DNA from: a virus
Taxonomy: Duplodnaviria; Heunggongvirae; Uroviricota; Caudoviricetes
DNA length: 64,000 nt
IMG/VR virus record: IMGVR_UViG_3300033153_011579
Direction: 5' to 3' (one strand)
The translations under genes were made by a program, and so were the position numbers. Below, in pieces: positions 1-64,000 of the stretch (positions within the stretch are counted from its first letter, which is position 1; each line of letters begins with the position of its first letter). A model generated the notes under the pieces. That model did not search any database, had not been told where the DNA came from, and saw only the letters and a program-made list of their open reading frames with translations.

Positions 1-92
1 TCGCGGCGAGGGAGATGGAGCTCGAGCGCATCCGAGATCATTTATACAAGAACAGGGTCGAGGATTTCATCAGGGACGCCAATGGCGACTGA
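1..92 (+). CDS. 3' end of an upstream gene that runs in from outside the window (…MELERIRDHLYKNRVEDFIRDANGD*)
   Basis: Open frame from position 3 to TGA at 90-92; overlaps integrase start as ATGGCGACTGA. Confidence 0.35.
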   Translation, partial: AAREMELERIRDHLYKNRVEDFIRDANGD

Positions 93-969
93 GCAGCTAG
101 CTGCTTTTGAGCGGTTCCTCGAGCGCGGTGCGGCCAGTGGCCGCGCGCTGAGCGCGTCGTCGATCACGACGTACATGAAGGTCGCCAAGCTGATCGTCAA
201 GGCGAAGAAGCCGGAGAAGATTCTGGTCGCCGGGCTGAGCGTTTCTACCAAGACGAAGTACGTGTCTGTGCTGCGGCACTGGGCGGCGTTCACGAAAGAC
301 GCCGAGCTGGCGGAGATGGTGAGCGGCGGACCGCAGCTACAAAAGCTGCTGAAGAACCGTGAGTCGAAACTCCCGCAGAAGATCGAGGCGTTCACCGACG
401 CCGAGGTCGACCGGTTCCTCGAAATCCTGAAGGTGGTCAAGGGTGGCGAGCCGCCGTGGGTGTGGCCGTGTGTGTCGCTCCAGCTTCATCTCGCGCTGCG
501 GGTGAGCGCGGACCTGGCCGGCGTCCGACGGGACGCCGTGGAGAGCGCGCTCGTCACGAAGAAGCTCGCGCTGATGGGAAAGCGAGAGCGGATCGACTTC
601 ATGCCGGCGGGGTTCGTGGCCGAGGAGCTGCAGATGCTTGCCGAGCTCCCAAGCTGGGAGATCGTCGCGGACCTGATGTCGCCGACGACCAGGAAGCTGG
701 GCGAGTACGCCCACCGGCAGAAGGCGTACGAGATGTACGTCAGGGCGATGCAGGTCTTGGGTCCGAAGGCGGGGATCGTCGCGACGAAGACGCATCGGTT
801 TCGCCACTGGGGGATCACGAATTTTATCAAGAAGGTGGCCAAGGGCGACATCAAGCGAGCCCAGAGGTTCGCGCGCCACGCGAGTATCGAGACGACCCTC
901 CTCTACTACAGGACGGTCGACCTCGAGGAGGACGACGCGGCCCTGGCGGAGCTGAAAGGAAGACAATGA
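82..969 (+). CDS. int: Tyrosine recombinase / integrase (XerC/D-like, 295 aa)
   Basis: C-terminal catalytic boxes HRFRHWGIT (H-x-x-R) and ARHASIETTLLYY (catalytic Tyr); N-terminal SAM-like core-binding region. Confidence 0.8.
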   Translation: MATEQLAAFERFLERGAASGRALSASSITTYMKVAKLIVKAKKPEKILVAGLSVSTKTKYVSVLRHWAAFTKDAELAEMVSGGPQLQKLLKNRESKLPQKIEAFTDAEVDRFLEILKVVKGGEPPWVWPCVSLQLHLALRVSADLAGVRRDAVESALVTKKLALMGKRERIDFMPAGFVAEELQMLAELPSWEIVADLMSPTTRKLGEYAHRQKAYEMYVRAMQVLGPKAGIVATKTHRFRHWGITNFIKKVAKGDIKRAQRFARHASIETTLLYYRTVDLEEDDAALAELKGRQ

Positions 970-1139
970 GCGACAACCACATCTACGCCCCGGGGCGCTG
1001 CGTGAGCTGTGCACAGCGACGTTGGGACATCGAAGCCAAGAAGGCGGAGTGCGCGCTGGACCGTCCGGAATTCGATGCCGGTGACGACGGGAAGCGACGC
1101 GAGTGCTGGGAGTCGGGCAACGAGGACGAGGACCGGTAA
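966..1139 (+). CDS. Small Cys-containing protein (57 aa)
   Basis: ATG overlaps int stop (ATGA); SD AAGGAAG upstream; CVSC…C…C pattern. The listed 456..1139 ORF is only real from here. Confidence 0.5.
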   Translation: MSDNHIYAPGRCVSCAQRRWDIEAKKAECALDRPEFDAGDDGKRRECWESGNEDEDR

Positions 1140-1172
1140 GAGAGTGATGAATTCTCTGACACGGAGGGGACG

Positions 1173-1730
1173 ATGAAGGTCGATATTCCAGACAACGTGA
1201 TCGAAAATCTCGTCGACGAAAAGGTCAAACAGAAAATGCGGGAGGTCGGATTCGATCTCGTAAAGTCTCTGAAAGGCTGGTTAGACCAGATCGACACTGT
1301 TGGTGAACTGTCTGCCTGGTCTACGGTGACTTACTATTTCATAGATACTTATCATCGGTTTTTCGAATTGCGGTGGGGGGAGTTTGAGCTGGATGGGCAA
1401 GCCGTCCCTCCTAAAACAGAAGTTGTCTTCGATGCTGGTTTAGACTCTGACGGTTTCGGCTTGGTCAAGCTATCGTCCGGTGAGTATGGATATTCTCAAT
1501 GTGAAAAACCGTGGATTCGTGTGAAGCCGACCGTTCACCGTTACGGCCCCGAAGAGAACCAGGTCGTCCTTGAGTATGACGAGCCGTGGTGTGATGGCAA
1601 GTGCCGGGTTCGCGTCGAAGACGGTGAACATATAACCCTCTGGCAGGAAGAAGAATTTAAAAAAGACTCAGAGGAGTTTGATGAGCTACGACAGGCCTGG
1701 GAGTCGATCATGAAACCGCCGGAAAAGTGA
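1173..1730 (+). CDS. Hypothetical protein (185 aa)
   Basis: Preceded by junction cassette (GTAAGAGAGTGATGAATTCTCTGACACGGAGGGGACG-ATG). Confidence 0.7.
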   Translation: MKVDIPDNVIENLVDEKVKQKMREVGFDLVKSLKGWLDQIDTVGELSAWSTVTYYFIDTYHRFFELRWGEFELDGQAVPPKTEVVFDAGLDSDGFGLVKLSSGEYGYSQCEKPWIRVKPTVHRYGPEENQVVLEYDEPWCDGKCRVRVEDGEHITLWQEEEFKKDSEEFDELRQAWESIMKPPEK

Positions 1731-1769
1731 CTGTAAGGGAATGCGCAATTCTCTGACACGGAGGAGCGG

Positions 1770-2021
1770 ATGAGCTACGGAAGAACACCATACTACATCC
1801 TCAACATGATCAATTCGGACTGTGTTCACTTCTGGTGTGAGCTCGGAGAGGTTCTCGTGCCACAGCGCGCTGTCGACCAGTTTTGTGTCGTCCGCGTGCT
1901 GAACCCAGACGAGCTCATCCATGCTTTTCGCTGGTTCGAGGAACAGCGCCCGGACTGGGAGGACCTCCGCGAAGACTTTGTGGCAGCGCTCCGCAAAATA
2001 GCAGACGAGATAGAACGGTAA
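1770..2021 (+). CDS. Hypothetical protein (83 aa)
   Basis: Cassette 1732-1769 immediately upstream, SD GGAGG 8 nt before ATG. Confidence 0.7.
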   Translation: MSYGRTPYYILNMINSDCVHFWCELGEVLVPQRAVDQFCVVRVLNPDELIHAFRWFEEQRPDWEDLREDFVAALRKIADEIER

Positions 2022-2054
2022 GGGAATGCGGAATTCTCTGACACGGAGGAGACG

Positions 2055-2465
2055 ATGAACAAAGCAACCAAGGCACTCAAGACTCTCCGGGCTGTAAGTC
2101 GACCAGGTAGCCCGACGCGCCAGGCTGCCGTTCTAGGGTTGGCTGAAATTGAGAGGCTACGAAAGCAACGTGACGAAGCTCGACGTGACCACGCTGTTCC
2201 GGGGATGTACGCTCTCGGCTACGCGCTGTTCTACTTCCAGTTCAGTAACCGCGATCACGACTATGGAGATCAGGTCGGCCGCGTCCACGCTCTCTGTGAG
2301 CGCTGGGTGGATCTCCGGGCACGAGAGCACGCCGCGATGCTACAGGAGTTCGACCTCAACGAAGATCCAGACGACAAGAAGTGGGAAGCCTTCCTGCAGG
2401 GGTGGGCTCCAGAGTGGGACAAGCTCCTGGAAGACATCGACGACGAGTGCGAGAACCTGTGCTGA
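2055..2465 (+). CDS. Hypothetical protein (136 aa)
   Basis: Cassette 2018-2054 upstream. Confidence 0.7.
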   Translation: MNKATKALKTLRAVSRPGSPTRQAAVLGLAEIERLRKQRDEARRDHAVPGMYALGYALFYFQFSNRDHDYGDQVGRVHALCERWVDLRAREHAAMLQEFDLNEDPDDKKWEAFLQGWAPEWDKLLEDIDDECENLC

Positions 2466-2508
2466 GGGGCTGTAAGAGAATGCGGATTTTTCTGACACGG
2501 AGGAGTTG

Positions 2509-2712
2509 ATGGAGTATTTCTCGACACTGTTTAACATCATGCTCGGCGCGCTCGGTATCTTGGGACTCCTTGTTGGAGGGGGGATCTTTATTGTGGGCAT
2601 CGCGGCGACTATAGTGGAGGAAAAGGCTAGATTCTTGTTGCTGTGCCCGATTGGATTTTTGGCCGGGTGCAGCGGATTAGCCTGGTTCGTCACGGTGGTG
2701 AAGTATCTGTAA
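2509..2712 (+). CDS. Small membrane protein (67 aa, 2 TM)
   Basis: Cassette 2471-2508; ATG at 2509 (track start 2506 is TTG); hydrophobic GALGILGLLVGGGIFIVGIAATIV. Confidence 0.65.
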   Translation: MEYFSTLFNIMLGALGILGLLVGGGIFIVGIAATIVEEKARFLLLCPIGFLAGCSGLAWFVTVVKYL

Positions 2713-2745
2713 GAGAATGTAGAGTTCTCTGACGAGGAGCGGATT

Positions 2746-3075
2746 ATGACTGTCGAAGAAACAAGCGAAGAGCTGGCGCTGGAGGGACGATCGGTGGTCA
2801 TCGAGGTGACCCGCTTTCCCAAGGGCACATCCCGCGGCCGGGTGACATCGCTCGCCGTCGGCATCGACCCCGAGGTGAAGGAGGGGGACGAGGCCGTCGA
2901 TGTGTCTCCCGCCCTCGTGGTCGACGCGCTGATCTACGCCCTGAAGCTGAACTACGACGCTGAGAGCCAGCACGGATCGGACGAGACCGCCGAGGAGTAC
3001 GTCGAGGACGTGGCGCGGATCCTGCTGTCGCAGATCGAGAACGATGAGCCGAGCTCGCTCAGGAGGGTCCACTGA
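2746..3075 (+). CDS. Hypothetical acidic protein, paralogue copy 1 (109 aa)
   Basis: Cassette upstream; ~90% identical to the 5953..6282 product. Confidence 0.7.
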   Translation: MTVEETSEELALEGRSVVIEVTRFPKGTSRGRVTSLAVGIDPEVKEGDEAVDVSPALVVDALIYALKLNYDAESQHGSDETAEEYVEDVARILLSQIENDEPSSLRRVH

Positions 3076-3088
3076 CACGGAGAAGAAA

Positions 3089-3280
3089 ATGACTATGCTG
3101 ACCGCCTATATCGTTCTGGGGGTGCTCGTGCTGGGAGCTATCGGTACCGGTATCTGGGCCAAGCTCACTGGTGATCCGGTCCCTGTGATTCTTTGCGCCC
3201 TACTGATCGCGGCGGCGGCGGCGCTGTTGAACATCCCGTCGAGCAGGTTCGCCAAGTCCAAGAAGGAGCTCGACCGATGA
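3089..3280 (+). CDS. Small membrane protein (63 aa)
   Basis: Partial cassette CTGACACGGAGAAGAAA-ATG (no inverted repeat); two hydrophobic helices. Confidence 0.6.
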   Translation: MTMLTAYIVLGVLVLGAIGTGIWAKLTGDPVPVILCALLIAAAAALLNIPSSRFAKSKKELDR

Positions 3281-3519
3281 AAAGATTCAAACTTCACCAG
3301 CGAGTCCGCGTGACCGAGGGCGAGCTCGTCGGCCGATTCGGAGCCGTCTGGCGGTGTCGTCGAGCCGATGATGCGGCATGGATCGCGATGGACGAAGACA
3401 TCCCGGAGTCGCTGCGACAGTTTCCAGCAAACGACGCACACGGCCGCGGTAACCACGTGATCCTCTGGCCGGACCAATGCGAGAGGATCACCAAAGCGCC
3501 GAAGCTGAAGGCTGTGTGA
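3277..3519 (+). CDS. Hypothetical protein (80 aa)
   Basis: ATGA overlap with upstream stop; MKRFKLHQRVRVTEGE…. Confidence 0.55.
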   Translation: MKRFKLHQRVRVTEGELVGRFGAVWRCRRADDAAWIAMDEDIPESLRQFPANDAHGRGNHVILWPDQCERITKAPKLKAV

Positions 3520-3851
3520 TGATTCGAAACGGCGACAAACCAGGTGAGCGACGGTTAGCTCTTCCGATCCACTTCCGTGGGCCGACCAGGTGCCTCGGGG
3601 TGGAGGGGACCGTCGATGACGACTACAACGTGGTTCCAGTAGGTCGAGCTCGAGCTTGCGTGCTGAAGGACCTCTGCATCCGCTATCGGGACCGAGAAGA
3701 CTATGGACCGGCGACCCCCTGGTACTCCGAGTGTCCTTACGACTGGCAACGGATGATCTGTACGGAATATCAAACTTCGTGGAGAAATCGAGGGCCGGTG
3801 ATGGACCGTTTGGTAGACATCTACGCCGCGATGCCAGCGAGGGAGAAGTAG
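3519..3851 (+). CDS. Hypothetical protein (110 aa)
   Basis: TGATG overlap with upstream gene; Cys/Trp-containing. Confidence 0.55.
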   Translation: MIRNGDKPGERRLALPIHFRGPTRCLGVEGTVDDDYNVVPVGRARACVLKDLCIRYRDREDYGPATPWYSECPYDWQRMICTEYQTSWRNRGPVMDRLVDIYAAMPAREK

Positions 3852-3853
3852 TC

Positions 3854-4339
3854 TTGGTTGAAATCACACACGACCGCCTCGTGAAAGCTGCAGCTATCTG
3901 GCTCGGCCAGAAGCATCGAGTGGTCTCCACCGAGCTCGTCTGCAGTACCGTCTCAGAGAACGCCGATGCTATCGGATGGGACGGTTACGGCAGGTGCATG
4001 GTCATCGAGTGCAAGGTCAGCCGCTCAGATTTTCTCGCCAACAAGCACAAACCACACGAGATCGTCGGTGACTCCATGGGGAACGAGCGCTGGTTCATGA
4101 CACCACCTGGTCTTGTCGAGCCAAAGGAGTTGCCGCGCAGCCACGGGCTCCTCGAGTACACGCCCAGTGGCCACGGGTCCGGCTACTTCATCCGCAAGGT
4201 CAAGAAAGCTCGGCCGCGGAAGAGGACGGTCGACCGGCTTTGGAACGAGAACCGAACACTGGTCGCCATCGCAGGCCGTGCTCTCGAGGCCGCTTCGAGG
4301 CTCAAGCCGCTCTGGCTCGGTGACGGCGAGGACGAGTAA
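3854..4339 (+). CDS. Putative PD-(D/E)xK-family nuclease-like protein
   Basis: Motif …ADAIGWDGYGRCMVIECKVSRSDF… (D…ExK); probable TTG start at 3854 with SD AGGGAG 8 nt upstream; start uncertain. Confidence 0.4.
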   Translation: MVEITHDRLVKAAAIWLGQKHRVVSTELVCSTVSENADAIGWDGYGRCMVIECKVSRSDFLANKHKPHEIVGDSMGNERWFMTPPGLVEPKELPRSHGLLEYTPSGHGSGYFIRKVKKARPRKRTVDRLWNENRTLVAIAGRALEAASRLKPLWLGDGEDE

Positions 4340-4374
4340 GAGAATGCCGGATTCTATGACACGGAGGAGTGAAG

Positions 4375-4581
4375 ATGGGCGTGCGAACAAAAAAGTTGGC
4401 TGAATGGAAACACGCTGCCATCGAGGCGTTCTACCGACTAGATAGCCTCGTCAATGACAGCGAGTGTGACAACGCAGAGGAACCATACTCCGATTGGCAG
4501 CCGTGCGAGGATGGGTGCAACTACTGTGACGATCGCGAGGCGAGGGACAGGATCGCCCAGCTCATGGCCAAGGACCAATAG
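4375..4581 (+). CDS. Small Cys-rich protein (68 aa)
   Basis: Cassette 4337-4374 upstream; C…C…CNYCD. Confidence 0.65.
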   Translation: MGVRTKKLAEWKHAAIEAFYRLDSLVNDSECDNAEEPYSDWQPCEDGCNYCDDREARDRIAQLMAKDQ

Positions 4582-4620
4582 GCTGTAAGAGAGTGATAGA
4601 TTCTCTGACACGGAGGATAA

Positions 4621-4744
4621 GTGGATCGACGGCAAGTACAAGGAATCCGGCATGGACATCGATGGCAACCTCGACCGCGAAGTTGCGATCTTCCACCTGA
4701 CCGGTAAGGGGCGGGAGGCCGCGAAAAGCGATGAGGAAAAATGA
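4621..4744 (+). pseudogene. Cassette-associated ORF with apparent frame disruption
   Basis: Cassette positions a GTG at 4621, but that frame stops after 28 Arg-rich codons. The +1 frame (…KWIDGKYKESGMDIDGNLDREVAIFHLTGKGREAAKSDEEK*) is protein-like but lacks a start. Confidence 0.3.
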
Positions 4745-4845
4745 AAGAGACAATTGTCGAAATCATGTTTGGGTATCTGTATTTTGCGTTGGGTGGGGGT
4801 GCCGTCGCCTATGTGTGGTGGATGAGTAGCACTTTTGGAGGATGA
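4741..4845 (+). CDS. Small single-TM peptide (34 aa), not in ORF track
   Basis: ATG 4741, MKETIVEIMFGYLYFALGGGAVAYVWWMSSTFGG*; fills an otherwise non-coding gap. Confidence 0.45.
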   Translation: MKETIVEIMFGYLYFALGGGAVAYVWWMSSTFGG

Positions 4846-4846
4846 G

Positions 4847-5050
4847 ATGGACAACCCCGACCTGTACTGCGTGAAGTGCTCGATCGGACTTGGCTTCGGT
4901 CCGCGCGCAACCATCGACAAGAAGGATTACTGCAACGGCTGCGCTGTCTACTTGCTACGCGCCCGCGTGGCCGAACTAGAATCTCAACCGGCGCAGACGA
5001 TGCCTGTCAAACGCACCGTGCGCGAGGCGGTGAACGATGATGTTGATTAG
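4847..5050 (+). CDS. Small Cys-containing protein (67 aa)
   Basis: SD GGAGGA 5 nt upstream; shares a YLLRARVAELE(S/A)Q segment with the 6829..7152 product. Confidence 0.6.
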   Translation: MDNPDLYCVKCSIGLGFGPRATIDKKDYCNGCAVYLLRARVAELESQPAQTMPVKRTVREAVNDDVD

Positions 5051-5339
5051 AGCAATCGGCAGCTCCCTGCTCGCAGTGGCGAGCATGACTATCCGTTGGA
5101 TTGCGGCCGACCTTCTAAGGAGTAAAGGAAAACACATGAGATCAACAACAATAGAAAAGATGTGTCAGGCAGCATCGGTACTCGACCGGGAGAAGTTTGA
5201 TGCTCTCGCCGAAGACCTTTTCGACGAACTGGCGGCTTCTACGACTCGGATGTCAGCAGCTATTCACAATTCGTACTGTCCGAAGTGCCTCGAAAAACAA
5301 CTCATAATCGACGACCTGCGGATCGTCGATCCTGACTGA
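5037..5339 (+). CDS. Hypothetical protein (alternative start 5136)
   Basis: ATGATG overlapping upstream stop; internal ATG 5136 has the better SD (AAAGGAAAA). Confidence 0.4.
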   Translation: MMLIRAIGSSLLAVASMTIRWIAADLLRSKGKHMRSTTIEKMCQAASVLDREKFDALAEDLFDELAASTTRMSAAIHNSYCPKCLEKQLIIDDLRIVDPD

Positions 5340-5418
5340 TGAGGAATGACACGTTCCTTACGAAGAAAACGAATTTTGTAAGAGAACCCCAAGATTCTCT
5401 GACATGGAGGAGATAGTG

Positions 5419-5682
5419 ATGTTCGACGATTGGTCAACTTGGCAACTAGTACTGACCGGTGTCTTCTACTTTTTTCTGTGTATGCTGATCGGATTTCTTG
5501 CCACAGCCGTCCCAGCCTGGGTGCAGCTGTGGAGGGTCAAACAAGAATGTCGGAGTCGGGTAGCTCAAGCCAATCGAAGGTTTGATCTGTCTACTCGTGA
5601 TTTGTGTAAGAGAATGTCGGTTTCTCTGACACGGAGAAGAGAATGGGAACGGAAAAAGATCAAGACAACGTCAGGCACCTGA
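5419..5682 (+). CDS. Small membrane protein (87 aa)
   Basis: Hairpin-B plus cassette-A in tandem upstream (5343-5418); N-terminal TM; ORF reads through the next cassette. Confidence 0.55.
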   Translation: MFDDWSTWQLVLTGVFYFFLCMLIGFLATAVPAWVQLWRVKQECRSRVAQANRRFDLSTRDLCKRMSVSLTRRREWERKKIKTTSGT

Positions 5683-5945
5683 ACCAGGGTGAGCAGGCTT
5701 TTGCCGATCTGATCTCTGTCCTCTCCGACGGGAAGGTCTCCCGCGTCGTGGTGGCCTACTACTGCGAGGAGGACGAGGACGAGGAAGCTGGCTGGTCCTA
5801 CGTCCGGGCCTCGAGACCACCGAGCCCCATCGGTAGCGCCATCGTAGAGGATGTTGGAGCCGCGTCCTTGTTATCCTTGTACGTCAGAGACTGGTACGAC
5901 TCCGCCATGGCGACCGAGACAACCCACGAGGTGCCGCGGAAGTGA
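5643..5945 (+). CDS. Hypothetical acidic protein (100 aa)
   Basis: Cassette 5610-5642 upstream. Confidence 0.6.
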   Translation: MGTEKDQDNVRHLNQGEQAFADLISVLSDGKVSRVVVAYYCEEDEDEEAGWSYVRASRPPSPIGSAIVEDVGAASLLSLYVRDWYDSAMATETTHEVPRK

Positions 5946-5952
5946 GGACAAG

Positions 5953-6282
5953 ATGGCTGTTGAGGAAACAACTGAAGAGCTGGCCCTGGAGGGACGCTCG
6001 GTGGTCATCGAGGTGACCCGCTTTCCCAAGGGCACATCCCGCGGCCGGGTGACATCGCTAGCCGTCGGCATCGAGCCCGACGTGAAGAATGGGGGCGACC
6101 CCGTCGATGTGTCTCCGGCCCTCGTGGTCGACGCGCTGATCTACGCCCTGAAGCTGAACTACGACGCCGAGAGCCAGCACGGGTCAAACGAGACGGCCGA
6201 GGACTACGTCGAGGACGTGGCGCGGATCCTGCTGTCGCAGATCGAGAACGACGAGCCGAGCTCGCTCATGCGGGTTCACTGA
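5953..6282 (+). CDS. Hypothetical acidic protein, paralogue copy 2 (109 aa)
   Basis: SD GAGGA upstream; near-identical to the 2746..3075 product, including the downstream partial cassette. Confidence 0.7.
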   Translation: MAVEETTEELALEGRSVVIEVTRFPKGTSRGRVTSLAVGIEPDVKNGGDPVDVSPALVVDALIYALKLNYDAESQHGSNETAEDYVEDVARILLSQIENDEPSSLMRVH

Positions 6283-6295
6283 CACGGAGGGGAAG

Positions 6296-6493
6296 ATGAG
6301 CCTGTTTTTTACGACGACAATTCGCGAGGATGTTGAGATCGAGGTCGATGTGGAGTGCTCGAGGTGTGGAGCCGCTCTCACGGCAACATCCAGAAGCGAA
6401 CACATCGGCTCCCACGATGAAAACCACCGGCTGGTGATCCACCCGTGCACCACCTGCTACCCGGTTGGCGCGACGGATACCGAGAGCTCGTAA
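6296..6493 (+). CDS. Zn-ribbon small protein (65 aa)
   Basis: Partial cassette CACTGACACGGAGGGGAAG-ATG; CSRCG…CTTC. Confidence 0.6.
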   Translation: MSLFFTTTIREDVEIEVDVECSRCGAALTATSRSEHIGSHDENHRLVIHPCTTCYPVGATDTESS

Positions 6494-6529
6494 GAGAATG
6501 TGCGTTTCTCTGACACGGAGGAGTGGCAA

Positions 6530-6802
6530 ATGAATAAAGAGAAGAAACTCAAGAAGCTCGGGATCCCAGACAAGACCGTAACCTGGGAAGAGTTCAAGGA
6601 ACTCCCGCAAACGCGTGGTGAAGGGATCTCCTTTAAAGCGCAAGGTGTTGGGGACTGGAAGGGTGAGTGGTTCTGGTTTGAGTCGCTAGGGGTGGTTGAG
6701 GTCGACCGCGCCTTGGCCGATGGCGAGGTTATCAGAGGAATGAAGGTCAACGCTGGGAACTGGCACAGGCTTGTTGTCGTTCCTCATAATTTTCCTCGCT
6801 GA
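6530..6802 (+). CDS. Hypothetical protein (90 aa)
   Basis: Cassette 6484-6529 upstream. Confidence 0.6.
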   Translation: MNKEKKLKKLGIPDKTVTWEEFKELPQTRGEGISFKAQGVGDWKGEWFWFESLGVVEVDRALADGEVIRGMKVNAGNWHRLVVVPHNFPR

Positions 6803-6828
6803 CGACCTGTAAGAGAATGGAGCGTTCT

Positions 6829-7152
6829 ATGACAGAGAAAGAGATCAAGCCGAAGATGGTGGATGGCGAGGCGGTGTGTTCTAAAAACTGTCCGCGTTAT
6901 GGGATTGAGCCATGCATGGGGCTTGTTGATTTATCCTCATGCGCCCCCTACTACCGCGCCCGTGTCGCCGAGCTCGAGGCACAGATTTCAAGAATCAGCG
7001 ATACGATCTACCGGGGTGCTCCGCTGTCGTGGGCAAAGGCTGAATTTCACGAGGTCGTGAGCGCCTGGGAGCTGGATCTCTGTATCGCTCTGAACTTATG
7101 CGGCTTCCGCGACGCCCTTGAGCATATTAAGGCGAAGAAAGATTCAGAGTAA
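6829..7152 (+). CDS. Cys-containing protein (107 aa)
   Basis: Degenerate cassette; paralogous segment with the 4847..5050 product. Confidence 0.55.
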   Translation: MTEKEIKPKMVDGEAVCSKNCPRYGIEPCMGLVDLSSCAPYYRARVAELEAQISRISDTIYRGAPLSWAKAEFHEVVSAWELDLCIALNLCGFRDALEHIKAKKDSE

Positions 7153-7185
7153 GAGAATTTTACGTTCTCTGACACGGAGAAAAAG

Positions 7186-7674
7186 ATGAAGACACAAAAA
7201 GAGATTGCAGACCGAGTGAGCAAGTTAGGCAAATCAGACTTCTTCGGGTTCAGGGCAGAGGTACTGATCGGCTACTTGGGTATGGAACTGCTGGTGCCGT
7301 TCTTGAAGGAGGGTGCCCGCAAGCGGTTTGAAGAAGACAAGGAGAATCCCTGGACTGACCCGGTTTTCACAGAAGATGAGGTCAAGAAGGACATGCTCGA
7401 CTATCTCAAATTCGCTTTTGAGAAGTGTTTAGACCACCGTGGTATCTCCGCGAACCGGAGCATCGAGAAACTCGTTGAGTGGGCGTGGATTCTGGGGAGG
7501 GACGACCTGGTGGAGTTCGCAGGAGAGGCAGGCAACTTCCGAAATTACGGTGCGCCGGTTCTAAAGAAATTCGCTGAGGGGTTCGAGATAGAGCTGCCCG
7601 AGGACGAGCGGTTTCACCGAATGGCTCGTGGAGAGCGCTGCGGAGCGGACTACGCTTGCGGTTGTAACGAGTGA
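7186..7674 (+). CDS. Hypothetical protein (162 aa)
   Basis: Cassette 7149-7185 upstream. Confidence 0.7.
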   Translation: MKTQKEIADRVSKLGKSDFFGFRAEVLIGYLGMELLVPFLKEGARKRFEEDKENPWTDPVFTEDEVKKDMLDYLKFAFEKCLDHRGISANRSIEKLVEWAWILGRDDLVEFAGEAGNFRNYGAPVLKKFAEGFEIELPEDERFHRMARGERCGADYACGCNE

Positions 7675-7712
7675 GCTTGTAAGAGAATTTTGCATTCTCT
7701 GACACGGAGAAG

Positions 7713-8054
7713 ATGATGAATCAGGATAGAGTAATCGAAATAGTGAGGGGCTGGCGGTGTCCTCACTGCTTCATGGAGTACGAGAACATTAAGGAAGCCC
7801 AGGAGTGCGATCAGCAGTGCTCCGCCTTCCTCGACGATGCTCCCCCAACTTGTGACTGGTGTGATCAGCCGGGAGAACACGAGAGTCCAGTCGAGGGGCT
7901 ACACTTTCTCATCAACTGTGGGCACTACATGTACGGTATGCATGAGGACGATAGTGGGGACGCTGAGAACGACCGCTACGAGACCGTCCAGCGGTTACGC
8001 GGTGTCGAGGCCCTTCCATGGGAGTACCCAGACGTCGGAGTGAAAGATGAATAA
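7713..8054 (+). CDS. Cys/His-rich putative Zn-binding protein (113 aa)
   Basis: Cassette upstream; CPHC…C…C…CDWCD…. Confidence 0.65.
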   Translation: MMNQDRVIEIVRGWRCPHCFMEYENIKEAQECDQQCSAFLDDAPPTCDWCDQPGEHESPVEGLHFLINCGHYMYGMHEDDSGDAENDRYETVQRLRGVEALPWEYPDVGVKDE

Positions 8055-8376
8055 GCCAGAAGAAGACTTTGGTCTCGTGGTCGAACTTCACGGCCCGCGC
8101 GTGATTCATCGGTGCCGAGACTGTGATCACAGGTTCGGGTCTCCGCCCAGGCATTGGCAATGTAAGGCGCACCCGCGTCACCTGGAAAACCCAGAATATG
8201 CTCTTCATTTGGTCGGAAGAGAGTTGGATGAAAGCGAGCTCACAGACGGATATGGGTTTTGTGACCTCATCCGTGTGGCGACACAGCCGACGTGTCCTGA
8301 GTTCGAGCCGCGTAGACCGGCGAGTGCTGGATTTGTGTCTTGGTGGAGAAGGCTGTTGGCGAAGTTCGGTCTGTAA
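8047..8376 (+). CDS. Zn-finger protein (109 aa)
   Basis: Overlaps upstream gene by 8 nt; CRDCDH…C…. Confidence 0.6.
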   Translation: MNKPEEDFGLVVELHGPRVIHRCRDCDHRFGSPPRHWQCKAHPRHLENPEYALHLVGRELDESELTDGYGFCDLIRVATQPTCPEFEPRRPASAGFVSWWRRLLAKFGL

Positions 8377-8410
8377 GAGAATTTATGATTCTCTGACACG
8401 AGATGGGTAG

Positions 8411-8650
8411 ATGAAGAAGCGAGCAAAACGAGTCGAAAGATTCCATGTGAGGTGTCCCTTTTGTGGCGATCTCGTGGACATCATGACGTCGCTCTCTTGG
8501 TGCTCTGGGTGTTTTGTCGAGTGGTACCGTACACGAGCTTGCAATTACATTTTTGATACCGAGAGGAAGACCGAGAGGTTCGTGTGGGCCAAGGCGGTGC
8601 AGAAGTCCGGAGGCATGCGGATCGCCTCAGCCAACGAGGACGATGAGTAA
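8411..8650 (+). CDS. Zn-ribbon protein (79 aa)
   Basis: Cassette 8376-8410 upstream; CPFCG…CSGC. Confidence 0.65.
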   Translation: MKKRAKRVERFHVRCPFCGDLVDIMTSLSWCSGCFVEWYRTRACNYIFDTERKTERFVWAKAVQKSGGMRIASANEDDE

Positions 8651-8683
8651 GAGAATTCAGGATTCTCTGACACGGAGGATGAG

Positions 8684-9052
8684 ATGTGGAACAGAGTAAT
8701 ATTCGCGGGCTGGATGGTAGTCGCGTTGCTGATCGGGGTCCTATTCGGCGCAGGCCTCTACCAAACCTGGCCGGCTAATCCCGACGTGATCGAGGACACC
8801 GAACCCTCAAGCGGTCGGCCCCTAGAGATCGAGATCTGCTCAGACGCGGCTGACCACTGCAACGATTCGGAGGACTGCGTAGAGGACGTATTCTCGCGGT
8901 GTCTTTACCACCTCGGGACGCCAACAATGTCCGACTGTCACGAAGAGTGCGCAGGGATCATGAAGGAGCTAAGCGACAAGAACGATGCGTGCTGGGATAG
9001 CTTCATGAACTGCCAAGACGTACTCGACGAGGTGTGGCGAGAAGCGCTGTAA
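8684..9052 (+). CDS. Membrane-anchored Cys-rich protein (122 aa)
   Basis: Cassette upstream; N-terminal TM then Cys-rich domain; paralogue of the 32459..32836 (-) product. Confidence 0.65.
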   Translation: MWNRVIFAGWMVVALLIGVLFGAGLYQTWPANPDVIEDTEPSSGRPLEIEICSDAADHCNDSEDCVEDVFSRCLYHLGTPTMSDCHEECAGIMKELSDKNDACWDSFMNCQDVLDEVWREAL

Positions 9053-9091
9053 GAGAATTGAGAATTCTCTGACACGGAAAAGAGGAACTCA

Positions 9092-9349
9092 GTGACTGAC
9101 GACATCATCCAGATTCGAACCGCGCCAGGATGCCGCAAGGAAAAGCCGATGCGGTATCTGGTGTTCCGCATCGAGTGCTACTACCCAGCGGGTGGGTGGG
9201 ACGACCTCGAAGCGACGACCAACGACAAGGAAACCGCAATCGAACTGGCCAAGAAAATTGAGGCTGAATTCAGCAGCGGCGAGGTGATTGACCTCGATAC
9301 TGGGACTCGCCTTTACCCGCCGTGGCGCGGTGACGACGAGGACGAGTAA
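9092..9349 (+). CDS. Hypothetical acidic protein (85 aa, GTG start)
   Basis: Cassette upstream with SD AGAGGA 5 nt before GTG. Confidence 0.55.
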   Translation: MTDDIIQIRTAPGCRKEKPMRYLVFRIECYYPAGGWDDLEATTNDKETAIELAKKIEAEFSSGEVIDLDTGTRLYPPWRGDDEDE

Positions 9350-9382
9350 GAGAATTGGCGATTCTCTGACACGGAGAGGAAG

Positions 9383-9634
9383 ATGACCAGGCTCGAACAG
9401 TACCAAAAACTCCACGAGATCTTCCTCGTGAACAGGTTTTCGGACGTGTTGACCGAGGCTGAAGAAGACGACCTGCTCTACGCCCTGGACGCCGTTTGGT
9501 GGCAGATGACGAGTGCGGAGCACGCCGAAGCGGAGAAGGACACCTGGATGTGGAATCGGGTGCTGCGGGGATGGTTCGCGCACATCGATCCCGCTGGCGG
9601 AACGAACAACCCAGTGATGAAGTGGAGCTTGTAA
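9383..9634 (+). CDS. Hypothetical protein (83 aa)
   Basis: Cassette upstream. Confidence 0.65.
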   Translation: MTRLEQYQKLHEIFLVNRFSDVLTEAEEDDLLYALDAVWWQMTSAEHAEAEKDTWMWNRVLRGWFAHIDPAGGTNNPVMKWSL

Positions 9635-9669
9635 GAGAACTGACAATTCCCTTACACGAGGAGGAGAGG

Positions 9670-9945
9670 ATGAGGCGGAATCGCAGAACAATGGTGGCCA
9701 CAAGCACGATAGGTTCGTGGATGAGCCGAGTGTATAGACTGGAAGCTGAGAACGAAAAGCTTCGTACTGATCTTCTCTTCGCCAAAGCAAAGATTAAGGC
9801 GATCCGGGTACGTATTGAGATGGTCGATGATGGGGAGAGCTGTTACCAGTCACACGACGCGGTACCAGACATTCTCAACATTCTGCGTGGGGGGACGCTT
9901 TGGACAGGAAGTCCACAGTACGCCGCCGTCAAAAAACGCCTGTAA
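9670..9945 (+). CDS. Hypothetical coiled-coil protein (91 aa)
   Basis: Cassette variant (ATTCCCTTACACGAGGAGGAGAGG-ATG); start relocated to ATG 9670. Confidence 0.6.
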   Translation: MRRNRRTMVATSTIGSWMSRVYRLEAENEKLRTDLLFAKAKIKAIRVRIEMVDDGESCYQSHDAVPDILNILRGGTLWTGSPQYAAVKKRL

Positions 9946-9982
9946 GAGAACCGACTGACTCTATTACACGAGGAGATAATAG

Positions 9983-10465
9983 ATGCACGGGCTAGGAAGA
10001 AGAGGAAACCGCCGGAAGAAACGCCTGAAGAAACATCGAGGCCGTACTCCTGCTAGAGTTTCGGCATCCAGCAAGGTCTACAACACTACCTCCAGGACCG
10101 TCGTCAAGACTGCTGCGCCCAGCACCGTCGTCACGTTCGACGACGTAGCTGATCTGGCCGAGGCGACCCTCGACGAGGAGAACGTGACCGCGCTGTTCAT
10201 GCGGTACGACAATAACATCAGGCCAACGCTCTTCTACACTGCCTACGCGGAAACTCCGTCTGGGCGCGTCTTCCTCCAGGCAGTCCATGTACTGTCGAAA
10301 GATGAGATCTACGAGAACCCAAAACACCCGCTGCCCTGTTACAGGGACGGCAAGGACATGAGGTGCCCCTATCCGCAGGAGCACATCATCGACAGGGCCG
10401 TTGAGTACTGGGAGTCCCGAGGGATTGACGTCTACGAGGGCACGGTGGAGATGAAGATTTTGTAA
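9983..10465 (+). CDS. Hypothetical protein (160 aa)
   Basis: Cassette upstream. Confidence 0.65.
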   Translation: MHGLGRRGNRRKKRLKKHRGRTPARVSASSKVYNTTSRTVVKTAAPSTVVTFDDVADLAEATLDEENVTALFMRYDNNIRPTLFYTAYAETPSGRVFLQAVHVLSKDEIYENPKHPLPCYRDGKDMRCPYPQEHIIDRAVEYWESRGIDVYEGTVEMKIL

Positions 10466-10499
10466 GAGAACCTTCTATTCCCTGACATGGAGGATTGAG

Positions 10500-10733
10500 A
10501 TGAAAACGGGAGAACGCGAACTGTTCAAGGTAACCGGACGACCTGGTCGCCGTATCTGGCGCAAACAAGCCGGAGCGCGAGGGTACCGACCCATCTGGAC
10601 CTCCGACTACGTTGAGGAGGTTGACGGGAAGTTCTTCTGCACGATTCGGAGTGAGTCCGAGAACGACCTGCCGATGGAGCAGCACGATAACCTTCAAGAC
10701 GCGCTCGAGTGGTTGATGAGGGATCGGACGTAA
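10500..10733 (+). CDS. Hypothetical protein (77 aa)
   Basis: Cassette upstream. Confidence 0.65.
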   Translation: MKTGERELFKVTGRPGRRIWRKQAGARGYRPIWTSDYVEEVDGKFFCTIRSESENDLPMEQHDNLQDALEWLMRDRT

Positions 10734-10766
10734 GAGAATCAACGATTCTCTGACATGGAGGACAGG

Positions 10767-10961
10767 ATGAAACGCACGCTGTTGACCGAGATCGACTTTG
10801 ACCGTCAGAGCTGTCGGGTCATCGAGGCGGAGATCATCAAGTGCAACACCTGTAAGGGTAGCGGTTGGAAAGAGGTTTCGACGCACCGCGGAAACTACAG
10901 ACGCCGCTGTGCTCAGTGCCACGGCACAGGCAAGGTGCTGGTGGGACCGAAGGTTCGATGA
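10767..10961 (+). CDS. Zn-ribbon protein (64 aa)
   Basis: Cassette upstream; CNTCKGSG…CAQCHGTG. Confidence 0.65.
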   Translation: MKRTLLTEIDFDRQSCRVIEAEIIKCNTCKGSGWKEVSTHRGNYRRRCAQCHGTGKVLVGPKVR

Positions 10962-11002
10962 CTGTAAGAGAACAGACGATTCTCTGACACGAGGAGAGAA
11001 GG

Positions 11003-11254
11003 ATGAATTTCAGTAACGAGCAAATGACAGAGTGGCTGTCGGAGGTTCCGGAAGCTACCAGCGTACGCTGCGTGGCTATCCCTCCGTACATCAGTAAAGA
11101 GATGAAGGAGCGGCCAGTGATTCCGTGGGATCTGCTTACCCGAGAAGTCAACAACAAGATAGGTGATGGTGACCGCGTACTCGGGATTCGTGCTGCGGGG
11201 GCCAACTCCTACGGCAATTACTGGATCATCATTTGGGTTGGCAACAAAGAGTGA
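11003..11254 (+). CDS. Hypothetical protein (83 aa)
   Basis: Cassette upstream. Confidence 0.65.
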   Translation: MNFSNEQMTEWLSEVPEATSVRCVAIPPYISKEMKERPVIPWDLLTREVNNKIGDGDRVLGIRAAGANSYGNYWIIIWVGNKE

Positions 11255-11293
11255 GCTTGTAAGAGAAACTAATATTCTCTGACGGAGGAGAGC

Positions 11294-11527
11294 ATGGACA
11301 ACGATACCAAAAGACTGTGTGGCAACTGCTTCTGGTTTGATCAAGAGCTCTGTCGACGACTGCCACCGCGCATGATTGACCAGGTAGATCTTTATGAAAA
11401 AGATAGTGAGTTCAACACCTGGAATGCCAGTTACGCAGACGACTACACCTCTTGGCCAGTTGTAGAAGAGAAAGCCTGGTGCGGAGAATGGCGATCGAAG
11501 GAAGACGGCTGGCCCGTCGGTAAGTAA
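11294..11527 (+). CDS. Hypothetical protein (77 aa)
   Basis: Cassette upstream. Confidence 0.65.
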   Translation: MDNDTKRLCGNCFWFDQELCRRLPPRMIDQVDLYEKDSEFNTWNASYADDYTSWPVVEEKAWCGEWRSKEDGWPVGK

Positions 11528-11559
11528 GAGAATCAAACATTCTCTGACACGAGGAGAAG

Positions 11560-11673
11560 ATGATGGAAATTCTAATTTTTTGGCTGTGCTTTTGTGGACT
11601 CGGAGCCGTTGGTATATTGGTAGCGTCCTTGGTGATCCTCAGTGAGGAACGTCAACGAAACGGTCGCCAGTAA
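11560..11673 (+). CDS. Small single-TM peptide (37 aa), not in ORF track
   Basis: Cassette 11526-11559 upstream; MMEILIFWLCFCGLGAVGILVASLVILSEERQRNGRQ*. Confidence 0.55.
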   Translation: MMEILIFWLCFCGLGAVGILVASLVILSEERQRNGRQ

Positions 11674-11714
11674 GAGAATCAGCACGTTCCCTGAAAGGAA
11701 GATTGGAGAACAAA

Positions 11715-11927
11715 ATGTCGAAGAACACGGTCACGCAGCACGTTTTGGTTGATTCCCATGTTGAGTGCTTCCCTGAGGAATTCCTCGAAGCACTTCTCGC
11801 AGTTTGTCCGGCTCCCTTGGCACCGGACAGTCTTAAACAACTCCGTGACATAGGGAGAGTCCAGTTGAGCCTCTGGCTTTCCCCGGAGGACTTGAAGCGC
11901 TGGACAGGTAAAGCGCCAGGGGAATGA
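11715..11927 (+). CDS. Hypothetical protein (70 aa)
   Basis: Hybrid A/B motif upstream (GTAAGAGAATCAGCACGTTCCCTG). Confidence 0.55.
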   Translation: MSKNTVTQHVLVDSHVECFPEEFLEALLAVCPAPLAPDSLKQLRDIGRVQLSLWLSPEDLKRWTGKAPGE

Positions 11928-11976
11928 CACTTTCCCTGTGCCTACACAACAACCGCCTAGTGGGGCAAGGAGTAGG

Positions 11977-12330
11977 ATGATGACAGAGCATACATTGACC
12001 GTTGGTGGAAGCGAGGTCGTGGTTTCGAGTAACCCTGTTTCAAGGGACCTTGTCGGCTCGGACCGCAGCTTCGGAGATGAACGCGCGCACCCATGTCCGA
12101 ACTGTAGCAAAAATAGTCTGCGCTACCATTTCCTCGACTACAGGCCTGCGCTGTCGTGGGCCTGCGTCGAGTGTGGCTATGCTGAGCACCCGCCGATTGA
12201 AAAGTTGGTTGCCGATGGGTACTCCCCGCAGAAGGTAGAGGAGGATTGGTCGACCTGCATTTACCCAAAGGAGTGGATGCTTTACTCCCCGCTTGAGCGG
12301 TTAGCGTCACCACAAACACGAAAGGATTAG
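11977..12330 (+). CDS. Zn-ribbon protein (117 aa)
   Basis: Hairpin-B at 11929, SD AAGGAG; CPNC…CVECG. Confidence 0.55.
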   Translation: MMTEHTLTVGGSEVVVSSNPVSRDLVGSDRSFGDERAHPCPNCSKNSLRYHFLDYRPALSWACVECGYAEHPPIEKLVADGYSPQKVEEDWSTCIYPKEWMLYSPLERLASPQTRKD

Positions 12331-12334
12331 AACG

Positions 12335-12685
12335 ATGGGTTTGTTTTCACCACCAGGCCAAGCTCCAGATCTCCGAGAGGCGAAAGATGTTAGAGTTATC
12401 GTCACCCTATGCAAGGACGAAGAACCAGGTGATGGATATGTCCGAACACAGATAACCGCTCTCGATGAACTCGAGGAGGGTGAAGAGGGTTTAAATATTA
12501 ACGGAGACAACGTCTTTGAGGCACTGGTTTACGCGCTGTACCACCACTTTGTAAACGAGCACGAGGTTGGGCATTCTTGTTGCCTTACTCATTTTATCGA
12601 AGAGATCACAGACCTACTGGAGCGTGTCAACGAGACTGACGGAAACGAAAAGGTCAGTCGGAGTTCTGAAGAACACACACATTAA
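12335..12685 (+). CDS. Hypothetical acidic protein (116 aa)
   Basis: SD AAAGGA upstream. Confidence 0.55.
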   Translation: MGLFSPPGQAPDLREAKDVRVIVTLCKDEEPGDGYVRTQITALDELEEGEEGLNINGDNVFEALVYALYHHFVNEHEVGHSCCLTHFIEEITDLLERVNETDGNEKVSRSSEEHTH

Positions 12686-12794
12686 TAAGGGTTATTGCAT
12701 CAGCTGCGGACCGTCGACCCTGTATGAGGAATGACACGTTCCCTGGTGGGAGAACGTCGAACTGGAGTGAGAGGAGTTTGAATGTTTAAAGCAC

Positions 12795-12943
12795 GTCGAG
12801 TTCTCCGAGCGCGCGGTGAGTGTGGACGGGGGCCTGCGTTGGGTTTTTGTGACGAATTCTCCTTAGCAGGCCTTCTACGTGGAGTGCTTCAACCATTCCA
12901 TCGACCTACTCGACCCACTCACCGCGCGCTCGGAGAACTCGAC
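12795..12943. repeat. 28-bp perfect inverted repeat with a 93-bp spacer in a non-coding gap
   Basis: GTCGAGTTCTCCGAGCGCGCGGTGAGTG (12795-12822) and its exact reverse complement at 12916-12943; an inner IR GGCCTGC/GCAGGCC lies in the loop. Confidence 0.85.
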
Positions 12944-12971
12944 GGCACGCAGTCGGGGGAAGGAGAAAAGA

Positions 12972-13181
12972 ATGCGAAAATATCGATTTCAGCACGATGA
13001 GGATGGTGACGTGCTGTGGGTCTACATCGCCGGTAACTCCGCGTACCCAGGGGAGCACCGCTTCGATCCACCAGAAGTTTTGGAGGCCTACATCGGTTAC
13101 CTTCGAGCATGTAAAGGTGATCAACTTGATTCTGATGTAGTTATCGCCTGGAAGGACAGTGCTTGGGGTCCGGATGTCTGA
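12972..13181 (+). CDS. Hypothetical protein (69 aa)
   Basis: SD GGAAGGAGAAAAG upstream; the region 12686-12971 upstream is non-coding and structured. Confidence 0.5.
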   Translation: MRKYRFQHDEDGDVLWVYIAGNSAYPGEHRFDPPEVLEAYIGYLRACKGDQLDSDVVIAWKDSAWGPDV

Positions 13182-13232
13182 TGACACGTTCCCTGGTACC
13201 CCTATGCCCAAACACTAGGCAGGAGGAATGAG

Positions 13233-13412
13233 ATGTCTGAAAAGAAAGCTGTGGTTCAACGTGTTGTCATCCACGAACTCTTGGATGCAGGTGTGGTGGC
13301 GATCGAAGGACGTGATCTTGTGTTCGAGTCCCCCTGGGACAAGGGCTCAGAGGCGATGATTGCTTTGATGAAGAAAGGCCTCGTCAAAGACGTGGTCCGG
13401 GACAGGGAATGA
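13233..13412 (+). CDS. Hypothetical protein (59 aa), not in ORF track
   Basis: Hairpin-B at 13188, SD AGGAGGAATGAG-ATG; MSEKKAVVQRVVIHELLDAGVVAIEGRDLVFESPWDKGSEAMIALMKKGLVKDVVRDRE*. Confidence 0.5.
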   Translation: MSEKKAVVQRVVIHELLDAGVVAIEGRDLVFESPWDKGSEAMIALMKKGLVKDVVRDRE

Positions 13413-13437
13413 CACGTCCCCTGAAAGGAGAAGCCCG

Positions 13438-13713
13438 ATGGGTCAAACAACATCCGACAATCCAGGTGGAGTGAAGTCGCTCTTCGAAGATAACAACTCA
13501 CAAAAAGCTACTGCCTCCACGCTCGCCGGATACCTCGTCGAAGATGGTGCTTGGATGGTATTGCCAGATGGGGACCGCGAGATCACTATTGTGCGGCACA
13601 GAGACTATGGCACGATCATGTATCTCATTGATGGTCCAGGCGAGGATATAAGAAGCGGCGTAGTAAAAACGGTGCGAGAACTCGCTGACGCCATCGCCGT
13701 TGGTGGGGAATGA
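13438..13713 (+). CDS. Hypothetical protein (91 aa)
   Basis: Hairpin-B 13408 plus SD AAAGGAGAAG upstream. Confidence 0.6.
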   Translation: MGQTTSDNPGGVKSLFEDNNSQKATASTLAGYLVEDGAWMVLPDGDREITIVRHRDYGTIMYLIDGPGEDIRSGVVKTVRELADAIAVGGE

Positions 13714-13774
13714 CACGTTCCCTAGGAACTTGAGCTTGTAAGAGAATCTCGCATTCTCTGACACGGAGGAAAAA

Positions 13775-13954
13775 ATGGACGAACACATGAGATATTTAGG
13801 CTGCCTGAAACTACTTGAGGATTGCTCACCTTACGTACCGGAAGAGATTCGTGAGGGTATCGAGATGGCTCACGACGATGCTGTAGAGGCCAGCAACGGG
13901 ACCTTGCGGGCTCGCAGTGTGCTCGATCGACGAGAGATCGAGGTGGTGACGTAA
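13775..13954 (+). CDS. Hypothetical protein (59 aa), not in ORF track
   Basis: Tandem hairpin-B plus cassette-A upstream (13711-13774). Confidence 0.5.
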   Translation: MDEHMRYLGCLKLLEDCSPYVPEEIREGIEMAHDDAVEASNGTLRARSVLDRREIEVVT

Positions 13955-13985
13955 GAGAATCCGCACGTTCTCTTACACGGAGGAA

Positions 13986-14189
13986 ATGATGGGTAAAGAT
14001 GTGAGGACCAAGACATTCGCTATGATGTTTCGGGAGCGCTGCGTGATCATGCGGGATGCTTTCGACCGCCGTGACGTAGAGGGCTTTGCTACTGCTCTCA
14101 AGGACGTTGAGCGCCTGATGCGAGAGCACGCCGAGGGGTGCGGCTGCTCACAATGCCGAGAGACGCTGAAGATCATGAATGAGGTGTAA
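13986..14189 (+). CDS. Cys-containing protein (67 aa)
   Basis: Cassette upstream; CGCSQC. Confidence 0.6.
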   Translation: MMGKDVRTKTFAMMFRERCVIMRDAFDRRDVEGFATALKDVERLMREHAEGCGCSQCRETLKIMNEV

Positions 14190-14223
14190 GAGAATACACA
14201 CGTCCTTTAACACGGAGGAAACG

Positions 14224-14460
14224 ATGAGTACTGTTCTGGATAATGACCAAAAATTGATGGTAATTCTGGCGGTTGTGGTGGCACTCTTCCTGTTAATTTT
14301 GGCTGGTGGGAAGCTTATTGGTGATGTTTTGTCACCCCCAACACCCCAAGAGGACTGTATGAACCAGGCCCAGCAGCTGGACAGCGAGGAGTCTGAGAAA
14401 GAAGCCTACTACAAGTGTCTTGAGTCTTTAGGGCTGGAAGATCCTAAAAAGGCTTTGTAA
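14224..14460 (+). CDS. Small membrane protein (78 aa)
   Basis: Cassette upstream; TM LMVILAVVVALFLLILAGG. Confidence 0.65.
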   Translation: MSTVLDNDQKLMVILAVVVALFLLILAGGKLIGDVLSPPTPQEDCMNQAQQLDSEESEKEAYYKCLESLGLEDPKKAL

Positions 14461-14492
14461 GAGAATCTTCCGTTCTCTGACACGGAGAAGAA

Positions 14493-15164
14493 GTGAAGCT
14501 GAGAAAACCACCAATCCTCTGCTCGATCTGCGGAGACCCAATCGTCACGAAGTGGCGAGACAAGCGAAGGCAGACCTGCGGGTCTCCCGAGTGCCGGGTG
14601 GCGATCCTGCTCGAGCCGCACCTGGGCGACCGGACTCGACCGTACGCCGGCGGAGCTCGCGGGAAGTGGAAAAAAAGCACCAAGCGCGGGTCGGTGGTGC
14701 GCGACCTCGCGAAGTGGGGTATTGGGCTTTCCGAGGAGATCTCCACGAACCTCGCCGACGCGGCCGACCAGGTCTTTAAGAGAACCAAAACCGCGAAGGC
14801 GGTCGGGACGAAGAAGGACGAGCGCGGTGCGGACCACCCGGAGGCCCAGGCTCAGATCTGGGGCTTCCTCGCTCGTAGGAGCGCGCTCATAAAAGTCGTC
14901 AGCAAGGACGACGGCGAGCCCGGGTTGCTCATTCTCAAAACCAAAAGCGAGAGTGTCCCGCACGCCATCCGCCGTCTCCTGAGCATCACCCCGGTCTCCG
15001 AGAACCTGTGCGATGTCTTCATGGCGTGGAGCTGTCCTTGCCCTCAGGACTCTCGAGTGATTTACGAAACGATCGACGACCTGCCCAAGACGGTAGGCTA
15101 TCACGACCCGTGCCCGCGTTGCGGTGCGGCACCACTGGAGGTGAAAAATGTTCCTAAAAAATAG
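14493..15164 (+). CDS. Zn-finger protein (223 aa, GTG start)
   Basis: Cassette upstream; CSICG…CGSPEC …CPRCG. Confidence 0.6.
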   Translation: MKLRKPPILCSICGDPIVTKWRDKRRQTCGSPECRVAILLEPHLGDRTRPYAGGARGKWKKSTKRGSVVRDLAKWGIGLSEEISTNLADAADQVFKRTKTAKAVGTKKDERGADHPEAQAQIWGFLARRSALIKVVSKDDGEPGLLILKTKSESVPHAIRRLLSITPVSENLCDVFMAWSCPCPQDSRVIYETIDDLPKTVGYHDPCPRCGAAPLEVKNVPKK

Positions 15165-15528
15165 CGTGTTCCTTCCCGGGCGAGGCTGGCTACTCGTGAA
15201 GCCACCGGAGTCGGAAGCCGACACAGGAGAGGTCTACACTGTCGACGTGATCGAGCTCGCCGCCGAGGAGAAGTCCGCGTGCCCGCAGTTCCAGGAGGAG
15301 ACAGCGATACGCGGTGCTGGCGGCGCTCCGATGATGACCGTGGACATCGTGCTCCCGAAGCGCTGCTACGTCGGTGACCGGTGGAGCGTACTAAAGGACA
15401 GAGACGCAGTGCGCGAGGTACCCGACCTGGACGGTGCCCTGCTCAAGACCGAGGAGGTGATCGGCTGGGAGTGGGAGGACGACCGTCTCAAGCCGCCTCC
15501 TGGCGTCGTAGAGGACCTGGACTCCTGA
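15148..15528 (+). CDS. Hypothetical protein (126 aa); weak GroES-like N-terminus
   Basis: PGRGWLLVKPPESEADTGEVY loosely resembles the GroES mobile-loop region; speculative. Confidence 0.4.
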   Translation: MFLKNSVFLPGRGWLLVKPPESEADTGEVYTVDVIELAAEEKSACPQFQEETAIRGAGGAPMMTVDIVLPKRCYVGDRWSVLKDRDAVREVPDLDGALLKTEEVIGWEWEDDRLKPPPGVVEDLDS

Positions 15529-16487
15529 TGCCGACCAGAGCACACATCCAGGCGTTGGCCAACGCGAGAGAGGCTCTCGAGCCGTTCAGCCGGTGGCTCG
15601 TCCGCGGGTGCGGGAAGACCGATGGAGAGGCCGACTTCATCATCAGCTTCGTGTGTCGCGCGCTGTGGACTTCCACCGCCGACGACGACGAGGATCCCGA
15701 CCCGCTCGATTGCCTCTCCGAGCCGATGATCACCCGGCCGACATTCAACAAGCTGAAATCGGCCATCCGGCAGTATTACACCTGGCACCTCGTCCGGCAG
15801 TCGTCGCCACCGAGTGAGAAAGAGCGGGCGAGGCGGCAGCTCAGGCGGCTCGAATCCATCTTGCCGTACGGCGGCGTCGGGAGACGAGCCAAACGGGTCG
15901 CGATCGATGCGCTGTCGCAGGCGGATTTAAAAAAGCTCATGGACGGACTGAAAAAATGGCACGCGGAACAAGGACGGCGATGGCCCTGGAGCTACCCGGT
16001 GATCAGCATGTGCCTGAAGATCTCGCCGGCGATCAGAAACTGTCTGGTCTACCTCTCTCGTGAGGAGCTCGTCCTCGCTCTCGCCGACGGGGTGAACAGC
16101 GGGTCGTTCAACCTGTGGGTCCGCCAGAAGAACGTGCCGGTCATGAGGTCGATCCCCATCGGGCTCGTCTGGAAAGAGGCGGACATGCTCGTCGGCTGGC
16201 CCTGGCAATGGGAGACGCTCCAGGACATTATCTCGTCGTCCAACGCGAGCACCCAGAACTCGGTGAACAAGATCAAAGAGATCTCTTTCAAGTACTATCG
16301 CCACGTCCTGGGAGACATCGGCGACCCGAAGACGTTCTTAGCTCGACTTCGGTATGCCACCTGGGTCTGGCTCTTGAAAAAGACGAAAGGCGACTGGCTC
16401 TCCGTCGCGCAGATCGTCGGGAAGTCGGTAAAGATCCTCAGAAGACGGCCGGAGCTGCTCGAGGTCGTGTCGAGGAGGCTGAACTAG
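15528..16487 (+). CDS. Integrase-like protein with a degenerate catalytic box (319 aa)
   Basis: ARLRYATWVWLLKKTKGDWLSVAQIVGKS resembles box II of tyrosine recombinases (LRHTxAT…G.D…LGHS) but lacks the His and Tyr residues. Confidence 0.35.
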   Translation: MPTRAHIQALANAREALEPFSRWLVRGCGKTDGEADFIISFVCRALWTSTADDDEDPDPLDCLSEPMITRPTFNKLKSAIRQYYTWHLVRQSSPPSEKERARRQLRRLESILPYGGVGRRAKRVAIDALSQADLKKLMDGLKKWHAEQGRRWPWSYPVISMCLKISPAIRNCLVYLSREELVLALADGVNSGSFNLWVRQKNVPVMRSIPIGLVWKEADMLVGWPWQWETLQDIISSSNASTQNSVNKIKEISFKYYRHVLGDIGDPKTFLARLRYATWVWLLKKTKGDWLSVAQIVGKSVKILRRRPELLEVVSRRLN

Positions 16488-17191
16488 TCCGATACGCAGC
16501 GAGTGTACTGAGACTCGGTCTTGAGAGACCCCCACACATAGGCCTCGGAGAACAGGACGCCCCAGGCGTACGCCGGGTTGTTCCCGGGCGAGCTCGACCA
16601 GTGGTACGACCAGCACGGACCGACAAGGTCATCCCCCCAGTAGCACCCGTCCGACCCGGGGCCTTCCAATTCGGCGCACGGATCGCAGTCGGGACCCTCC
16701 GCGCACGGATTCGTCAGGCAGTCGGGGTCGGTCACCCCGCAGTCTACCGACGCGCAGCCGACGATGATTCCCGACAGCTCCTGGATCAGCGGGAGTCGCC
16801 AGTCGTCGCCGAGGGCCTCGCAGTAGTCGACCGCGTCGACCCAGAGCATGAGCTCGGTGCTCGGCGGGTTCTCCCAGCAGAGGTCGCCGTCTAGCCAGCA
16901 GGTGGCCGTGTCGGTATCGGTGTCGGTATCGGTGTCGGTGTCGGTATCGATCACTGTTTCCGTATTGGTTTCGGTATCTTGCGTGTCTGTGTCGATCACG
17001 GTGTCCGTGTCGGTGTCCGTATCGGTCTCGGTGTCGGTGTCACCGTCGGTGTCCGTGTCCGTGTCGGTGTCCGAATCGACGTCCGTGTCGGTGTCGCCGG
17101 CGTCCGGCTCCATGAACGGAGCCTCGGTATCGCCGCAGGCCATCACAATTGCGAATATCCAAATATATCTCATCCTACATCTCCTCCCCAT
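16484..17191 (-). CDS. Lipoprotein with (TD)n repeats and a DUF1566/Lcl-like C-terminal Cys-rich domain
   Basis: Lipobox IVMAC-G, about 35 Thr-Asp dipeptide repeats, WRLP..EL motif; strong SD GGGGAGGAG. Confidence 0.6.
   Translation of the reverse strand: MGRRCRMRYIWIFAIVMACGDTEAPFMEPDAGDTDTDVDSDTDTDTDTDGDTDTETDTDTDTDTVIDTDTQDTETNTETVIDTDTDTDTDTDTDTATCWLDGDLCWENPPSTELMLWVDAVDYCEALGDDWRLPLIQELSGIIVGCASVDCGVTDPDCLTNPCAEGPDCDPCAELEGPGSDGCYWGDDLVGPCWSYHWSSSPGNNPAYAWGVLFSEAYVWGSLKTESQYTRCVSD
16890..17110. repeat. Coding microsatellite (GTCGGT/ATCGGT)n encoding the (TD)n tract
   Basis: Hexamer-periodic repeats visible in the sequence; the + strand alternative frame reads VSVSVS. Confidence 0.8.
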
Positions 17192-17420
17192 GCTGCAGAG
17201 CTCTCAGGGCCTCCCCGAGGTCCATGAACTCCTCGACCAGGCTGACGTCACCGTCCTCGCCGCCGGGTGCCCAAAGGTCGTACGTCCGGCTCGTCTTGTC
17301 GAATATCACGAAGTCGTCCGGCTCGACCGCCTCGAACACGCCGTCCTTGACGACCCCGGTCACCCGGTACTTCCGGCCTCTCTCGTGAGGATCGCTACTG
17401 AACCAAAATCCAATTTTCAT
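17175..17420 (-). CDS. Hypothetical protein (81 aa)
   Basis: ORF with protein-like composition; overlaps downstream gene start. Confidence 0.5.
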   Translation of the reverse strand: MKIGFWFSSDPHERGRKYRVTGVVKDGVFEAVEPDDFVIFDKTSRTYDLWAPGGEDGDVSLVEEFMDLGEALRALQHGEEM

Positions 17421-17596
17421 CTCAAACTCCTATGCTCACGGGCTCGAGGGAGAGACAGGCCCCCCGGAGAACGACGACCGAGGCGAAGGCAGAAAGCCGC
17501 TGGTCAGACGGCAACCCCGACCGCTTTACAGGCGACCCGTCACTCCATCCAACCCGTGAGGTACTTCGTACATGTGTGATTTTGCGCTTCGGCATC

Positions 17597-18598
17597 CTAA
17601 AAAGGCGTCTTCCGCTCTGCTGCAGCCCTGATCATACCGTCTATCTCGCTCTTCAGCCACTCTCGCTCTCGCTCGGTCGGCTCCCGCCCCTTCACGCGGC
17701 CCGTGAACCACCCCAAATCGGCCTCCCAGTCGTACTCGTCGGCGAACACCCGGACCACCTGCAGCATCCGGTCTTTTACGTGCGCTCGAGTCAACCTCCC
17801 GCGGGAGATCGGCGCAGGCTTCTCCAGCGTCGCCATCAGCCCGCTAGCGGGTATGTATTCCTCGGACTCGTCCGGCTCGTCCTCTGAGGCCTCGTCGGGC
17901 TCGAGAGGCTCAGAATCGCCCTGAGGGGCGCTAGCGCCCTCTTTACATTGTTCACTAACACTGGAATCGGCGTTGACCGCGTTGATCAGGACAACGTGAT
18001 CGTCCAGCTTGTGCCAGAACGCTTGGACGAGTCCAGAGCACATCGCCTCGTCGAGCTTCTCGTCGTCCTCTTGCAGGCCGGACATCATGACCCGCCGAGT
18101 GTCAGGGTAGGTCGCCTCGATCTCACTCAGCAGACCGAGACCAGACATCCCAGGCATCTCGAAGTCGGTGATGACCACGTCGAACGTCCCGAGCTTGTTG
18201 ATGAGCATGATCGCCTGACTCGCCGAGCTCGCCTGGGTCGTCTCCCAGTCTTTGGGGAGAAGCCGGCAGACCGTCCGCCGCATGATGTCCTCGTCGTCGA
18301 CCACGAGGATGCGCAGGCGTCTCTTCGACGTCCTGGCTTCCGGAGGGTTGGTCCAGGCCCGGCACTCGCGAGCGAGGTTGACGTTCCCAACGCGCTCGGA
18401 GGTCGCGTAGACCGTCTCGATCACGGACTGCCAGAGGCCGCTGCAGGACTCGGGAGGTCCCCAGATCTCCTTCGGCCCAGCTCCCTCGATGGAGCTCAGC
18501 AGCCGGCCCTTGATCGTCGGGTCGAACAGCCCCTCTTTGAGAAACTGCATCGCGACCTCGCGAAGCTCGGGGTCCAGTGGTCGTCTAGATTTTGTCAT
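17597..18598 (-). CDS. Response-regulator receiver (CheY-like) protein with an unknown N-terminal domain and an acidic C-terminal tail
   Basis: ILVVDDEDIM…VVITDFEMPGMSG…RVMMSG receiver signature; motif C immediately upstream of ATG. Confidence 0.7.
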   Translation of the reverse strand: MTKSRRPLDPELREVAMQFLKEGLFDPTIKGRLLSSIEGAGPKEIWGPPESCSGLWQSVIETVYATSERVGNVNLARECRAWTNPPEARTSKRRLRILVVDDEDIMRRTVCRLLPKDWETTQASSASQAIMLINKLGTFDVVITDFEMPGMSGLGLLSEIEATYPDTRRVMMSGLQEDDEKLDEAMCSGLVQAFWHKLDDHVVLINAVNADSSVSEQCKEGASAPQGDSEPLEPDEASEDEPDESEEYIPASGLMATLEKPAPISRGRLTRAHVKDRMLQVVRVFADEYDWEADLGWFTGRVKGREPTEREREWLKSEIDGMIRAAAERKTPF

Positions 18599-18633
18599 TT
18601 CCGCTCTCTTTCTGCCGGAACCACCCGGCTGAT

Positions 18634-18861
18634 TTAGTCGCGCTCGACCGTGACGTCTTCCGCGTCGTAGGTGTGACCGAGGTCTTCCATCTCCATCCCG
18701 ACCTGCTTCTTGAGCTCCTCGTCGCTATCGCTTTGGGTCTGCGACAGGTTCTCGAACGACTCGAGGGCGAGCTGGCCGTCGTCGAGATCGTAACGGACTA
18801 CCCAGCCGCTGTAGTCGTCGGCTTCACCGTCCCAAAGTACTCTGATGTTGCTTGCGATCAT
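18634..18861 (-). CDS. Hypothetical acidic protein (75 aa)
   Basis: Motif C upstream. Confidence 0.6.
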   Translation of the reverse strand: MIASNIRVLWDGEADDYSGWVVRYDLDDGQLALESFENLSQTQSDSDEELKKQVGMEMEDLGHTYDAEDVTVERD

Positions 18862-18903
18862 CTTCCGCTCTCTCTCTGCCGGCGACCAGCCGGCGGTTAT
18901 TCG

Positions 18904-19215
18904 TCAGCTTAAAACCGGCCAGAGCTGGACGTCGAAGATCTCCTCTTGCGTCCTCTGGATGTCTGTGAGGATCTGGTCCTGCTTCGCGAGCGCGGCGTAT
19001 GACTCCTCGTCGCCCTCGGCCTTGTCGGCATCTTCGAACCACGCGCGCCAGTTCTGGTTCGGGGCATCGCCCCACTCGCAGTCGATCGTGATGTCAGGAT
19101 ACAGTCGCGCGATCTCTTCGCCGACTGCCTTGCAGAACCTGTGCATCGACTTCTGGACGTCCATCCCGTCCATGTCGCCCATCGCGTGCTCGTCGATTCT
19201 GATGTGTGCGATCAT
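18904..19215 (-). CDS. Hypothetical protein (103 aa)
   Basis: Start moved to ATG 19215, as motif C ends in …GCGGAAAATGA; track start 19242 lies inside the motif. Confidence 0.55.
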   Translation of the reverse strand: MIAHIRIDEHAMGDMDGMDVQKSMHRFCKAVGEEIARLYPDITIDCEWGDAPNQNWRAWFEDADKAEGDEESYAALAKQDQILTDIQRTQEEIFDVQLWPVLS

Positions 19216-19246
19216 TTTCCGCTCTCTTTCTGCCGGAACCACCCGG

Positions 19247-19420
19247 CTAGTTGTCTTTAGATGCCTTGTTTATATGCGGGTACCACTTCTGCTGCCGAGT
19301 CCACATCTCTAAAACCTCGTCGGATGGTTCCCCGTATATGTCCAAGGAACAATCATTGCACTCGCCTTGCGGACCATATGGCTCTGTCAAACACCCACAC
19401 TCTGGACAACAGTTTTTCAT
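19247..19420 (-). CDS. Small Zn-ribbon protein (57 aa), not in ORF track
   Basis: Motif C upstream; MKNCCPECGCLTEPYGPQGECNDCSLD…. Confidence 0.55.
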   Translation of the reverse strand: MKNCCPECGCLTEPYGPQGECNDCSLDIYGEPSDEVLEMWTRQQKWYPHINKASKDN

Positions 19421-19524
19421 TTTTCCGCTCTCTTTCTGGCCGGAACCACCCGGCTCACCAATTTAGACCCTGCACCCTGCTACATATTCACCACATTCGT
19501 AAGTGGTTGATTTTTCTCACCTTA

Positions 19525-19854
19525 TTAGCTCTTGGCCCGAGGATTCCGGACCTTGGGTTTCCGACCCTGCCGGACGGCTGTCATCCAGGCCTCGAGCTCG
19601 GCGACGAGGGCCTTGCTCTCGCGCAAGGTGTCTCGCTTCATCGGGTTCCCGCGGCTATCCTCTTCCGGGATCCACCGGCCGTACTTGTCCCTGCTGAACA
19701 CGAACCAGAGAGGCCCCCAGTTGAGCGACCTGGACTTCTTCTCGTCGGTCGCCGGCACGTACCCCGATTTTTCGATCTTCCAGTCTGCCGACGGGCAGCC
19801 GATGGACGTGTACTGACCGGCCGCCTTCCTCTTCCATTTGCATGAGTTTTCCAT
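19525..19854 (-). CDS. Hypothetical basic protein (109 aa)
   Basis: ORF, protein-like composition. Confidence 0.5.
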   Translation of the reverse strand: MENSCKWKRKAAGQYTSIGCPSADWKIEKSGYVPATDEKKSRSLNWGPLWFVFSRDKYGRWIPEEDSRGNPMKRDTLRESKALVAELEAWMTAVRQGRKPKVRNPRAKS

Positions 19855-19860
19855 GTCTCT

Positions 19861-20076
19861 TTATACCCTCACTGTGGGGTTGGGTTCCAGTCCAATCATC
19901 GACCGGACGTTCGCCGAAGACCCGAGACGGTCGGCCCAGATCTCCGCAGCGTGGTAGTCGCCGCTCGCGTAGGCAATCTGAAACTGTTTGACCGCTTCCT
20001 CGACCAGGGTGTTGGCCAGCTCGACCGCTTCCTCGTCGTTCTTGGGCTCTATCATCATCGCTTCTTCAAAGGTCAT
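19861..20076 (-). CDS. Hypothetical acidic protein (71 aa)
   Basis: ORF. Confidence 0.5.
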   Translation of the reverse strand: MTFEEAMMIEPKNDEEAVELANTLVEEAVKQFQIAYASGDYHAAEIWADRLGSSANVRSMIGLEPNPTVRV

Positions 20077-20124
20077 CGTTTTCTCCTGGTTGCCGTGCCT
20101 ACCCTGCTGATGCTCTCGACCGCC

Positions 20125-20496
20125 CTAATGTGACAGCCACTCCAACATTTCATCGAATTTTTTTGCCTCGCCGACCCTTGCGACGCCGTCCATATCGTCG
20201 GTGAACAGCCCGTATTTTCCGGTCTTCGGCGACCACATCGCATACCTGTATCCCCCACCGCGGCTGTCGTAGGTCTCGGTCACCACGGACCAGTGGAACC
20301 GTCGGATGCTGTACTCGATCCGACCGTCATCGAAGTGCTTGGCCAAGATGGCTCTGCCGTGCGGGAGATCGACATCTGGTTTCGACTCTCGAGCCTGAAG
20401 GCGGGTCCTGGACGACCCGTCCTTCTTCTTCTTCCACGAGCTGATGCATCCGGCCATCCTCTCTCTATGGGTCTTTCTGGTCTTCCTGCGCTTCAT
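20125..20496 (-). CDS. Hypothetical basic protein
   Basis: ATG at 20496 (track start 20526 is TTG); start uncertain. Confidence 0.4.
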   Translation of the reverse strand: MKRRKTRKTHRERMAGCISSWKKKKDGSSRTRLQARESKPDVDLPHGRAILAKHFDDGRIEYSIRRFHWSVVTETYDSRGGGYRYAMWSPKTGKYGLFTDDMDGVARVGEAKKFDEMLEWLSH

Positions 20497-20608
20497 GCCC
20501 CAGAGGCAATGCAAGCCCGGTGCCAACCAGAAAACTCAATGAAATTACGGGGCGGTCGGCCGGAGAGAGGGGCTGAGGTAAGATCTGTTACCGGGGAGGT
20601 GCGATCGG

Positions 20609-21295
20609 TTACATTCCGGCGATAAAAGCTGGCGGGCCAGCCCGCGCCACCAGGATCGGGCCGATCTTCGATCTCTCCCGCTTCACCTTCCGGGTCCTGA
20701 CCTTGGGGCCGAAGGCCGACGTCTTGCAATTCCCGGCCTGGTAGCAGGAGAGGGTCCCGACCAGGCTCCCGTCGCACTCTTCCTCCTGGCACCTCTTGAG
20801 CTCGTCGGTACCGGCCGAGAGCTGGCCCTCGGACGTCTTCATGTCGTAGCCCTTGGACAGAGCCTTTTTCAGAACCTGCCCGTGGACTTGCATCAGGCCT
20901 TGCTCTCCGTCTTTCCCATCTCGGATCTTTTCGTAAAAGCTCGATTCGTGGTCGACGACGACGGCCACCACGAGCGGGTCGACCCCGCGCTCGTCGGCAA
21001 TCCTGTCGATCATCGCCGCGAGCTTCGGAGCTCGCCGAGCTCTCTTCTGGTTGAGGGTGACCTCGATGCAGGCGTCTCGCCCTGGGCCTTCCTTCCGCTT
21101 CTTGCACGACGCGCTCAGAAAGCGCTTGATATAGTCCTCGACGTGGTCGGCTGTGACGAGTTTTTGGCCTCCCCAGACCGACGGCTCGTCACCAAGACCC
21201 TTCGACTCGGTCGGCCACGGGATCATCCAGATGACGATCACCACGAGGATGGCGATCAGTAAAAATAAAAAGAATCTGCCTCGCTTGTTCAGCAT
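20609..21295 (-). CDS. Lytic transglycosylase (SLT domain) with an N-terminal TM anchor
   Basis: VVDHESSFYEKIRDGKDGEQGLMQV (catalytic ES…GLMQ motif); SD CAGGAGGAC. Confidence 0.7.
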   Translation of the reverse strand: MLNKRGRFFLFLLIAILVVIVIWMIPWPTESKGLGDEPSVWGGQKLVTADHVEDYIKRFLSASCKKRKEGPGRDACIEVTLNQKRARRAPKLAAMIDRIADERGVDPLVVAVVVDHESSFYEKIRDGKDGEQGLMQVHGQVLKKALSKGYDMKTSEGQLSAGTDELKRCQEEECDGSLVGTLSCYQAGNCKTSAFGPKVRTRKVKRERSKIGPILVARAGPPAFIAGM

Positions 21296-21319
21296 CCGGT
21301 CCTCCTGGGTTTGGGTTTA

Positions 21320-21333
21320 GGCCCCGCGGGGCC
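21320..21333. other. 14-bp GC palindrome GGCCCCGCGGGGCC between the SleB-like and SLT genes
   Basis: Perfect palindrome directly upstream of SLT SD; no U-tract. Confidence 0.6.
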
Positions 21334-21366
21334 CCGCTACAGATTGGATATTGGTAAGCTCGAGCA

Positions 21367-22041
21367 TCACTTTTTCTTCGGCTTGATCATGTTGGAATAA
21401 ACCCACTCGCCGACCTTGTATAGCACGTAGCCGAGGCTCAGGCCGAGAAGCAGATCGACCGGAGTGAGATCTCCGTCGAGGTCGACGTCCTTCAGACTCG
21501 GGTCGATGTCGACGACCACCTTCTTGTTAGTCCACCTGATCCCAGAATCCTGTTTGTCGGTCAGGAAGTAGTGCGTCTTGAAAAAATAGCCGGACTCCCT
21601 CGCGGTCTTGTTGGTGGCGAAGTTGACAAACTGCTGGCCGAGCTCCTGCTTGAGGCCGCCCTCGGCGAACATCGTCGCGTACATCCTCGCCGACATCGGT
21701 ATCTGGTCCCAGGTCCAGCCCTGGATCTCCTTGCGTCTCGCGATCCGGGCGGGGGTGCAGTGGTCCGGGTTGGCCTTGCACTTCGCTCCGTTCGGATTGA
21801 GCCAGGCCGGGTTCGTCGGCTGTGAGAATTTCCTGATCAGGCTCTTGAACGACCGCCACTTGTTGCCCCACCGGAAGAACCGCAGGAACATCGTCCACGC
21901 GAGCGCAGAGGCCTCAGCACGACCGAGGTGCTTGCCGTACCCGCCCTCGCCGGCCAGCGCCTTCGCAAGCCACAGGACGTCGTCGTCGGTCAGCGTGTAC
22001 GACTTCGAATTATCCTCGTACCGGTAGACTGCTCGAGCCAT
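21367..22041 (-). CDS. Putative SleB/Hydrolase_2-like cell-wall hydrolase with a C-terminal TM
   Basis: DDDVLWLAKALAGEGG…AEASALAWTMFLRF resembles the SleB family core. Confidence 0.4.
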   Translation of the reverse strand: MARAVYRYEDNSKSYTLTDDDVLWLAKALAGEGGYGKHLGRAEASALAWTMFLRFFRWGNKWRSFKSLIRKFSQPTNPAWLNPNGAKCKANPDHCTPARIARRKEIQGWTWDQIPMSARMYATMFAEGGLKQELGQQFVNFATNKTARESGYFFKTHYFLTDKQDSGIRWTNKKVVVDIDPSLKDVDLDGDLTPVDLLLGLSLGYVLYKVGEWVYSNMIKPKKK

Positions 22042-22192
22042 TTGCTACCTCAAATAGCGGACTGGTCCGCCCACCATGGTCTGAACCCTGGACATTCCAG
22101 GGACGGGTGCTCGTCTCGATGGAGCGCGCAGTTGCCACAAAGGTCTTTCACGATGAAGCTGAGGATCCGCGTGAGGTGGTGGTCGTCCACGA

Positions 22193-22555
22193 CTACTTCC
22201 CCCCGAGGATCCGCTCGATGAACTTCGAGTACGTGGCGGTCTCCTCGCCACCGACCTTCTTGCCGACCATCTTGCCGCCTTTGAAGGCCGCGACGAACGG
22301 AATCGACGTGACCTTGAGCTCGTCCGCCAGGGCGGAGTCCTGCTCGACGTCGACCTCGAGGAACTCCGCGTCATCACGATGCGGACACGCCGCCTTCTGC
22401 AGCTTCGGCCCGGCCTCGATGCAGCTCCCGCAGTTCGGACTGTGGAACTTCACGACCACGGGCTTCTTCGAAGATCGGATCTGCTCCCTTGCCGAGGCCG
22501 AGTTCGACCTCTTCAGAGGCATACAAAATCCCTGGAACTCTTGGTTTAGAGCCAT
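22193..22555 (-). CDS. Thioredoxin-fold protein with a CGSC active site
   Basis: VVVKFHSPNCGSCIE…IPFVAAFKGGKMVGKKVG thioredoxin topology. Confidence 0.65.
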   Translation of the reverse strand: MALNQEFQGFCMPLKRSNSASAREQIRSSKKPVVVKFHSPNCGSCIEAGPKLQKAACPHRDDAEFLEVDVEQDSALADELKVTSIPFVAAFKGGKMVGKKVGGEETATYSKFIERILGGK

Positions 22556-22577
22556 GTATACTCCGCGTGCGACAAGG

Positions 22578-22826
22578 CTATCCTATTGATCTGAACTTGT
22601 CGAGGGCTTCGGTGAGGAGCTCGTCGTACCGATTCATCGCCTTGGCTCGCGCGTTGAACTCGAGCGACGTGAGCTCTGATAGGTCGACGTCTTGCTGCAG
22701 ACCGAGCTCGACCAGGATTCTGACCGCGCCACCGAAGCTCTCGCCGTTTGCCCCGGCGAACTCCATCACCTTGTTGTAGAGATCGCGCGATAGTCGGATG
22801 CCTGTTGGTGCCGTGTCGCTAGCCAT
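22578..22826 (-). CDS. Ribbon-helix-helix (CopG/Arc-like) DNA-binding protein
   Basis: IRLSRDLYNKVMEFAGANGESFGGAVRILVE; start moved to ATG 22826. Confidence 0.5.
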   Translation of the reverse strand: MASDTAPTGIRLSRDLYNKVMEFAGANGESFGGAVRILVELGLQQDVDLSELTSLEFNARAKAMNRYDELLTEALDKFRSIG

Positions 22827-23472
22827 CTTCGTCCACCTTCGTGAAGGTTGTTGCCCAGACCCACGGGTTGACGGCCCAACCGAGCCCGCGGGAGAAGTTG
22901 ATCTGGTCCCACAGTATCGCAAACCAGGCGCGCGGGCTATCGTAACTCTTCTCCCAGTCTGGTGGACAGCCCTCGGCGAGGGCGTCCTCGTCGGTGATGA
23001 CGTCGACCCGCTCGAGCCGGATCTTCTTTATGTCGAGGTCGAGTCTCGAATAGATCCGCTTCATGAACAGCGAGGTGGTCCATGGCCCATCGAATTCCGG
23101 GTCGGTCGCGCGCCAGTAGACGCCAGCTCCACCACCGATACTCCAGTGATAAAAGCATTCTTTGACCCAGTAGTGGTCGCCCGAATCCATCCTCGAATAG
23201 ATCCGGTGGCTGGTCCCTTCGAGACCCCACTCATCGTCGGGGCCGATATACGGGAGGTGCAGGTACGGGCCGCCGTTCCCGGCTGGCGAAGGTCCGCCGT
23301 CGGCGTGTGCGTTGTCCCAATCCCAGAGCTCTCGAGGCTTGAGGTGTTTGTACCACGGGCCGCCATCGAAGTAGGAGTTGATGTTCGTGACGACTCGGCG
23401 CGTCTGCGTCTTCCTGCCGGCGATGATCTGCCTGACCATCTCGTCCTTGAAGAGTATCGGTCGCTCGATCAT
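22819..23472 (-). CDS. ASCH-domain protein
   Basis: MIERPILFKDEMVRQIIAGRKTQTRRV typical ASCH N-terminus; ATGA overlap with upstream gene. Confidence 0.5.
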   Translation of the reverse strand: MIERPILFKDEMVRQIIAGRKTQTRRVVTNINSYFDGGPWYKHLKPRELWDWDNAHADGGPSPAGNGGPYLHLPYIGPDDEWGLEGTSHRIYSRMDSGDHYWVKECFYHWSIGGGAGVYWRATDPEFDGPWTTSLFMKRIYSRLDLDIKKIRLERVDVITDEDALAEGCPPDWEKSYDSPRAWFAILWDQINFSRGLGWAVNPWVWATTFTKVDEDG

Positions 23473-24215
23473 TTTGGAAAATCCTGAGGCCACGGATACT
23501 GCGGGGCCTGCTTGATGAGATTGTCCTTGACAAACACCGGAATATGATGGTCGAGGCACCAGAGACGGATATTCCAGGCCGTCTCTGCCGGGCATTCGAA
23601 CGCGTGCGGCCCAGTCATAGCACCGATTACTACCCAGCCGAGTCCGTCGAGGATCTTCGGGTTGAAGTTCTTCTCGACGAGCGGCTCGAGGCTGATCCAG
23701 TGGATGCCGGCCCTGGTCTCGGCGAGGTCATAGAGGCGATCGTCGGCCTCCCTGTCGTTCGTGGCGCTGACTCCCAGGTGGAGGTTATCGGGCCAGTCGC
23801 CGACGGCGAAGTTCAGCGGCCGCTTCGTCAGCATCAAAAACGTGTGCTGCGGCAGGGCGGTGATGGATTCGAGTATCTTTCGCTGGAGACCGGTCGTGTT
23901 GATCGCCACTTCCTTGGGATCGCCGGTCACTACCCAGCTCTGTGGAGACTCGACGCAGCAGAGGTCGGACATCGACCCGAGGAAGACGCGCTTCGTTTTT
24001 TTAGAACGCGAGAGTTTTGCGAATTCCCTCTCCCAGACGTCCAGGTGGACGGCGGGTGTGAAGGGGGCTAACCCCCTTTGTTTTAATCTCCAGTAAGCTG
24101 TTCCCTTCTTTCCTCCCAGTCTCGCCGCGAAGCGTCGCGCGTAGCAGTATTTACAACCGTTCGTGCAGCCGGTGAACGGGTTTATCGAAATATCGCACCA
24201 TTCGATCTTCGACAT
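23469..24215 (-). CDS. DUF5131 (phage Gp37/Gp68 family) radical-SAM-like protein
   Basis: MSKIEWCDISINPFTGCTNGCKYCYA with a CxxxCxxC cluster; start moved to 24215. Confidence 0.6.
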   Translation of the reverse strand: MSKIEWCDISINPFTGCTNGCKYCYARRFAARLGGKKGTAYWRLKQRGLAPFTPAVHLDVWEREFAKLSRSKKTKRVFLGSMSDLCCVESPQSWVVTGDPKEVAINTTGLQRKILESITALPQHTFLMLTKRPLNFAVGDWPDNLHLGVSATNDREADDRLYDLAETRAGIHWISLEPLVEKNFNPKILDGLGWVVIGAMTGPHAFECPAETAWNIRLWCLDHHIPVFVKDNLIKQAPQYPWPQDFPK

Positions 24216-24217
24216 CG

Positions 24218-24652
24218 CTACAGCCTTTCCACGACGGCCGCCATGAGGTCGATGACGGTGTCTCCGAGGTCGTCGATCTGAGTTTTGATCTTTTTGAATT
24301 TCTTTTTGAACGTGTTCGCCGAATCTTCGATGTAGCCGACCCGCGACTTGAGCCGATCGATTTTCTTCTCGATATTGCGGTCTCGCCTCTTGGAAGTCTC
24401 GTCGGCCCGCATGACCTGCTCTCGAAAATTCTGGTAGGCCGGACAGTCCGCCCAGCACTCCGGGCTCATTTTTTGCGATTGGGCCCGAGCTCTCGCTATG
24501 TCTTCGCCCGTCTTCTGTAGCGCCAGCTCGAGAGCGTGGTACCTCCCGAGCAGTACCGACTGCCACTGGAAGAGGAAGAACGACCGGTTCAGAGGCGGCA
24601 TTTTCTTCCACTCGTCGAGTTGGATCTCGGTCAGGTTGAGTTTGAAATCCAT
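24218..24652 (-). CDS. Coiled-coil protein (144 aa)
   Basis: ORF. Confidence 0.5.
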   Translation of the reverse strand: MDFKLNLTEIQLDEWKKMPPLNRSFFLFQWQSVLLGRYHALELALQKTGEDIARARAQSQKMSPECWADCPAYQNFREQVMRADETSKRRDRNIEKKIDRLKSRVGYIEDSANTFKKKFKKIKTQIDDLGDTVIDLMAAVVERL

Positions 24653-25119
24653 TACAACAACCTCCCTTGACCGTTCCGCTCTTCGTACTTCGCTATGGCC
24701 GCGGTCAGCCGCTGGTTCTCCTCCTCGAGCAGCTCGTTCCGCTCCTCGAGCTCGGCGACGTACGCGAGTAGTTTCTTGCGAGCCATCCTCGCCGGTTTTT
24801 CTGGAACCCTGATCGGTGGCCCGACGACCCAGACGACGGCCGTCCGCTTGGTGGTCGTTTTTCTGGTATTTCCGCTGTCCTTGATCTTCCCAAGGAGTTG
24901 GAGCTCGCGCCGGCGGGGGACCTCGGTGCTCACCGTGATGTCGAGCGCCAGCTGGATCTGCTCGTCGGTGGCCCCGACGTCGCCCATGTAGAGCAGGTGG
25001 CGAAATACCCGGTCGCGGATCGTCGGGGCCTTTTCCGACATCGACTCCGCGGCGTCCAGAGACGTCTCGCTATGAGCCTGGTGCGGGGGCGTCCCGCCGT
25101 ACGGCTGCTCGTGGGTCAT
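24652..25119 (-). CDS. Putative winged-helix DNA-binding protein
   Basis: RDRVFRHLLYMGDVGATDEQIQLALDI; start at 25119 (ATGA overlap). Confidence 0.4.
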   Translation of the reverse strand: MTHEQPYGGTPPHQAHSETSLDAAESMSEKAPTIRDRVFRHLLYMGDVGATDEQIQLALDITVSTEVPRRRELQLLGKIKDSGNTRKTTTKRTAVVWVVGPPIRVPEKPARMARKKLLAYVAELEERNELLEEENQRLTAAIAKYEERNGQGRLL

Positions 25120-25433
25120 GAGGGCTCGCCCTCCTTTTTCTTGAGCACGTCGATCGCCTGGGAGACGTGGCGGAGCCCCTGGTTGCCGCCCTGGGTCAGC
25201 ATGTCGTAGTCGATGTCGCCGTAGTCTTCGAGGCACTTGTAGGCCTGCTCGAGCTCGGCCTTCACCGCGTCGAGCTGCTTGCGGAGAGCTGCTTGTTTGT
25301 CGAGCAACTCTTCGTGGTCATCGATCAGCTTGACGACTCTCTGTTTTGCGATCGGGTGCAGTAGCGCCGTACCGAAGTTGATACCCTTGAACGTGCTCCT
25401 GAGCATGGCGGCGGTGGCTTTGAAGTCAGACAT
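25116..25433 (-). CDS. Hypothetical coiled-coil protein (105 aa)
   Basis: ORF. Confidence 0.5.
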   Translation of the reverse strand: MSDFKATAAMLRSTFKGINFGTALLHPIAKQRVVKLIDDHEELLDKQAALRKQLDAVKAELEQAYKCLEDYGDIDYDMLTQGGNQGLRHVSQAIDVLKKKEGEPS

Positions 25434-26061
25434 CGCGCTTCCCCCACCTCTTCGGCCAGGTCTCGGGATCGTCGGTGCACTTCGGGCAGAGCGCGTAGCC
25501 GTTGTCGTGCAACTCGTCGACTTTGATCACCATGCTGTTGCACCGCGGGCAGACCATGCAGACGACCGTCTGCCCGCTCAACTCGGACGCTGCCTTGCCG
25601 ATGTAGTCGACATGAATAGGGCTCGCTACTTTCTCGGAGAGTTGGCCGAGACCGATGAGTACTTTCTCGTAGGCGTGGTTGTCCCTCTGGTGCTGGCTGG
25701 ACATCACCTGGAGCGTCTGAGCCCGATGCTTCCAGAGGGCGAGCTCGGCCTTGAGCTCTCTGGCTTCCTTTATTTTCACCTGGGACAGCCGGATCATCTC
25801 CTCGAGATCTGTCGCGTGGCTTTTTTCCTCATTGAGGATTCTGACGAGCTTCTTGATCGCTTCGGCCCGAGTCGACCCGGGCGGCCAGAGGGATTCGTCG
25901 GCACCGTTCCCGAGTGCGTCGTCGATCTCGGCGATGGCGGTCTTCTGGGTCTTGTGCTCATCGAAGATGCTCATCAGGTCGGCCTGTAGTTCCTCAAGAG
26001 TCTCCTTCCTGAGATTCTCGTCCTGTAGCCGCTTGATGATGTCTTCCTTGGCCATTACCAT
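25426..26061 (-). CDS. Coiled-coil protein with a C-terminal Zn-ribbon
   Basis: CMVCPRC…CPKC. Confidence 0.5.
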   Translation of the reverse strand: MVMAKEDIIKRLQDENLRKETLEELQADLMSIFDEHKTQKTAIAEIDDALGNGADESLWPPGSTRAEAIKKLVRILNEEKSHATDLEEMIRLSQVKIKEARELKAELALWKHRAQTLQVMSSQHQRDNHAYEKVLIGLGQLSEKVASPIHVDYIGKAASELSGQTVVCMVCPRCNSMVIKVDELHDNGYALCPKCTDDPETWPKRWGKRDV

Positions 26062-26062
26062 C

Positions 26063-26266
26063 TCAATCCTCCCTCGTATATTTGTCTAAGAGCGCCTGCT
26101 GCTCCTTGGTGAGTTCTTCTCCGATCTGGGTCAGCATGACGACGTGCCAGAACTCGCACATCTCCCGCTGGGCGTCGTCGCACATTATTTGGAACTCGTC
26201 GGTGATCGTCTCGCCTTCTTCGAGCGGCGGCGCTTTGATCTCGACGGTCCAGGTGATCTCAGTCAC
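26063..26266 (-). CDS. Small acidic all-alpha protein, possible minimal MazG-like fold
   Basis: LEEGETITDEF…QREMCEFWHVVMLTQIGEELTKEQQALLDKY loosely matches the ExxE…ExxE helices of MazG; weak. Confidence 0.25.
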   Translation of the reverse strand: MTEITWTVEIKAPPLEEGETITDEFQIMCDDAQREMCEFWHVVMLTQIGEELTKEQQALLDKYTRED

Positions 26267-27368
26267 GGATCACCTCGACGATCCCTTTGGCAGTTGGTGA
26301 CAAGCTCGCGAGGACCGCATCGGCTCCGGTGACCTCCCTGATGTGCGCCAGGAACTTTGCGTCGTCGTCCATCTTCAAGATCTCGCCGCCGTCGAAGAAC
26401 CGAAAGTCGTCGTTGATGAGGTCGAGGCACGTGACGGCCAGCTCCGGGGTTTTCGTCATGATGTAGTCGTCTTTGTAGATGGCGTAGCTGAGCAGGTCGA
26501 GATCCAGGAGGGTCTTCCTAAATGTTCCCTGGGGGCCGTCGTCCGGGTTCTGCTCGTGTGGATTGTCCTTGATGTTGCAGGGGACGATGTCGCTCATCGG
26601 ACCTTTCCCATGCCGCGTCTGGTAAGCGCGGGTGACGAGCACGATCTCCGGCTCGTATCCCATCTCGCAAATATTTTTCGACCCGGTGTTCGTCGGAGTG
26701 ACGTATGGAAAAAAACCAAAATTCTGGTCGAGCAGCAGGCCTTGCGACCCTTCCCAGATAACCGTTTCGAACGAATCGATGACCTGCTCGTTCGACATCC
26801 CGATGGCCGCGTTGTGTGTCACCTCGTCGCACGCGACGAAGAAATTTTGGATGATGTAGTCGTCCGGTCTGAAGCCGTAGTATTGATAAAACTGCTCCAT
26901 CTTCATCCGCATTATTCTCGGGTGGAACAGGTCTTCGAACAGCAGGTGATGACCCTCCCGCTCTCTTTTGACGGTCGCGAAGATTCCGACCTCACAGCTG
27001 CCGCCGAAATCGGAATTCCGCTTATTCCACTCGATTTCAAACGGCGTGGTGACCGGGCACCTGTGGTCGACGAGGAGTCGTGGGAAGACTTTTTTCACCA
27101 GCAAGACGTCGAGCTCGTTCATGAGGGCGACGGGGTTGACCGAGCAGTATTTCGACCAGAAGGTCGGGACGCCTCGGAACGACCCGCTACCGAAATGAGA
27201 AAATACGTGAGACCTACCGTCCTCGAGCACCACCTGATGCGCGGCCTGGTGGCCGCCCGAGAACCGCACCACGAGCTCGGCCTTGTTGACGTCACAGAGG
27301 TAGTCGACCAGATGTCCTTTCCCCTCGTCCCCAAAGCCGAGCCCGATGACAGCGATGTGCTTGGTCAC
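26259..27368 (-). CDS. purZ?: Adenylosuccinate-synthetase-family enzyme (PurA homologue; candidate PurZ/PurZ0)
   Basis: N-terminal MTKHIAVIGLGFGDEGKGHLVDYL…VVRFSGGHQAAHQV matches the PurA P-loop and GGHNAGH signatures. It is 369 aa versus about 430 for bacterial PurA. Confidence 0.7.
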   Translation of the reverse strand: MTKHIAVIGLGFGDEGKGHLVDYLCDVNKAELVVRFSGGHQAAHQVVLEDGRSHVFSHFGSGSFRGVPTFWSKYCSVNPVALMNELDVLLVKKVFPRLLVDHRCPVTTPFEIEWNKRNSDFGGSCEVGIFATVKREREGHHLLFEDLFHPRIMRMKMEQFYQYYGFRPDDYIIQNFFVACDEVTHNAAIGMSNEQVIDSFETVIWEGSQGLLLDQNFGFFPYVTPTNTGSKNICEMGYEPEIVLVTRAYQTRHGKGPMSDIVPCNIKDNPHEQNPDDGPQGTFRKTLLDLDLLSYAIYKDDYIMTKTPELAVTCLDLINDDFRFFDGGEILKMDDDAKFLAHIREVTGADAVLASLSPTAKGIVEVIRD

Positions 27369-28219
27369 AGGATCTCCTCGCCGTCGGAGGGATCCGTCGC
27401 GCTGGACCGCCGCGTCGTTTTTCCGTAGTTGGCCAAGATCGTCGAGGCGATCGTCCCGGCGACATCCGTGTGGCGCTGGGCCGGCAGGAGGTCGTCACCG
27501 ATGAGCGCCTTCCACGAGTCGACCGTCTCGGGCTGGCTACCGCGGGCGGTCTCCGAGATGTTGATGTGAAAGACGTGGTACTTCTCACGCGCCGACTCGA
27601 GCAGCTCTCGGGACGTGACGTCCTGGTACTGGCCGGGGCCCATGATCTCCTGCAGGTCGCGGCTTGCTAAGCCGTTGAGGACCGGCTCGTCGCCGATGGT
27701 GAACAGGAAGCCGGGCTTGTTCCTATTTTTAAGGCAGTCGATCGCCGTGTGTCTCGCGGCGAAATACCAGGCGAGCATGTAGCTCTCGCCCTCGTTCCCC
27801 CCGCCGTGGCCTTCGAGGTAGACGTCGGTCAGCCAGCGGTCGAGCAGGTCGTCGCTCGATTCGAACTGCCCGACCTGGAGCGGGGCCTCGTCGCACGTGT
27901 GGTCGCCGATGGCCAGGAACAGGACTTGCGGGTCCTCGACGCCCTTGGCGATTATGGTCTCCATGATCTGCGGCAGCCCCTTCTTCACGAGCTCGTGCGG
28001 GACCGACCCCATCGACCCGGTGACGTCGAGCGCGATGATGATCGCGAGCGAGTTCGGGTGCTCTTCGGAATCGCACGACTCGCGTAGCGTGATCCCGTGG
28101 GGGCTCATGGCGTTGTGGATCGTCCGCTGCTTGAAGATCTGCTCGCGAGGGGCGTGTACGTAATTTAGCGACTCCGACCTCACAGCGCGGGCTGTGCTGT
28201 TGTATGTTCCGCCGCCCAT
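27365..28219 (-). CDS. von Willebrand factor A (vWA) domain protein
   Basis: MIDAS motif LAIIIALDVTGSMGS; start relocated to ATG 28219 with SD GGAGGTGAG. Confidence 0.55.
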   Translation of the reverse strand: MGGGTYNSTARAVRSESLNYVHAPREQIFKQRTIHNAMSPHGITLRESCDSEEHPNSLAIIIALDVTGSMGSVPHELVKKGLPQIMETIIAKGVEDPQVLFLAIGDHTCDEAPLQVGQFESSDDLLDRWLTDVYLEGHGGGNEGESYMLAWYFAARHTAIDCLKNRNKPGFLFTIGDEPVLNGLASRDLQEIMGPGQYQDVTSRELLESAREKYHVFHINISETARGSQPETVDSWKALIGDDLLPAQRHTDVAGTIASTILANYGKTTRRSSATDPSDGEEIL

Positions 28220-28220
28220 C

Positions 28221-28562
28221 TCACTCACCTCCAAACAGGTAGTCGTATCGCTTCTGGGCGATGTCCAGCTTGATCTCGGTGTTCCGGATCTTCACGCCGA
28301 GCTCGACGTCCTTGGCGACGTACTCGTCCGAGTTGAAGTCGCTGGCGAGCACCAGGCTGTCGGCCGAGGTGGGGGACAGGTCGAGCATGTTCTCCTGCTC
28401 CCTCGCCATCTTCCTTATCTGTAATTGCAGGTCTTCGATCCGCCGCTTGTAGATCAGCTCCGTGTCCTCGCCGATAGCCTCGGCTCGGTCGTTGCGGATC
28501 TTCTTGTTGTTGCGCTTCAGTGAAGACAGAAACGCGCCTTCTGTTTTCTCTTCTTCAGTCAT
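28221..28562 (-). CDS. Hypothetical coiled-coil protein (113 aa)
   Basis: ORF. Confidence 0.5.
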   Translation of the reverse strand: MTEEEKTEGAFLSSLKRNNKKIRNDRAEAIGEDTELIYKRRIEDLQLQIRKMAREQENMLDLSPTSADSLVLASDFNSDEYVAKDVELGVKIRNTEIKLDIAQKRYDYLFGGE

Positions 28563-28620
28563 CTTTTCTCTCCCTTACTCGTGTGCCGTTGGCACCTTGG
28601 GGTTTGTTGACTTCTATCGC

Positions 28621-28977
28621 TCATAGCTCGAGCCCTCTCCACCAGTCCGACCTGGTCAGAGCAGGGATGCCTATTTCTTTCATCTTCTTGGTGAGCTGCT
28701 TGTTCATCTGGCCGTTGTTGAGGGGTCTGGAGGTCGAATATCGCTCGGCCGAATCGGCGTGGAAACCGAGAGACGACCGGCCTCTGCCGAGCCGCTCGAT
28801 CATCTTGACGGCGTCCATGTCCCAGCTCTTGTTGTGAACATCCTGGCACTCGAGCACCGCGCGCTGGGCGAGCTCGACGATGCATTTCTTACAAAAATCT
28901 CCCTCGTCGCGCCAGGGGATCATGTGCGAGGGGCGGATGTCGACACCGCAACGCGGGCAGTTTGCCTGCTCAGCCAT
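28621..28977 (-). CDS. Zn-finger protein (118 aa)
   Basis: MAEQANCPRCG…CKKC; SD GAGGAG upstream of ATG 28977. Confidence 0.5.
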   Translation of the reverse strand: MAEQANCPRCGVDIRPSHMIPWRDEGDFCKKCIVELAQRAVLECQDVHNKSWDMDAVKMIERLGRGRSSLGFHADSAERYSTSRPLNNGQMNKQLTKKMKEIGIPALTRSDWWRGLEL

Positions 28978-29164
28978 TTTTTTGTAACTCCTCGTGAGCA
29001 ATCTTCACTCCGCAGCAGACTTCGTAGTATCCGTCGTCGGTAGCGATCTCGGTCAGGCGGTATCCTAACTCTTCCTCTTCCTCGTGGCACGACCCGCAGC
29101 ATCTGGTCTCGAGACCGAATTTTTGTGCCGCTGCCGCACAGCCGCCGAGGTACTTATCAGCCAT
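28970..29164 (-). CDS. Small Cys-rich protein (64 aa)
   Basis: CC.SC…CCG pattern. Confidence 0.4.
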   Translation of the reverse strand: MADKYLGGCAAAAQKFGLETRCCGSCHEEEEELGYRLTEIATDDGYYEVCCGVKIAHEELQKNG

Positions 29165-29477
29165 CGGACTTCTCGGCGTCCGGCTCTGGGAAGTCGTGCT
29201 GAGTACCAACCATGGTGATGGCCACGAACTCGGCGGCTGGACGGTTGTGGAGGGCGCGTGAGGCTTGCACGAACTCCGGCACGATGCGGCCTTTGAAGTT
29301 GTTCAAAACGGTGGTGCAGAGCCCGTTGCCTTTTTCCTCTTGGTTTTCGAAGTTGAACGACGCGACCATGGGGAGCTGGTGCTCATTGCAGATCGCAATG
29401 ATCTTCGTCATCAGCGGGCTGATCTGCTCGTCGTGCACGGCTTCGAGGTCGAAGTGTTCTTGCTCTTCTTTACTCAT
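29157..29477 (-). CDS. Hypothetical acidic protein (106 aa)
   Basis: ORF. Confidence 0.5.
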   Translation of the reverse strand: MSKEEQEHFDLEAVHDEQISPLMTKIIAICNEHQLPMVASFNFENQEEKGNGLCTTVLNNFKGRIVPEFVQASRALHNRPAAEFVAITMVGTQHDFPEPDAEKSDG

Positions 29478-29478
29478 C

Positions 29479-30102
29479 TCAAAAGCTCTTCCTACCGGTC
29501 AGCTTCGTGACCAGTTTTCCAATTTCGTCTGGCGTGGGCGCGTCGGGATCCGCCTCGGTCGACCCGGGCAAGAGGTGGGCGTCCTGCGCCGGCCGCAGAC
29601 TCGGGCACAGCACCTGTGCTGCTCCTGCCGTGAGCCGCCCCTTGTCGACCGCGGCCTTGATGGTTGACTCGCGCGAGCTGACGTCGTGCCCCAGGCTGAC
29701 CAGCCACGCGGGCTTCTCGCTCGAGTCTCGCCGGCTCGCGATCTTCTTCCTGTAGATTTCCAAAAACGCAACGCGGGCCGCCACGCGGTCGGTCATCTGG
29801 CGCACCGCCTCGAACGCCTCGGCGATCTCCTGCGTCCAGACGGTCGTGTCGTGCTCGGAGTGCGGGCAGAGGGCCCAGGCCTCTTGTGGGTCCGGCCAGC
29901 CGGTGTCCACCCGCTCGAGGATCGCAGCGAGGGTGAGACGACGGCTCAACTCCCGCCGGCACCGACGAAGCGCGTGCAGCACGACGTCGTCCGGATACAA
30001 GGACAATTCCTCGACCATCTCGGCTGTCGCCGCCTCGGAGAGCTCGGTCGCGCAGATCTCGGCGGTGACCGCCAAGGCGATCACGAGATTACTCTTCTTC
30101 AT
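29479..30102 (-). CDS. Hypothetical protein downstream of rep (about 207 aa)
   Basis: Start chosen at MKKSNLVIALAV…; start uncertain. Confidence 0.4.
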   Translation of the reverse strand: MKKSNLVIALAVTAEICATELSEAATAEMVEELSLYPDDVVLHALRRCRRELSRRLTLAAILERVDTGWPDPQEAWALCPHSEHDTTVWTQEIAEAFEAVRQMTDRVAARVAFLEIYRKKIASRRDSSEKPAWLVSLGHDVSSRESTIKAAVDKGRLTAGAAQVLCPSLRPAQDAHLLPGSTEADPDAPTPDEIGKLVTKLTGRKSF

Positions 30103-31111
30103 CTTCTTCAGCTTTGTATTTGTCGCGGAGTTTTCTCGCGACGTCCCCCGTGGTCGCCCGGCGGTCCGACGCACGCGCCGCGCCGTCGGTTATCTGTGAC
30201 CCGGTGGCCCACTCGGTCCTCACGGTCTCGGCGTCGACGAGCAGGGTGGGGAGGGCGTGGCCCTTCTTCACGTACCAGCCCTTGTTCATCGAGACGTAGT
30301 GCGCAACGACCTGCTCGGCGTCGGCGGCACCCAGGCGCTCGATGATGCGCCTTATGGCCGTGTTGGCCAGCGCGTTGCGCACAGGCGGAGTGCCGTACCG
30401 GAGCTTATAGGCGGCCGAATAGGCCTCCCAAACTCTCCCTGCTATCACCAGCCTCTCCTCCTTCGGCTTCGCCTTCGGTTTTTTCCTAGCTTCAGGTTTT
30501 TTCTCAACCGGGGTCACGGGCGCTTGCGCGCGTGAAGGATCCGGATCTCTCCCGTCGGGTTCCCCTCCGGGATCCCTTTCTGGATCTGGATCTGCCTCTG
30601 ATCTCTGCCTCTGCTTCTGCCTCTGCCTCTGCATGGCGTTACTATCGTTACTGGGCGTTACAGGGGGGTTACTAGGTGTTACATCAGCGTTACCAAGCGT
30701 TACATCAGCGTTACCATTACCTTTTTCATCCTCTTTTTTCCTCTCCCTGTACCTCCTTACCCTCTCAGCGGTTTTTTCTCGCCTATCGTCCGCCGAGCAC
30801 AGCTGCCGGTACTTCTCGCTGTTCAGCACCTTCCAGCCGCCGTCCACCGGGGCGATCCGCCGGCCCTCGTAATCCGGGGTCCTCGAGTGCTCGTCTGGAC
30901 TCATCAGCCGCTCGAGAGCTTCTTTGCAAAGGTCGAGGTCCACCCGCGCCTCGTGGGAGAGGCCGGGGACGCTCGCGCTCACGATCCCGTCTCTGTCCAT
31001 CAGCGCGAGCATCGTGATCCACACCAACCGGACGTGGTCCTCTTCGCAAACCCAGATCGACGACTGGAGAATCGAACTGTGCAACTTCGTAAAACCTCTG
31101 GTCATGGACAC
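30089..31111 (-). CDS. Putative replication initiator / replisome-organizer-like protein carrying internal iterons
   Basis: N-terminus FTKLHSSILQSSIWVCEEDHVRLVWITMLALMDRDGIV resembles phage replication-initiator N-domains. The basic linker is encoded by the GTTAC iteron array. Confidence 0.5.
   Translation of the reverse strand: MSMTRGFTKLHSSILQSSIWVCEEDHVRLVWITMLALMDRDGIVSASVPGLSHEARVDLDLCKEALERLMSPDEHSRTPDYEGRRIAPVDGGWKVLNSEKYRQLCSADDRREKTAERVRRYRERKKEDEKGNGNADVTLGNADVTPSNPPVTPSNDSNAMQRQRQKQRQRSEADPDPERDPGGEPDGRDPDPSRAQAPVTPVEKKPEARKKPKAKPKEERLVIAGRVWEAYSAAYKLRYGTPPVRNALANTAIRRIIERLGAADAEQVVAHYVSMNKGWYVKKGHALPTLLVDAETVRTEWATGSQITDGAARASDRRATTGDVARKLRDKYKAEEDEEE
30636..30716. repeat. Iteron array: 8 x GTTAC at 9-11 bp spacing inside the rep gene (candidate origin)
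   Basis: GTTAC starts at 30638, 30647, 30657, 30668, 30678, 30689, 30699 and 30710 (mean spacing about 10.3 bp). Flanked by a (CTGCCT)n tract. Confidence 0.7.
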
Positions 31112-31130
31112 CAGTGTCCTTTCTTGAACT

Positions 31131-31382
31131 TCAGCTTTCAGATCCGTAGGTGTCTTTCATGTATTGACGAAGCAACGTCTCGAGCTTCCCGAGCTCCCGC
31201 TTCGACGTCGTTACCGCCGCCGGCCAGTTTGACCAGAACTCCTTTAGCTCCTCGAAGAGCAGCACACTCGCCGGCGACCCCCGGTTCACGATGCGCAGCA
31301 GCACGGTCAAAATTCGCAGGTTTGTTTTCGTCAGCATGGCCTTGAACGCCATCGCCGTATCGATCTTGTCCATGAACCCCAT
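31131..31382 (-). CDS. Hypothetical protein (83 aa)
   Basis: ORF. Confidence 0.45.
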   Translation of the reverse strand: MGFMDKIDTAMAFKAMLTKTNLRILTVLLRIVNRGSPASVLLFEELKEFWSNWPAAVTTSKRELGKLETLLRQYMKDTYGSES

Positions 31383-31390
31383 GCGTCACC

Positions 31391-31651
31391 TCACCCTACC
31401 GGCCGCTTGGATCCGGTATCTCCGTAAATACTGATCGACGGCATGATGATCACCGACCAGTTCTGCCGGTAGTCGATCCCACCATCGCGCCACTTGTACT
31501 GAAAACCCCACGCCACATTCGGGCTGTTGAGCATCTCGGCCTGCATCGACTCGTTGTCGATCAGCGCGGCCATCGTCTGATGCGGCCCGAACCTCCCGAC
31601 CAGCTCGTCGACCAGCGGCTGGAGCTCAGCGTCCTTCGTTGCCAACCCCAT
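31391..31651 (-). CDS. Hypothetical protein (86 aa)
   Basis: ORF. Confidence 0.5.
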   Translation of the reverse strand: MGLATKDAELQPLVDELVGRFGPHQTMAALIDNESMQAEMLNSPNVAWGFQYKWRDGGIDYRQNWSVIIMPSISIYGDTGSKRPVG

Positions 31652-31833
31652 CAGGAGACCTCCCCACCGAGGGTTTTGACCTTGCCCTCGATCAGGATGA
31701 TCCTCTTCGCCTGCTTCTCGTTGACCTTCTTGTACTCGCGGATCGCGGTGTCCCGCTGGTCGACCTGCTCCTTGAGGTTGGCGATCTTCTCGCGCTGGTT
31801 TTTTGCAAGCTTCTCTCTCGTGTTCATCGACAT
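31651..31833 (-). CDS. Small coiled-coil protein (60 aa)
   Basis: Start region GAGGAGGACTGAGATGTCGA duplicated at the next gene. Confidence 0.5.
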   Translation of the reverse strand: MSMNTREKLAKNQREKIANLKEQVDQRDTAIREYKKVNEKQAKRIILIEGKVKTLGGEVS

Positions 31834-31834
31834 C

Positions 31835-32173
31835 TCAGTCCTCCTCTGCGATCCGCTTGGCCACGCACAACTCCTCGGCCTGGCGCAGGGCCTTGGTCAT
31901 CGCCACGGAGTGGTCCAACTTGCCCATCTCCTTTAACGCCTGGATTAGTCCGTACTTCGATTGGGACACGCACACCGCCGCGTGCTTGCACGCCGACAAC
32001 TGGACGTCGAGGTCGTGCATCCCGGCTACCAGGGCCGCCACGTCGTCCTCGAGCGCGTCCACGTCGGCCTTGGCATTTTTTAAAACGTTCATGGTGACAC
32101 CAGCGTAGGTGGCCGAGGCAACCGCCAGCAAGACCATCACCGACAGCGCAACCTGTAAACTCGATCTCGACAT
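31835..32173 (-). CDS. Secreted/periplasmic protein with a signal peptide (112 aa)
   Basis: MSRSSLQVALSVMVLLAVASATYA; identical SD/start context to the 31833 gene. Confidence 0.5.
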   Translation of the reverse strand: MSRSSLQVALSVMVLLAVASATYAGVTMNVLKNAKADVDALEDDVAALVAGMHDLDVQLSACKHAAVCVSQSKYGLIQALKEMGKLDHSVAMTKALRQAEELCVAKRIAEED

Positions 32174-32174
32174 C

Positions 32175-32462
32175 TCAGTCCTCCTCGTTTCCTTTGCTGA
32201 CCGACGGACACCCAATCATGATGAGCTCCGCCCTGATCTCGGCCTTCAACTTGATCTTTCGGAGTAGCTCGCTGAGAGGATCACAGGCTAACCCAATCAA
32301 AAAGCTTTTTTCCGGGTGGTCGACGAGAATTATGGCGAGACCAGAGATCGACTTCAGCGCATGGTCGGCCAGCGGGCCCACCATCGGGTCGTCGGCGATC
32401 ATCGCTAACGCCTCCTCGGTCAACTCCGGTAGGTCCCGTCCCTTGATGTCGTCCAGACTCAT
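32175..32462 (-). CDS. Hypothetical acidic protein (95 aa)
   Basis: ORF. Confidence 0.45.
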   Translation of the reverse strand: MSLDDIKGRDLPELTEEALAMIADDPMVGPLADHALKSISGLAIILVDHPEKSFLIGLACDPLSELLRKIKLKAEIRAELIMIGCPSVSKGNEED

Positions 32463-32836
32463 AGTGAGGCCTCCTCACTTTCTGCGCAGGCCAGCCAGCG
32501 CTCCCACAGGTCGTCGTTCGCTCTCGACAGGTCGCGCACTATCTCCGCGCACTCCTCCCGACACGTCTCGATGGTCGGGGCGGCTGCCGCCTCGATGCAC
32601 AGCCGGAACTCTCGCGAGCGACACTCTTCGGACTGAGTCCTCGAGTAGTCGTGGGCCGAGCCGGGGCAGATCTCGTCGACCACCTCACCACACGTCTTCT
32701 CGATCGGCTCCGGGCAGTCGGTCTCGCACCGAGGAACGAAGAACGTTGCGATGACACAGCCGACCGCGATGCCGATGATCATGAACACGATGGCCAGCGC
32801 GATCATGCCGCCCTCTGTCAGTTTTCCGTCAGCCAT
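32459..32836 (-). CDS. Membrane-anchored Cys-rich protein (125 aa)
   Basis: N-terminal TM plus Cys-rich ectodomain; paralogue of the 8684..9052 product. Confidence 0.55.
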   Translation of the reverse strand: MADGKLTEGGMIALAIVFMIIGIAVGCVIATFFVPRCETDCPEPIEKTCGEVVDEICPGSAHDYSRTQSEECRSREFRLCIEAAAAPTIETCREECAEIVRDLSRANDDLWERWLACAESEEASL

Positions 32837-32839
32837 GAC

Positions 32840-33718
32840 CTACCTCTTGGCCGGCGACACTACAGGAATCGAGCTCCCCTCGCCCGTGGCGATGACCTTG
32901 TCGCCGGGCCCGACGCGTTTATAAAGCGTCTTCTTGGCTTCGATCTCTCGCAGCGCAAGGTACTTGTCGGTGAGCGCGCCCCCCATGATCTTCACGTAGA
33001 CCGCCTCGGACTCCGCCTCGGCCGTCCTGACCGCCTTCATCTTCTCGGCGACCTTCAGCCGGTTGTCGGCCTGGAGCAGCTCCATCGCCTGCTTCGCCTT
33101 CTCCTCGTCGATCTCGATCTCTCGCCGGCGCTTCTTTTCGACGGCCTTGGTGATGACCTCCGGGTAGTCGAAGTTCGAGGTGACGACGCTCACGAGCTGC
33201 ATCGGCGTCCCCTTCAGCGAGGCGTGCAGCTGCTTGTGAATCTCTTTCTGGATCGCGTCCCGGTTTTCTCTGATCTGCGTCGTCGAGTATTTGCTCACGA
33301 TGCCACGCGCGATCGACCGAGCCTCGGGCTTCACGTACACGTTGTACAAGCTCTCGAACCCGAGTGCCGCCGCGTCGTACTCATCCCATCGCTCCATCTT
33401 CGACCCCTGGCGATTCAGGAGCTCCTTGATCGCAGATCCGTCTGCCGAGACCAGCCGCGTCCTCGTCACCAAATTGAACCTGAAGTTCAGGTCGTCCGAG
33501 CACAGGACGCTCATCTTCTCCTCGATGGCGTCCTCCTTCGTGTCGACCAGCTGCATCGAGTCGCGACCCCAGCACCCGTGGTGACCGGGTTGTAACACCT
33601 CGCCCGTCAGCCCTCCCGGGGTCTGTACCATCCCCACCCAGCCCGCAGGAACTACCTCGTTGCAACCGATGACCAAAAACGCCGCCAGGAACATTCCCAA
33701 AACACATGCTGATTTCAT
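32840..33718 (-). CDS. SPFH/Band-7 (stomatin/prohibitin-like) lipoprotein
   Basis: Lipobox LVIGC; SPFH region …KAVEKKRRREIEIDEEKAKQAMELLQADNRLKVAE…; start at 33718 (ATGA overlap, SD AGAGAGG). Confidence 0.6.
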   Translation of the reverse strand: MKSACVLGMFLAAFLVIGCNEVVPAGWVGMVQTPGGLTGEVLQPGHHGCWGRDSMQLVDTKEDAIEEKMSVLCSDDLNFRFNLVTRTRLVSADGSAIKELLNRQGSKMERWDEYDAAALGFESLYNVYVKPEARSIARGIVSKYSTTQIRENRDAIQKEIHKQLHASLKGTPMQLVSVVTSNFDYPEVITKAVEKKRRREIEIDEEKAKQAMELLQADNRLKVAEKMKAVRTAEAESEAVYVKIMGGALTDKYLALREIEAKKTLYKRVGPGDKVIATGEGSSIPVVSPAKR

Positions 33719-34077
33719 TGCCGAGCCTCTCTTTCTTCGGTGGTGAAGTCCACCTTGGAGCCACCGCGAACGCACGCGATGACTTGTTTGAGTTCTGCGA
33801 TCACAAACCGACCGAGACCGATCCTGTCGAGGTCGATGATGAGGGGCGGTGTCGTGTAGCCACGATCGTTGATCCTCACACGGAAGTTAACCCAGTCGCC
33901 GACCTTCACCCTGGTAAACCACCCGCGCACGGCGACCACCTCCCCGCGGAGGGTGTTTGTTTTCTCCGAGAATTTATCTCCGCAGTCGTCGGCGTGGATC
34001 CGCACGATCATCGACTTTCTCGGCATCGACGTGACGATGCCCTTGATGTCCTCCCTCTGAATTTCTCTATCGGCCAT
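33715..34077 (-). CDS. Putative OB-fold NfeD-like partner of the SPFH protein
   Basis: GEVVAVRGWFTRVKVGDWVNFRVRIND beta-rich segment; sits between a membrane protein and the SPFH gene. Confidence 0.35.
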   Translation of the reverse strand: MADREIQREDIKGIVTSMPRKSMIVRIHADDCGDKFSEKTNTLRGEVVAVRGWFTRVKVGDWVNFRVRINDRGYTTPPLIIDLDRIGLGRFVIAELKQVIACVRGGSKVDFTTEEREARQ

Positions 34078-34510
34078 CGTCCCGCTCCTTCGCCCGCTCG
34101 AGCGCGGCTTCGATGTACTCGTTCGCCTGCTGGCGCGCCTCGTCCGGTGGCTCGTCCTGCTGACGAAGATGCTCCGGTTTCTTCGCCTCGCGGTCGGCGG
34201 CGAGCTCCTCGGCCGTTGGCTCGTCTGGTTTTTCGAGGTTGAGCTCGGTGCGCCCCTCCTCGGAGGGAGGCGTGATGTCTGGCGCTATCCCCGCTCCGTG
34301 ACCGAACAGAAGGCCGTGCACGAACAAGCCCTCGATGGTCAGCAACAACGATGCTACGAACAACCACCGGAGCGTCTTCGCGTTCAACACCGGGTAGCCA
34401 GCCTTGATGCGACCCCTGATCCCGAGCGCCAGGAAGAAAGCCGTGATTCCAAACAGGATCGCCACGATGACGATCACCAGCACCTGCATCAGATAGTTCA
34501 GCGAAAGCAT
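34067..34510 (-). CDS. Polytopic membrane protein (147 aa)
   Basis: Three or four hydrophobic helices, acidic C-terminus. Confidence 0.55.
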   Translation of the reverse strand: MLSLNYLMQVLVIVIVAILFGITAFFLALGIRGRIKAGYPVLNAKTLRWLFVASLLLTIEGLFVHGLLFGHGAGIAPDITPPSEEGRTELNLEKPDEPTAEELAADREAKKPEHLRQQDEPPDEARQQANEYIEAALERAKERDDGR

Positions 34511-34520
34511 CAGTTACCTC

Positions 34521-34922
34521 CTATGCCTTGATGATTTTCGAGGTCGGTGCCGAGCCGGCCATCATCACCTGCTCGGCTGCAACCCGGAAGCCGATCTGGA
34601 ACATCTTGGCCGCCTCCACCGGGAAGACGTTGTCGTACGTCGCACCGGTGGCCAGGACGTGCCTCGCAAACTGGTCTCCGCAGATCCGACCGACCAGACC
34701 GATCATGACGTTCTGCTCGAGGCCGCCGCGACACTGGATCCGCATGGTGTCGAAGATCGCATCCTCGATCGCCGGCAGGACGTCTTTCTTGGTGCGGTCG
34801 ATCAGGTTGGGAGTGTCCTTGCCGAGGTAGGAGTTTCCCAGATGCAGGAGGAACACACCCCAGATTTTGGTGAACTCCGTCACCTGCTTTTTGAGGTCTG
34901 CCGGAAAGGTATTAAAAGTCAT
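34521..34922 (-). CDS. Hypothetical protein (133 aa)
   Basis: Start at 34922 (ATGA overlap). Confidence 0.45.
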   Translation of the reverse strand: MTFNTFPADLKKQVTEFTKIWGVFLLHLGNSYLGKDTPNLIDRTKKDVLPAIEDAIFDTMRIQCRGGLEQNVMIGLVGRICGDQFARHVLATGATYDNVFPVEAAKMFQIGFRVAAEQVMMAGSAPTSKIIKA

Positions 34923-35146
34923 CGGGCGTCTCCTTGCCGTCGCGACCTGTCGCGACCCAGCTCCTGGCTGAAGGCGATCGTCCCAGGAATCCACTCCATA
35001 TTTTTGGCGTTCGTTTTTACGATGTTGAAGCAGTCCTGCACGATGCGCGACAGCGACACCTCGTACTTGTCGGCCTGCGCTCGCATCTCATCGAGCAACC
35101 CCTCTGGCAGATAGATCGACTGTTTTCTTTTGTCTAATACGGCCAT
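34919..35146 (-). CDS. Ribbon-helix-helix (CopG-like) regulator
   Basis: KQSIYLPEGLLDEMRAQADKYEVSLSRIVQD; start at ATG 35146. Confidence 0.5.
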   Translation of the reverse strand: MAVLDKRKQSIYLPEGLLDEMRAQADKYEVSLSRIVQDCFNIVKTNAKNMEWIPGTIAFSQELGRDRSRRQGDAR

Positions 35147-35147
35147 G

Positions 35148-35513
35148 TCAGTCACCTCCAAGCTTGAAGAGTGCGTCCATGAACCGCACGCCGGTCGAGA
35201 CGCACTTGAGCACGACCTTCGCTCCGTCCGACGGCAGCGTGTCGACCAGCTCGTCGAGAGCCTTGTAGTTGACACGGCCGGTCGCTGGGTCGAACGCAAT
35301 CTTTACCAGGCGCTCCTGATCCGGGGTCATCCCGGTATGGGTGTTCTTCTCGATGAGCTCGTCGTCTCTGATCGAAAACTCTCGACGAATCTCGGCGAGC
35401 TTCTGGGCCATGCTCGCCACCTCGTTCTCGGCACCCGGAGTCTGACTGTCGACGTGAGCCTTCAGCTTCTGGCAGAGGGCGACCGCCTGCTCTCTATTCA
35501 TCTTCGTCGGCAT
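35148..35513 (-). CDS. Hypothetical protein (121 aa)
   Basis: ORF. Confidence 0.5.
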   Translation of the reverse strand: MPTKMNREQAVALCQKLKAHVDSQTPGAENEVASMAQKLAEIRREFSIRDDELIEKNTHTGMTPDQERLVKIAFDPATGRVNYKALDELVDTLPSDGAKVVLKCVSTGVRFMDALFKLGGD

Positions 35514-35751
35514 CGGCCTCTTCTTCCTCGTCCTCCTCGTCCTTCTCGTCGTCGTCGGCCGGAGCGGAGTCCGAGCTCTCCTCGACGAGGAAGATCAGAG
35601 TCAGCGTGTCCGCCTCGGCGTCCATATGCGGACGCACCGAGCAGTTCTCAGGGATGTCCGAAAATTCTTTCTTCGCCGCGACGATCAGGATGTTGACCAT
35701 CTCTTCGGTGCTGAACTCGACCTCGTTTTGAGATGTTTTTCTACGAATCAT
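35494..35751 (-). CDS. Hypothetical protein with poly-acidic tail
   Basis: Start at internal ATG 35751. Confidence 0.4.
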   Translation of the reverse strand: MIRRKTSQNEVEFSTEEMVNILIVAAKKEFSDIPENCSVRPHMDAEADTLTLIFLVEESSDSAPADDDEKDEEDEEEEADADEDE

Positions 35752-35956
35752 TTTCTGTCTCCTCGGTGATGTCCTCACAGTTTTTCTCGGCCATCTGGCA
35801 GAGAGCACATCTTCTCGCCAACCCGTTTTCCTCGTTCAAGTGAAGCTCGAATAAAAAGCACGACCAGAAGGGAGCGTCGCCACCGCGCCACGGACATTTG
35901 GGGTCGCAGTGCTGCGCTGTCAAGGGGACGATCGGTAGAAGGATCCGCCCCATCAT
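35741..35956 (-). CDS. Small Cys-rich protein (71 aa)
   Basis: MMGRILLPIVPLTAQHCDPKCPW…CALC; ATGATGA overlap. Confidence 0.45.
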   Translation of the reverse strand: MMGRILLPIVPLTAQHCDPKCPWRGGDAPFWSCFLFELHLNEENGLARRCALCQMAEKNCEDITEETENDS

Positions 35957-36152
35957 CAATTGCCCTTGTCCCAGGCGTCCCAGATTTTCTGTGTTTTCTG
36001 AATCACCTCGCCGAGCTCGTCGATGGATTCGATCTCGTCGGGCTCGAGCTGGGACGGCCCGCTGATGAGTTGGAGTTGTGCCAAATGTGCAGCCATCAGG
36101 TTCACGCAGCCGTCGCGAATGAATTTGTTGATCATCGACCGCTTGCTGATCA
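35956..36152 (-). CDS. First gene of the leftward operon (65 aa)
   Basis: SD GAGAGGAAACACC-ATG adjacent to the divergent control region. Confidence 0.45.
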
Positions 36153-36465
36153 TGGTGTTTCCTCTCGCCGCGGAGCCATCTAGCCACACCGTTACCTACA
36201 TGTCAACACAGTGGCAAAAAAACTTAGCACTTGACAGGGTGGGAGAGATGGATACAGTGTGTGCAATGTATTCAGAGGTATCACACTGCACTCGCCACCA
36301 CCACGCAGTTGCTAATAGGTGCTCATATAAAGGATCACCTATTGTTGTAGCACAGGTGTGTGTAGTACGGCATGCTACATGTCCCTACCCACCCCCCCCT
36401 AAAAAACGAAAAAAAACGAGTAGTTTAAAAAAAACGATCACCTCCGGTCACGTTCAAAGGATTTT
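36153..36465. promoter_or_regulatory. Divergent AT-rich control region between the leftward and rightward operons
   Basis: Back-to-back TTGACA boxes (rc at 36203-36208 and + at 36230-36235). Hairpin AATAGGTG-N14-CACCTATT. GTAGCAC/GTAGTAC/GCTAC repeated half-sites. A poly-C/poly-A tract before the 36466 SD. Confidence 0.55.
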
Positions 36466-37026
36466 ATGAAAATGCATGAGCACAATTTCACAGTCCAGTT
36501 GCGCGATAAAGAAGGCGGGGTCCTCGCCGAGGTCATCACCACAGCGACCGCCATGCGCGCTGGTGAGAAAAAACGCCTGCTCGAAGGCGTTCCCGAGCTC
36601 GAGATGAAGCCCCCCGGCAGCCTTTTCGTCGGCGACACCCTCCTGCGAGATCAGGAAGTAGTCGACCACGAGGAAAAATTCGACATCTGGCTCGATGTGA
36701 AAGAGGTGTTCGACAAGGTCGAGGACGACCCCGACCGGCTACCCGGGAAAGTCTGCCACAACTGCTACATCTGGGACCACGCCGAGGGCAAGCGTATTTT
36801 CACGATGCCGACCCACCGGTACGACAACGGGTCCTTTGCGATGTACGAGGAGATCACCAAGGCCGTTTCTGCGAAAAACCACGCGCGGACCTTGACCCCC
36901 GACAACGTCGGCTACTGCTCGAGCCACCTGAAGCTCTGCGCCGAGTCGGGGGTCGCCTGCAAGAACTACGACCCGAAGCCGTGGATCGCTCGATTTCGTA
37001 ACTGGTGGATCAGGGCGTTCAGATAA
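36466..37026 (+). CDS. Hypothetical Cys/His-rich protein, first rightward gene (186 aa)
   Basis: SD AAAGGA; follows the AT-rich control region. Confidence 0.6.
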   Translation: MKMHEHNFTVQLRDKEGGVLAEVITTATAMRAGEKKRLLEGVPELEMKPPGSLFVGDTLLRDQEVVDHEEKFDIWLDVKEVFDKVEDDPDRLPGKVCHNCYIWDHAEGKRIFTMPTHRYDNGSFAMYEEITKAVSAKNHARTLTPDNVGYCSSHLKLCAESGVACKNYDPKPWIARFRNWWIRAFR

Positions 37027-37586
37027 TGACGGACTTCAAAACACGCCGGGGCGACATCCCCGTACGCACCGAGCAGGAGCTGCTCGATGAACACTGGGTC
37101 TGCGCCTTCTGCCACGAAAAAACCCACGGGCCCGACTGCACCCACTGCGGGTCGCCTCGTCAGGACGCCCTGATCGTCGTGCCCGACGGCGAGGTCGGCG
37201 AGGAGCTGATCGAACGTCTTCGCACCAACCGCCGCTGTGGACACTGCGTCTATTTTTCGCACCGCAAAGGCCAGGAAGAGATGAACTCCCCCAGGGAGCA
37301 ACTCTTCCTCAAGCTCATCAAAGAGATGGAGATGCGGGAGGTCGCCGCCAACATGGACTGGAAGCTCGCCGGACTCTGCGAGCAGTGGTCCGGTGGTCAG
37401 GAAGACCTCTTCATCACCTGCGCCAACTCCCCGGCGCGCTGTGCCAAGAAACACCTCGGCGATGTGCCGTACGCCGAGAAAGATCAGAACGTCGAGTGCC
37501 CCGCGTACAAACCCCGCGGTGGCGACGGCAAGGAGATCCGGTCGTATCGCATGGTCAAGAACTCCAGAACGGTGGGGACCGACTGA
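37026..37586 (+). CDS. Zn-binding protein (186 aa)
   Basis: CAFCHEKTHGPDCTHCG, CGHC; TAATG overlap. Confidence 0.55.
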   Translation: MTDFKTRRGDIPVRTEQELLDEHWVCAFCHEKTHGPDCTHCGSPRQDALIVVPDGEVGEELIERLRTNRRCGHCVYFSHRKGQEEMNSPREQLFLKLIKEMEMREVAANMDWKLAGLCEQWSGGQEDLFITCANSPARCAKKHLGDVPYAEKDQNVECPAYKPRGGDGKEIRSYRMVKNSRTVGTD

Positions 37587-37780
37587 TGCCACCCAAATCA
37601 AAGGTCGTGACGTATCCCTGGACGCCGCAAGACGAAGAGCGAATCTCGCGGATCACCCAGGGCCTCGAGAACCACCAGATGAACTTCTTCCCACCTGGAA
37701 AGCTCCCGAGGACGAAGCTCATCTACCTGCTGATCCATCGCGGTATGGAGGCGATCGAAAAGGAGCTCGGTCTTGATTAA
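37586..37780 (+). CDS. Hypothetical protein (64 aa)
   Basis: TGATG overlap; start relocated inside the 37385..37780 ORF. Confidence 0.45.
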   Translation: MPPKSKVVTYPWTPQDEERISRITQGLENHQMNFFPPGKLPRTKLIYLLIHRGMEAIEKELGLD

Positions 37781-38246
37781 TTTGGCATCGCCGCGTCAGG
37801 GTGCTCTGGCCGATCTTCTCTCCACTGGAGAGTTACTCCCGATGGTCCTGGTCGCCCTCGGCCTGGCGATCGTCATCACGTGCACCAGGGCCGGCTACCC
37901 GCTCCGCTTCCTGTGGTGCATGCTCTTCAACTTCCGCTTCACCAGGTGGCTCTGGAACCTCGTGCTCTGCCCTCACTGCTGCTCGTTCTGGACCGGCTTC
38001 GCCGTTGGGTATGCGGTCACGGGTGACTGGATAAAAACCATACAGATCGCCGTCACGGCGTGCGGCGTCATGTACGTGCTCCAGAAGACTTTCTCACGAG
38101 ACCGCATTGTCGCCGCCGACCGTGTCCACGGCGACAGGTGGGTCTTGGATGTTCGCGGCGTAGCGTTTGAACCCCCTGAGGATTTCGAAGAGATCCTCGG
38201 TATAAAAAACGGTTTGAAGGAGACTCCAGATGACGAAGATGGGTAA
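37773..38246 (+). CDS. Polytopic membrane protein (157 aa, probable TTG start)
   Basis: SD AAAAGGAG 7 nt upstream of TTG; three hydrophobic helices. Confidence 0.5.
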   Translation: MINLASPRQGALADLLSTGELLPMVLVALGLAIVITCTRAGYPLRFLWCMLFNFRFTRWLWNLVLCPHCCSFWTGFAVGYAVTGDWIKTIQIAVTACGVMYVLQKTFSRDRIVAADRVHGDRWVLDVRGVAFEPPEDFEEILGIKNGLKETPDDEDG

Positions 38247-40275
38247 ACAACTCGGGGAAGCACTCGAAAAGAGCTTCGACAGAACCATCAGGGATTTCAG
38301 AACCGAGAGCCGGTCCACCGGCACCACGGGCCTCGATGCGCTCGAGCAGCTCGGGAGGGAGTTCGAAACCGTCAGCGTCAACATACATAGGAAAAACGAG
38401 CACGGTAAGTACACCCTGTTCTCTCCACTCGAGGGCGTGGCCGTCGCCGACCTCCTGCAGCAGGGGTACGACGTCTTTTGCAAGAACGAGGGCGGCGAGG
38501 GCGACTACAAGGTGGAGGTTGTCATCCCGGCGAAGGAGCCGGGGAAGCCACCCGTCCGTCGCTGGGAGGGGCCGTTCATCGTGAGCGGCACGCCGCGGCT
38601 CGAGGTCTCCAAGACCGAGATGTCCAAGCAACAGAACAGTTTCGGATTTCCGTTCAACATGATGAGCGGCCTCCCCGCGAACACCGCCGCCGCCGGCAAC
38701 CAGGGAGGAGCTCCCTACGTCCGCGACCTGCTCCAGCAGATGAACAAGTCCTCCGAGAGCCAGAACAACATGGTGCAGCAGATGATGGGCCTCATGATGA
38801 TGAAGGACATGATGCCCGGCGCGGACCAGAAGAAGAACGGCGAGACCGACGCCAATAACCCGGCCGTGCTCGCGCTCCAGACCCAGGTCAGCGAGGTGAC
38901 CCGACGGCTCGACGACGAGCGCCGACGGTCGGAGGACGACCGCCGATCTCGAGATCAGGAAAAGCGTATCGAGGCCGCCGAGCGACGCGCCGAGGAGAAC
39001 CACCGAGAGGTACTCCGCCTGCTCGACAACAACAAGACCACCGAGACCATCGAGCTCATGAAGCTCCAGCGCGACGGCCAGGGCTCCAAGGACGACTCGT
39101 TCCTCAAGCTGATGGCCATGAACCGTGAGGATTCCAACCAGTCCCAGGCGCGGTTCGACGGGCTCATGATGAAGCTGTTCGACAAGCCAGACGGCGTCGA
39201 CCAGAGCTCGAAGGTCATGGGCATGATGATGGAGTCGTCCGTCGCCCAGCTCAACATGATGACCCAGATCGCCGCGAGCGGTCTCGCCGGAGGTTCCGAA
39301 AACCCGTGGATCGACCTCGTCCGCGAAGGGGTCGGCACGGTCAAGGAAGGTTTCAAGGGCGTCCTCGCCATGAAGTACGGCATCGACATGGACGGCGACG
39401 ACGAGGACGGCGAAGATGGCGAAGAGGCCCCGGCCCCCCTCACCCAGCACGTCCCGCCGGCGAAGATCGAAGCGCGGACCGACCCGGAGACCGGAGAGGC
39501 GGTACCGGAAGAAGCACAGACCACCGTCGACCAGCCGGCTCCAGAAGAAGACACCGAGGACGAAATCCCGCAGAGCGCGCTCGACGACGCCGACGAGCTC
39601 AAAAAATACATCCTCACCGACGACGAGCTCACGGGGCTCGCGCAAAACCGGCAGACGCAAAAAATCCTCAAGGCCGTCGAGGAGAAGGACTATCCGCAGG
39701 CCACCGCCCGGATCTTCGAGCGCGTCCGTGGCAAGTCGCCCGTCCACAAGCGCTGGCTCAAAGCCCCCGGCCCGCTCACCGCGCAGATCCTCACGCACTT
39801 CGGGCTCACGCACCACATGTTCGCGATGACCCAGAACCTGATCGACTTCATCGGCCATATGAACGGCGGTGGAAATCCGAACGACTGGTCCGAGAACTAC
39901 AAGCCGGTCAAGGAAAAGAAGGAGAGCAAGATGAAACCCGACAACCCCGCAGCCACCGAGCTGGGCGTGACCATGGGCGAGCGCAAGGAAGGCGAGGACT
40001 ACGACGCGTCGAAGGTTCCCGACGATCCCAAGCTGGCCGAGCTGGCCGAGCAGCAGCGAGCTCTGCGCGAAGAGAAGAACGTGCTCGACCAGATGGAGCA
40101 GATCGAAGAGAACATCGGGTTGCTCAAGGAAGGGAAGATCGACCCGCAGCGCGCGGCGTTCCTGCGCACGGAGAAGAAGCTCCCGGCGTCCGGAGAAGAG
40201 GACGAGGCGCTCAAGGAGATCGCAAAGCTGCGGCACGACATAAAGAAGCAGCAGGCCGAGGAGGGGAGGGCTTAA
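38230..40275 (+). CDS. Large acidic, Met-rich, coiled-coil protein (681 aa)
   Basis: Protein-like composition, Met-rich blocks MMGLMMMKDMMPG and MGMMMESSVAQLNMMTQ, long acidic linker. The antisense 722-aa ORF has artefact composition. Confidence 0.7.
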   Translation: MTKMGKQLGEALEKSFDRTIRDFRTESRSTGTTGLDALEQLGREFETVSVNIHRKNEHGKYTLFSPLEGVAVADLLQQGYDVFCKNEGGEGDYKVEVVIPAKEPGKPPVRRWEGPFIVSGTPRLEVSKTEMSKQQNSFGFPFNMMSGLPANTAAAGNQGGAPYVRDLLQQMNKSSESQNNMVQQMMGLMMMKDMMPGADQKKNGETDANNPAVLALQTQVSEVTRRLDDERRRSEDDRRSRDQEKRIEAAERRAEENHREVLRLLDNNKTTETIELMKLQRDGQGSKDDSFLKLMAMNREDSNQSQARFDGLMMKLFDKPDGVDQSSKVMGMMMESSVAQLNMMTQIAASGLAGGSENPWIDLVREGVGTVKEGFKGVLAMKYGIDMDGDDEDGEDGEEAPAPLTQHVPPAKIEARTDPETGEAVPEEAQTTVDQPAPEEDTEDEIPQSALDDADELKKYILTDDELTGLAQNRQTQKILKAVEEKDYPQATARIFERVRGKSPVHKRWLKAPGPLTAQILTHFGLTHHMFAMTQNLIDFIGHMNGGGNPNDWSENYKPVKEKKESKMKPDNPAATELGVTMGERKEGEDYDASKVPDDPKLAELAEQQRALREEKNVLDQMEQIEENIGLLKEGKIDPQRAAFLRTEKKLPASGEEDEALKEIAKLRHDIKKQQAEEGRA

Positions 40276-40511
40276 TGGTCAACCACCAGGACCTGATGAA
40301 GCAGGCCGAGGCCATCTTCATCTTCTTCGAGCGAGAGGTGGAAAAATACGAGCGCGACCAGGGCGCACAGATGCTGACCGACAAGCCCACCAGAGAGGTG
40401 TGTCGGAAGACGCTGGTCGCCGCCGGGAACTACATCGCGAGAGCTATCGACGACCTCACCAAGATCGACGAGCACGAAGAGCTGCAGAAGAAGCAGCATC
40501 AGGAAGGGTAA
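40275..40511 (+). CDS. Hypothetical protein (78 aa)
   Basis: TAATG overlap; real part of the Arg-rich 39306..40511 ORF. Confidence 0.5.
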   Translation: MVNHQDLMKQAEAIFIFFEREVEKYERDQGAQMLTDKPTREVCRKTLVAAGNYIARAIDDLTKIDEHEELQKKQHQEG

Positions 40512-40512
40512 A

Positions 40513-40872
40513 ATGAAAGTCATCATCCACCCGCTTGGCGAGCGCGTACTCGTCGAGCCGTTCGACCTCGAAGGGGCGACCGCCGCCGGCGTCATCATCC
40601 CGCTCTCCAAGGGCTCCCACAAGCTCGGGAAGATAGTCGCCGTCGGCGACGACCTCGAGCCGTTGTGTGAAGAGACCGAAGCGGAGAGCGAGCTCGACGA
40701 CGACGAGGAGCTCGACCCCGTGAGCTCTTGGGGCCCCCCCCCTGTCGCGGTCGGCGACAGCATCATCTACAACCGCTTCCTCCCGCTCATCCTCCCCACC
40801 GATGATTCGAAAATCGAGAAGCACATGGTTGCGCTCGAGGACATCCAGGGCCGGGTCGAGATCGAAAAGTGA
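40513..40872 (+). CDS. groES-like: GroES-like co-chaperonin (Hsp10 family) with an acidic insert
   Basis: IHPLGERVLVEPFDLEGATAAGVIIPLS…KIVAVGDD…VAVGDSIIYN…IEKHMVALEDI matches the GroES pattern (PLgDRVLV…T.gGI.iP…G.VvAvG). Confidence 0.6.
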   Translation: MKVIIHPLGERVLVEPFDLEGATAAGVIIPLSKGSHKLGKIVAVGDDLEPLCEETEAESELDDDEELDPVSSWGPPPVAVGDSIIYNRFLPLILPTDDSKIEKHMVALEDIQGRVEIEK

Positions 40873-40874
40873 AC

Positions 40875-41207
40875 ATGTTCGAAAAACCGGTGGTCGTCGG
40901 GCCGCTGAGAGAGGAAGAGAAAATGTCAGCAGATAGAACCATCGACGCGGGGAAGGCGCGAGAGGCTGCCAAGGAGATCGGGGGACTCTTCTACGAGACC
41001 AAGGTGCAGACCAAGAAGCAGGCACGTGAGGTCGCACTCAGGATGGCCGATATGCCGATCGACTGGCACGGTATCATCGAGATCGTCGAGGACGGCCTCT
41101 TCGTGCACCACGGCTCACTCGAGACGGTAAAGTTGCTCCAGATTGCCGAGGGTGCCTGGACCGACCAGACGCTGGCCCTCACGTTTGTCGGCAAGCTGTT
41201 CGACTGA
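40875..41207 (+). CDS. Hypothetical protein (110 aa)
   Basis: ATG 40875 just after the GroES-like stop. Confidence 0.5.
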   Translation: MFEKPVVVGPLREEEKMSADRTIDAGKAREAAKEIGGLFYETKVQTKKQAREVALRMADMPIDWHGIIEIVEDGLFVHHGSLETVKLLQIAEGAWTDQTLALTFVGKLFD

Positions 41208-41299
41208 TCCTCAGCGAAAAACACCAATTCACGAAAAAAAAGAAGTCGTCCCAACACCCTGATAATCATGGGCAAACTCCTTAACAAGCCCATGTGTGC

Positions 41300-41348
41300 A
41301 AAAAAACACACTTGACTACAATGTGAGATATAGATTACACCAACACAC
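41300..41348 (+). promoter_or_regulatory. AT-rich intergenic patch with a TTGACT box upstream of the transglutaminase-like gene
   Basis: TTGACTACAATGTGAGATATAGATTACACC; the -10 assignment is ambiguous. Confidence 0.25.
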
Positions 41349-41951
41349 ATGAACCCAGAGGTGCATCGTGGGGTCACGAGCATCAAGCAACGACTCGACC
41401 TGATAGCACAAAGGATCGATGTCAGCGTTCGTAGACCCCAGAAATCCTTAGACGGACGGCAGTTCATGCTCAAGGATTTCACTCACTTCATCGTTCGCGG
41501 TACCCCACAACACGGCCCAGCATCAGAAGAAGAGCCCATCAACGCGGTGTTCAGCTACGTGAAAAACAACATCGAGTACCGCCAGGATCCGACGGGCTAC
41601 GACTACTACATGGGTGCCGGGCGCATCATCAACTCCAAGGCCGGCGACTGCGACGACCTCACCATCATCATCTGCGCGATGCTCGACAGCATCGGCTACC
41701 GCACTGGAGCTCGGGTGATCTCTCCCGACGGGCACCAGTGGCACATCTACTCGCTCGCCGGGGTCGACCCTGCGTTCAACGGGGAGCCCTCGAGAGTCGT
41801 ACCGCTCGACGCTGCCTACGGTGACGAGCCCGGCTGGGAGCCGTCGAACAGATTTCGAAAGTACGAGCAGCAATGCACCTTCTTTAAGGGCAAGGTCGTT
41901 GGCTACAAGGTCGTCCGGGACGGCGGGTCCTGGTTCAATTTTTTCAGGTAG
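41349..41951 (+). CDS. Transglutaminase-like cysteine-protease-fold protein
   Basis: GDCDDLTIIICAMLDSIGYRTGARVI (G.C.D…G.pAR core) followed by His (GHQWHIY) and Asp. Confidence 0.5.
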   Translation: MNPEVHRGVTSIKQRLDLIAQRIDVSVRRPQKSLDGRQFMLKDFTHFIVRGTPQHGPASEEEPINAVFSYVKNNIEYRQDPTGYDYYMGAGRIINSKAGDCDDLTIIICAMLDSIGYRTGARVISPDGHQWHIYSLAGVDPAFNGEPSRVVPLDAAYGDEPGWEPSNRFRKYEQQCTFFKGKVVGYKVVRDGGSWFNFFR

Positions 41952-41961
41952 GAGGGTACCA

Positions 41962-42927
41962 ATGGCCGTCAGGAATCCCAGTCTCGCCGCGCAGAACATG
42001 CCGCCCGAGTTTCGTTTCAAACCGACCAAAATCTATTACGACAAGCCGCCACGGAACACCGTCTACGAGGACGCCCTGGGGTCCGGTGGGAAAGCCCCGA
42101 TCGACCCGCGCCTCCAGCGGCTGCTCGACCCGATCACCTGGAAGTCCGACCGCTCGCCGGTCGCCAACATGCAGCAGAGCGCGCACGGCGTGATCTCGAA
42201 ACTCATCCACGAACACAAGCACTCGCAGACCCCCCGCACCATCATCCGCAAGAACGTCCCGAAGATAACGATCAACACGAGGCACGAAGAGCAGCCCGGA
42301 GCTCGCCAGCCGCTCATGCGCGGCAACCGCACCCCGCAGCAGGTGGCGCGCGGTGTGAAGACCACGCACAGGCCCGTCAGGCCGGGTCCGGACATCAACA
42401 AGATCAACGCCATCCTCGACCCACGGCGTGGCTTCAAGCCCGGGTCGGCCGAGGCGTACCGCAACCTCCTGATGCAGGCCACCCCGGAGTCGGTCGAGCA
42501 GATCGCCGCGAAGGCGGAGCGCGCTGCAGAAAAGCGCGAGGAGCCCACGACGTCCATCGGCAGTCACCAGTTCACCGACGCGGAGCTCCAGGCGGCCCCC
42601 CCCGGTCTGATCAAGGTGATGGTCGACCGCGAACTTCAACGACGCACCAAGAAGAACAAGCCGCGCGTGATGTTCGACCCGAGAGAATCTCGCGGTCTGT
42701 CGACACACGGGCAGTACACCACCATCCCGCGACCTGGTCTCGTCGAGTTCGAGCCCGGGAAGTTCATGCGGCCCGAGCAGCTCGGCATGACGGCAAACGA
42801 AGCGGTGGTCGCGATGGATTCCAACGGTCAGCCGAAGCCGAAGGTCGGCGGCGGGTCGATCCTCCTCGGCCTCGGTGCCGCGGCTCTCGCGATCCTCGGC
42901 CTCTCGATGGTAGTGGGTGGGAGATAG
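41962..42927 (+). CDS. Virion-region protein with a C-terminal TM (321 aa)
   Basis: SD GGTAGGAGGGTACCA-ATG; C-terminus ILLGLGAAALAILGLSMVVGG. Confidence 0.55.
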   Translation: MAVRNPSLAAQNMPPEFRFKPTKIYYDKPPRNTVYEDALGSGGKAPIDPRLQRLLDPITWKSDRSPVANMQQSAHGVISKLIHEHKHSQTPRTIIRKNVPKITINTRHEEQPGARQPLMRGNRTPQQVARGVKTTHRPVRPGPDINKINAILDPRRGFKPGSAEAYRNLLMQATPESVEQIAAKAERAAEKREEPTTSIGSHQFTDAELQAAPPGLIKVMVDRELQRRTKKNKPRVMFDPRESRGLSTHGQYTTIPRPGLVEFEPGKFMRPEQLGMTANEAVVAMDSNGQPKPKVGGGSILLGLGAAALAILGLSMVVGGR

Positions 42928-42928
42928 C

Positions 42929-43279
42929 GTGGGCGACGTCATCACACTGGACGGCCTCGACTCCACGACACTCTCCGGCACGAAGTGCGGGAAGCTCGTG
43001 TCGATCAACGCTCCGATGCTCGGGCAGAGCGTCCAGGTGTGCGAAACTGACGTCAGCCGCATGGCAGGCCTCGCGGGCGTCAAGCGCCGTCCTGGCCGCC
43101 CCAAGAACACCACCGTCAAGAACGGAGCGCGCAAGCCCCGGTTCAAGGGCTGCGGCTCTACCAAGGTAGTGAAGACCAAAAAAGGGAAGAAGATCTGTAA
43201 GTGTGCAGATCGTGGAAACGGGCAGATCCTGCCCCATAAATCCTGTGGGTTGGGAAAGCCCACGAAAAGGAGTCGATGA
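42929..43279 (+). CDS. Basic Cys-containing protein (GTG start)
   Basis: ORF; KR-rich. Confidence 0.4.
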   Translation: MGDVITLDGLDSTTLSGTKCGKLVSINAPMLGQSVQVCETDVSRMAGLAGVKRRPGRPKNTTVKNGARKPRFKGCGSTKVVKTKKGKKICKCADRGNGQILPHKSCGLGKPTKRSR

Positions 43280-43398
43280 TGGCCAGACGGAAGAAGAAGA
43301 AGGGTATCCGCACTGCTTCGGGTCGCTGCCGGTTCGGCAAGGTCAAGAAGGGCCGCCGGAAGGGCGCTTGCCTCAAGTCCAAGCGCGCCCGCAAGTAG
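43276..43398 (+). CDS. Poly-basic peptide (40 aa), not in ORF track
   Basis: SD AAGGAG 4 nt upstream; MMARRKKKKGIRTASGRCRFGKVKKGRRKGACLKSKRARK*. Confidence 0.5.
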   Translation: MMARRKKKKGIRTASGRCRFGKVKKGRRKGACLKSKRARK

Positions 43399-43471
43399 CC
43401 TTCGCCTGCTCTTTTAGCGGGCGGAACACACCGCAGCAGGCGAGTGATCCGCCCTGCGGAAGGAGGAGAAC

Positions 43472-43582
43472 ATGAAGAAGGGTACGTGCAAGCAGAACAA
43501 GAACAAACGCGGAGCCAAATGGGTCTGCCGGTCGAAGAAAACCGGCAGGGTCAAATTCTCCAAAACAAAGCTCTACAAGTGA
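43472..43582 (+). CDS. Poly-basic peptide (36 aa), not in ORF track
   Basis: SD GGAAGGAGGAGAAC-ATG; MKKGTCKQNKNKRGAKWVCRSKKTGRVKFSKTKLYK*. Confidence 0.5.
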   Translation: MKKGTCKQNKNKRGAKWVCRSKKTGRVKFSKTKLYK

Positions 43583-43590
43583 GCTCAACG

Positions 43591-44154
43591 ATGACGGGGT
43601 TTCCCGTCGAGGAGGACCAGAAGATGCGAAAGCGCAGCGATGACGCGGTCTCCGGCAGGGGACCACAGGACGACCAGTTCGTGGAAAAAAACGACGACAC
43701 CGACGTTGGTGCCTACACCATCGAGCCTCTGGCGGGAGTAATGGGCCTCGGGGCCAAAGACTTCCTTCCGCCCGCGGCCGGTGGCCTCGGCTACTTCGTC
43801 GCAACGTGGCTGGTGAACCGCTTCGGCGGGAACATCTCCGGCTACCTGACCCGGTTCGCTCCTCTCGTGGGCGGAGTGCTCGGGGCCTTGCTCAACGGCG
43901 TGGCCTTGCCCTTCGTCGCCAAGGGAAACGGGAAGAAGATGGTGGCGCAAGCCGCCGCCACTTCGCTGACCATGGGGATCATGTCCCAGATCCTCCGCGA
44001 GACCTCTGGCCTCGGAGCAGTCGTCATCGACCGGATCGCAGGAGCCGGTCCGATGGGTGCGCTCCCCGGCCCGACAGTCCACGGCGCAGGGACGATGCCC
44101 AGGCAGATCCGACAGACACTCGACAAGAGCGTCTATGGAAACTCGTGGGGCTAG
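43591..44154 (+). CDS. Gly/Ala-rich putative virion protein (187 aa)
   Basis: ORF, hydrophobic Gly-rich core. Confidence 0.5.
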   Translation: MTGFPVEEDQKMRKRSDDAVSGRGPQDDQFVEKNDDTDVGAYTIEPLAGVMGLGAKDFLPPAAGGLGYFVATWLVNRFGGNISGYLTRFAPLVGGVLGALLNGVALPFVAKGNGKKMVAQAAATSLTMGIMSQILRETSGLGAVVIDRIAGAGPMGALPGPTVHGAGTMPRQIRQTLDKSVYGNSWG

Positions 44155-44218
44155 GCCCCGCAAAACCCGTTAGGTCGATCGCTGAAAAGCACGCCTGACA
44201 CAGAGGAGAAAACAAGCC

Positions 44219-44929
44219 ATGGCCGTCAACACAATCGAATTGCCTTCGGGCGAGATCTTCACCATCGCCGATTGGGGCGATTTCCCGCTGTACTCGCGCG
44301 CCCAGATCGCTCCCGGCAACGCGCAGGACGTGATTGTTTTCAATTACGTCGAAGCCCAGCCGATCCCGGGCGGCGGTGTCGCCGCGGCGCTGTCAACGCT
44401 GATTGACAGCAATCTCGAGCAGGACTCCGCACTGCCCATCGACGAGCAGATGATCGTCTTCTCCGTCCAGATCCGTTTCGACGAAGCGGACTCGGATGCA
44501 GCCGGCCTGGTGACGCAGGCGGACAGCGGTGCAGAGGGCATGATCAAGTGGCTCAACATCACGCACAACACGTATTTCGAGCTGACGGTGACGAGCCAGA
44601 AGCCTCGGGTACAGGGCGTGATCACCGAGTTCCCGATCGGTGGTGGGTTGTACTGGCAGCAGTCCCGTGACACCGGCGCGACCGTGGCCGGCTACACGCC
44701 GACGCCGATGCCGTACGACAACAACGTGGCCTACGAGGTCATCAACGGGTTCCCGACCGCCGAAGCGGCTCGCCGCCTCGCGCTGCCGGTCCACATCCCG
44801 ACGATGCAGACCTTCAAGGGCCGCTTCCGGTGGCCGCGTGGTGCGCTGCCCGCCGGCGGTATCAGCCCGGTGACGGACTTCGGTCTGACCGTGTTCCTCT
44901 ACGGACCGCGTCAGCGCCAGGTCGACTAG
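44219..44929 (+). CDS. Putative virion structural protein (236 aa)
   Basis: SD GAGGAGAAAACAAGCC-ATG; beta-rich composition. Confidence 0.55.
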   Translation: MAVNTIELPSGEIFTIADWGDFPLYSRAQIAPGNAQDVIVFNYVEAQPIPGGGVAAALSTLIDSNLEQDSALPIDEQMIVFSVQIRFDEADSDAAGLVTQADSGAEGMIKWLNITHNTYFELTVTSQKPRVQGVITEFPIGGGLYWQQSRDTGATVAGYTPTPMPYDNNVAYEVINGFPTAEAARRLALPVHIPTMQTFKGRFRWPRGALPAGGISPVTDFGLTVFLYGPRQRQVD

Positions 44930-45008
44930 CCGAGCGATCCTACCTATTCACCACTCCCCGAGCCGACCGGCTCGGGGAGTTCCGAGGTGGTAGGATCAGG
45001 AGGCTGGT

Positions 45009-45911
45009 ATGACGGAAAAATTCTTCTCCCCGCGCTGGTTGCACCAGTCCGTAGAGATCGGTGCCACCAGCCACCGGCCAGTTCCCTCGGCGTTCTTCGC
45101 GAACAACGAGGTTTGGAATTGGCATCTGGTGTATCTCGCGATCGTCGGCACTGCCGCGCTCGACGAGGCGGGGAACTACTCGCACGCGCTGGGCGGCGTG
45201 GCCAGGCGCTTGCGCCTGAATATCGGCATGTCGCAGATGGGCGACATCAACGTCGTGCCGTCCAACGGTCACGCGATGTTCGGTCCTAACGAGTCGTACC
45301 TCGTGCACTCGAACGACTTGAACATCGGCGCGGCCCTGCGGTTCGACCCGAAGTATCCTTACCAGCTTCCTCCCGACACGGGCATCGCCGCGCGCGTCAG
45401 GAACGACAACCTGACCTACAACATCGACAACCTCGGCTGTTTGTTCATGGGGTTCGACGAGCCGGCAGGGTTCGGCGAAGGCCCGCGCAACCCGGTCCAC
45501 ATCGGAGCTCGCGCGATCGAGGAGCTGCAGCCCGGCGGCGACTTCACGTTCGACGACGCCGATTTGTTCAACGACGGAGAGCACCCGGCGACCTTGACCG
45601 ACATGGTTTTACAAGGGTTCGCTCTCAATGAGCAGAATGTTTCGAACAACACATGGGACCAGGTCTCCTGGCTCCTGAACCCGAGCACCGGGCCCGAGTG
45701 GATGCCGAACGACCAGCCGATCCCGGTCGGCTGCCTCTGCCCGTTCAACCGCGGCATCCTCGACGCTAACGACGTCGGACCTCGAGCGTACGTCTTCCCG
45801 GAAGAGACGATCATGAAGCCGCGCCAGCGGATCTCGATCGAAGCGTTCAACTACTCGGCGTCGGAGCAGATCTTCGAAGTCTGCCTGTTCGGATATTTGG
45901 AGGTGGCATGA
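45009..45911 (+). CDS. Putative virion structural protein (300 aa)
   Basis: ORF, SD AGGAGG. Confidence 0.6.
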   Translation: MTEKFFSPRWLHQSVEIGATSHRPVPSAFFANNEVWNWHLVYLAIVGTAALDEAGNYSHALGGVARRLRLNIGMSQMGDINVVPSNGHAMFGPNESYLVHSNDLNIGAALRFDPKYPYQLPPDTGIAARVRNDNLTYNIDNLGCLFMGFDEPAGFGEGPRNPVHIGARAIEELQPGGDFTFDDADLFNDGEHPATLTDMVLQGFALNEQNVSNNTWDQVSWLLNPSTGPEWMPNDQPIPVGCLCPFNRGILDANDVGPRAYVFPEETIMKPRQRISIEAFNYSASEQIFEVCLFGYLEVA

Positions 45912-46738
45912 TGAAGAACTACCTCCCGTTCGCAGTGCGCGAAATCCGGACGTCCGCAGGGGTCAACTGGGCCGGCGGCATCCCGCCGACGCAGAGCGCG
46001 GTCCAGGTCGTCTCGCTCGACGTGGGTTTTGGCGAGAAGGTGATCTTGCAAGACCTGAACGTCTACGCCTACACCGGCGGCGAGGCCGAGCCGTCGACCC
46101 AGCTGCTGATGCGCGTCGGCTACCTCGGCAAGGGATACCTCACCGAGCGCCGGCTGCCCGCCGGACTGTTCATCAACAAGTCCCGCCCGGCGGTACCGGT
46201 CTGGGAGTTCATCAGGCCGTACATCCTCTACCCGAACCAGCAGCTGCGAGCTCGGGTGGCGACGGCCCGGAACGTCTTCGGGAGCCAGGGCCTGATGTTC
46301 AGCGGCGTGAGGCTCAAGGACAACCGTCCTTGCATGCTGTACGACACGACGGAGAACGTGATCGCCGCCGGCGGTGGCGCGGGGTTCGTCGATACCAGCT
46401 TGCGCTGCCCGGGAGACTCCCCGGTCGCGTTGCACTCGGTGTCGATCGCCGACTGGGACTTCACGAAGACCGCCAACACCTCGGTGGTGCAGATCTGGAG
46501 CCCGCACGGTAGGGAGTGGTTCCAGGTGTCGCCGTTCGCCGGGCCGCCCCCGGCAGCCGACCAGAAGTGGATCGACCCCCCCGTCGACATGCTGTCGCTC
46601 GAGGAGTTCCGCGGCTGGAGCATCGGATCAGGCCAGACGTTCCTGGTCGAGTTCGAAAACACCGGACCCGACAACTTCAACGTCATGGTGACCTTACGGG
46701 GCTCCGTGGAGGTCGATGAGGAGGACCGTCATGGTTGA
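45908..46738 (+). CDS. Putative virion structural protein (276 aa)
   Basis: ORF with ATGA overlap. Confidence 0.6.
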   Translation: MMKNYLPFAVREIRTSAGVNWAGGIPPTQSAVQVVSLDVGFGEKVILQDLNVYAYTGGEAEPSTQLLMRVGYLGKGYLTERRLPAGLFINKSRPAVPVWEFIRPYILYPNQQLRARVATARNVFGSQGLMFSGVRLKDNRPCMLYDTTENVIAAGGGAGFVDTSLRCPGDSPVALHSVSIADWDFTKTANTSVVQIWSPHGREWFQVSPFAGPPPAADQKWIDPPVDMLSLEEFRGWSIGSGQTFLVEFENTGPDNFNVMVTLRGSVEVDEEDRHG

Positions 46739-47660
46739 TCTCGCACAGAGTGAGATGTACAAGACCATCCCCCTCGGCGACGACGTCGCGCGGGAGTTCC
46801 CCTGGTGGCGCGAGGGTCAGACCACCTTCGCGACCGGCGTCGCGTACCGCGAGCAGCGGTTTGTGTTCGGGCCGAACAGCGCGCCCTTGCGCTCCGACCG
46901 CGAGATCCCGATCGACATCACCGAGATCCGGATGATCCTCGATACGACCACCGAGCGCGAGCAGGCGGGAGAGCAGAACACGACGGTTCAGATTTTTCAC
47001 TCGAAGTACGACATCATCAACAGATGGCAGCCGGTGCTGAGCGTCAACACCCTGTGTAACCGGGGGTTCGGTGGCGATACCGCGTCCGCCATGTTCAAGC
47101 TGCCCGCTCCGTACTTCCTGCAGCGCGGCCAGGCGTTCAAGATGGAGCTCGTCCCGCTGACGGCGACCATGGCGAACAGGACGATCGACGTCTGCCTACG
47201 AGGCTGGGACCCGTTCAACAAGTTCCCATGCGTCATGTCCAAGCAGATCGCCCTGGGCGCGGCCAACGCCAAGGTCGACCTCGTGTTCGACGAGAACCGT
47301 GACGCCGCCATGCGCAGCATGTGGATCCGGGACATCACGTTCGGGTTCAGCGAGGTGAACGCCGCGGCAGCGCCGAGGTCGATCACCGACCATATCCGCG
47401 TGCGGTTCCATCCGGGGATGGGCCCGAAGTGGACCGACGATATGACGATTGGCACGAGGTTGTCAGGCCTCGTGCACGACGACAGCTACGTCTCGGCGGT
47501 CGGAGCATATCGGCCGACCACGAGGTTCGTTCCCAAAGCTCCAATCGTCCTGCGGCCCCGAGAGGTGTTGACGATCAAGGTGAGGAACGAGGTGGCCATC
47601 GCCTCCGGGCCTCACACCTGGTACTGCTGGGTGATCGGTACGCAGAAGGGAAGGTACTAG
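46731..47660 (+). CDS. Putative virion structural protein (309 aa)
   Basis: SD GGAGGACCGTC-ATG. Confidence 0.6.
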   Translation: MVDLAQSEMYKTIPLGDDVAREFPWWREGQTTFATGVAYREQRFVFGPNSAPLRSDREIPIDITEIRMILDTTTEREQAGEQNTTVQIFHSKYDIINRWQPVLSVNTLCNRGFGGDTASAMFKLPAPYFLQRGQAFKMELVPLTATMANRTIDVCLRGWDPFNKFPCVMSKQIALGAANAKVDLVFDENRDAAMRSMWIRDITFGFSEVNAAAAPRSITDHIRVRFHPGMGPKWTDDMTIGTRLSGLVHDDSYVSAVGAYRPTTRFVPKAPIVLRPREVLTIKVRNEVAIASGPHTWYCWVIGTQKGRY

Positions 47661-47945
47661 ATGCTGAAGGGCATTCCGCTGCGCGCCATCGCCACCGTCA
47701 TCGCCGGGCCGTTCCCCTCCGCGACCACAGTCGAGGTGGTGTCGACCACGATGTACGACGACCACCGGGAGGGGTCGATGTGCTGGGTCAGCGACGAGGG
47801 GGCAGCCAACTGCCGTGTTGGGCACGGCTTCCCGCTCGAGCCGGGCACCAAGGTCGAGGTCGAGCTCGCCTCCGGCCAGGAGTTGTACGCGATCACGCAG
47901 TCGATCGCTCGGCTCGGAGTTTCGGTAAAGGGAACGCGATGGTGA
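47661..47945 (+). CDS. Hypothetical protein (94 aa)
   Basis: ORF. Confidence 0.5.
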   Translation: MLKGIPLRAIATVIAGPFPSATTVEVVSTTMYDDHREGSMCWVSDEGAANCRVGHGFPLEPGTKVEVELASGQELYAITQSIARLGVSVKGTRW

Positions 47946-48112
47946 GAAAAAAGAAACTGTCGGCCGCGCAGAAGATGAAGCTCGCCATGCTCAACAAGGT
48001 GTTCGACATGGCGGACGCGTTCGTCAAGGGCGCGGGAGCTCCGCGCAAGAAGGCCACTAGTGGCCACCTCGCCGGCGGCGTGGCCCCAGCCCCGTGCGGG
48101 AAGTGCGACTGA
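47939..48112 (+). CDS. Small basic protein (57 aa), not in ORF track
   Basis: MVRKKKLSAAQKMKLAMLNKVFDMADAFVKG…; contains the GGCCACTAGTGGCC palindrome. Confidence 0.45.
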   Translation: MVRKKKLSAAQKMKLAMLNKVFDMADAFVKGAGAPRKKATSGHLAGGVAPAPCGKCD

Positions 48113-49047
48113 TGGAAGAAACGCCACAATTCCTCGACTGGAACAAGCCGATCCCGGTGGGGGTCTGGCGCGTGGCGATGTTCGTGTTCAACGACCGGGT
48201 GATGCAGGGCTATGGCGACGAGTATGTCGCCAACTACATCACGTACTGGGGGGCGAGGGTCGGTCTCGACGTCTCGAAAAACCATATCGTCAAGGGCGCG
48301 TACAAGGTTCAACTCGGCGCGGACCCAGCAACCCCGTGGTTCGTGTACGTGAGGAACACCGTGAAGGGCCTCACGTCGGTGGAAGTCTTCAAGACGACGA
48401 AGATGCTGGTGTGGTTCTTCGAGCAAGCCACCGAGGGCTGGATGGCCAACTACCTCGAGACGGCCCAGGGGCATCTCGGTGCGGGCATCAGGCAAGCCAA
48501 CCCACCGCAGTGGGCGACCTCCGATTCGTTTCTGCTCGCCGAGCGCTGGTACGGCGTGGCCACCATCTGGAAAGACGTCGCGCCCAACCCGAACTTGATA
48601 GAGGACAAGCTCCAAAAAATGGGGCTCGACATCTGGAGCGGTCCGGGGGGCGTCGTCTACAAGGACGACAATCCACGGGTCATGATCCTGTCGCTCTACA
48701 CGGGCGATAAGCCCCGGCGGGTGGGGGACATCCAAAAGGCGATTGGTGCCAAGGCTCTCGTCGTCGACCTCAACCATTTTGAAAAGAACTACACGAAGGA
48801 CAAGTCGGACAAGATCTACGAGGCGTCCGGGGCGATGCTCGAGACGATTGGCGATATGGCGGTTGGGATCTCCGAAGGTCTCGAGAACGCCACCGACCTC
48901 GTACCCACGGTGTTCGACATCCTCGGCTGGATCGCGAAGTGGGGACCGTTCATCGCGGTCGGCGCGGTCGCGCTCTACTTCGGCCCTCGGGTGCTGACGG
49001 CAGCCAAGAAGAGCCGAGGCGAGTGGAAGAAGGCGAGGGCGGCATGA
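48112..49047 (+). CDS. Virion-region protein with a C-terminal TM (311 aa)
   Basis: TGATG overlap; C-terminus GWIAKWGPFIAVGAVALYFG plus basic tail. Confidence 0.55.
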   Translation: MEETPQFLDWNKPIPVGVWRVAMFVFNDRVMQGYGDEYVANYITYWGARVGLDVSKNHIVKGAYKVQLGADPATPWFVYVRNTVKGLTSVEVFKTTKMLVWFFEQATEGWMANYLETAQGHLGAGIRQANPPQWATSDSFLLAERWYGVATIWKDVAPNPNLIEDKLQKMGLDIWSGPGGVVYKDDNPRVMILSLYTGDKPRRVGDIQKAIGAKALVVDLNHFEKNYTKDKSDKIYEASGAMLETIGDMAVGISEGLENATDLVPTVFDILGWIAKWGPFIAVGAVALYFGPRVLTAAKKSRGEWKKARAA

Positions 49048-49364
49048 CGAGCAAGCAAAAGATCATCGCGGGAGTCGCCGCGGGAGCCGCCGCCGCCCTG
49101 ATCACCGGTCTCGTCATCTGGCGCTCCCGGAAGAGGCTCGCGCTCGCCGCTCTTAAATACGAAGTCGATCCTTTATATAAGGCCCCCGCCGGCCTCAAGA
49201 CGCTGAAGCTCAGGAGCGTGCCGAAAGCCGCGGTGGTGGCCGTTAGAAAAATACACGGCAAGTTCAAGCTGCACCAGGCGTTCAGGGACACCGACGCCAT
49301 GTACTTGGTAGAAATCCACGAGGGGTTCGACCCGCTCGTGTTTCGAGTGAGGAGAAAGACATGA
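49044..49364 (+). CDS. N-terminally anchored small membrane protein (106 aa)
   Basis: IIAGVAAGAAAALITGLVIW TM; ATGA overlap. Confidence 0.5.
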   Translation: MTSKQKIIAGVAAGAAAALITGLVIWRSRKRLALAALKYEVDPLYKAPAGLKTLKLRSVPKAAVVAVRKIHGKFKLHQAFRDTDAMYLVEIHEGFDPLVFRVRRKT

Positions 49365-50419
49365 GAGGCAATCCCTACGATTGGATCAACCAGACTCGCG
49401 AGCACAAGGTGTTCGGAACTCGGCACTACCCGCTGATCGCCGGGCTCGCTGGGAAGTCCAACGGCTACCCGGCGTTCGCCATGCAGGTCCAGAGCCTGCC
49501 TGGTCTGCAGCGCAACCAGTACATCCGCGAGTGGCGGCAGTGGTTCGGGCGGCACGGCAAGAGCTGGGAGAAGATGGGCTGCCTCAAGGAAAACCGTCTC
49601 GGCCAGTACACCGACCGCTACAGGTGGACCGAGTGGAAGCCGGGCCTCGGTGCCTTCGGGTCGTTCGATACGAGCGTCGGGATGGGCTGGACCGCGATGG
49701 GGAACCCCGGCGCGAACTTCATCCCCAAGACGAACGTCATCCCGATCCCGGGGTACCCCGGCTGGGTACGCCAGATCGGCATGCTGAAGTACGACAAGGT
49801 CGGCGACGCGTGGCCCTGGTGTCTCGTGTACGCCAAGACCGACGGCTCGCAGTACGTCTGGTACTACAAGTACTCGGCGTCTCAGCCTCCGTTCCCCGGA
49901 GTCCCGCAGCCGACCGGCGGTGGCGACGACATCGGCACCGCGATCCCGAGCTCGACGAAGGCCGCGGTCACCGCGCTCCAGAAGGCGCTCAACCTCGCCG
50001 ACGCCAGGGACTCGCACAACAGGAAGCTGAACGAGGACGGCAACATCGGGCCCGACACGTGCTACGCGGCGTACCAGTTCAAGTCGGAGATGGGGCTCGG
50101 TACCGGAGCTGGGCTGCCCGCGGAGTTCTGGCTCTACCTCGGCCTGCCCGAGTCGTACGTCAAGTACAAGAACATCTGCTCGGCCTACTCGAGTGGAACG
50201 GAACCGAAAAAAACGACCAAACAACCGGGGCCGCTACCGGAGGAAGAGACTCCCGACCCGACGGTCAAGGCGGGCGACGCACCGCTCTCGATCTCGAAGG
50301 CGGGCCTCGGTGGCAAGAAGATGCTCCTGCTCGGCGGGGCCCTCCTGTTCGGGGGGCTCGTCGTGCTCGGTCGTAAGAAGAAGAAGCGCGGAAAACGCTC
50401 CAAGAAGAGGAGAAAATAA
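49361..50419 (+). CDS. Putative cell-wall hydrolase with a peptidoglycan-binding domain and C-terminal TM plus poly-basic tail
   Basis: PG_binding_1-like TAIPSSTKAAVTALQKALNLADARDSHNRKLNEDGNIGPDTCYAAYQFKSEMGL; C-terminus LLLGGALLFGGLVVLGRKKKKRGKRSKKRRK. Confidence 0.5.
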   Translation: MRGNPYDWINQTREHKVFGTRHYPLIAGLAGKSNGYPAFAMQVQSLPGLQRNQYIREWRQWFGRHGKSWEKMGCLKENRLGQYTDRYRWTEWKPGLGAFGSFDTSVGMGWTAMGNPGANFIPKTNVIPIPGYPGWVRQIGMLKYDKVGDAWPWCLVYAKTDGSQYVWYYKYSASQPPFPGVPQPTGGGDDIGTAIPSSTKAAVTALQKALNLADARDSHNRKLNEDGNIGPDTCYAAYQFKSEMGLGTGAGLPAEFWLYLGLPESYVKYKNICSAYSSGTEPKKTTKQPGPLPEEETPDPTVKAGDAPLSISKAGLGGKKMLLLGGALLFGGLVVLGRKKKKRGKRSKKRRK

Positions 50420-50988
50420 TGCCGTCCAAGAAGAGCAAGAAGAAGCGCGGGAAGAAAAAAGGGAGTCCGCTCCCACTCGTGATCGCCGCGGCGGCCATCG
50501 GTCTCGCCCTCTTCTTCGTGAGCAAGAAGGGGTCCGCCGGAGTGCCCAAGGACATCCCCAAGGGGAAGGGTCCCGGGAAGGCACCTCCCGCAGGAGCGCC
50601 GGCCAGCGCGCGCCCAGCTCCCGAGCTCACCGCGGCTCCGGACCCCGTGCCGACGGGAGAAGCGATCGACGACGCGCCGGCACCGACCAGTTCCGGCGAC
50701 ACCGGGCCGAGCGACCCGCTGAAGGCGGCCGGCTGGAAATGGGGCTTCATGGGATCTGTCGACCCCGACGAGGCATGGTCCGTCGGCGAGGTCATCAGCC
50801 CTTCACAGCTGCCGTTTGGTGCGGACAACCTGATCCAGGTGAGCCCGCTCGACACGGTCGAGGTGGCCTACTACCTCGCGTCGCAGGAGATGCTGACGCC
50901 TGGCTACTACGTGGTCGGGCAGATCAACTCGGAGGGCTTCTCCTTCGAGCCGCCCTTCTGGGGCATCATCCACGTCTGGCAGGAGTAG
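50419..50988 (+). CDS. Membrane-anchored Pro/Ala-rich protein (189 aa)
   Basis: N-terminal KKKRGKKKG plus TM. Confidence 0.5.
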   Translation: MPSKKSKKKRGKKKGSPLPLVIAAAAIGLALFFVSKKGSAGVPKDIPKGKGPGKAPPAGAPASARPAPELTAAPDPVPTGEAIDDAPAPTSSGDTGPSDPLKAAGWKWGFMGSVDPDEAWSVGEVISPSQLPFGADNLIQVSPLDTVEVAYYLASQEMLTPGYYVVGQINSEGFSFEPPFWGIIHVWQE

Positions 50989-50994
50989 GGAAAG

Positions 50995-51648
50995 ATGCCG
51001 TCGCCGCACAGCTATTACAGCTACCTGAAGATCTACAACGGGTCTGTGGGAGAATCGCCGCGCAAGGGGGCTTTTTACATCCCCAAGCATGGCGAGGCAC
51101 TCACGAGGATCGCCAAGCAGGCGTACGGGTTCGTGACCAGTACGCTCGCCGGCGTCCAGATGATCAACAGATCAGCATGGAATCGCAATGCGGCGAAGCA
51201 GGGTGCGTTCAAGTATCGCGTGACGTCGACTTCTTGCAAGTCGAAGATGGCCAACCCGGACAACGCGCTCACTACCCAGGGCTACAACAAGGGGGCCTGG
51301 CTCGCGCTGTGCCCGCCTTACCCGCTGTTCTGGATCCCGGCGAAGGCGGGCCAGATGCCGGAAGACCTCGCGCCTCCGGACGCCCCCCCCGGTCCCCCCG
51401 GAGCGACCTTCAAGGCACCGCCGAAGTCGCGTGGTGGAAGAGTGACGACGAAGAAGAGAGCCGGGGTCAAGACCACCAGGCAATCGCCCGGTCCGGGGAC
51501 GCAGTCGCCCTACTACCAGGGCCAGGGGACGTCGGGCTCGAGGAAGACGGCTCTCGCCGGCGTCGGGTCGCCGTGGATGCTGCTCGCCCTCGCGTTGCTC
51601 GCAGCCGGAGGATACGTATGGTACAGGCGGCGGAACAAGAAGAAGTAG
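50995..51648 (+). CDS. Protein with C-terminal TM and basic tail (217 aa)
   Basis: …WMLLALALLAAGGYVWYRRRNKKK. Confidence 0.5.
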   Translation: MPSPHSYYSYLKIYNGSVGESPRKGAFYIPKHGEALTRIAKQAYGFVTSTLAGVQMINRSAWNRNAAKQGAFKYRVTSTSCKSKMANPDNALTTQGYNKGAWLALCPPYPLFWIPAKAGQMPEDLAPPDAPPGPPGATFKAPPKSRGGRVTTKKRAGVKTTRQSPGPGTQSPYYQGQGTSGSRKTALAGVGSPWMLLALALLAAGGYVWYRRRNKKK

Positions 51649-51753
51649 AGACCAAGCGGTGCTCGATCTTCAAACCCTTCTCTGACCCTGTTTTTTCAAA
51701 GACAGTAACAGTCGTCCTTTGCCCTCGATGCGGGGCGACACCAGAGGTGATGC

Positions 51754-53571
51754 ATGGGTAACGAAAAGGGGCAGGAGCCCAAAACCCCTTCGAAGAGGAA
51801 GATGAACGACCGGAGGGTGACGCAGGCCCAGGTCGGCGTCGAGCAGCCGACCGACCGCGACGAGGGTTGGGACGTCTCGAAATTCCGGCAGATCATCTTT
51901 TCGATGCACCCGGTCGACCCGGACATCGACGACGTGGGTGCCGTCGGCTGGATCGCGTACGTCAAGGTCTGGCGCTTCAAGCTCGCCAACCGCTGGGGTA
52001 CCGGCAGCTCGGGAGGACAGTGGTACGCCGAGGACGAGCTCATCATCTCGATGGACGGCGATGTCGCGAACGGCGGCCCGATGGAGTACCAGCTGCCGAC
52101 GTGGAACGCCGAGAAGATGTTCTTCCAAGTGGTGCTCTCCGAGGGCGGTCCCGATACGTGGCAAGCCGCGCAGACCATCTCCGGGCTCGTCCCGCAGTCG
52201 TGCGAGTGCGAAGCGGACGTCGGCAGTATCGGTGGCGGCGGTGGGTCCGGTGGAATCGTCGTCTCGAACCTGTTCGATCTGATGGCCCACAACGACTACA
52301 CGTACAGCTCGCTTCGTGGCGATTTCGTCGCCACCAGGATTGCCGCGAACTCCATCCTGGTCAGCGGGCTCGACTTCGCGGTCGAAGAGCGGCAGATCCT
52401 GGCGATCGGCCTCAAGCGCTCGGGGACAACGTCCAGAACGCGCATGTGGTATCGCGACGACACCCTGCGTGTCGACTACACGCCAGGAACCTCGCTCATC
52501 GTGCACGCTGGCTTCACCAGCGACGCCCTGGACGAGGTGATCGTCTTCCTCGAGGGACCGTCCAAGGTGGACGACCCCACGAACCGAGCTCGACGCAACA
52601 AGACCGTCAACCCCGACCCGAAGCATGTCGCGACCGACGGGATTTTTCTCGACATCACGAAAGCCGAGCAGGCCGACGACGATTATTTCCCGTTCATGAT
52701 GAACCAGGACGGCTACCACTGGCTGTCGACGATGATCACCCTGACCGAGGACACCGTCGTGACGCTCGAGGCGACAAACGACCTCGCAGCGGACGGTGCC
52801 GAGGAATGGTACGACGTCACCGAGGAGGTGCTCGGCGTCGCCTCGGTCACCACGGCGAACGACGACCAGGCCTTCCCACCGCAGTGCTGGGTCGGCTGGC
52901 GACGGATGCGCTGGGTGGTCGGTGAGACCGGCTCTGGCGGTACCTGCAAGCTCTACATGCTGAGATCGGCCTATGGCAACCACTGGGTGCCCGTCGCCCG
53001 TGAGGGCCTCCCAGCGCTCCATGGCGGCCTCCCGGTGATGGGCGAAGCTCGAGCTGTCCAGGCCCCGGCCATCGCCGCGCTGTCCGCTGGGAAGTTCGTC
53101 ACGAACCTCTTCAAGGAGCTCGTCGGAGCAGCCTTCGACTGGGCCGTCGGAGCAGACCGCGGAGAAGAGGTCGACCCCGTCGACACGCGGGACTACACGA
53201 ACGTCATGGCCGAAGTCACCGGCCAAGGGGATGGTGATTTTTACTACTACCTCGACATGGCCCACTTCACAAAAGTGGGCATCCAGATCGAGAACGTCGA
53301 TGGAATAGCCGGCGACAACACCTACACGATCCATGGCTCGGAGCAGGACGACGGTACTGCACCGAACGCCGTTATCTACCAGGACATCACGCAGTTCGGG
53401 TGTGACAACATGAGAGCAGCCAACGCCGCGAACTACACGGCGGACGTCCTGTTGCAACTGAACGCCGCCGGGCTCTCGTACAAGTGGATCATGGTTCATG
53501 TCGAGCGCGCCAATGATGGCGCAAACACCGACGGCGAGTGGACCATCCTCGCCCGTCCGCTCTACCACTAG
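51754..53571 (+). CDS. Large putative spike/receptor-binding protein (605 aa)
   Basis: Largest late ORF, Gly-rich linker SIGGGGGSGGIV, beta-rich; no NTPase motif. Confidence 0.6.
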   Translation: MGNEKGQEPKTPSKRKMNDRRVTQAQVGVEQPTDRDEGWDVSKFRQIIFSMHPVDPDIDDVGAVGWIAYVKVWRFKLANRWGTGSSGGQWYAEDELIISMDGDVANGGPMEYQLPTWNAEKMFFQVVLSEGGPDTWQAAQTISGLVPQSCECEADVGSIGGGGGSGGIVVSNLFDLMAHNDYTYSSLRGDFVATRIAANSILVSGLDFAVEERQILAIGLKRSGTTSRTRMWYRDDTLRVDYTPGTSLIVHAGFTSDALDEVIVFLEGPSKVDDPTNRARRNKTVNPDPKHVATDGIFLDITKAEQADDDYFPFMMNQDGYHWLSTMITLTEDTVVTLEATNDLAADGAEEWYDVTEEVLGVASVTTANDDQAFPPQCWVGWRRMRWVVGETGSGGTCKLYMLRSAYGNHWVPVAREGLPALHGGLPVMGEARAVQAPAIAALSAGKFVTNLFKELVGAAFDWAVGADRGEEVDPVDTRDYTNVMAEVTGQGDGDFYYYLDMAHFTKVGIQIENVDGIAGDNTYTIHGSEQDDGTAPNAVIYQDITQFGCDNMRAANAANYTADVLLQLNAAGLSYKWIMVHVERANDGANTDGEWTILARPLYH

Positions 53572-53582
53572 GAGATTTTCAC

Positions 53583-53858
53583 GTGGGAATAGACATCAAA
53601 GCAGAACTCAGCAAGCTGGCGCTCGCCAACCTGGTCGATATTCCGCAATCTTCCGGAAAACCCCCAGGGGTGCCGGACATCACCAAAGCCAAGGCGCTCG
53701 CCGTTCTCAACAAGCTCCGCGAGATCGCCAAGCACAACGGCTACCGTGGGATCGCCAAGGCCGAAAAAATCCCCGAAAAATGGGTCAGGAAGCTCGACCT
53801 GCTGCGCAAGGAAGTCATCGCCGAGAAGCAACCCAAAGAGATCGAGGATCTCGAATAG
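53583..53858 (+). CDS. Hypothetical protein (91 aa, GTG start)
   Basis: SD GGAGA 7 nt upstream of GTG. Confidence 0.45.
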   Translation: MGIDIKAELSKLALANLVDIPQSSGKPPGVPDITKAKALAVLNKLREIAKHNGYRGIAKAEKIPEKWVRKLDLLRKEVIAEKQPKEIEDLE

Positions 53859-54467
53859 ATGCCCGCGTACTTCCACATCATCGACCCTAACGGCCACATC
53901 GTACGGATCGATGCGTCGACCCACGCCCAAACCACGATCGAGTACGAGCACCACGAAATCCATGGCTCCAGCTCGTTCACCTGCTGGTACGAGCAAGAGG
54001 TCTCGGACGATGGCGACCAATCGATCATCGCCTTCAAGACTCCCGCTGGAGCCAAGTGGGGCCACCTCACGTTTGCCGCCTCAGCCTCGCAGCCGGCGGA
54101 GGCCTGGATCCTCGAAGCCCCCGACGTCGTCGACAACACAGGAGCGCCGCTCGCAATCTGGAACAGAAACCGGGCCATCATCCTACCCAGCATAATGATC
54201 GACACCTCCCAGAACCCGGACGTCGTCGACCAGGCCACCTTCTTCACCGAGGTGACGATGGGTAACGTCACGGCTGGCGACGAGATCGACCACCAGCACC
54301 TCGAAGCGGGTCGGGGACCCCGTGCGATCGGCGGAGTATCCCGAGGCTCTCAGGAGTGGATACTCAAGCCCGAGGTCCACTATGCATTCATCGTCGAGTC
54401 CCTGAACGACGACACCAACGTCCACAACCTCCAGGTCAACTGGTACGAGCATACGGATAGAAACTGA
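53859..54467 (+). CDS. Hypothetical beta-rich protein (202 aa)
   Basis: ORF. Confidence 0.55.
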   Translation: MPAYFHIIDPNGHIVRIDASTHAQTTIEYEHHEIHGSSSFTCWYEQEVSDDGDQSIIAFKTPAGAKWGHLTFAASASQPAEAWILEAPDVVDNTGAPLAIWNRNRAIILPSIMIDTSQNPDVVDQATFFTEVTMGNVTAGDEIDHQHLEAGRGPRAIGGVSRGSQEWILKPEVHYAFIVESLNDDTNVHNLQVNWYEHTDRN

Positions 54468-55105
54468 TGAGCCGCCTTCTCCCACACGACGTTACCGCCG
54501 AAGACAGAATGCGCCGCTGTTTTTTTGGTACGCGGTTCCGTCGGCCGGGAGATGAAGTCGAGAAACAGGGTGTGATCAGCGGTGCGCCTGTTATCAATCG
54601 AGGTGCGACGTTCGATGGCGTGAACGACTACATCACCTACGGGTTGTGGGGGCAGTTCACCGATAAGGACCCCGTCTCGTTTCACTGCTTGTTCTACCCC
54701 AATATAGTCCCATCCGGCGCAATGACTGAGTTTCCGTTTTTTGATACGCCCGATGCTTCGTTGAACTACGCTTGCAGGTTGACAACGACTGGCACATTCC
54801 AGTTTCGTGTCGGCAACGTATCACTCATCAACATAGCTGTCGGGGTGTACTCCGCGCTGTGGAATAATGGCGGCCGAAACTTGGTGACACTGTCCTCAAC
54901 TAGCGGGGCGAGTGACATCATGTTCAACGGAACCGTGCTCGCTGCGGCTGTTGATACAGCTTGGACCCCGACGGTTGTCACTTCATTGGCCATTGGTCGG
55001 AGATCGGGTGCGCGATTCAACGGACGTATGGAGTCTCTCCACCTCTTCAACAGTCTCCTCAGCGAAGAAGACCACCAGGCGATCTGGGCTGGGGGAGGTG
55101 CCTGA
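54467..55105 (+). CDS. ConA/LamG-like domain protein, paralogue 1
   Basis: C-terminal NGRMESLHLFNSLLSEEDHQAIW typical of the LamG C-terminus. Confidence 0.5.
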   Translation: MSRLLPHDVTAEDRMRRCFFGTRFRRPGDEVEKQGVISGAPVINRGATFDGVNDYITYGLWGQFTDKDPVSFHCLFYPNIVPSGAMTEFPFFDTPDASLNYACRLTTTGTFQFRVGNVSLINIAVGVYSALWNNGGRNLVTLSSTSGASDIMFNGTVLAAAVDTAWTPTVVTSLAIGRRSGARFNGRMESLHLFNSLLSEEDHQAIWAGGGA

Positions 55106-55794
55106 TGGGCCTCTATAACTGGCGCAACAAGCTCCTCCTGGACCTGCCGATGTTGATGCGGGACCACGACCCCGGCAACACCCTGTCGGTCAACAGAGGG
55201 CGTGCGGGAGCGGCCCTCGATGCAACATGGACCGCTGGAGTCACTGCACCGACGAAGCTCGGATACCGGAGGGGGTACTCGTTCGATGGTGCCGACATTA
55301 TGTTGGTTGCGGATGATGCGTCAATCCGATTCGGTACTGGTGATTTCACTGTATTATCAACTTTTGGCACTACGCAGAGTGCGAATCCTGCCAGGACTAT
55401 CGTAGCGAAAGGCACTGTCGGCGTTGATGAGTGGTTGTTTTATCGCTTTGCCGCTGGAGGTATTCAAAGTATTAGATTTTACGGTGACGGTGGTGCACTC
55501 AACGTAACAGCTGTTTGGACTGGGCGGCATCAGGGCGTCAACACAGGCGTGTTTGTGCGTAGCGGTGATGACGGGTTTCTCTACATCGGAGGGCAGCAAG
55601 TAGCGACACAAGCAGGCATCGCAGCGGTTGATCTGAGCACGACAAAAGATGCTTCAATTGGATCTGCTAATGAGGGTGGTGAACGTTACTGGGTCGACGA
55701 CATCTACCACGTCGGCATGGCCAACTTCGCGCTGAGCCCCCATCAGGTCGCCCAGTACCACAGCACGATGATGCGGAGGCTCCATGCGCTTTGA
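55105..55794 (+). CDS. ConA/LamG-like domain protein, paralogue 2
   Basis: …DDIYHVGMANFALSPHQVAQYH; TGATG overlap. Confidence 0.5.
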   Translation: MGLYNWRNKLLLDLPMLMRDHDPGNTLSVNRGRAGAALDATWTAGVTAPTKLGYRRGYSFDGADIMLVADDASIRFGTGDFTVLSTFGTTQSANPARTIVAKGTVGVDEWLFYRFAAGGIQSIRFYGDGGALNVTAVWTGRHQGVNTGVFVRSGDDGFLYIGGQQVATQAGIAAVDLSTTKDASIGSANEGGERYWVDDIYHVGMANFALSPHQVAQYHSTMMRRLHAL

Positions 55795-55875
55795 CTTGCA
55801 AAGTAGTAGCGACATGAGGAGCTACCGGTCAGTCCCCGCAGGGGACAAGACTATCGGAACACCCGAGGTGTTACG

Positions 55876-56532
55876 ATGAGCTTCCTCCAGCAGTCGATCC
55901 GGGACCAGTCACTCGTCGAGTGGGTCGACCTGCGTCGTTGGAACGCCAACTTCAACGACCTCTCCGGTCAAGGGGCCGTCGGGACGCCCTCCGACGTCTG
56001 GTACGGTGGTGGTGGAGTGCAGTTCGCCAACGACGACGGCTACATCAGCGTGCCTGACGTCGCCGCACACCGAAACGACGCCCTGTCGATCGTAGTCGTC
56101 GGTGAGTTCGACAGGCTCGAGCGTCCCGCCGCCAACCCAGGATTCCTGCTCACCAGGATGGACGGCGGTGGAAACATCGAGTGGCAGTTCGGGATCGACG
56201 ACACTCCGCAACTGTTCTTCGTCGATACCAACGCGTCGGCGACAGTCACAAGAGCAGTCGACTACCGCGGCATGCGCTCGCTTGGGCTGACCACCACGAA
56301 TGGCGGTACGCCGATTGGTTACGGTCAAGGGCTCTCGCTCGGTAATTTCTCCGGTGCGGCAGACGTCGATGCAAACGTCGATATGCTGCTGTACCTCGGG
56401 AACAACGACGACTTCGACCGGTCGATGCTCAACCCCATGCACGCCGCCCTGCTCTTCAATCGACCTCTCGACGAAGAAGAGATGGCCGTCCTCCACGGCG
56501 AGCTCATGGCGCTCCCCGGAGGTGAGCACTGA
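55876..56532 (+). CDS. ConA/LamG-like domain protein, paralogue 3
   Basis: …LFNRPLDEEEMAVLHGEL. Confidence 0.5.
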   Translation: MSFLQQSIRDQSLVEWVDLRRWNANFNDLSGQGAVGTPSDVWYGGGGVQFANDDGYISVPDVAAHRNDALSIVVVGEFDRLERPAANPGFLLTRMDGGGNIEWQFGIDDTPQLFFVDTNASATVTRAVDYRGMRSLGLTTTNGGTPIGYGQGLSLGNFSGAADVDANVDMLLYLGNNDDFDRSMLNPMHAALLFNRPLDEEEMAVLHGELMALPGGEH

Positions 56533-57872
56533 TGCCGCGTGCATACGCCACACGACGAGTTCTCCTCGTGCCCGACCTCGCCGACCCCGCCCTCTACGGA
56601 GCGTGGACCATGGTGCCACGAGGTGGCCTCCTTGTTGACCACACTCCCCAAGGGAACGACGGCGTCCCAGGCGCGTCTTCCGGAGTCGAGCACACAATCC
56701 TCGGCCCGATGCGGAGGTATTGGCCGAATAGCGGAGCTGGCGGGTCCGTGATCGGTGCTCCTGGAGACTTCGCTCTGGGCGATCTGACATGCTGCTTTTG
56801 GACGCGGATGGATATTGGAGCTGCGCCTGATGCCTATGGGTTTGGCTACCGATTGAACAACAACGATCAGTGGTGGCTTCGCGTTCGTGCTGGGTTGGTC
56901 TCTATTTTCGACGACATCGATAATGCTGGAGCAAATCTGTACCAGACACTGGTTCAGGCGGGCAGGCTGGTTCACGTTGTTGGTGTGATGGATAATCTTG
57001 AAAATCTTCTGTACCTTGACAACGTCTTGGTGGGCTCGGGCACCTTTGCCTCTGACAACTGGGCGAGTTTTGCTGGGCAGTTGTATCACGGTGCGAGGAC
57101 CACTGGCGCTGATCCAGTTCAAGGCATCGTCTCACCCGCTCTCGTCCACAACGCAGCCAAGGACCAGGCCTGGGTCACCAAGGACTACATGAAGGGCGCT
57201 TCGGCCGTCCAGTTCAAAACCGACTGGGGCGTCAAACAGAGCGTCGGGAACGAAGTCGCCAACGCTCGCGTCGGCCACAATAGCTCGCCCTTCGAGATCG
57301 TCAGCGGTACCTGGCAGATGACCATGGACACCATCGACGGTGTCGACGTCAAGGTGATGGAGTGTATCGCTGCTGGAGTGGTCGGGATGCCGACCTCGCT
57401 GTTCGAGGCGACCCCAACCGAGGCGGCATTTGGGACGTGGGAGTGGTGGTTGACCAAGGTCGACGGCAGTTCACCTTATGTGATGTTCGCTGGATCTGAC
57501 CTTGCTGCTATAGCCGGTGGGACACAGAGCGGATACGACATTATTATCAACTCTGCCGAGCGTGTCTTTTTTCAAGAGTGTGCTGCTGGTGCTCCGGTAA
57601 GCTCTTGGTGGACTGACATCGATTATGTGACACCCGGATCATGGAACAAGTTCAGAGTCACTAGGAGATATGACGGCCAGTTCACCGTATACATGGATGA
57701 CGTTTTAATCAACGCGACTGGCGGTGTGGAGTCTAACCCCTTCACCGATCTGACCACCACGACAGCCAACTACGTCGTGCTCGAATTCGACGCCGGAGAT
57801 AAATTTGGGTATGCCGACCGTCGCGGCTCACACAGTTTCGTAAAATACCTCGGGGTCATCCCCCCAGGGTAG
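56532..57872 (+). CDS. ConA/LamG-like domain protein, paralogue 4 (446 aa)
   Basis: Jelly-roll-like composition, tandem with paralogues. Confidence 0.5.
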   Translation: MPRAYATRRVLLVPDLADPALYGAWTMVPRGGLLVDHTPQGNDGVPGASSGVEHTILGPMRRYWPNSGAGGSVIGAPGDFALGDLTCCFWTRMDIGAAPDAYGFGYRLNNNDQWWLRVRAGLVSIFDDIDNAGANLYQTLVQAGRLVHVVGVMDNLENLLYLDNVLVGSGTFASDNWASFAGQLYHGARTTGADPVQGIVSPALVHNAAKDQAWVTKDYMKGASAVQFKTDWGVKQSVGNEVANARVGHNSSPFEIVSGTWQMTMDTIDGVDVKVMECIAAGVVGMPTSLFEATPTEAAFGTWEWWLTKVDGSSPYVMFAGSDLAAIAGGTQSGYDIIINSAERVFFQECAAGAPVSSWWTDIDYVTPGSWNKFRVTRRYDGQFTVYMDDVLINATGGVESNPFTDLTTTTANYVVLEFDAGDKFGYADRRGSHSFVKYLGVIPPG

Positions 57873-57884
57873 GAGGATAGAAGG

Positions 57885-58640
57885 ATGGGCAACCAGTATT
57901 ACGGACGATCGTGGAACGAGCTGATGGAGCTCTGCACGGCCGAGTATCGGTTCTACCGAAACTCGCAGCGGAACTTCCGCCCGGCGAACATCGGTGCGGG
58001 AACCGGTGTCGCCGACATGGGCGAGTACCTGATCGACGCCGACAACGTGCCCAAGCAGTCGGTGTGTCTCGGGATGCCGGCCTTCTGTGTCGACTACCCC
58101 ACGGCCCACTTCAACTTCCCCCAGAACTTCGACGATACGATGGGGGCCGAGGACGCCTTTACCCTGGAGTACCTCGGTGTCGTCCAGGACCGCCTGATAC
58201 CAGATAGGTACATGGCCCTGGTCGGCGAAGATGGCGCGGCGACTCCCTACGTCGGGATCCGCGATGACAACCTGGTCGAGATGGATTTCGGCACGCAGCA
58301 GGTCTCGAACGGTCTCTGCGAGTGGTGGAAAGACGGTCTGATCCACTTCGTCGTCTCTCGGGCGGCTGGTGCAGCGCCCGAAACGGAAATTTACATCAAC
58401 GGAGTGCGGATCGACTTCGTCAGTCGTCTGGCTGGCGCGGGGGCCTTCACCGACGCCGCCGGCCAGATCTTCAACCACGCCGACAACAACGGAGACCAGC
58501 ACCCGTGGTGGGGTCACCACTTCATGCTCCGGCAATATTCGGCGGCGTTGAGGAAGTCCGAGGTCATCGAGATGTTCCAGGACGCGCAGCGCCTGATCCC
58601 GCATCACCTGATGCACATCCCGGTCGACTCGGCGGAGTAA
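57885..58640 (+). CDS. ConA/LamG-like domain protein, paralogue 5
   Basis: …RQYSAALRKSEVIEMFQDAQRLIP. Confidence 0.5.
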   Translation: MGNQYYGRSWNELMELCTAEYRFYRNSQRNFRPANIGAGTGVADMGEYLIDADNVPKQSVCLGMPAFCVDYPTAHFNFPQNFDDTMGAEDAFTLEYLGVVQDRLIPDRYMALVGEDGAATPYVGIRDDNLVEMDFGTQQVSNGLCEWWKDGLIHFVVSRAAGAAPETEIYINGVRIDFVSRLAGAGAFTDAAGQIFNHADNNGDQHPWWGHHFMLRQYSAALRKSEVIEMFQDAQRLIPHHLMHIPVDSAE

Positions 58641-58663
58641 GAACGAAGCGGTAGGAGGATAAC

Positions 58664-59158
58664 GTGGGAGACAGCGACACACTGATCGAGATCGCCAAGA
58701 GCCTGGGAGAGGTCAATGGCTCGATGGCCGGCGTCCATCGCGAGATGAAAGGTGTTCGTGGAGAGGTTCGAGAGCTGCGGGACGAGGTCAAGGAGATGCC
58801 CGACCAGTGGAGGGCGGAAGCTGCGGACATCGTCGAAAACTGCAGAGAGCGACGGGACGAGCTCGCCGAGGCGAAAGAGCGTGGGGAGTCCACCGCGGTC
58901 ACAAACCTCGCCAAGGAACAGGCAAGATCTCGGAGGCCGTCCACGCCTCCCCGGAAGCGCGACAGTTGGATCGACAGCGTCGTCAAGACGGCGATGAAGC
59001 CGGTCATCACTACGCTGGTGGTGGTCTGCATGGCCGCCGGCGCGGGGTTCGCCGTGTCCCACTGTAGCAACGGCAAAACGGTCGAGCCGGCTGATCTGAA
59101 GGCGCTCGAGGATAATTTGCTCGAGCGGTTCAAGAAGGTGAACGGAGGCGAGCGATGA
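58664..59158 (+). CDS. Coiled-coil protein with C-terminal TM (GTG start)
   Basis: SD GGTAGGAGGATAAC-GTG. Confidence 0.5.
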   Translation: MGDSDTLIEIAKSLGEVNGSMAGVHREMKGVRGEVRELRDEVKEMPDQWRAEAADIVENCRERRDELAEAKERGESTAVTNLAKEQARSRRPSTPPRKRDSWIDSVVKTAMKPVITTLVVVCMAAGAGFAVSHCSNGKTVEPADLKALEDNLLERFKKVNGGER

Positions 59159-59682
59159 GTAACCTCGACCCAGCTCTGTGCAAGTGGGAGCTGGTCAAGA
59201 AGTGGGACTATCAAGACGTCACCATGGAGCGGGCCTTTGCAGAAGGCGGCGGCCTGGTGGTCGGTGGCAAGCTCCGGGGCCACGCTGCTTCGGGATTCGT
59301 CCTGAGCGACCTCGGCGTCCCCTCTGAGCTGATCGACGAGATGGCCGATAAGTTCGGGAAGACGTGGGAGGTCCTCCTGTTCGTGACGTCTCCCCATCCG
59401 GTGGGTGCCGGGAACTTCACGCTTGCCGAAGAGGTGTATGCCCTGTGGGCCTACAAGGCGACCTGGCCGCCGCCGATGCACTCGTCGCTGGACTACGTCC
59501 CCGACGCGGTGCTGAGGAACGCGCGGCTGTTCAAGCTGCAGTGCCCGACGGAGGCCGCGCCCTGGCTCCAGAAGAAGAAAGAGCATTCGATGAAGCCCCG
59601 GAGCTCTATCTGGGTTCCCGTAATTGGCGGTTTTTGCCTGGTGGGAACCTGGTTGCTCGCGCGAAAAAGGAAGAAGCGGTGA
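59155..59682 (+). CDS. Protein with C-terminal TM and basic tail (175 aa)
   Basis: …IWVPVIGGFCLVGTWLLARKRKKR. Confidence 0.5.
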   Translation: MSNLDPALCKWELVKKWDYQDVTMERAFAEGGGLVVGGKLRGHAASGFVLSDLGVPSELIDEMADKFGKTWEVLLFVTSPHPVGAGNFTLAEEVYALWAYKATWPPPMHSSLDYVPDAVLRNARLFKLQCPTEAAPWLQKKKEHSMKPRSSIWVPVIGGFCLVGTWLLARKRKKR

Positions 59683-59712
59683 GCCACCGCTGGCAATATA
59701 GGAGGCCCACTG

Positions 59713-61014
59713 GTGGGTGACTGGGACAAAAAGTGCCGCGATCCTAAAACTGCAAAACTGGCTAGCCAGTGTGCGCGGCGTGGGTACCTGTCCGATAACA
59801 TAGGCGGCCTAGGCCGCTTCGGGACGGTGAAGACGTACGCCGCGCCAGAGCGAGGGCCTCTGGAGCGCGTGAAGTCCGCTGAGAACATGGGGCCGACCCG
59901 GTCTCAGCTGTTCACATGGACGACGAAGGTCCACGCGCCGAGCTGGAGCTTGCCCGCGGTTGGCACCTGTCCGGGGGCGTGTGGAGTCGACAAGAAGTCC
60001 ATCAGAGACACGAAGAAAATACCGAAAAAATGCCTCGGGTGCTACGCGTACAACGCGGGGAAGTACGGGACCGAAGAGGTGAAGAACGCTCAGCACCGGC
60101 GGTGGGCGTGGTTCGATTCTCAGCCCAAGAAGGAAGTCGTCAAGGGGTTGGTCGAGGCGATCAAGGTCTCCGGGCGAGACGATTGCACGACCAGCCGCGC
60201 GAAGAAGTCCGACCCGTGGACGTGCAAGAAGGACGAGGGCGGCCGGAAGGTATGCGCTCGCGAGGATCCGGTGACGTGCAAGACGACGGTGAGCGGGCTG
60301 CCGACACACTTCCGACTATTCGACTCGGGAGATTTCCACGACGCGAGAGCGGTATGGATCTGGCGGAGCGTCGCGAGAAAACTCCCGGACATCAAGTTCT
60401 GGGCTCCGACGACCGCGTGGATCGACCACAAGTACGAGCATCCCGAGGACAAGCAGAAGGAGGTCGACCTCCACCTCGAGCTCGGCCGGCTCGCGAAGAT
60501 GAAGAACGTTACTCTGCGGCCGAGCGCGTTGAGTCTCGACCGCGCAGCTCCCGACGTCGAGATCGGCGGCCGGAAGGTCGCGGGGAGCGGGATCGTCTCG
60601 TGGGAGGCGATGAAGACGACGGCCAAATGTCCGTGGGAGGACAAGCCGACGAAAAACAAGTGCAAGCGCACGTACCGGCACCTGCCGCAGGCGAAGACGC
60701 TGTCGGGCAAACCGGTCATTTACGACCCGGACGACGATTCGACCAGGCCGGAGAAGGTAAAGGTCAACGGGAAGGTCCACCGGCTCTGTCCGGGTGACTG
60801 TGCGAAGTGCATGGCGTGCTGGAACAAGCGAGAGCGGGTGGTGTACGTGCAGCACGGTCCTGACGCGAAGGCGAAGGAAAGGATGCTCGAGCGGGGCGAG
60901 GACATGCTCGAGTACATGGAATTGCTGTTCCCGCAATACGCGGACCTCGGGCCGGACAGTGCGGACCACCCGGCGCAACGGTTTTTGGCGGCACAGCGAA
61001 AGAAGGCCCACTAG
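59713..61014 (+). CDS. Cys-rich basic protein (433 aa, GTG start inside a CCCACTGGTGGG element)
   Basis: SD ATAGGAGG; multiple CxxC pairs; the stop TAG lies inside the CCCACTAGTGGG palindrome. Confidence 0.55.
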   Translation: MGDWDKKCRDPKTAKLASQCARRGYLSDNIGGLGRFGTVKTYAAPERGPLERVKSAENMGPTRSQLFTWTTKVHAPSWSLPAVGTCPGACGVDKKSIRDTKKIPKKCLGCYAYNAGKYGTEEVKNAQHRRWAWFDSQPKKEVVKGLVEAIKVSGRDDCTTSRAKKSDPWTCKKDEGGRKVCAREDPVTCKTTVSGLPTHFRLFDSGDFHDARAVWIWRSVARKLPDIKFWAPTTAWIDHKYEHPEDKQKEVDLHLELGRLAKMKNVTLRPSALSLDRAAPDVEIGGRKVAGSGIVSWEAMKTTAKCPWEDKPTKNKCKRTYRHLPQAKTLSGKPVIYDPDDDSTRPEKVKVNGKVHRLCPGDCAKCMACWNKRERVVYVQHGPDAKAKERMLERGEDMLEYMELLFPQYADLGPDSADHPAQRFLAAQRKKAH

Positions 61015-61039
61015 TGGGCTATTTTAAAGGAGGGCACTA

Positions 61040-61303
61040 GTGGCCAAACGAAGACCATGCAAAGGAGTAAGCGTCCGGCACGAGTTCAGCGGGCCGGTCG
61101 TCAGCAAAGGATATTCCACGGCGGAGGTAAGGTTCAAGAATGTAGGAAGGGACTTCCGAAACGAATTCGAGATCAAGTGCAAATATACCGACCCCAAGTC
61201 AAAAGTGAAAAAGTTAGTTGAGCGCATCAAGGTAGATGCGCAGCAAGAGGCAACCGACCGCGCCTGTGCACTGGTCAAGAGTCGTTGTAAGCGGAAGAAA
61301 TAA
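61040..61303 (+). CDS. Small basic protein (87 aa, GTG start inside a CACTAGTG element)
   Basis: SD AAAGGAGGG. Confidence 0.5.
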   Translation: MAKRRPCKGVSVRHEFSGPVVSKGYSTAEVRFKNVGRDFRNEFEIKCKYTDPKSKVKKLVERIKVDAQQEATDRACALVKSRCKRKK

Positions 61304-61304
61304 G

Positions 61305-61946
61305 ATGCCCAAGAGTCCAGGACCAGCGACGTTGTTCATGCTGCTGACGGGTGGAGCTTTGCTCCTGGCCGGCGCGGTCCGCGCATTCTCCGGTGAGCAA
61401 AAAAGCCCACTAGTGGGCCCGAGGTATGTGGTGGCGGTGGGCGACTCTCTGACGGCGAACGGGTCGTATTGTCGGACGCTCGAGCGGATGCTTCCTGTCG
61501 GGTCGAGGGTGGACTGCGTCGGGTACGTTGGCGAGGGGGCGCAGGCGATCTCCACGAAGGTAGGGAAGGCGATCCTCGCCGGAGCAGACGACGTGATCGT
61601 GTTGGCCGGCGTGAACGACCTGGCGTCGGGTCGCGGGGTGCAGGGGACGGTCTCCGGGCTCGACAAGATTTACCAGAAGGGGAGGGCATCGGGCGCGCGG
61701 GTGATCGCAGTCCACCTGACTCCGTGGGCGGGGCATTCGAAAGGGTCGCAGCTACAGACCGAGACGTGGAAGGTGAACGCGTGGATGGCGAAATACCCAT
61801 CGGTCGAGATGGTGGTCGAGACGCAGGAGCTCGGTGATGCCGGCGTCCTCTACCCGGAGTACGGAGCTGGCGACGGGTTACATCTGAGCGAGGCGGGCCA
61901 GGACAAGCTGGCGGAGATCATCTTTAGCCAGGTGTACGGAGGATAG
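61305..61946 (+). CDS. SGNH/GDSL-family hydrolase with N-terminal signal/TM
   Basis: Blocks VAVGDSLT, GVNDL, DGLHLSEAG. Confidence 0.6.
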   Translation: MPKSPGPATLFMLLTGGALLLAGAVRAFSGEQKSPLVGPRYVVAVGDSLTANGSYCRTLERMLPVGSRVDCVGYVGEGAQAISTKVGKAILAGADDVIVLAGVNDLASGRGVQGTVSGLDKIYQKGRASGARVIAVHLTPWAGHSKGSQLQTETWKVNAWMAKYPSVEMVVETQELGDAGVLYPEYGAGDGLHLSEAGQDKLAEIIFSQVYGG

Positions 61947-61948
61947 GG

Positions 61949-62260
61949 ATGAAGAAGGGCACGAAGAAGGTTCTCATCGGCGGCGCGATCCTCGGCGGCC
62001 TCGTGCTGGCGGCGTTGTTCATCCGAGATCGGTTGCTCACGGCCGGGCCGGGGAAGTCATTTAAGGAAGAGCTCAAGCTGGCCTGGATCAAGGGATACAA
62101 CAAGGGTTGGAAGGAATACGGCAAGGGGGTGGAAAGCTACCCTCCTTACGATTACGGCGAGGATGATTTGCACACCGCGTGGTCGCTTGGTTACAGTCTC
62201 GGTCGTATGGACAAGGGAACAGATAAGGATCACAGTTATAAGAAAAACCCGTATGCGTGA
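61949..62260 (+). CDS. N-terminally anchored membrane protein (103 aa)
   Basis: MKKGTKKVLIGGAILGGLVLAALFI. Confidence 0.5.
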   Translation: MKKGTKKVLIGGAILGGLVLAALFIRDRLLTAGPGKSFKEELKLAWIKGYNKGWKEYGKGVESYPPYDYGEDDLHTAWSLGYSLGRMDKGTDKDHSYKKNPYA

Positions 62261-62302
62261 CAGAAAAAGCTCTTAAATTACAGGGGCAGCACTTTGCTGC
62301 TC

Positions 62303-62347
62303 TTGACAAGACAAAGGATCGTCTAATAAGCTCGCCCTCAGGGCGAG
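62303..62347 (+). promoter_or_regulatory. Candidate sigma70-like promoter (TTGACA-15-TAATAA) followed by a GC hairpin CTCGCCC-TCA-GGGCGAG
   Basis: Perfect -35 at 62303-62308, TAATAA at 62324-62329, hairpin 62331-62347 followed by TTCTAG; lies between the 62260 stop and the 62381 start. Confidence 0.35.
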
Positions 62348-62380
62348 TTCTAGAGTGGGATAGCTCACAAGGAGGAGACG

Positions 62381-62725
62381 GTGTTCAACCCAGGTGTTTA
62401 CGGAAGTTCTTCGGTACCCGGTCTCGGCGTTCTCGGGATGTCTGGGTTCGACTACGAAAAGTTGATCGGCGAGGGCAAGAAGGCGCTCGACAACATCAAC
62501 AAGGGGAACGTGAAGATTCCGACCGAGAAAGAGCTCCAGGAGATGGTGTCGAAGCCGACGAAAGACCTCGCCGAGGAGATCGGCGGCCAGCTGGCGAAGG
62601 AGCATGGCACGGCGACGGGAAAAGCCGCCGCCGGCGAGCTCTGGACCAAGGCGAAACCGTTTGCGATCGGGGCACTTGTTCTCGTCGGCGGCATCCTGGT
62701 CGTGATGGCCGCGAGGAAAAAGTAG
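62381..62725 (+). CDS. Protein with C-terminal TM (114 aa)
   Basis: SD AAGGAGGAGACG; …AIGALVLVGGILVVMAARKK. Confidence 0.5.
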   Translation: MFNPGVYGSSSVPGLGVLGMSGFDYEKLIGEGKKALDNINKGNVKIPTEKELQEMVSKPTKDLAEEIGGQLAKEHGTATGKAAAGELWTKAKPFAIGALVLVGGILVVMAARKK

Positions 62726-62726
62726 C

Positions 62727-62999
62727 ATGGCCCGCAAGCCCAAATACGGTCTACGGAAATCGCTCGAGTCGAAGCGCAGCACGTACGACCACGAGTTTCG
62801 AGCTCGGCAGTCGTGCGAGAATCCATGCCGCACGTATTTCAACAAGCTCGAGGCGGCGGTCGACCGCGGGAACACCAAAGTGGCCGAGTTTCACGCGAGC
62901 CGGTACTGGAGCTGCGTGTGGAGTTGCATGGATACGAGAGTCCCCAAGAAACTGAAGCGAACGCGTATCGCCGCGAAGATCAAGAAGCGGAGGAGATAG
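62727..62999 (+). CDS. Basic Cys-containing protein (90 aa)
   Basis: ORF. Confidence 0.5.
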   Translation: MARKPKYGLRKSLESKRSTYDHEFRARQSCENPCRTYFNKLEAAVDRGNTKVAEFHASRYWSCVWSCMDTRVPKKLKRTRIAAKIKKRRR

Positions 63000-63446
63000 A
63001 TGGGCTACACGCACTACTGGGAGATCAAACAAAATCTCACAGCCTCGGAGTGGATGAAGATCCAGCAGAAGGCGCGCGCGTTGATCAAAAAAGCGCGAGC
63101 CAAGGGGATCTGTGTGGCCGGTGGCGCGGGGGAAGGTTCTCCTGAGGTGAGCTCCAAGGAGATCTGGCTCAACGGCTGCGCGAAGAAGAAGTGGAAGCAC
63201 AAGTACGCGTACCCGGGAGCTGACCAGGCCCACGAGACGTTCAGCTTCAAGCCGAAAAAGCGGGAGTTCGATTTCTGCAAGACGGCGGAAAAACCCTACG
63301 ATGCGCTCGTGGTGTCCATCCTGAACGAGGCGAGGAAGATCGCCCCAAAGAAGATCCGAGTCAGCTCCGACGGTGGCGACGAGGCTATCAAAACCGTGCT
63401 CAAGGGACTCGGACTTCTACCGGCCAAGAAGCGGAGGAGAAGGTAA
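63000..63446 (+). CDS. Basic protein (148 aa)
   Basis: ORF; KR-rich C-terminus. Confidence 0.5.
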   Translation: MGYTHYWEIKQNLTASEWMKIQQKARALIKKARAKGICVAGGAGEGSPEVSSKEIWLNGCAKKKWKHKYAYPGADQAHETFSFKPKKREFDFCKTAEKPYDALVVSILNEARKIAPKKIRVSSDGGDEAIKTVLKGLGLLPAKKRRRR

Positions 63447-63802
63447 TGAAGAAGGGTACCAAGAAGACACTCGGAGCCGGCCTCCTGCTCACCTCGGTCA
63501 TCCTGGGCGTCGTCCTCTACAAGAGGTCGAAGCAGCCGAGCACGTCTGGTCTCGCGGCGCTCTCGCCGAACCAGGCGAAGCAAGCGCGGCTCGTCCGCCA
63601 GTTCGCAAAGCGGATGGGACGCGACCTGACGCCGAAGCCGGTGGTCGTCGAGAAAGTTCTGCCAAACGGCATGACGCAGTCGTTCGCCAGAAAATACGTC
63701 GGCTGGTTGAACGACCGGAGCGCGCAACGCGGGACGAAGTATACCCACAAACACATCAGCCCGAGCAGCCTGGCGCTGCCCGTCGACCAGGCAGTGAGGT
63801 AA
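63446..63802 (+). CDS. N-terminally anchored membrane protein (118 aa)
   Basis: MKKGTKKTLGAGLLLTSVILGVVLY; same MKKGTKK leader as the 61949 gene. Confidence 0.5.
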   Translation: MKKGTKKTLGAGLLLTSVILGVVLYKRSKQPSTSGLAALSPNQAKQARLVRQFAKRMGRDLTPKPVVVEKVLPNGMTQSFARKYVGWLNDRSAQRGTKYTHKHISPSSLALPVDQAVR

Positions 63803-63806
63803 ACAG

Positions 63807-64000
63807 ATGCTCAACTTTTCACTCGGCGCAGGGTTCTCTCCTCGAGGTGCGGTAGCGGTGATCGACAAGTGGATCCAGGGAGTCGGAGTTCAGGCGAACG
63901 CGCGGATCGACGGGACGCCGGTACCGCACATCCTCATCCGGAGGCTGTCGCATCGGTTCGGTGCCGGCGCGTTCCGGATCCACCAGGGCCACCTCTGGGT
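63807..64000 (+). CDS. Hypothetical protein, truncated by the window end
   Basis: SD GTGAGGTAAACAG-ATG; open to the window end. Confidence 0.4.
   Translation, partial: MLNFSLGAGFSPRGAVAVIDKWIQGVGVQANARIDGTPVPHILIRRLSHRFGAGAFRIHQGHLW

What the first reader, a model, noticed from the sequence alone, without database searches (positions are those of the whole stretch)
43276..43582. Two adjacent poly-basic micro-proteins (40 and 36 aa) in the structural region
- Both are absent from the ORF track and both have good SD sequences.
- They are about 45% Lys/Arg with paired Cys residues, reminiscent of protamine or histone-like DNA-condensing virion proteins, or of ribosomal-protein mimics.
Basis: seen in the sequence. 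Interest (0 to 1): 0.5.

Follow-up and report, generated by a model that had tools for sequence, protein, structure and literature searches.

The report
Two conserved poly-basic phage micro-proteins
Two tiny, extremely positively charged genes (39 and 36 amino acids) in an uncultured, phage-like genome are real and conserved under selection in the few known relatives, and they most likely coat or neutralise nucleic acid, perhaps the phage's own DNA, though no function has been demonstrated.

Summary
**Observation confirmed.** Both ORFs are at the stated coordinates; B most likely starts at 43279 (39 aa, not 40).
- **Composition:** 51% and 42% Lys+Arg, no acidic residues, two Cys each.
- **Coding:** gene-like codon usage only in their own frames. 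No comparable ORF arose in 200 composition-matched simulations. IMG's gene caller had already called both.
- **Conservation:** three divergent metagenomic relatives keep the layout A (116 aa, Cys-rich, AT-hook-like GRP motif) → B → C → ~175-aa hydrophobic protein.
- **Selection:** window vs L005 gives dN/dS 0.27 for B, with 10 synonymous and 0 amino-acid changes in its first 17 codons. Both Cys are invariant.
- **Coupling:** A/B stop and start lie within 4 nt in all four genomes. A conserved hairpin hides C's strong Shine-Dalgarno.

**Function is inferred only.** Pfam, NCBIfam, PHROGs, 50,697 phage genomes and 1.84 billion protein representatives gave no homolog. They are not ribosomal-protein homologs and do not look like amphipathic lytic peptides.

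**Best reading (about 0.4):** stoichiometric nucleic-acid-binding, charge-neutralising peptides, possibly virion core proteins.

**Caveat:** the "structural region" label could not be verified, because no capsid, portal or terminase is recognisable.

The parts
41962..42927 (+). p321: upstream neighbour, basic (pI 10.4) with a C-terminal TM-like segment. The true start is M48 of the 368-aa ORF.
   Evidence: 64% identical to the partial homolog at the end of relative L002; that alignment fixes the start at 41962. TM-like segment at residues 294-312.
42929..43279 (+). A116: Cys-rich basic protein with an AT-hook-like motif (KRRPGRPKN); first gene of the A-B-C trio.
   Evidence: Homologs P0007, P0008 and P0009 at 77%, 64% and 53% identity. 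G-R-P and six Cys are invariant. dN/dS 0.23 against L005. No Pfam or PDB sequence match.
43267..43272 (+). Shine-Dalgarno (AAGGAG) of B, 6 nt before the ATG at 43279.
   Evidence: Sequence; duplex energy -8.2 kcal/mol.
43279..43398 (+). B39 micro-protein MARRKKKKGIRTASGRCRFGKVKKGRRKGACLKSKRARK (net +20). The start overlaps A's TGA stop (TGATG).
   Evidence: In-frame codon score +0.40. Homologs in L005 (38 aa, complete), L006 (34 aa, cut off) and a 40-aa gene call on the P0008 contig. dN/dS 0.27, with 10 synonymous and 0 nonsynonymous changes in the first 17 codons. T, S, G, R and both Cys invariant.
43406..43468 (+). Spacer RNA hairpin whose outer stem pairs with the Shine-Dalgarno of C; a probable translational-coupling element.
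   Evidence: MFE -38.2 kcal/mol, z -3.7, 0 of 200 shuffles fold as well. Consensus fold with L005 has 19 pairs, 4 one-sided pair-preserving changes and 0 broken pairs. No Rfam family.
43460..43468 (+). Shine-Dalgarno (AAGGAGGAG) of C.
   Evidence: -11.7 kcal/mol, third strongest of 65 genes; conserved as GGAAGGAG in L005.
43472..43582 (+). C36 micro-protein MKKGTCKQNKNKRGAKWVCRSKKTGRVKFSKTKLYK (net +15).
   Evidence: In-frame codon score +0.55. L005 has MKKGTCKKN... before its contig ends, with 2 synonymous and 1 conservative change. A 33-aa gene is called at the same position on the P0008 contig. The exact protein is on record as an IMG call.
43624..44154 (+). D176: conserved downstream neighbour with an acidic N-terminus and a Gly-rich hydrophobic, TM-like body.
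   Evidence: A 172-aa gene follows the micro-genes on the P0008 contig. TM-like segment. Second-strongest SD in the window.
50372..50466 (+). Possibly related: poly-basic tails next to TM segments. The C-terminus of p352 is ...LGRKKKKRGKRSKKRRK and the N-terminus of p189 is MPSKKSKKKRGKKKGS followed by a TM segment.
   Evidence: Translations and TM scan. Similar but shorter tails occur in p217 and p317.

Best explanation
B39 and C36 are real, translated, poly-cationic peptides made in fixed proportion with the upstream Cys-rich, AT-hook-like protein A116.

**Production.** A to B is coupled by a stop/start overlap. B to C is coupled by a hairpin that hides C's ribosome-binding site until a ribosome terminating at B's stop melts it.

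**Most likely activity (inferred).** They bind the phosphate backbone of nucleic acid, most plausibly the phage's own dsDNA. There they would act as charge-neutralising, condensing 'core' peptides during packaging or inside the particle. The conserved Cys pair in each would close a basic loop, or cross-link peptides by disulfide or metal once outside the reducing cytoplasm, as in Cys-containing protamines.

**Shown:** coding status, conservation, purifying selection, the coupling architecture, and the extreme charge that is maintained between relatives.

**Inferred:** nucleic-acid binding, DNA rather than RNA as the target, virion location, and the role of the Cys residues.
For: **Coding and selection**
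- Codon usage is gene-like only in frame, and 0 of 200 simulations gave a comparable ORF.
- dN/dS is 0.27 for B, against 0.23 for the neighbouring gene A and 2.5 and 0.8 in the shifted frames. The first 17 codons carry 10 synonymous and 0 nonsynonymous differences.

**Synteny in three relatives**
- P0008 contig: 122 aa, then 40 aa, 33 aa and 172 aa.
- L005: a 38-aa B homolog and the start of C.
- L006: a B homolog cut off by the contig end.

**Charge is conserved while sequence drifts**
- Net charge is +20, +18 and at least +12. The C-terminal half of B has dN/dS about 1.4, yet both Cys and the T-x-S-G-x-R-C motif are invariant. This pattern is typical of electrostatic nucleic-acid binders.

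**Neighbour and coupling**
- A116 has an invariant GRP core flanked by basic residues, plus six invariant Cys.
- The A/B gap is at most 4 nt in all four genomes.
- The hairpin that hides C's SD is stable and maintained. C's SD ranks 3rd of 65.

**Context and precedent**
- The same operon has several membrane-anchored poly-basic tails and lectin-domain proteins expected of a virion module.
- Small basic DNA-binding virion proteins exist in phiX174 (protein J, PMC13386984), adenovirus (VII, V, Mu; PMC4189039) and other eukaryotic dsDNA viruses (PMC6163548).
Against: - There is no experimental or homology evidence for DNA binding or virion location.
- The 'structural' nature of the operon is only circumstantial. 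No capsid, portal or terminase is recognisable.
- Established knowledge: tailed dsDNA phages normally package naked DNA with a motor and need no condensing proteins.
- B's SD is only average, which does not point to bulk expression.
- The AT-hook resemblance is at motif level only. There is no Pfam AT_hook hit, canonical RGRP occurs in 1 of 4 homologs, and GRP[KR] strings are common in out-of-frame translations of this GC-rich DNA.
- Poly-basic peptides bind RNA, acidic proteins and anionic lipids equally well.
Confidence: 0.4

Rival explanations
1. RNA- or ribosome-binding peptides: convergent analogs of tiny basic ribosomal proteins (bL34, bL36, bS22, Thx) or RNA chaperones that modulate translation or protect phage transcripts.
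For: Poly-basic peptides bind RNA as readily as DNA. C is under an RNA-structure-based translational control.
Against: No match to any ribosomal-protein model in Pfam (E<=10) or NCBIfam (E<=1). No homolog among 1.84 billion representatives. The genes sit inside a long late-looking operon and are coupled to a protein with a DNA-type (AT-hook-like) motif.
Confidence: 0.15
2. Electrostatic assembly cofactors that bind acidic virion proteins or the anionic face of a membrane rather than DNA, acting as small scaffolds or 'glue'.
For: Downstream proteins are strongly acidic: E236 pI 4.5, p300 pI 4.6, p276 pI 5.3 and p605 pI 4.5. Six proteins in the operon have single TM-like segments, several with poly-basic tails. 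D176, the next gene, has an acidic N-terminus and a hydrophobic body.
Against: Nothing shows that the particle contains a membrane. The coupled neighbour A116 carries a DNA-type motif.
Confidence: 0.15
3. Host-directed basic peptides that compact or coat the host nucleoid, or titrate nucleic-acid-sensing defences, for takeover or anti-defence.
For: Generic nucleic-acid affinity would also act on host DNA. The phage encodes other host-interaction genes: a response-regulator receiver, an SPFH protein and a thioredoxin.
Against: The genes lie in the middle of the long + operon with lectin-domain and TM proteins, not in the early-looking blocks. Tight stoichiometric coupling to neighbours suggests a complex, not a diffusible effector.
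Confidence: 0.1
4. Membrane-active cationic peptides used in lysis or entry, like the phiKT gp28 'disruptin' or host-defence peptides.
For: Small, cationic and orphan, as gp28 is (10.1101/515445). A Cys pair closing a loop also occurs in beta-hairpin antimicrobial peptides (from my own knowledge).
Against: The helical hydrophobic moment is 0.41 and 0.46, against 0.89 for LL-37. Only about 22% of residues are hydrophobic, and net charge is +15 to +20 against +7 for gp28 (10.1101/515445). They are not next to lysis genes: the only recognisable muralytic gene (SLT, 20609-21295) is 22 kb away on the other strand.
Confidence: 0.08
5. Not functional proteins: chance ORFs, or upstream ORFs whose translation, not their product, regulates downstream genes.
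For: Very short. C's translation is clearly tied to an RNA structure. No homologs outside this lineage.
Against: 0 of 200 simulations gave a comparable ORF. Codon usage is frame-specific. Purifying selection acts on the amino-acid sequence, with 10 synonymous and 0 nonsynonymous changes in B's N-terminal half. Cys residues and charge are conserved across 53-77% relatives. The frame offset of B relative to A differs between genomes (2, 1, 1, 0), so B is not a frameshift or read-through extension.
Confidence: 0.04

Closest known systems
Microviridae DNA-binding protein J (phiX174)
   Same: A phage-encoded peptide of a few dozen residues (about 38 aa by my recollection). It is very basic with no acidic residues and glycine-rich. 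It coats the DNA and accompanies it into the capsid (PMC13386984). As I recall its sequence, it even contains an RPGRP string like that of A116.
   Different: J serves a 5.4-kb ssDNA genome in a T=1 capsid, whereas this is a dsDNA-sized genome of at least 64 kb (82-kb contig). J has no Cys. There is no sequence homology. Here there are two separate peptides plus a larger partner.
Adenovirus core proteins VII, V and Mu (and protamine-like proteins of other eukaryotic dsDNA viruses, e.g. baculovirus P6.9)
   Same: A set of several basic proteins of different sizes that bind and compact dsDNA inside an icosahedral particle (PMC4189039; PMC6163548). Mu is a very short basic peptide. The idea of a multi-component 'core' matches the A+B+C trio.
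   Different: Those are eukaryotic viruses. There is no homology, they are Arg-rich rather than Lys-rich, and Mu and VII are produced by proteolytic processing, whereas B and C are separately translated genes. Virion location is unproven here.
Cys-containing protamines (sperm nuclear basic proteins)
   Same: About 50% basic residues combined with conserved cysteines. In mammalian protamines these lock condensed DNA through disulfides or zinc (my own knowledge).
   Different: Protamines are Arg-dominated, whereas B and C have Lys at or above Arg. They are an unrelated lineage, and any cross-linking here is pure inference.
Small basic ribosomal proteins (bL36, bL34, bS22, Thx)
   Same: Length of 25-46 aa, strongly basic, and some (bL36) have Cys ligands (sequences from memory).
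   Different: No match to any of these families in Pfam or NCBIfam. bL36 has a CxxC...C...H zinc site, whereas B and C each have only two Cys, 12-13 residues apart.
phiKT gp28 disruptin (cationic lysis peptide)
   Same: A small, cationic, orphan phage peptide (10.1101/515445).
   Different: gp28 is an amphipathic helix with net charge +7 that sits beside the endolysin and holin. B and C are non-amphipathic, carry +15 to +20, and lie far from any lysis gene.

Membership tests
Microviridae J protein (Pfam Microvir_J) | Sequence homology to J | tested here: not met
   No Pfam family for B or C even at E<=10; no homolog in 1.84 billion representatives.
Microviridae J protein (Pfam Microvir_J) | Short (about 20-40 aa), highly basic, no acidic residues | tested here: met
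   39 and 36 aa, 51% and 42% K+R, 0 D/E.
Microviridae J protein (Pfam Microvir_J) | Encoded by a small ssDNA microvirus genome | tested here: not met
   The window is 64 kb and the source contig is 82,351 nt.
Viral protamine-like / core DNA-condensing proteins (functional class, not one homologous family) | Small (<15 kDa), strongly basic protein encoded by a dsDNA virus | tested here: met
   Composition. The phage-like nature of the element rests on DUF5131/Gp37-Gp68, GP88, SLT and an integrase-like ORF.
Viral protamine-like / core DNA-condensing proteins (functional class, not one homologous family) | Present in the virion bound to the genome | not testable with these tools
   Needs virion proteomics; the lineage is known only from metagenomic contigs.
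Viral protamine-like / core DNA-condensing proteins (functional class, not one homologous family) | Binds and condenses dsDNA | not testable with these tools
   Needs EMSA or condensation assays with synthetic peptides.
Viral protamine-like / core DNA-condensing proteins (functional class, not one homologous family) | Arginine-dominated composition | tested here: not met
   B has 11 K and 9 R; C has 12 K and 3 R.
Small bacterial ribosomal proteins (bL36, bL34, bS21, bS22, Thx) | Match to the family HMM | tested here: not met
   Pfam at E<=10 and NCBIfam at E<=1 give no family.
Small bacterial ribosomal proteins (bL36, bL34, bS21, bS22, Thx) | bL36-type zinc site (CxxC...C...H) | tested here: not met
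   Each peptide has only two Cys, spaced 13 (B) or 12 (C) residues apart, and no His.
Disruptin / cationic amphipathic lysis peptide (phiKT gp28) | Predicted amphipathic alpha-helix | tested here: not met
   Maximum helical hydrophobic moment is 0.41 and 0.46 against 0.89 for LL-37; 8-13% Gly.
Disruptin / cationic amphipathic lysis peptide (phiKT gp28) | Located in the lysis cassette | tested here: not met
   Neighbours are A116, p321 and D176. The SLT gene is at 20609-21295 on the minus strand.
AT-hook DNA-binding motif (applies to neighbour A116, not to B or C) | G-R-P core flanked by Arg/Lys | tested here: met
   G56, R57 and P58 are invariant in 4 homologs with basic flanks.
AT-hook DNA-binding motif (applies to neighbour A116, not to B or C) | Canonical R-G-R-P and a match to the Pfam AT_hook model | tested here: inconclusive
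   RGRP occurs only in P0008, with PGRP, AGRP and GGRP in the others. There is no Pfam hit, but that model is too short to score reliably. The motif is also common in off-frame translations.

The most novel reading that the evidence does not exclude
A previously unrecognised lineage of bacterial dsDNA viruses whose virion genes match nothing known. It would package its roughly 82-kb genome as a nucleoprotein core built from these parts:
- an AT-hook-like Cys-rich protein;
- two free protamine-like peptides locked by Cys pairs;
- poly-basic tails of membrane-anchored proteins, implying an internal membrane.

This would be the first 'chromatinised' dsDNA phage particle and a prokaryotic counterpart of the adenovirus or chlorovirus core.
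Probability: 0.15. Interest if true: 0.85.

Novelty: new variant of a known kind. Interest (0 to 1): 0.6.

Why it matters
**Why it would matter.** The textbook view is that bacterial dsDNA viruses pack naked DNA, with counter-ions and sometimes internal or ejection proteins. Dedicated small condensing proteins are known from eukaryotic dsDNA viruses and from ssDNA microviruses. A conserved, selected, stoichiometrically produced pair of about 50% basic Cys-pair peptides next to an AT-hook-like protein would suggest the same solution evolved independently in a bacterial virus.

**Why it is testable.** The peptides are short enough to synthesise.

**Broader lessons.**
- Genuine, selected genes of under 40 codons are missed by length-thresholded ORF tracks.
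- This lineage has no recognisable capsid, portal or terminase by sequence and only about four relatives in billions of proteins, so it deserves attention in its own right.

Tried and rejected
**Searches for relatives that found nothing**
1. Megablast and tblastn against 50,697 phage genomes with 12 kb of DNA, the 681-aa protein, 2.8 kb of concatenated downstream proteins, and A+B+C.
2. IMG/VR scans with p681, E236, the p681 profile and the A profile.
3. Two GTDB genome scans.
4. One JGI metagenome scan, which gave a single truncated locus, L004.

**p681 relatives.** Contigs L001-L004 all end before the micro-ORFs. L002 stops about 440 nt short.

**Concatenated flanks.** The 368+176+236 aa query found nothing. 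That search also missed L002's 64%-identical partial homolog, so its silence is weak evidence.

**Paralogy of A, B and C.** Not significant beyond composition, z<1.

**Family and structure searches**
- Pfam, PHROGs and NCBIfam on about 60 proteins gave no virion hallmark.
- PDB sequence searches gave nothing.
- AlphaFold of p300 without an alignment gave pLDDT 28 and is unusable.

**Other checks**
- Rfam on 42-45 kb found nothing relevant.
- Exact-sequence contig look-ups for E236, P0006 and P0010 were not on record.
- A first dN/dS run used L005 coordinates off by one base (B and C parts). It was discarded and redone.

**Ideas rejected:** a frameshift or read-through extension of A (frame offsets differ between genomes); an intrinsic terminator after B or C (no T-run).
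Full report

The + strand carries ORFs at 43276-43398 (40 aa) and 43472-43582 (36 aa), exactly as described.
- B is MMARRKKKKGIRTASGRCRFGKVKKGRRKGACLKSKRARK.
- C is MKKGTCKQNKNKRGAKWVCRSKKTGRVKFSKTKLYK.
- K+R content is 50-51% for B and 42% for C. Neither has an acidic residue, and each has exactly two Cys.

B is preceded by AAGGAG (43267-43272). The spacing is 3 nt to the first ATG and 6 nt to the second, at 43279. The relatives start at the position of the second ATG, and IMG's pipeline called the 39-aa product. I therefore take 43279 as the start, giving B39. C is preceded by AAGGAGGAG, the third-strongest anti-SD duplex among 65 genes. B's SD is about average, at rank 32.

A codon-usage log-likelihood trained on 24 long genes of the window gives +0.40 bits per codon for B and +0.55 for C. 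The training mean is 0.44, and all five other frames score negative. In the whole window, on both strands, no other ORF combines this composition with a 6-nt SD. None of 200 second-order Markov simulations produced a single K-rich basic ORF of at least 30 aa. Within the intergenic gaps of this operon, B and C are the only basic micro-genes.

'Absent from the ORF track' reflects only a length threshold, because both exact proteins exist in the public collection as IMG gene calls on an 82,351-nt contig.

**2.

The lineage is extremely rare. The large neighbour p681 (38230-40275) has only four relatives among 5.8 billion proteins, and all of their contigs stop short of the micro-ORFs. The upstream ORF was more useful. 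Its true product is A116 (42929-43279), and it has homologs at 77%, 64% and 53% identity.

What follows the A homolog on each relative's contig:
- **P0008 contig (64%).** An independent gene caller placed genes of 122 aa (A), 40 aa, 33 aa and 172 aa in series, with gaps of 3, 48 and 43 nt. This is the window's architecture. No DNA is available for this contig.
- **L005 (77%).** The A homolog is followed by AAGGAGG and then MRRKKKKGIRTASGRCRYGKVKVGPRRGQCRKQKAARR (38 aa). A 75-nt spacer follows, then GGAAGGAG and MKKGTCKKN..., where the contig ends.
- **L006 (53%).** The A homolog is followed after 1 nt by MAKRVKTPSGPRCQSAKGKFIRNSACGLKKKKTK..., cut off by the contig end.

Nei-Gojobori counts for the window against L005 give dN/dS of 0.27 for B in its own frame. 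The adjacent gene A gives 0.23, and the two shifted frames of B give 2.5 and 0.8. The first 17 codons of B carry 10 synonymous and 0 nonsynonymous differences. C's nine readable codons carry 2 synonymous changes and 1 conservative change.

Across the three B homologs, T-x-S-G-(x)-R-C and the second Cys are invariant. The C-terminal half of B drifts (dN/dS about 1.4) but keeps its charge, with net +20, +18 and at least +12. The frame of B relative to A differs between genomes (offsets 2, 1, 1, 0), so B is an independent cistron and not a recoding extension of A.

Evidence for C is thinner than for B.

**3. Anatomy of the locus**

A116, B39 and C36 form a tightly coupled trio.
- **A to B.** Stop and start overlap as TGATG in the window, and lie 4, 1 and 3 nt apart in the relatives.
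- **B to C.** The 73-nt spacer folds at -38.2 kcal/mol, with z = -3.7 and 0 of 200 shuffles folding as well. In the consensus fold with L005, the outer stem pairs CUGCUC... with the SD of C. There are 19 pairs, and all four substitutions at paired positions preserve pairing (UG/CG twice, GC/GU twice), with none broken.
- **Limits and inference.** Two sequences cannot prove covariation, and no compensatory double change is seen. The 5' arm starts 8 nt after B's stop codon, within reach of a terminating ribosome. I infer that C is translated mainly when B is, which would fix the B:C ratio.
- **Rfam** has no family here.

A116 has an invariant G-R-P core with basic flanks (KRRPGRPKN in the window, RRRGRPKN in P0008) and six invariant Cys. 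This resembles an AT-hook, the minor-groove DNA-binding motif. The resemblance is at motif level only:
- There is no Pfam hit.
- Only one homolog has canonical RGRP.
- GRP[KR] strings are frequent in off-frame translations of this GC-rich DNA.

A, B and C are not demonstrably paralogous (z<1).

**4. Context**

The window looks like a phage or prophage. It is about 60% GC, and its genes fall into three strand blocks. Recognisable genes are:
- a weak integrase-like ORF;
- DUF5131 (the phage Gp37/Gp68 family);
- GP88;
- an SLT transglycosylase;
- a thioredoxin;
- a PurA-like enzyme;
- a response-regulator receiver;
- an SPFH protein.

The long + operon (36.5-64 kb) that holds the finding also encodes:
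- a Cpn10-like protein and a transglutaminase-fold protein, both conserved in relatives;
- two ConA-like lectin-domain proteins;
- a GDSL esterase.

This fits a virion or host-recognition module. However, no capsid, portal, terminase, tail or tape-measure protein is recognisable by any of the following:
- Pfam, PHROGs or NCBIfam;
- tblastn against 50,697 phages;
- PDB sequence search;
- fold search of an AlphaFold model of p681.

A single-sequence model of the capsid candidate p300 failed, with pLDDT 28. 'Structural region' is therefore plausible but unverified.

One feature may bear on function. Six proteins of the operon have a single TM-like segment at a terminus, and several of these carry poly-basic tails next to it:

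| Protein | Poly-basic tail |
|---|---|
| p352 | ...LGRKKKKRGKRSKKRRK (C-terminus) |
| p189 | MPSKKSKKKRGKKKGS, then TM (N-terminus) |
| p217 | TM, then YRRRNKKK (C-terminus) |
| p317 | TM, then AAKKSRGEWKKARAA (C-terminus) |

**5. What it most likely does**

The following are shown:
- Both ORFs are genes.
- Both are under selection.
- Their charge and Cys residues are what is conserved.
- They are produced in a coupled series with a Cys-rich protein that carries a DNA-type motif.

The rest is inferred. Peptides with +15 to +20 net charge in 36-39 residues, about 10% Gly and few hydrophobic residues should be disordered polycations whose generic ligand is a phosphate backbone.

I commit to the following reading, at about 0.4. 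They are nucleic-acid-binding, charge-neutralising peptides acting on the phage genome during packaging or within the particle. Together with A116, and possibly the membrane-anchored basic tails, they would form a core. The Cys pairs would close basic loops or cross-link the peptides after release from the reducing cytoplasm.

Rough scale, by my own arithmetic: an 82-kb genome carries about 164,000 negative charges. Neutralising 10% of these would need roughly 470 copies of each peptide, the same order as adenovirus core proteins.

Rivals, with approximate probabilities:

| Rival | Probability | Main points |
|---|---|---|
| RNA or ribosome binding | 0.15 | Composition is similar to Thx, bL34 and bL36, but there is no homology |
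| Electrostatic assembly cofactor for acidic virion proteins or a membrane | 0.15 | Acidic neighbours and TM proteins in the operon |
| Host-nucleoid or anti-defence effector | 0.10 | Generic nucleic-acid affinity, but located mid-operon |
| Disruptin-like membrane-active peptide | 0.08 | Hydrophobic moment is half that of LL-37, charge far above gp28's +7, and no lysis genes adjacent (10.1101/515445) |
| Non-functional or merely regulatory ORF | 0.04 | Contradicted |

**6. Comparison with known systems**

By function, the closest bacterial-virus analog is the phiX174 J protein. It is a very small basic DNA-binding protein that coats the DNA and travels with it into the capsid (PMC13386984). 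The closest dsDNA analogs are the adenovirus core proteins VII, V and Mu (PMC4189039) and the protamine-like proteins of other eukaryotic dsDNA viruses (PMC6163548). Chloroviruses combine an internal membrane with DNA-associated proteins (PMC3281028).

Membership in any of these families fails on homology. The J comparison also fails on genome type, and the protamine comparison on Arg dominance. My literature searches found no report of free protamine-like micro-proteins in a dsDNA phage. The library is incomplete, so this is not proof of absence.

**7. Novelty and verdict**

As sequences, B and C are orphans restricted to a lineage of about four metagenomic relatives. As a kind, small basic viral nucleic-acid-binding peptides are known. 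The variant here is new in combining the following:
- a dsDNA-sized bacterial virus;
- two separately translated peptides with conserved Cys pairs;
- hairpin-mediated coupling;
- an AT-hook-like partner.

Interest is 0.6. The finding is solid as real, conserved micro-genes in a very unusual genome, and the hypothesis is moderately surprising and cheap to test. The mechanism remains unproven, and the virion context is unverified.

Noticed in passing
window 36466-64000 (+ operon) and the whole window: No terminase, portal, major capsid, tail or tape-measure protein is recognisable. About 60 predicted proteins were tested with Pfam, PHROGs or NCBIfam. 2.8 kb of concatenated protein was searched by tblastn against 50,697 phages, and a p681 model was fold-searched. 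The lineage has only about four relatives in 5.8 billion proteins. It may be a structurally novel virus group, or its hallmark genes may lie in the 18 kb of the source contig outside the window.
   Followed up: partly
window 26259-27368 (-): A 369-aa adenylosuccinate-synthetase-like protein (Pfam 1e-39, covering only the first two thirds of the profile). It scores far below the NCBIfam cut-offs for both PurA (110 against 395 bits) and PurZ (39 against 300 bits). It could be a divergent PurZ-like enzyme for 2-aminoadenine DNA, but no MazZ, DatZ or DpoZ partners were recognised among its neighbours.
   Followed up: partly
window 49361-51648 (+): p352, p189, p217; also p317 at 48094-49047: These proteins have a single terminal TM-like segment flanked by long poly-basic tails, for example ...LGRKKKKRGKRSKKRRK and MPSKKSKKKRGKKKGS followed by a TM segment. 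This far exceeds an ordinary positive-inside bias. It could mark an internal virion membrane facing DNA.
   Followed up: partly
window 43406-43468 (+): A stable hairpin (-38 kcal/mol, z -3.7) hides the Shine-Dalgarno of C36. Pairing is preserved in relative L005 through four one-sided changes. It matches no Rfam family.
   Followed up: yes
window 22193-22555 (-): A phage-encoded thioredoxin (Pfam 2e-16). This may be relevant to redox handling of the many conserved cysteines in A116, B39 and C36, or it may be unrelated.
   Followed up: no
window 40513-40872 and 41349-41951 (+): A Cpn10/GroES-like protein and a transglutaminase-core (Cys-protease-fold) protein lie between p681 and p321. Both are conserved in relatives L002 and L003. 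They are possible assembly chaperone and maturation protease candidates.
   Followed up: partly
window 62928-62999 (+): A further 23-aa poly-basic micro-ORF (MDTRVPKKLKRTRIAAKIKKRRR, GC3 0.74, weak SD) ends directly before the gene that starts at 63000. It was not examined for conservation.
   Followed up: no
window 9983-10465 (+): A 160-aa ORF with a strongly poly-basic N-terminus (MHGLGRRGNRRKKRLKKHRGRTPARV) and no family match.
   Followed up: no
window 41821-42927 (+): The mechanical 368-aa ORF is over-extended. Alignment with the L002 homolog puts the real start at the ATG at 41962 (321 aa). That ATG is preceded by one of the stronger SDs in the window.
   Followed up: yes
window 23469-24611 (-), 17597-18598 (-), 32840-33775 (-), 16484-17191 (-): Auxiliary genes: DUF5131 (phage Gp37/Gp68, with a weak radical-SAM hit), a response-regulator receiver-domain protein, an SPFH/Band-7 protein, and an Lcl_C-domain protein.
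   Followed up: no
window 34161-42136 = locus L003: A 7,966-nt JGI contig (sample 3300033143) is 99.8% identical to this part of the window, so the same phage was sampled independently. Relative L002 (ENA ERZ25073485) is 65-73% identical over window 37853-42834.
   Followed up: yes

What the first reader, a model, noticed from the sequence alone, without database searches (positions are those of the whole stretch)
48052..61417. CCCACTAGTGGG-type palindromes overlapping gene start and stop codons in the late region
- Perfect 14-bp palindromes at 48052, 61006 and 61404, with near-copies at 59706 and 61033.
- At 61006 the palindrome contains the TAG stop of the 433-aa gene.
- At 59706 and 61033 it contains the GTG starts of the next genes.
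- Possible roles: late-operator sites, translational-control hairpins sequestering start codons, or recombination boundaries.
Basis: seen in the sequence. Interest (0 to 1): 0.5.

Follow-up and report, generated by a model that had tools for sequence, protein, structure and literature searches.

The report
CTAG-centred 14-bp palindrome family in phage
The reported palindromes are real and belong to a larger, statistically striking set: about a fifth of all CTAG sites in this uncultivated phage lie at the centre of perfect 14-bp palindromes whose arms differ in sequence but stay complementary, which points to small selected hairpin elements whose function is not known.

Summary
Perfect 14-bp palindromes lie at 48052-48065, 61006-61019 and 61405-61418. 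Near-copies lie at 59706-59717 and 61032-45. The stop and start overlaps are correct.

The CACTAGTG copies are a subgroup of a wider class. The window holds only 37 CTAG. Seven of them centre perfect N5-CTAG-N5' palindromes; the others are at 92, 17926, 59757 and 59804. There is also one 12-bp copy (17840) and one copy with a single mismatch (61032). About 0.04-0.2 would be expected. None of the other 255 four-base loops shows this.

The arms differ between copies but stay Watson-Crick complementary. They are built from rare codons in poorly constrained protein segments, without indels. Relatives with 48-66% identical GP88 have none. No Rfam family matches, and the motif does not look like a host REP or uptake sequence.

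Best reading (confidence about 0.35): these are selected stem-loops of 5 bp with a CTAG apex, read as a structure by one lineage-specific factor. At the GP88 / mini-ORF / ORF87 junction they place UAGUG stop-start overlaps just after Shine-Dalgarno (SD) runs, which would couple translation. The function is inferred, not shown.

Rivals are a single-stranded DNA hairpin or cruciform site, a duplex operator, and a by-product of repair or gene conversion.

The parts
92..105 (.). AGCAG-CTAG-CTGCT, a perfect 14-bp palindrome covering codons 4-8 (EQLAAF) of the weak tyrosine-recombinase-like ORF 82-969.
17840..17851 (.). CCCG-CTAG-CGGG, a 12-bp palindrome with a flanking G..T pair. It lies inside the minus-strand response-regulator-like ORF 17597-18598 and encodes P-A-S-G at the end of an acidic linker.
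17926..17939 (.). GGGCG-CTAG-CGCCC, a perfect 14-bp palindrome in the same ORF. It encodes G-A-S-A-P at the start of the acidic linker, 87 bp from the 17840 copy.
48052..48065 (.). GGCCA-CTAG-TGGCC, a perfect 14-bp palindrome inside the 57-aa ORF 47939-48112 (..RKKATSGH..), 47 nt before the ATG at 48112. The 20-nt unit 48047-48066 is 90% identical to 61027-61046.
   Evidence: (D13)
59706..59717 (+). CCCA-CTGG-TGGG, a degenerate relative of the 61006 copy (11/12). It lies directly after AGGAGG and contains the GTG start (59713) of the GP88 gene.
   Evidence: (D12)
59757..59770 (.). ACTGG-CTAG-CCAGT, a perfect 14-bp palindrome covering GP88 codons 15-20 (KLASQC) in the variable N-terminus. There is no indel against the closest homologue.
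59804..59817 (.). GCGGC-CTAG-GCCGC, a perfect 14-bp palindrome covering GP88 codons 31-35 (GGLGR). It uses the rare codon CTA where the closest homologue has CTG.
61006..61019 (.). GCCCA-CTAG-TGGGC, a perfect 14-bp palindrome. It holds the TAG stop of GP88 (61012-14) and the overlapping GTG (61014). AAGAAGG precedes it and TATTTT follows it.
61014..61040 (+). An 8-codon mini-ORF (VGYFKGGH*). It starts in the first palindrome and stops at the TAG in the second.
   Evidence: its translation is an inference
61032..61045 (.). GGGCA-CTAG-TGGCC, a 14-mer with one arm mismatch, made of two different half-sites that both fit the G-S-S-C-R pattern. It lies after GGAGG and contains the GTG start (61040) of ORF87.
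61405..61418 (.). GCCCA-CTAG-TGGGC, a perfect 14-bp palindrome in the linker between the N-terminal membrane anchor and the GDSL domain of the lipase ORF 61305-61946. Its GTG at 61413 is in frame.
61005..61025 (.). Left arm of a 21-nt inverted repeat (20/21) whose partner is 61399-61419. The two arms flank ORF87 and the 5' end of the lipase gene.
   Evidence: I15
61399..61419 (.). Right arm of the 21-nt inverted repeat. On the minus strand it reads as a hairpin followed by TTTTTT.
59713..61014 (+). GP88-family gene (Pfam PF17338), 433 aa, cysteine-rich, function unknown.
61040..61303 (+). ORF87, a basic 87-aa protein with GC 0.51 and GC3 0.61, against 0.82-0.84 in its neighbours. It looks like a moron and sits in a slot that varies between relatives.
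61305..61946 (+). GDSL lipase with an N-terminal hydrophobic anchor that relatives also have.
47939..48112 (+). 57-aa basic ORF (GC3 0.84) that carries the 48052 palindrome.

Best explanation
The reported palindromes belong to a family of 9-10 short dyad elements specific to this phage lineage. Each has an invariant CTAG flanked by 5-bp, G+C-rich arms. The arm sequence differs from copy to copy but stays perfectly complementary, and a G..T pair often closes the stem.

They are kept by selection on the nucleotide sequence, against codon preference. They sit in parts of proteins that tolerate change, or at gene junctions.

I think they act as folded stem-loops (5-6 bp stem, CUAG/CTAG apex) that one trans-acting factor recognises by shape and loop. 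I do not think they act as classical duplex operators.

In the late operon the folding strand is the mRNA. Three copies place a UAG stop and/or a GUG start inside the hairpin, directly 3' of an SD run. The two neighbouring copies at 61006 and 61032 can also pair with each other. A ribosome that finishes GP88 in the first loop would then open the start of the mini-ORF and of ORF87, which is termination-reinitiation coupling.

The CACTAGTG subgroup has 4-5 copies that share 20-21 nt including flanks. It most likely arose by copying of this junction cassette.

Shown: the family exists, its statistics, arm covariation, rare-codon cost, gene context and lineage restriction. Inferred: folding in vivo, the acting strand, the factor, and the coupling.
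For: Enrichment.
- 7 of 37 CTAG centre perfect 14-bp palindromes, plus one 12-bp copy and one copy with a single mismatch. The 15 other palindromic tetramers (31-693 occurrences each) give 0-1.
- Among all 4-nt loops with perfect stems of at least 5 bp, CTAG gives 7/37 against a background of 92/64000.
- Loops one mismatch away from CTAG are not enriched.

Codon-aware null.
- Synonymous-codon shuffles gave a mean of 0.22 such palindromes and a maximum of 1 in 300, against 7 observed. CTAG itself was 52 +/- 4.8 expected against 37 observed.

Arm covariation.
- There are seven different arm sequences (AGCAG, GGGCG, CCCG, GGCCA, ACTGG, GCGGC, GCCCA), all Watson-Crick paired.

Cost in codons.
- CTA makes up 21 of 830 Leu codons, and 3 of those are in palindromes.
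- The window has GGC GGC CTA where the closest homologue has GGG GGG CTG, with no indels.

Stem closure and stability.
- The closing pair is G..T in 5 of 8 copies (plus 59706), against 7-11% background.
- Hairpin free energies are -4 to -12 kcal/mol.

Junction anatomy.
- SD run, hairpin and UAGUG overlaps are as described.
- The 61006/61032 pair folds into an 11-12 bp helix of -17.5 kcal/mol.

Copying within the subgroup.
- Units of 20-21 nt are shared at 90-95% identity (D12, D13, I15).

Lineage restriction.
- None of the 25 CTAG in 46 kb of relatives is palindromic.
Against: - No arm contains a G.U pair (0 of about 40 pairs), and the loop is itself palindromic. Both fit a DNA-level dyad better than an RNA hairpin.
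- The G..T closure follows the + strand (6:1), not the sense strand (4:3). The two copies in the minus-strand gene would fold better in antisense.
- Folding energies of the surrounding mRNA are ordinary: z-scores from -0.5 to +0.8. The GP88 and ORF87 initiation regions rank 18 and 41 of 67 for structure.
- Seven copies lie inside ORFs, where ribosomes would melt them.
- 6-7 of 10 half-sites fit G-S-S-C-R, so some sequence-specific reading is possible.
- No candidate binding protein was identified. Nearly all ORFs lack Pfam or PHROG hits.
- No relative carries the elements, so conservation and compensatory change across genomes could not be tested.
Confidence: 0.35

Rival explanations
1. DNA-level structural element. 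The palindromes act as single-stranded DNA hairpins or extruded cruciforms with a CTAG apex, mostly on the + strand. A structure-specific enzyme would recognise them, for example for nicking, priming, recombination or hairpin-promoter use.
For: - They are perfect dyads including the centre, with no G.T pair inside the arms.
- The closing G..T lies on the + strand in 6 of 7 asymmetric copies, whatever the gene orientation.
- Positions ignore reading frame and gene strand.
- Copies cluster in groups 27-90 bp apart.
Against: - A 5-bp DNA stem with a 4-nt loop is only marginally stable.
- No HUH nuclease, primase, giant virion RNA polymerase or recombinase was recognised, apart from a weak integrase-like ORF.
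- The 6:1 strand bias is not significant on its own (one-sided p about 0.06).
- Few tailed dsDNA phages are known to use such elements.
Confidence: 0.22
2. Duplex operator, roadblock or centromere-like sites. A homodimeric DNA-binding protein would read a G-S-S-C-R-CTAG-Y-G-S-S-C consensus. This is the first reader's 'late operator' idea, analogous to stoperators or the dispersed N15 centromere sites.
For: - The centre is palindromic, as a symmetric dimer requires.
- 6-7 of 10 half-sites fit G-S-S-C-R.
- The 61032 copy combines two different half-sites that both conform.
- Sites occur in pairs or triples, as in cooperative operators.
- The subgroup shares a 10-bp core, CCACTAGTGG.
Against: - Three perfect palindromes (92, 59757, 59804) have arms unrelated to that consensus yet are fully symmetric, against about 0.04 expected by chance. 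Duplex reading cannot select for complementarity as such.
- Most sites are intragenic.
- No adjacent + strand promoter-like sites were found.
- No HTH, RHH or ParB domain was found in about 70 ORFs scanned.
Confidence: 0.15
3. Non-adaptive by-product. A CTAG-triggered repair, template-switch or gene-conversion process would perfect quasi-palindromes or copy a junction cassette. The products would survive only where proteins tolerate them.
For: - All intragenic copies lie in N- or C-termini or inter-domain linkers.
- Subgroup copies share flanks in both orientations, which suggests copying.
- Close relatives lack the elements.
- No function could be shown.
Against: - Palindromes with other centres show no general excess: 5 observed against about 5.7 expected once the CTAG copies are removed.
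- No known mechanism is CTAG-specific and produces arms of exactly 5 bp without indels.
- Rare codons are retained in a genome with GC3 of about 0.85.
Confidence: 0.2
4. Host-derived REP, uptake or terminator-type repeat, or plain chance.
For: - In other genomes the same 14-mer is often the tip of longer terminator or REP-like hairpins. One example is the Rhodanobacter locus L115, GTAGGAGCCCGCTAGCGGGC...GCCCACTAGTGGGCTCCTAC.
- The 61006 copy is followed by TATTTT.
Against: - The 14-mer is single-copy in all 27 IMG/VR contigs that hold it. It appears as scattered single hits across many phyla in the genome scan, which was cut off at 120 rows.
- The copies here have no GTAG head, lie mostly in ORFs, and are only 14-16 nt long.
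- Only 1-2 of 10 have a T-run.
- Chance is excluded.
Confidence: 0.04

Closest known systems
Stoperators of Cluster A mycobacteriophages (PMC9283540, PMC6550527)
   Same: They are short motifs specific to one phage group, dispersed through the genome. They often lie at gene boundaries and overlap stop or start codons.
   Different: Stoperators are 13-bp asymmetric sites of one conserved sequence, present in 20 or more copies in one orientation, and bound by a monomeric repressor. Here there are 9-10 copies with dyad symmetry and variable arms, and most lie inside genes.
Start-associated sequences (SAS/ESAS) of Cluster K mycobacteriophages (PMC3203893)
   Same: A conserved unit includes the SD region immediately upstream of start codons, and ESAS add inverted repeats. 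Their function is also unknown and may involve a phage or host factor.
   Different: SAS are 13-bp non-palindromic sequences that always lie at starts and are conserved across subclusters. Here only 3 of 10 copies are at starts, the start codon lies inside the palindrome, and relatives lack them.
Protein-bound RNA hairpins with a fixed loop and free stem (lambda boxB/N; MS2 coat-protein operator, which contains the replicase start). This comparison rests on my own knowledge.
   Same: Both have a 5-7 bp stem of variable sequence, an invariant short loop, and a fixed geometry. The MS2 hairpin contains a start codon and couples or represses translation.
   Different: Those hairpins occur once or twice per genome, in untranslated or junction positions, and their loops are not palindromic. 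No binding protein is identified here, and there are no G.U pairs.
REP/BIME elements and their RAYT transposases (PMC8266576)
   Same: Both are families of short G+C-rich palindromes whose stems covary. A Rhodanobacter REP pair even has the same CTAG-apex 14-mer.
   Different: REPs are chromosomal, intergenic and high-copy, 20-40 nt long, with a conserved GTAG head. None of these features is met here.
Hairpin promoters of phage N4 virion RNA polymerase. This comparison rests on my own knowledge.
   Same: They are small DNA hairpins (5-7 bp stem, short loop) recognised as a structure on one strand.
   Different: N4 has three sites at one genome end with a 3-nt loop, and they need a polymerase of about 3,500 aa. 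The largest ORF in this window is 681 aa.

Membership tests
Stoperator (Cluster A mycobacteriophage) | One conserved asymmetric 13-bp sequence | tested here: not met
   The sites are dyad-symmetric and have seven different arm sequences.
Stoperator (Cluster A mycobacteriophage) | Many copies, in one orientation relative to transcription, in short intergenic gaps | tested here: not met
   There are 9-10 copies, 7 of them intragenic, in genes of both orientations.
Stoperator (Cluster A mycobacteriophage) | Bound by the immunity repressor | not testable with these tools
   No repressor was identified, and binding needs EMSA.
Start-associated sequence (Cluster K) | Conserved unit immediately upstream of annotated start codons | tested here: inconclusive
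   Three copies (59706, 61006, 61032) lie 6-7 nt after an SD run and contain a GTG. The 48052 copy has the same SD plus GTG, but opens a non-coding frame with GC3 of 0.42.
Start-associated sequence (Cluster K) | Conserved at orthologous genes in related phages | tested here: not met
   Relatives L028, L029 and L030 have no such motif at the GP88 or lipase junctions.
REP/BIME | Conserved GTAG-type head next to the palindrome | tested here: not met
   No GTAG or CTAC flanks any copy. Two copies have ATAGG.
REP/BIME | High copy number in the host chromosome, in intergenic positions | tested here: inconclusive
   The host is unknown. The 14-mer gives scattered single hits over many phyla in a truncated scan. 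The copies here are mostly in ORFs.
Intrinsic terminator | G+C-rich hairpin directly followed by a U-tract on the transcribed strand | tested here: not met
   Only 61006 (TATTTT) and weakly 92 (TTTT) qualify in the sense direction. The 61405 copy qualifies only in antisense.
Dimeric-repressor operator | Conserved half-site sequence | tested here: inconclusive
   6-7 of 10 copies fit G-S-S-C-R-CT. Three perfect palindromes do not.
Dimeric-repressor operator | Position at or within promoters | tested here: not met
   No + strand sigma-70-like site lies near any late-region copy. Other promoter types are not covered by that scan.
Loop-specific RNA hairpin (boxB / MS2-operator type) | Invariant loop, stem of fixed length with covarying sequence | tested here: met
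   The CTAG loop is invariant. The stem is exactly 5 Watson-Crick pairs in 7 copies, with seven arm sequences. Loop variants are not enriched.
Loop-specific RNA hairpin (boxB / MS2-operator type) | Lies on the transcribed strand and tolerates G.U pairs | tested here: inconclusive
   A palindrome folds on either strand. There are no G.U pairs inside the arms, and the closing G..U is on the sense strand in 4 copies and on the antisense strand in 3.
Loop-specific RNA hairpin (boxB / MS2-operator type) | A cognate RNA-binding protein | not testable with these tools
   No candidate was found; most ORFs have no family hits.
Any Rfam RNA family | Match to a curated covariance model | tested here: not met
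   There were no hits at gathering score over the whole window, and none at E<=1 in 59500-61600.

The most novel reading that the evidence does not exclude
This would be a previously undescribed kind of phage cis-element: a nucleic-acid hairpin defined only by a CTAG apex and a 5-bp stem of any complementary sequence, closed by a G.T pair. It would be written into coding sequence at the cost of rare codons and read by a lineage-specific, structure-specific factor. That factor could be a strand-specific nickase or priming protein on DNA, or a loop-specific RNA-binding protein or RNase. The element would mark or regulate a handful of genes: an integrase-like gene, a response regulator, GP88, ORF87 and the lipase.
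Probability: 0.25. Interest if true: 0.8.

Novelty: new variant of a known kind. Interest (0 to 1): 0.5.

Why it matters
If the elements are functional, they show selection writing a structure-only signal into protein-coding DNA of a phage made almost entirely of genes with no known relatives. The signal has a fixed 4-base apex and free but complementary arms. That gives a compact handle for finding the factor that reads it, because arm-swap and loop mutants are easy to design. It also gives a simple genome-scan statistic, the fraction of a given tetranucleotide that sits at the centre of perfect palindromes, which can be run on any virus to find similar hidden signals. If the elements are a repair by-product, they would point to a CTAG-specific DNA process in this phage or its host.

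Tried and rejected
Searches for relatives.
- Megablast and tblastn against 50,697 GenBank phages found no match for the DNA, the 681-aa ORF or GP88.
- An IMG/VR protein scan with GP88 found nothing.
- A JGI metagenome scan with the GP88 alignment gave only 5 short, distant contigs.
- The source contig could not be fetched. It is implied by P0021, which is 100% identical and sits on an 82,351-bp JGI contig.
- As a result, no conservation or covariation test across strains was possible.

Ideas considered and rejected.
- A -1 frameshift extension at 47945. A separate 57-aa ORF with an ATGGTGA overlap and GC3 of 0.84 explains the region.
- The segment between 61006 and 61405 as a simple insertion. 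The lipase N-terminal anchor is also present in relatives, and the low-GC block ends at 61303.
- An invertible-segment switch. No invertase was found, and inversion would leave the lipase domain without an SD.

GP88 function.
- A PDB sequence-profile search gave nothing.

Other checks.
- The PurA-like ORF is closest to bacterial PurA in the PDB, so a PurZ (Z-genome) assignment is not established.
- Literature searches for CTAG-centred palindromes in phage genomes and for PF17338 found nothing relevant.
- Resemblances to T7-type promoters, the DasR dre box, the Mnt operator and the TrpR operator were recalled from memory. They were dropped because spacing or sequence do not match and the arms vary.

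Full report
**Observation.** GGCCACTAGTGGCC lies at 48052-48065. GCCCACTAGTGGGC lies at 61006-61019 and 61405-61418. GGGCACTAGTGGCC lies at 61032-61045 and has one arm mismatch. CCCACTGGTGGG lies at 59706-59717 and has a CTGG centre. The 8-mer CACTAGTG occurs 4 times against 0.41 expected, and none of 100 shuffles reached that.

The TAG at 61012-14 is the stop of the 433-aa ORF 59713-61014. The GTG at 59713 follows AGGAGG by 7 nt and starts that ORF. The GTG at 61040 follows GGAGG by 6 nt and starts an 87-aa ORF. Between them, the GTG at 61014 overlaps the stop (TAGTG) and opens an 8-codon mini-ORF. That mini-ORF ends at the TAG of the next palindrome, which again overlaps a GTG.

The other two copies are intragenic. 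The 48052 copy lies in a 57-aa ORF (47939-48112, GC3 0.84), 47 nt before the next gene. The 61405 copy lies in the linker between the membrane anchor and the catalytic domain of a GDSL lipase.

**The genome.** The window has 59.5% G+C and no tRNA genes. Its genes run + from 0 to 16.5 kb, minus from 16.5 to 36 kb, and + from 36 to 64 kb. It has no DNA or protein match among GenBank phages. Almost none of about 70 ORFs hits Pfam or PHROGs.

The exceptions are:
- GP88 (PF17338) and the GDSL lipase;
- two Laminin_G_3 proteins;
- a Cpn10-like ORF, a thioredoxin, an SLT domain, an SPFH domain and an Lcl_C domain;
- a receiver-domain protein and a PurA-like protein;
- a weak integrase-like ORF.

GP88 has relatives at 48-66% identity on metagenomic contigs of up to 80 kb. 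The local order is GP88, then 0-3 unrelated small ORFs, then the lipase. A 100% identical copy of the receiver-domain protein lies on an 82,351-bp JGI contig. That contig is presumably the source, but it could not be retrieved.

**The wider family.** A list of all perfect palindromes showed that the CACTAGTG copies are part of a larger class. The window has only 37 CTAG. A dinucleotide null expects 121 and a codon-aware null expects 52 +/- 4.8.

Seven of the 37 lie at the centre of perfect palindromes that are all exactly 14 bp long:
- 92 AGCAG|CTAG|CTGCT
- 17926 GGGCG|CTAG|CGCCC
- 48052 GGCCA|CTAG|TGGCC
- 59757 ACTGG|CTAG|CCAGT
- 59804 GCGGC|CTAG|GCCGC
- 61006 and 61405 GCCCA|CTAG|TGGGC

An eighth copy (17840, CCCG|CTAG|CGGG) is 12 bp, and a ninth (61032) has one mismatch. 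The remaining 28 CTAG have essentially no flanking complementarity, so the distribution is bimodal.

The 15 other palindromic tetramers occur 31-693 times each and give 0-1 such palindromes. Among all 256 four-base loops with perfect stems of at least 5 bp, CTAG stands alone: 7/37 against 92/64000 overall. Loops one mismatch away from CTAG are at background level.

Shuffling synonymous codons within 68 ORFs gave a mean of 0.22 such palindromes and never more than 1 in 300 trials. With the CTAG copies removed, palindromes of 14 bp or more are not in excess: 5 observed against about 5.7 expected.

**Evidence for selection on the nucleotide sequence.**
- The arms differ between copies but remain Watson-Crick complementary, with no G.T pair inside any arm.
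- The intragenic copies use all three reading frames and need rare codons. CTA makes up 21 of 830 Leu codons, and GCT, ACT and AGT are also rare.
- In GP88 the two internal copies lie in the variable N-terminus, with no indel against the closest homologue. Where both proteins have Gly-Gly-Leu, the homologue uses GGG GGG CTG and the window uses GGC GGC CTA.
- Every intragenic copy lies in a protein segment likely to be under weak constraint. These are an N-terminus (92), the two ends of an acidic linker (17840 and 17926, both encoding Ala-Ser as GCT AGC), a C-terminal tail (48052), a variable N-terminal region (59757, 59804) and an anchor-domain linker (61405).

**Finer features.**
- The base pair just outside the perfect arms is G..T on the + strand in 5 of 8 copies, and also at 59706. 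Other hairpins show this in 7-11% of cases. The 61405 copy has the mirror image, A..C. No copy extends to a 16-bp perfect palindrome.
- As a result, the + strand RNA fold is the more stable one in 9 of 10 copies, with free energies of -4 to -12 kcal/mol.
- 6-7 of 10 half-sites fit G-S-S-C-R. The imperfect 61032 copy combines two different half-sites that both fit.
- The CACTAGTG subgroup shares more than the palindrome. 48047-48066 and 61027-61046 are 90% identical as direct repeats. 61005-61025 and 61399-61419 are a 21-nt inverted repeat with 20/21 matches. This suggests copying of a junction cassette made of a purine-rich SD run plus the palindrome. At 48052 that cassette's GTG opens only a non-coding frame (GC3 0.42), so the SD-plus-GTG arrangement is part of the unit rather than proof of a start site.
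- ORF87 has 51% G+C and GC3 of 0.61, against 0.82-0.84 in its neighbours. The drop in G+C begins at the 61006/61032 pair and ends at 61303. In relatives this slot holds other, unrelated ORFs or none.

**What the elements are not.**
- They match no Rfam family.
- The exact 14-mer is single-copy in the 27 IMG/VR contigs that hold it. In the genome collection it appears as scattered single hits across many phyla. That scan was cut off at 120 rows. There it is usually the tip of a longer terminator or REP-like hairpin. The copies here are 14-16 nt, lack a GTAG head and lie mostly in ORFs.
- Only 61006 (TATTTT) and weakly 92 have a downstream T-run in the sense direction.
- Relatives with 48-66% identical GP88 have 25 CTAG in 46 kb and none is palindromic. 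This includes the orthologous GP88 start, stop and lipase positions.

**Mechanism.** Complementarity kept across seven different arm sequences, a fixed stem length and an invariant four-base centre all point to an element that works by intrastrand pairing. A duplex-reading dimer has no means of selecting for complementarity as such. I therefore rank a hairpin-type element above an operator.

Whether it folds in RNA or in DNA is unresolved. RNA is favoured by prior experience with phages and by the anatomy of the three junction copies: an SD run, then an arm that serves as the spacer, then UAGUG. The 61006 and 61032 copies can also pair with each other in an 11-12 bp helix of -17.5 kcal/mol, which a ribosome terminating GP88 would open.

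DNA is favoured by three points. No arm contains a G.U pair. The loop itself is palindromic. The closing G..T tracks the + strand (6:1) rather than the sense strand (4:3).

The translational effect cannot be large by itself. Local folding z-scores are near zero, and the GP88 and ORF87 initiation regions rank 18 and 41 of 67 for structure.

A non-adaptive origin remains possible, through CTAG-triggered repair or gene conversion that survives only where proteins tolerate it. However, no known process gives CTAG-specific, indel-free arms of exactly 5 bp.

**Comparison with known systems.** The closest named analogues are stoperators (PMC9283540, PMC6550527) and the SAS/ESAS of Cluster K phages (PMC3203893). 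These are also phage-specific short motifs at gene boundaries. Both are single conserved sequences rather than covarying dyads, and both are conserved among relatives, so membership fails.

In form the elements resemble loop-specific RNA hairpins such as boxB or the MS2 operator, or small DNA hairpins such as N4 promoters. Those comparisons are recalled from memory and were not tested. A search of the paper library found no description of CTAG-centred palindrome families in phages.

**Verdict.** I rate it a new variant of a known kind (phage-specific short dyad repeats) with moderate interest. The pattern is unusual and easy to test. It rests on one uncultivated genome with no close relatives, and no trans-acting factor has been identified.

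Noticed in passing
window 18598-18635, 18862-18890, 19216-19250, 19422-19460 (minus strand): There are four copies of a conserved leader of about 35 nt, AGCCGGGTGGTTCCGG(C)CAGAAAGAGAGCGGAAA(A)ATG. It contains a GCCGG/CCGGC hairpin with a GUGGUU loop and a purine-rich run that ends at the ATG. Each copy lies directly upstream of one of four consecutive small minus-strand genes, including the receiver-domain gene. It looks like a start-associated regulatory cassette.
   Followed up: partly
window 26259-27368 (-): A 369-aa adenylosuccinate-synthetase-like ORF (Pfam E=1e-39) is shorter than bacterial PurA. This could indicate a PurZ-type enzyme and a 2-aminoadenine genome. However, its best PDB matches are ordinary bacterial PurA, so this is not established.
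   Followed up: partly
window 17597-18598 (-): The phage encodes a protein with a response-regulator receiver domain, an acidic linker and an unassigned C-terminal part. A 100% identical protein (P0021) sits on an 82,351-bp JGI contig, presumably the source genome. That contig could not be fetched.
   Followed up: partly
window 44147-44159 and 44925-45008: A GGGGC-TAG-GCCCC hairpin holds the TAG stop of ORF 43444-44154 in its loop. A long imperfect inverted repeat (41-nt arms, 73% complementary) fills the gap between ORF 44219-44929 and ORF 45009-45911.
   Followed up: no
whole window (40 confident ORFs): TAG is the most used stop codon (17 TAG, 16 TGA, 7 TAA) in a genome with GC3 of about 0.85. 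CTAG is nevertheless depleted even against a codon-aware null (37 observed against 52).
   Followed up: partly
whole window: The 8-mers CGAGCTCG (29 copies), GCTCGAGC (18) and GGTCGACC (16) are far above composition expectation. This is probably a codon-pair effect of GAG/CTC/GTC/GAC-rich coding sequence, but that was not tested with a codon-aware null.
   Followed up: no
window 59713-61014; alignment A2: GP88-family proteins carry many invariant Cys and His residues (for example C-x2-C-Y-A, F-D-S-G-D-F-H and C-x-G-D-C-x-K-C-x2-C-W). No solved-structure relative was found. The AlphaFold model gives only weak similarities to partial TIM-barrel/radical-SAM-like folds. This is a conserved phage protein of unknown function next to a membrane-anchored lipase.
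   Followed up: partly
loci L036, L037, L046, L076, L078, L098, L125 (Woeseiaceae, Wenzhouxiangella, Thioalkalivibrio, Microbulbifer): In several gammaproteobacterial genomes the 14-mer GCCCACTAGTGGGC is joined to a conserved stretch of about 16 nt (CCGAAYTTWCCGCAYG or its complement). This suggests an unrelated chromosomal repeat family with the same CTAG-tipped hairpin.
   Followed up: no
window 24058-24091: A strong hairpin, GTGAAGGGGG-CTAA-CCCCCTTTGT, has a perfect 7-bp core (AAGGGGG/CCCCCTT) and lies in a gap between ORFs. It is a likely terminator.
   Followed up: no
window 61949-62260 and 63446-63802: Two small ORFs begin with nearly the same sequence (MKKGTKK followed by a hydrophobic segment; the DNA repeat is 75% identical over 36 nt). 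They may be paralogous membrane proteins downstream of the lipase, which would fit a lysis-type cluster.
   Followed up: no
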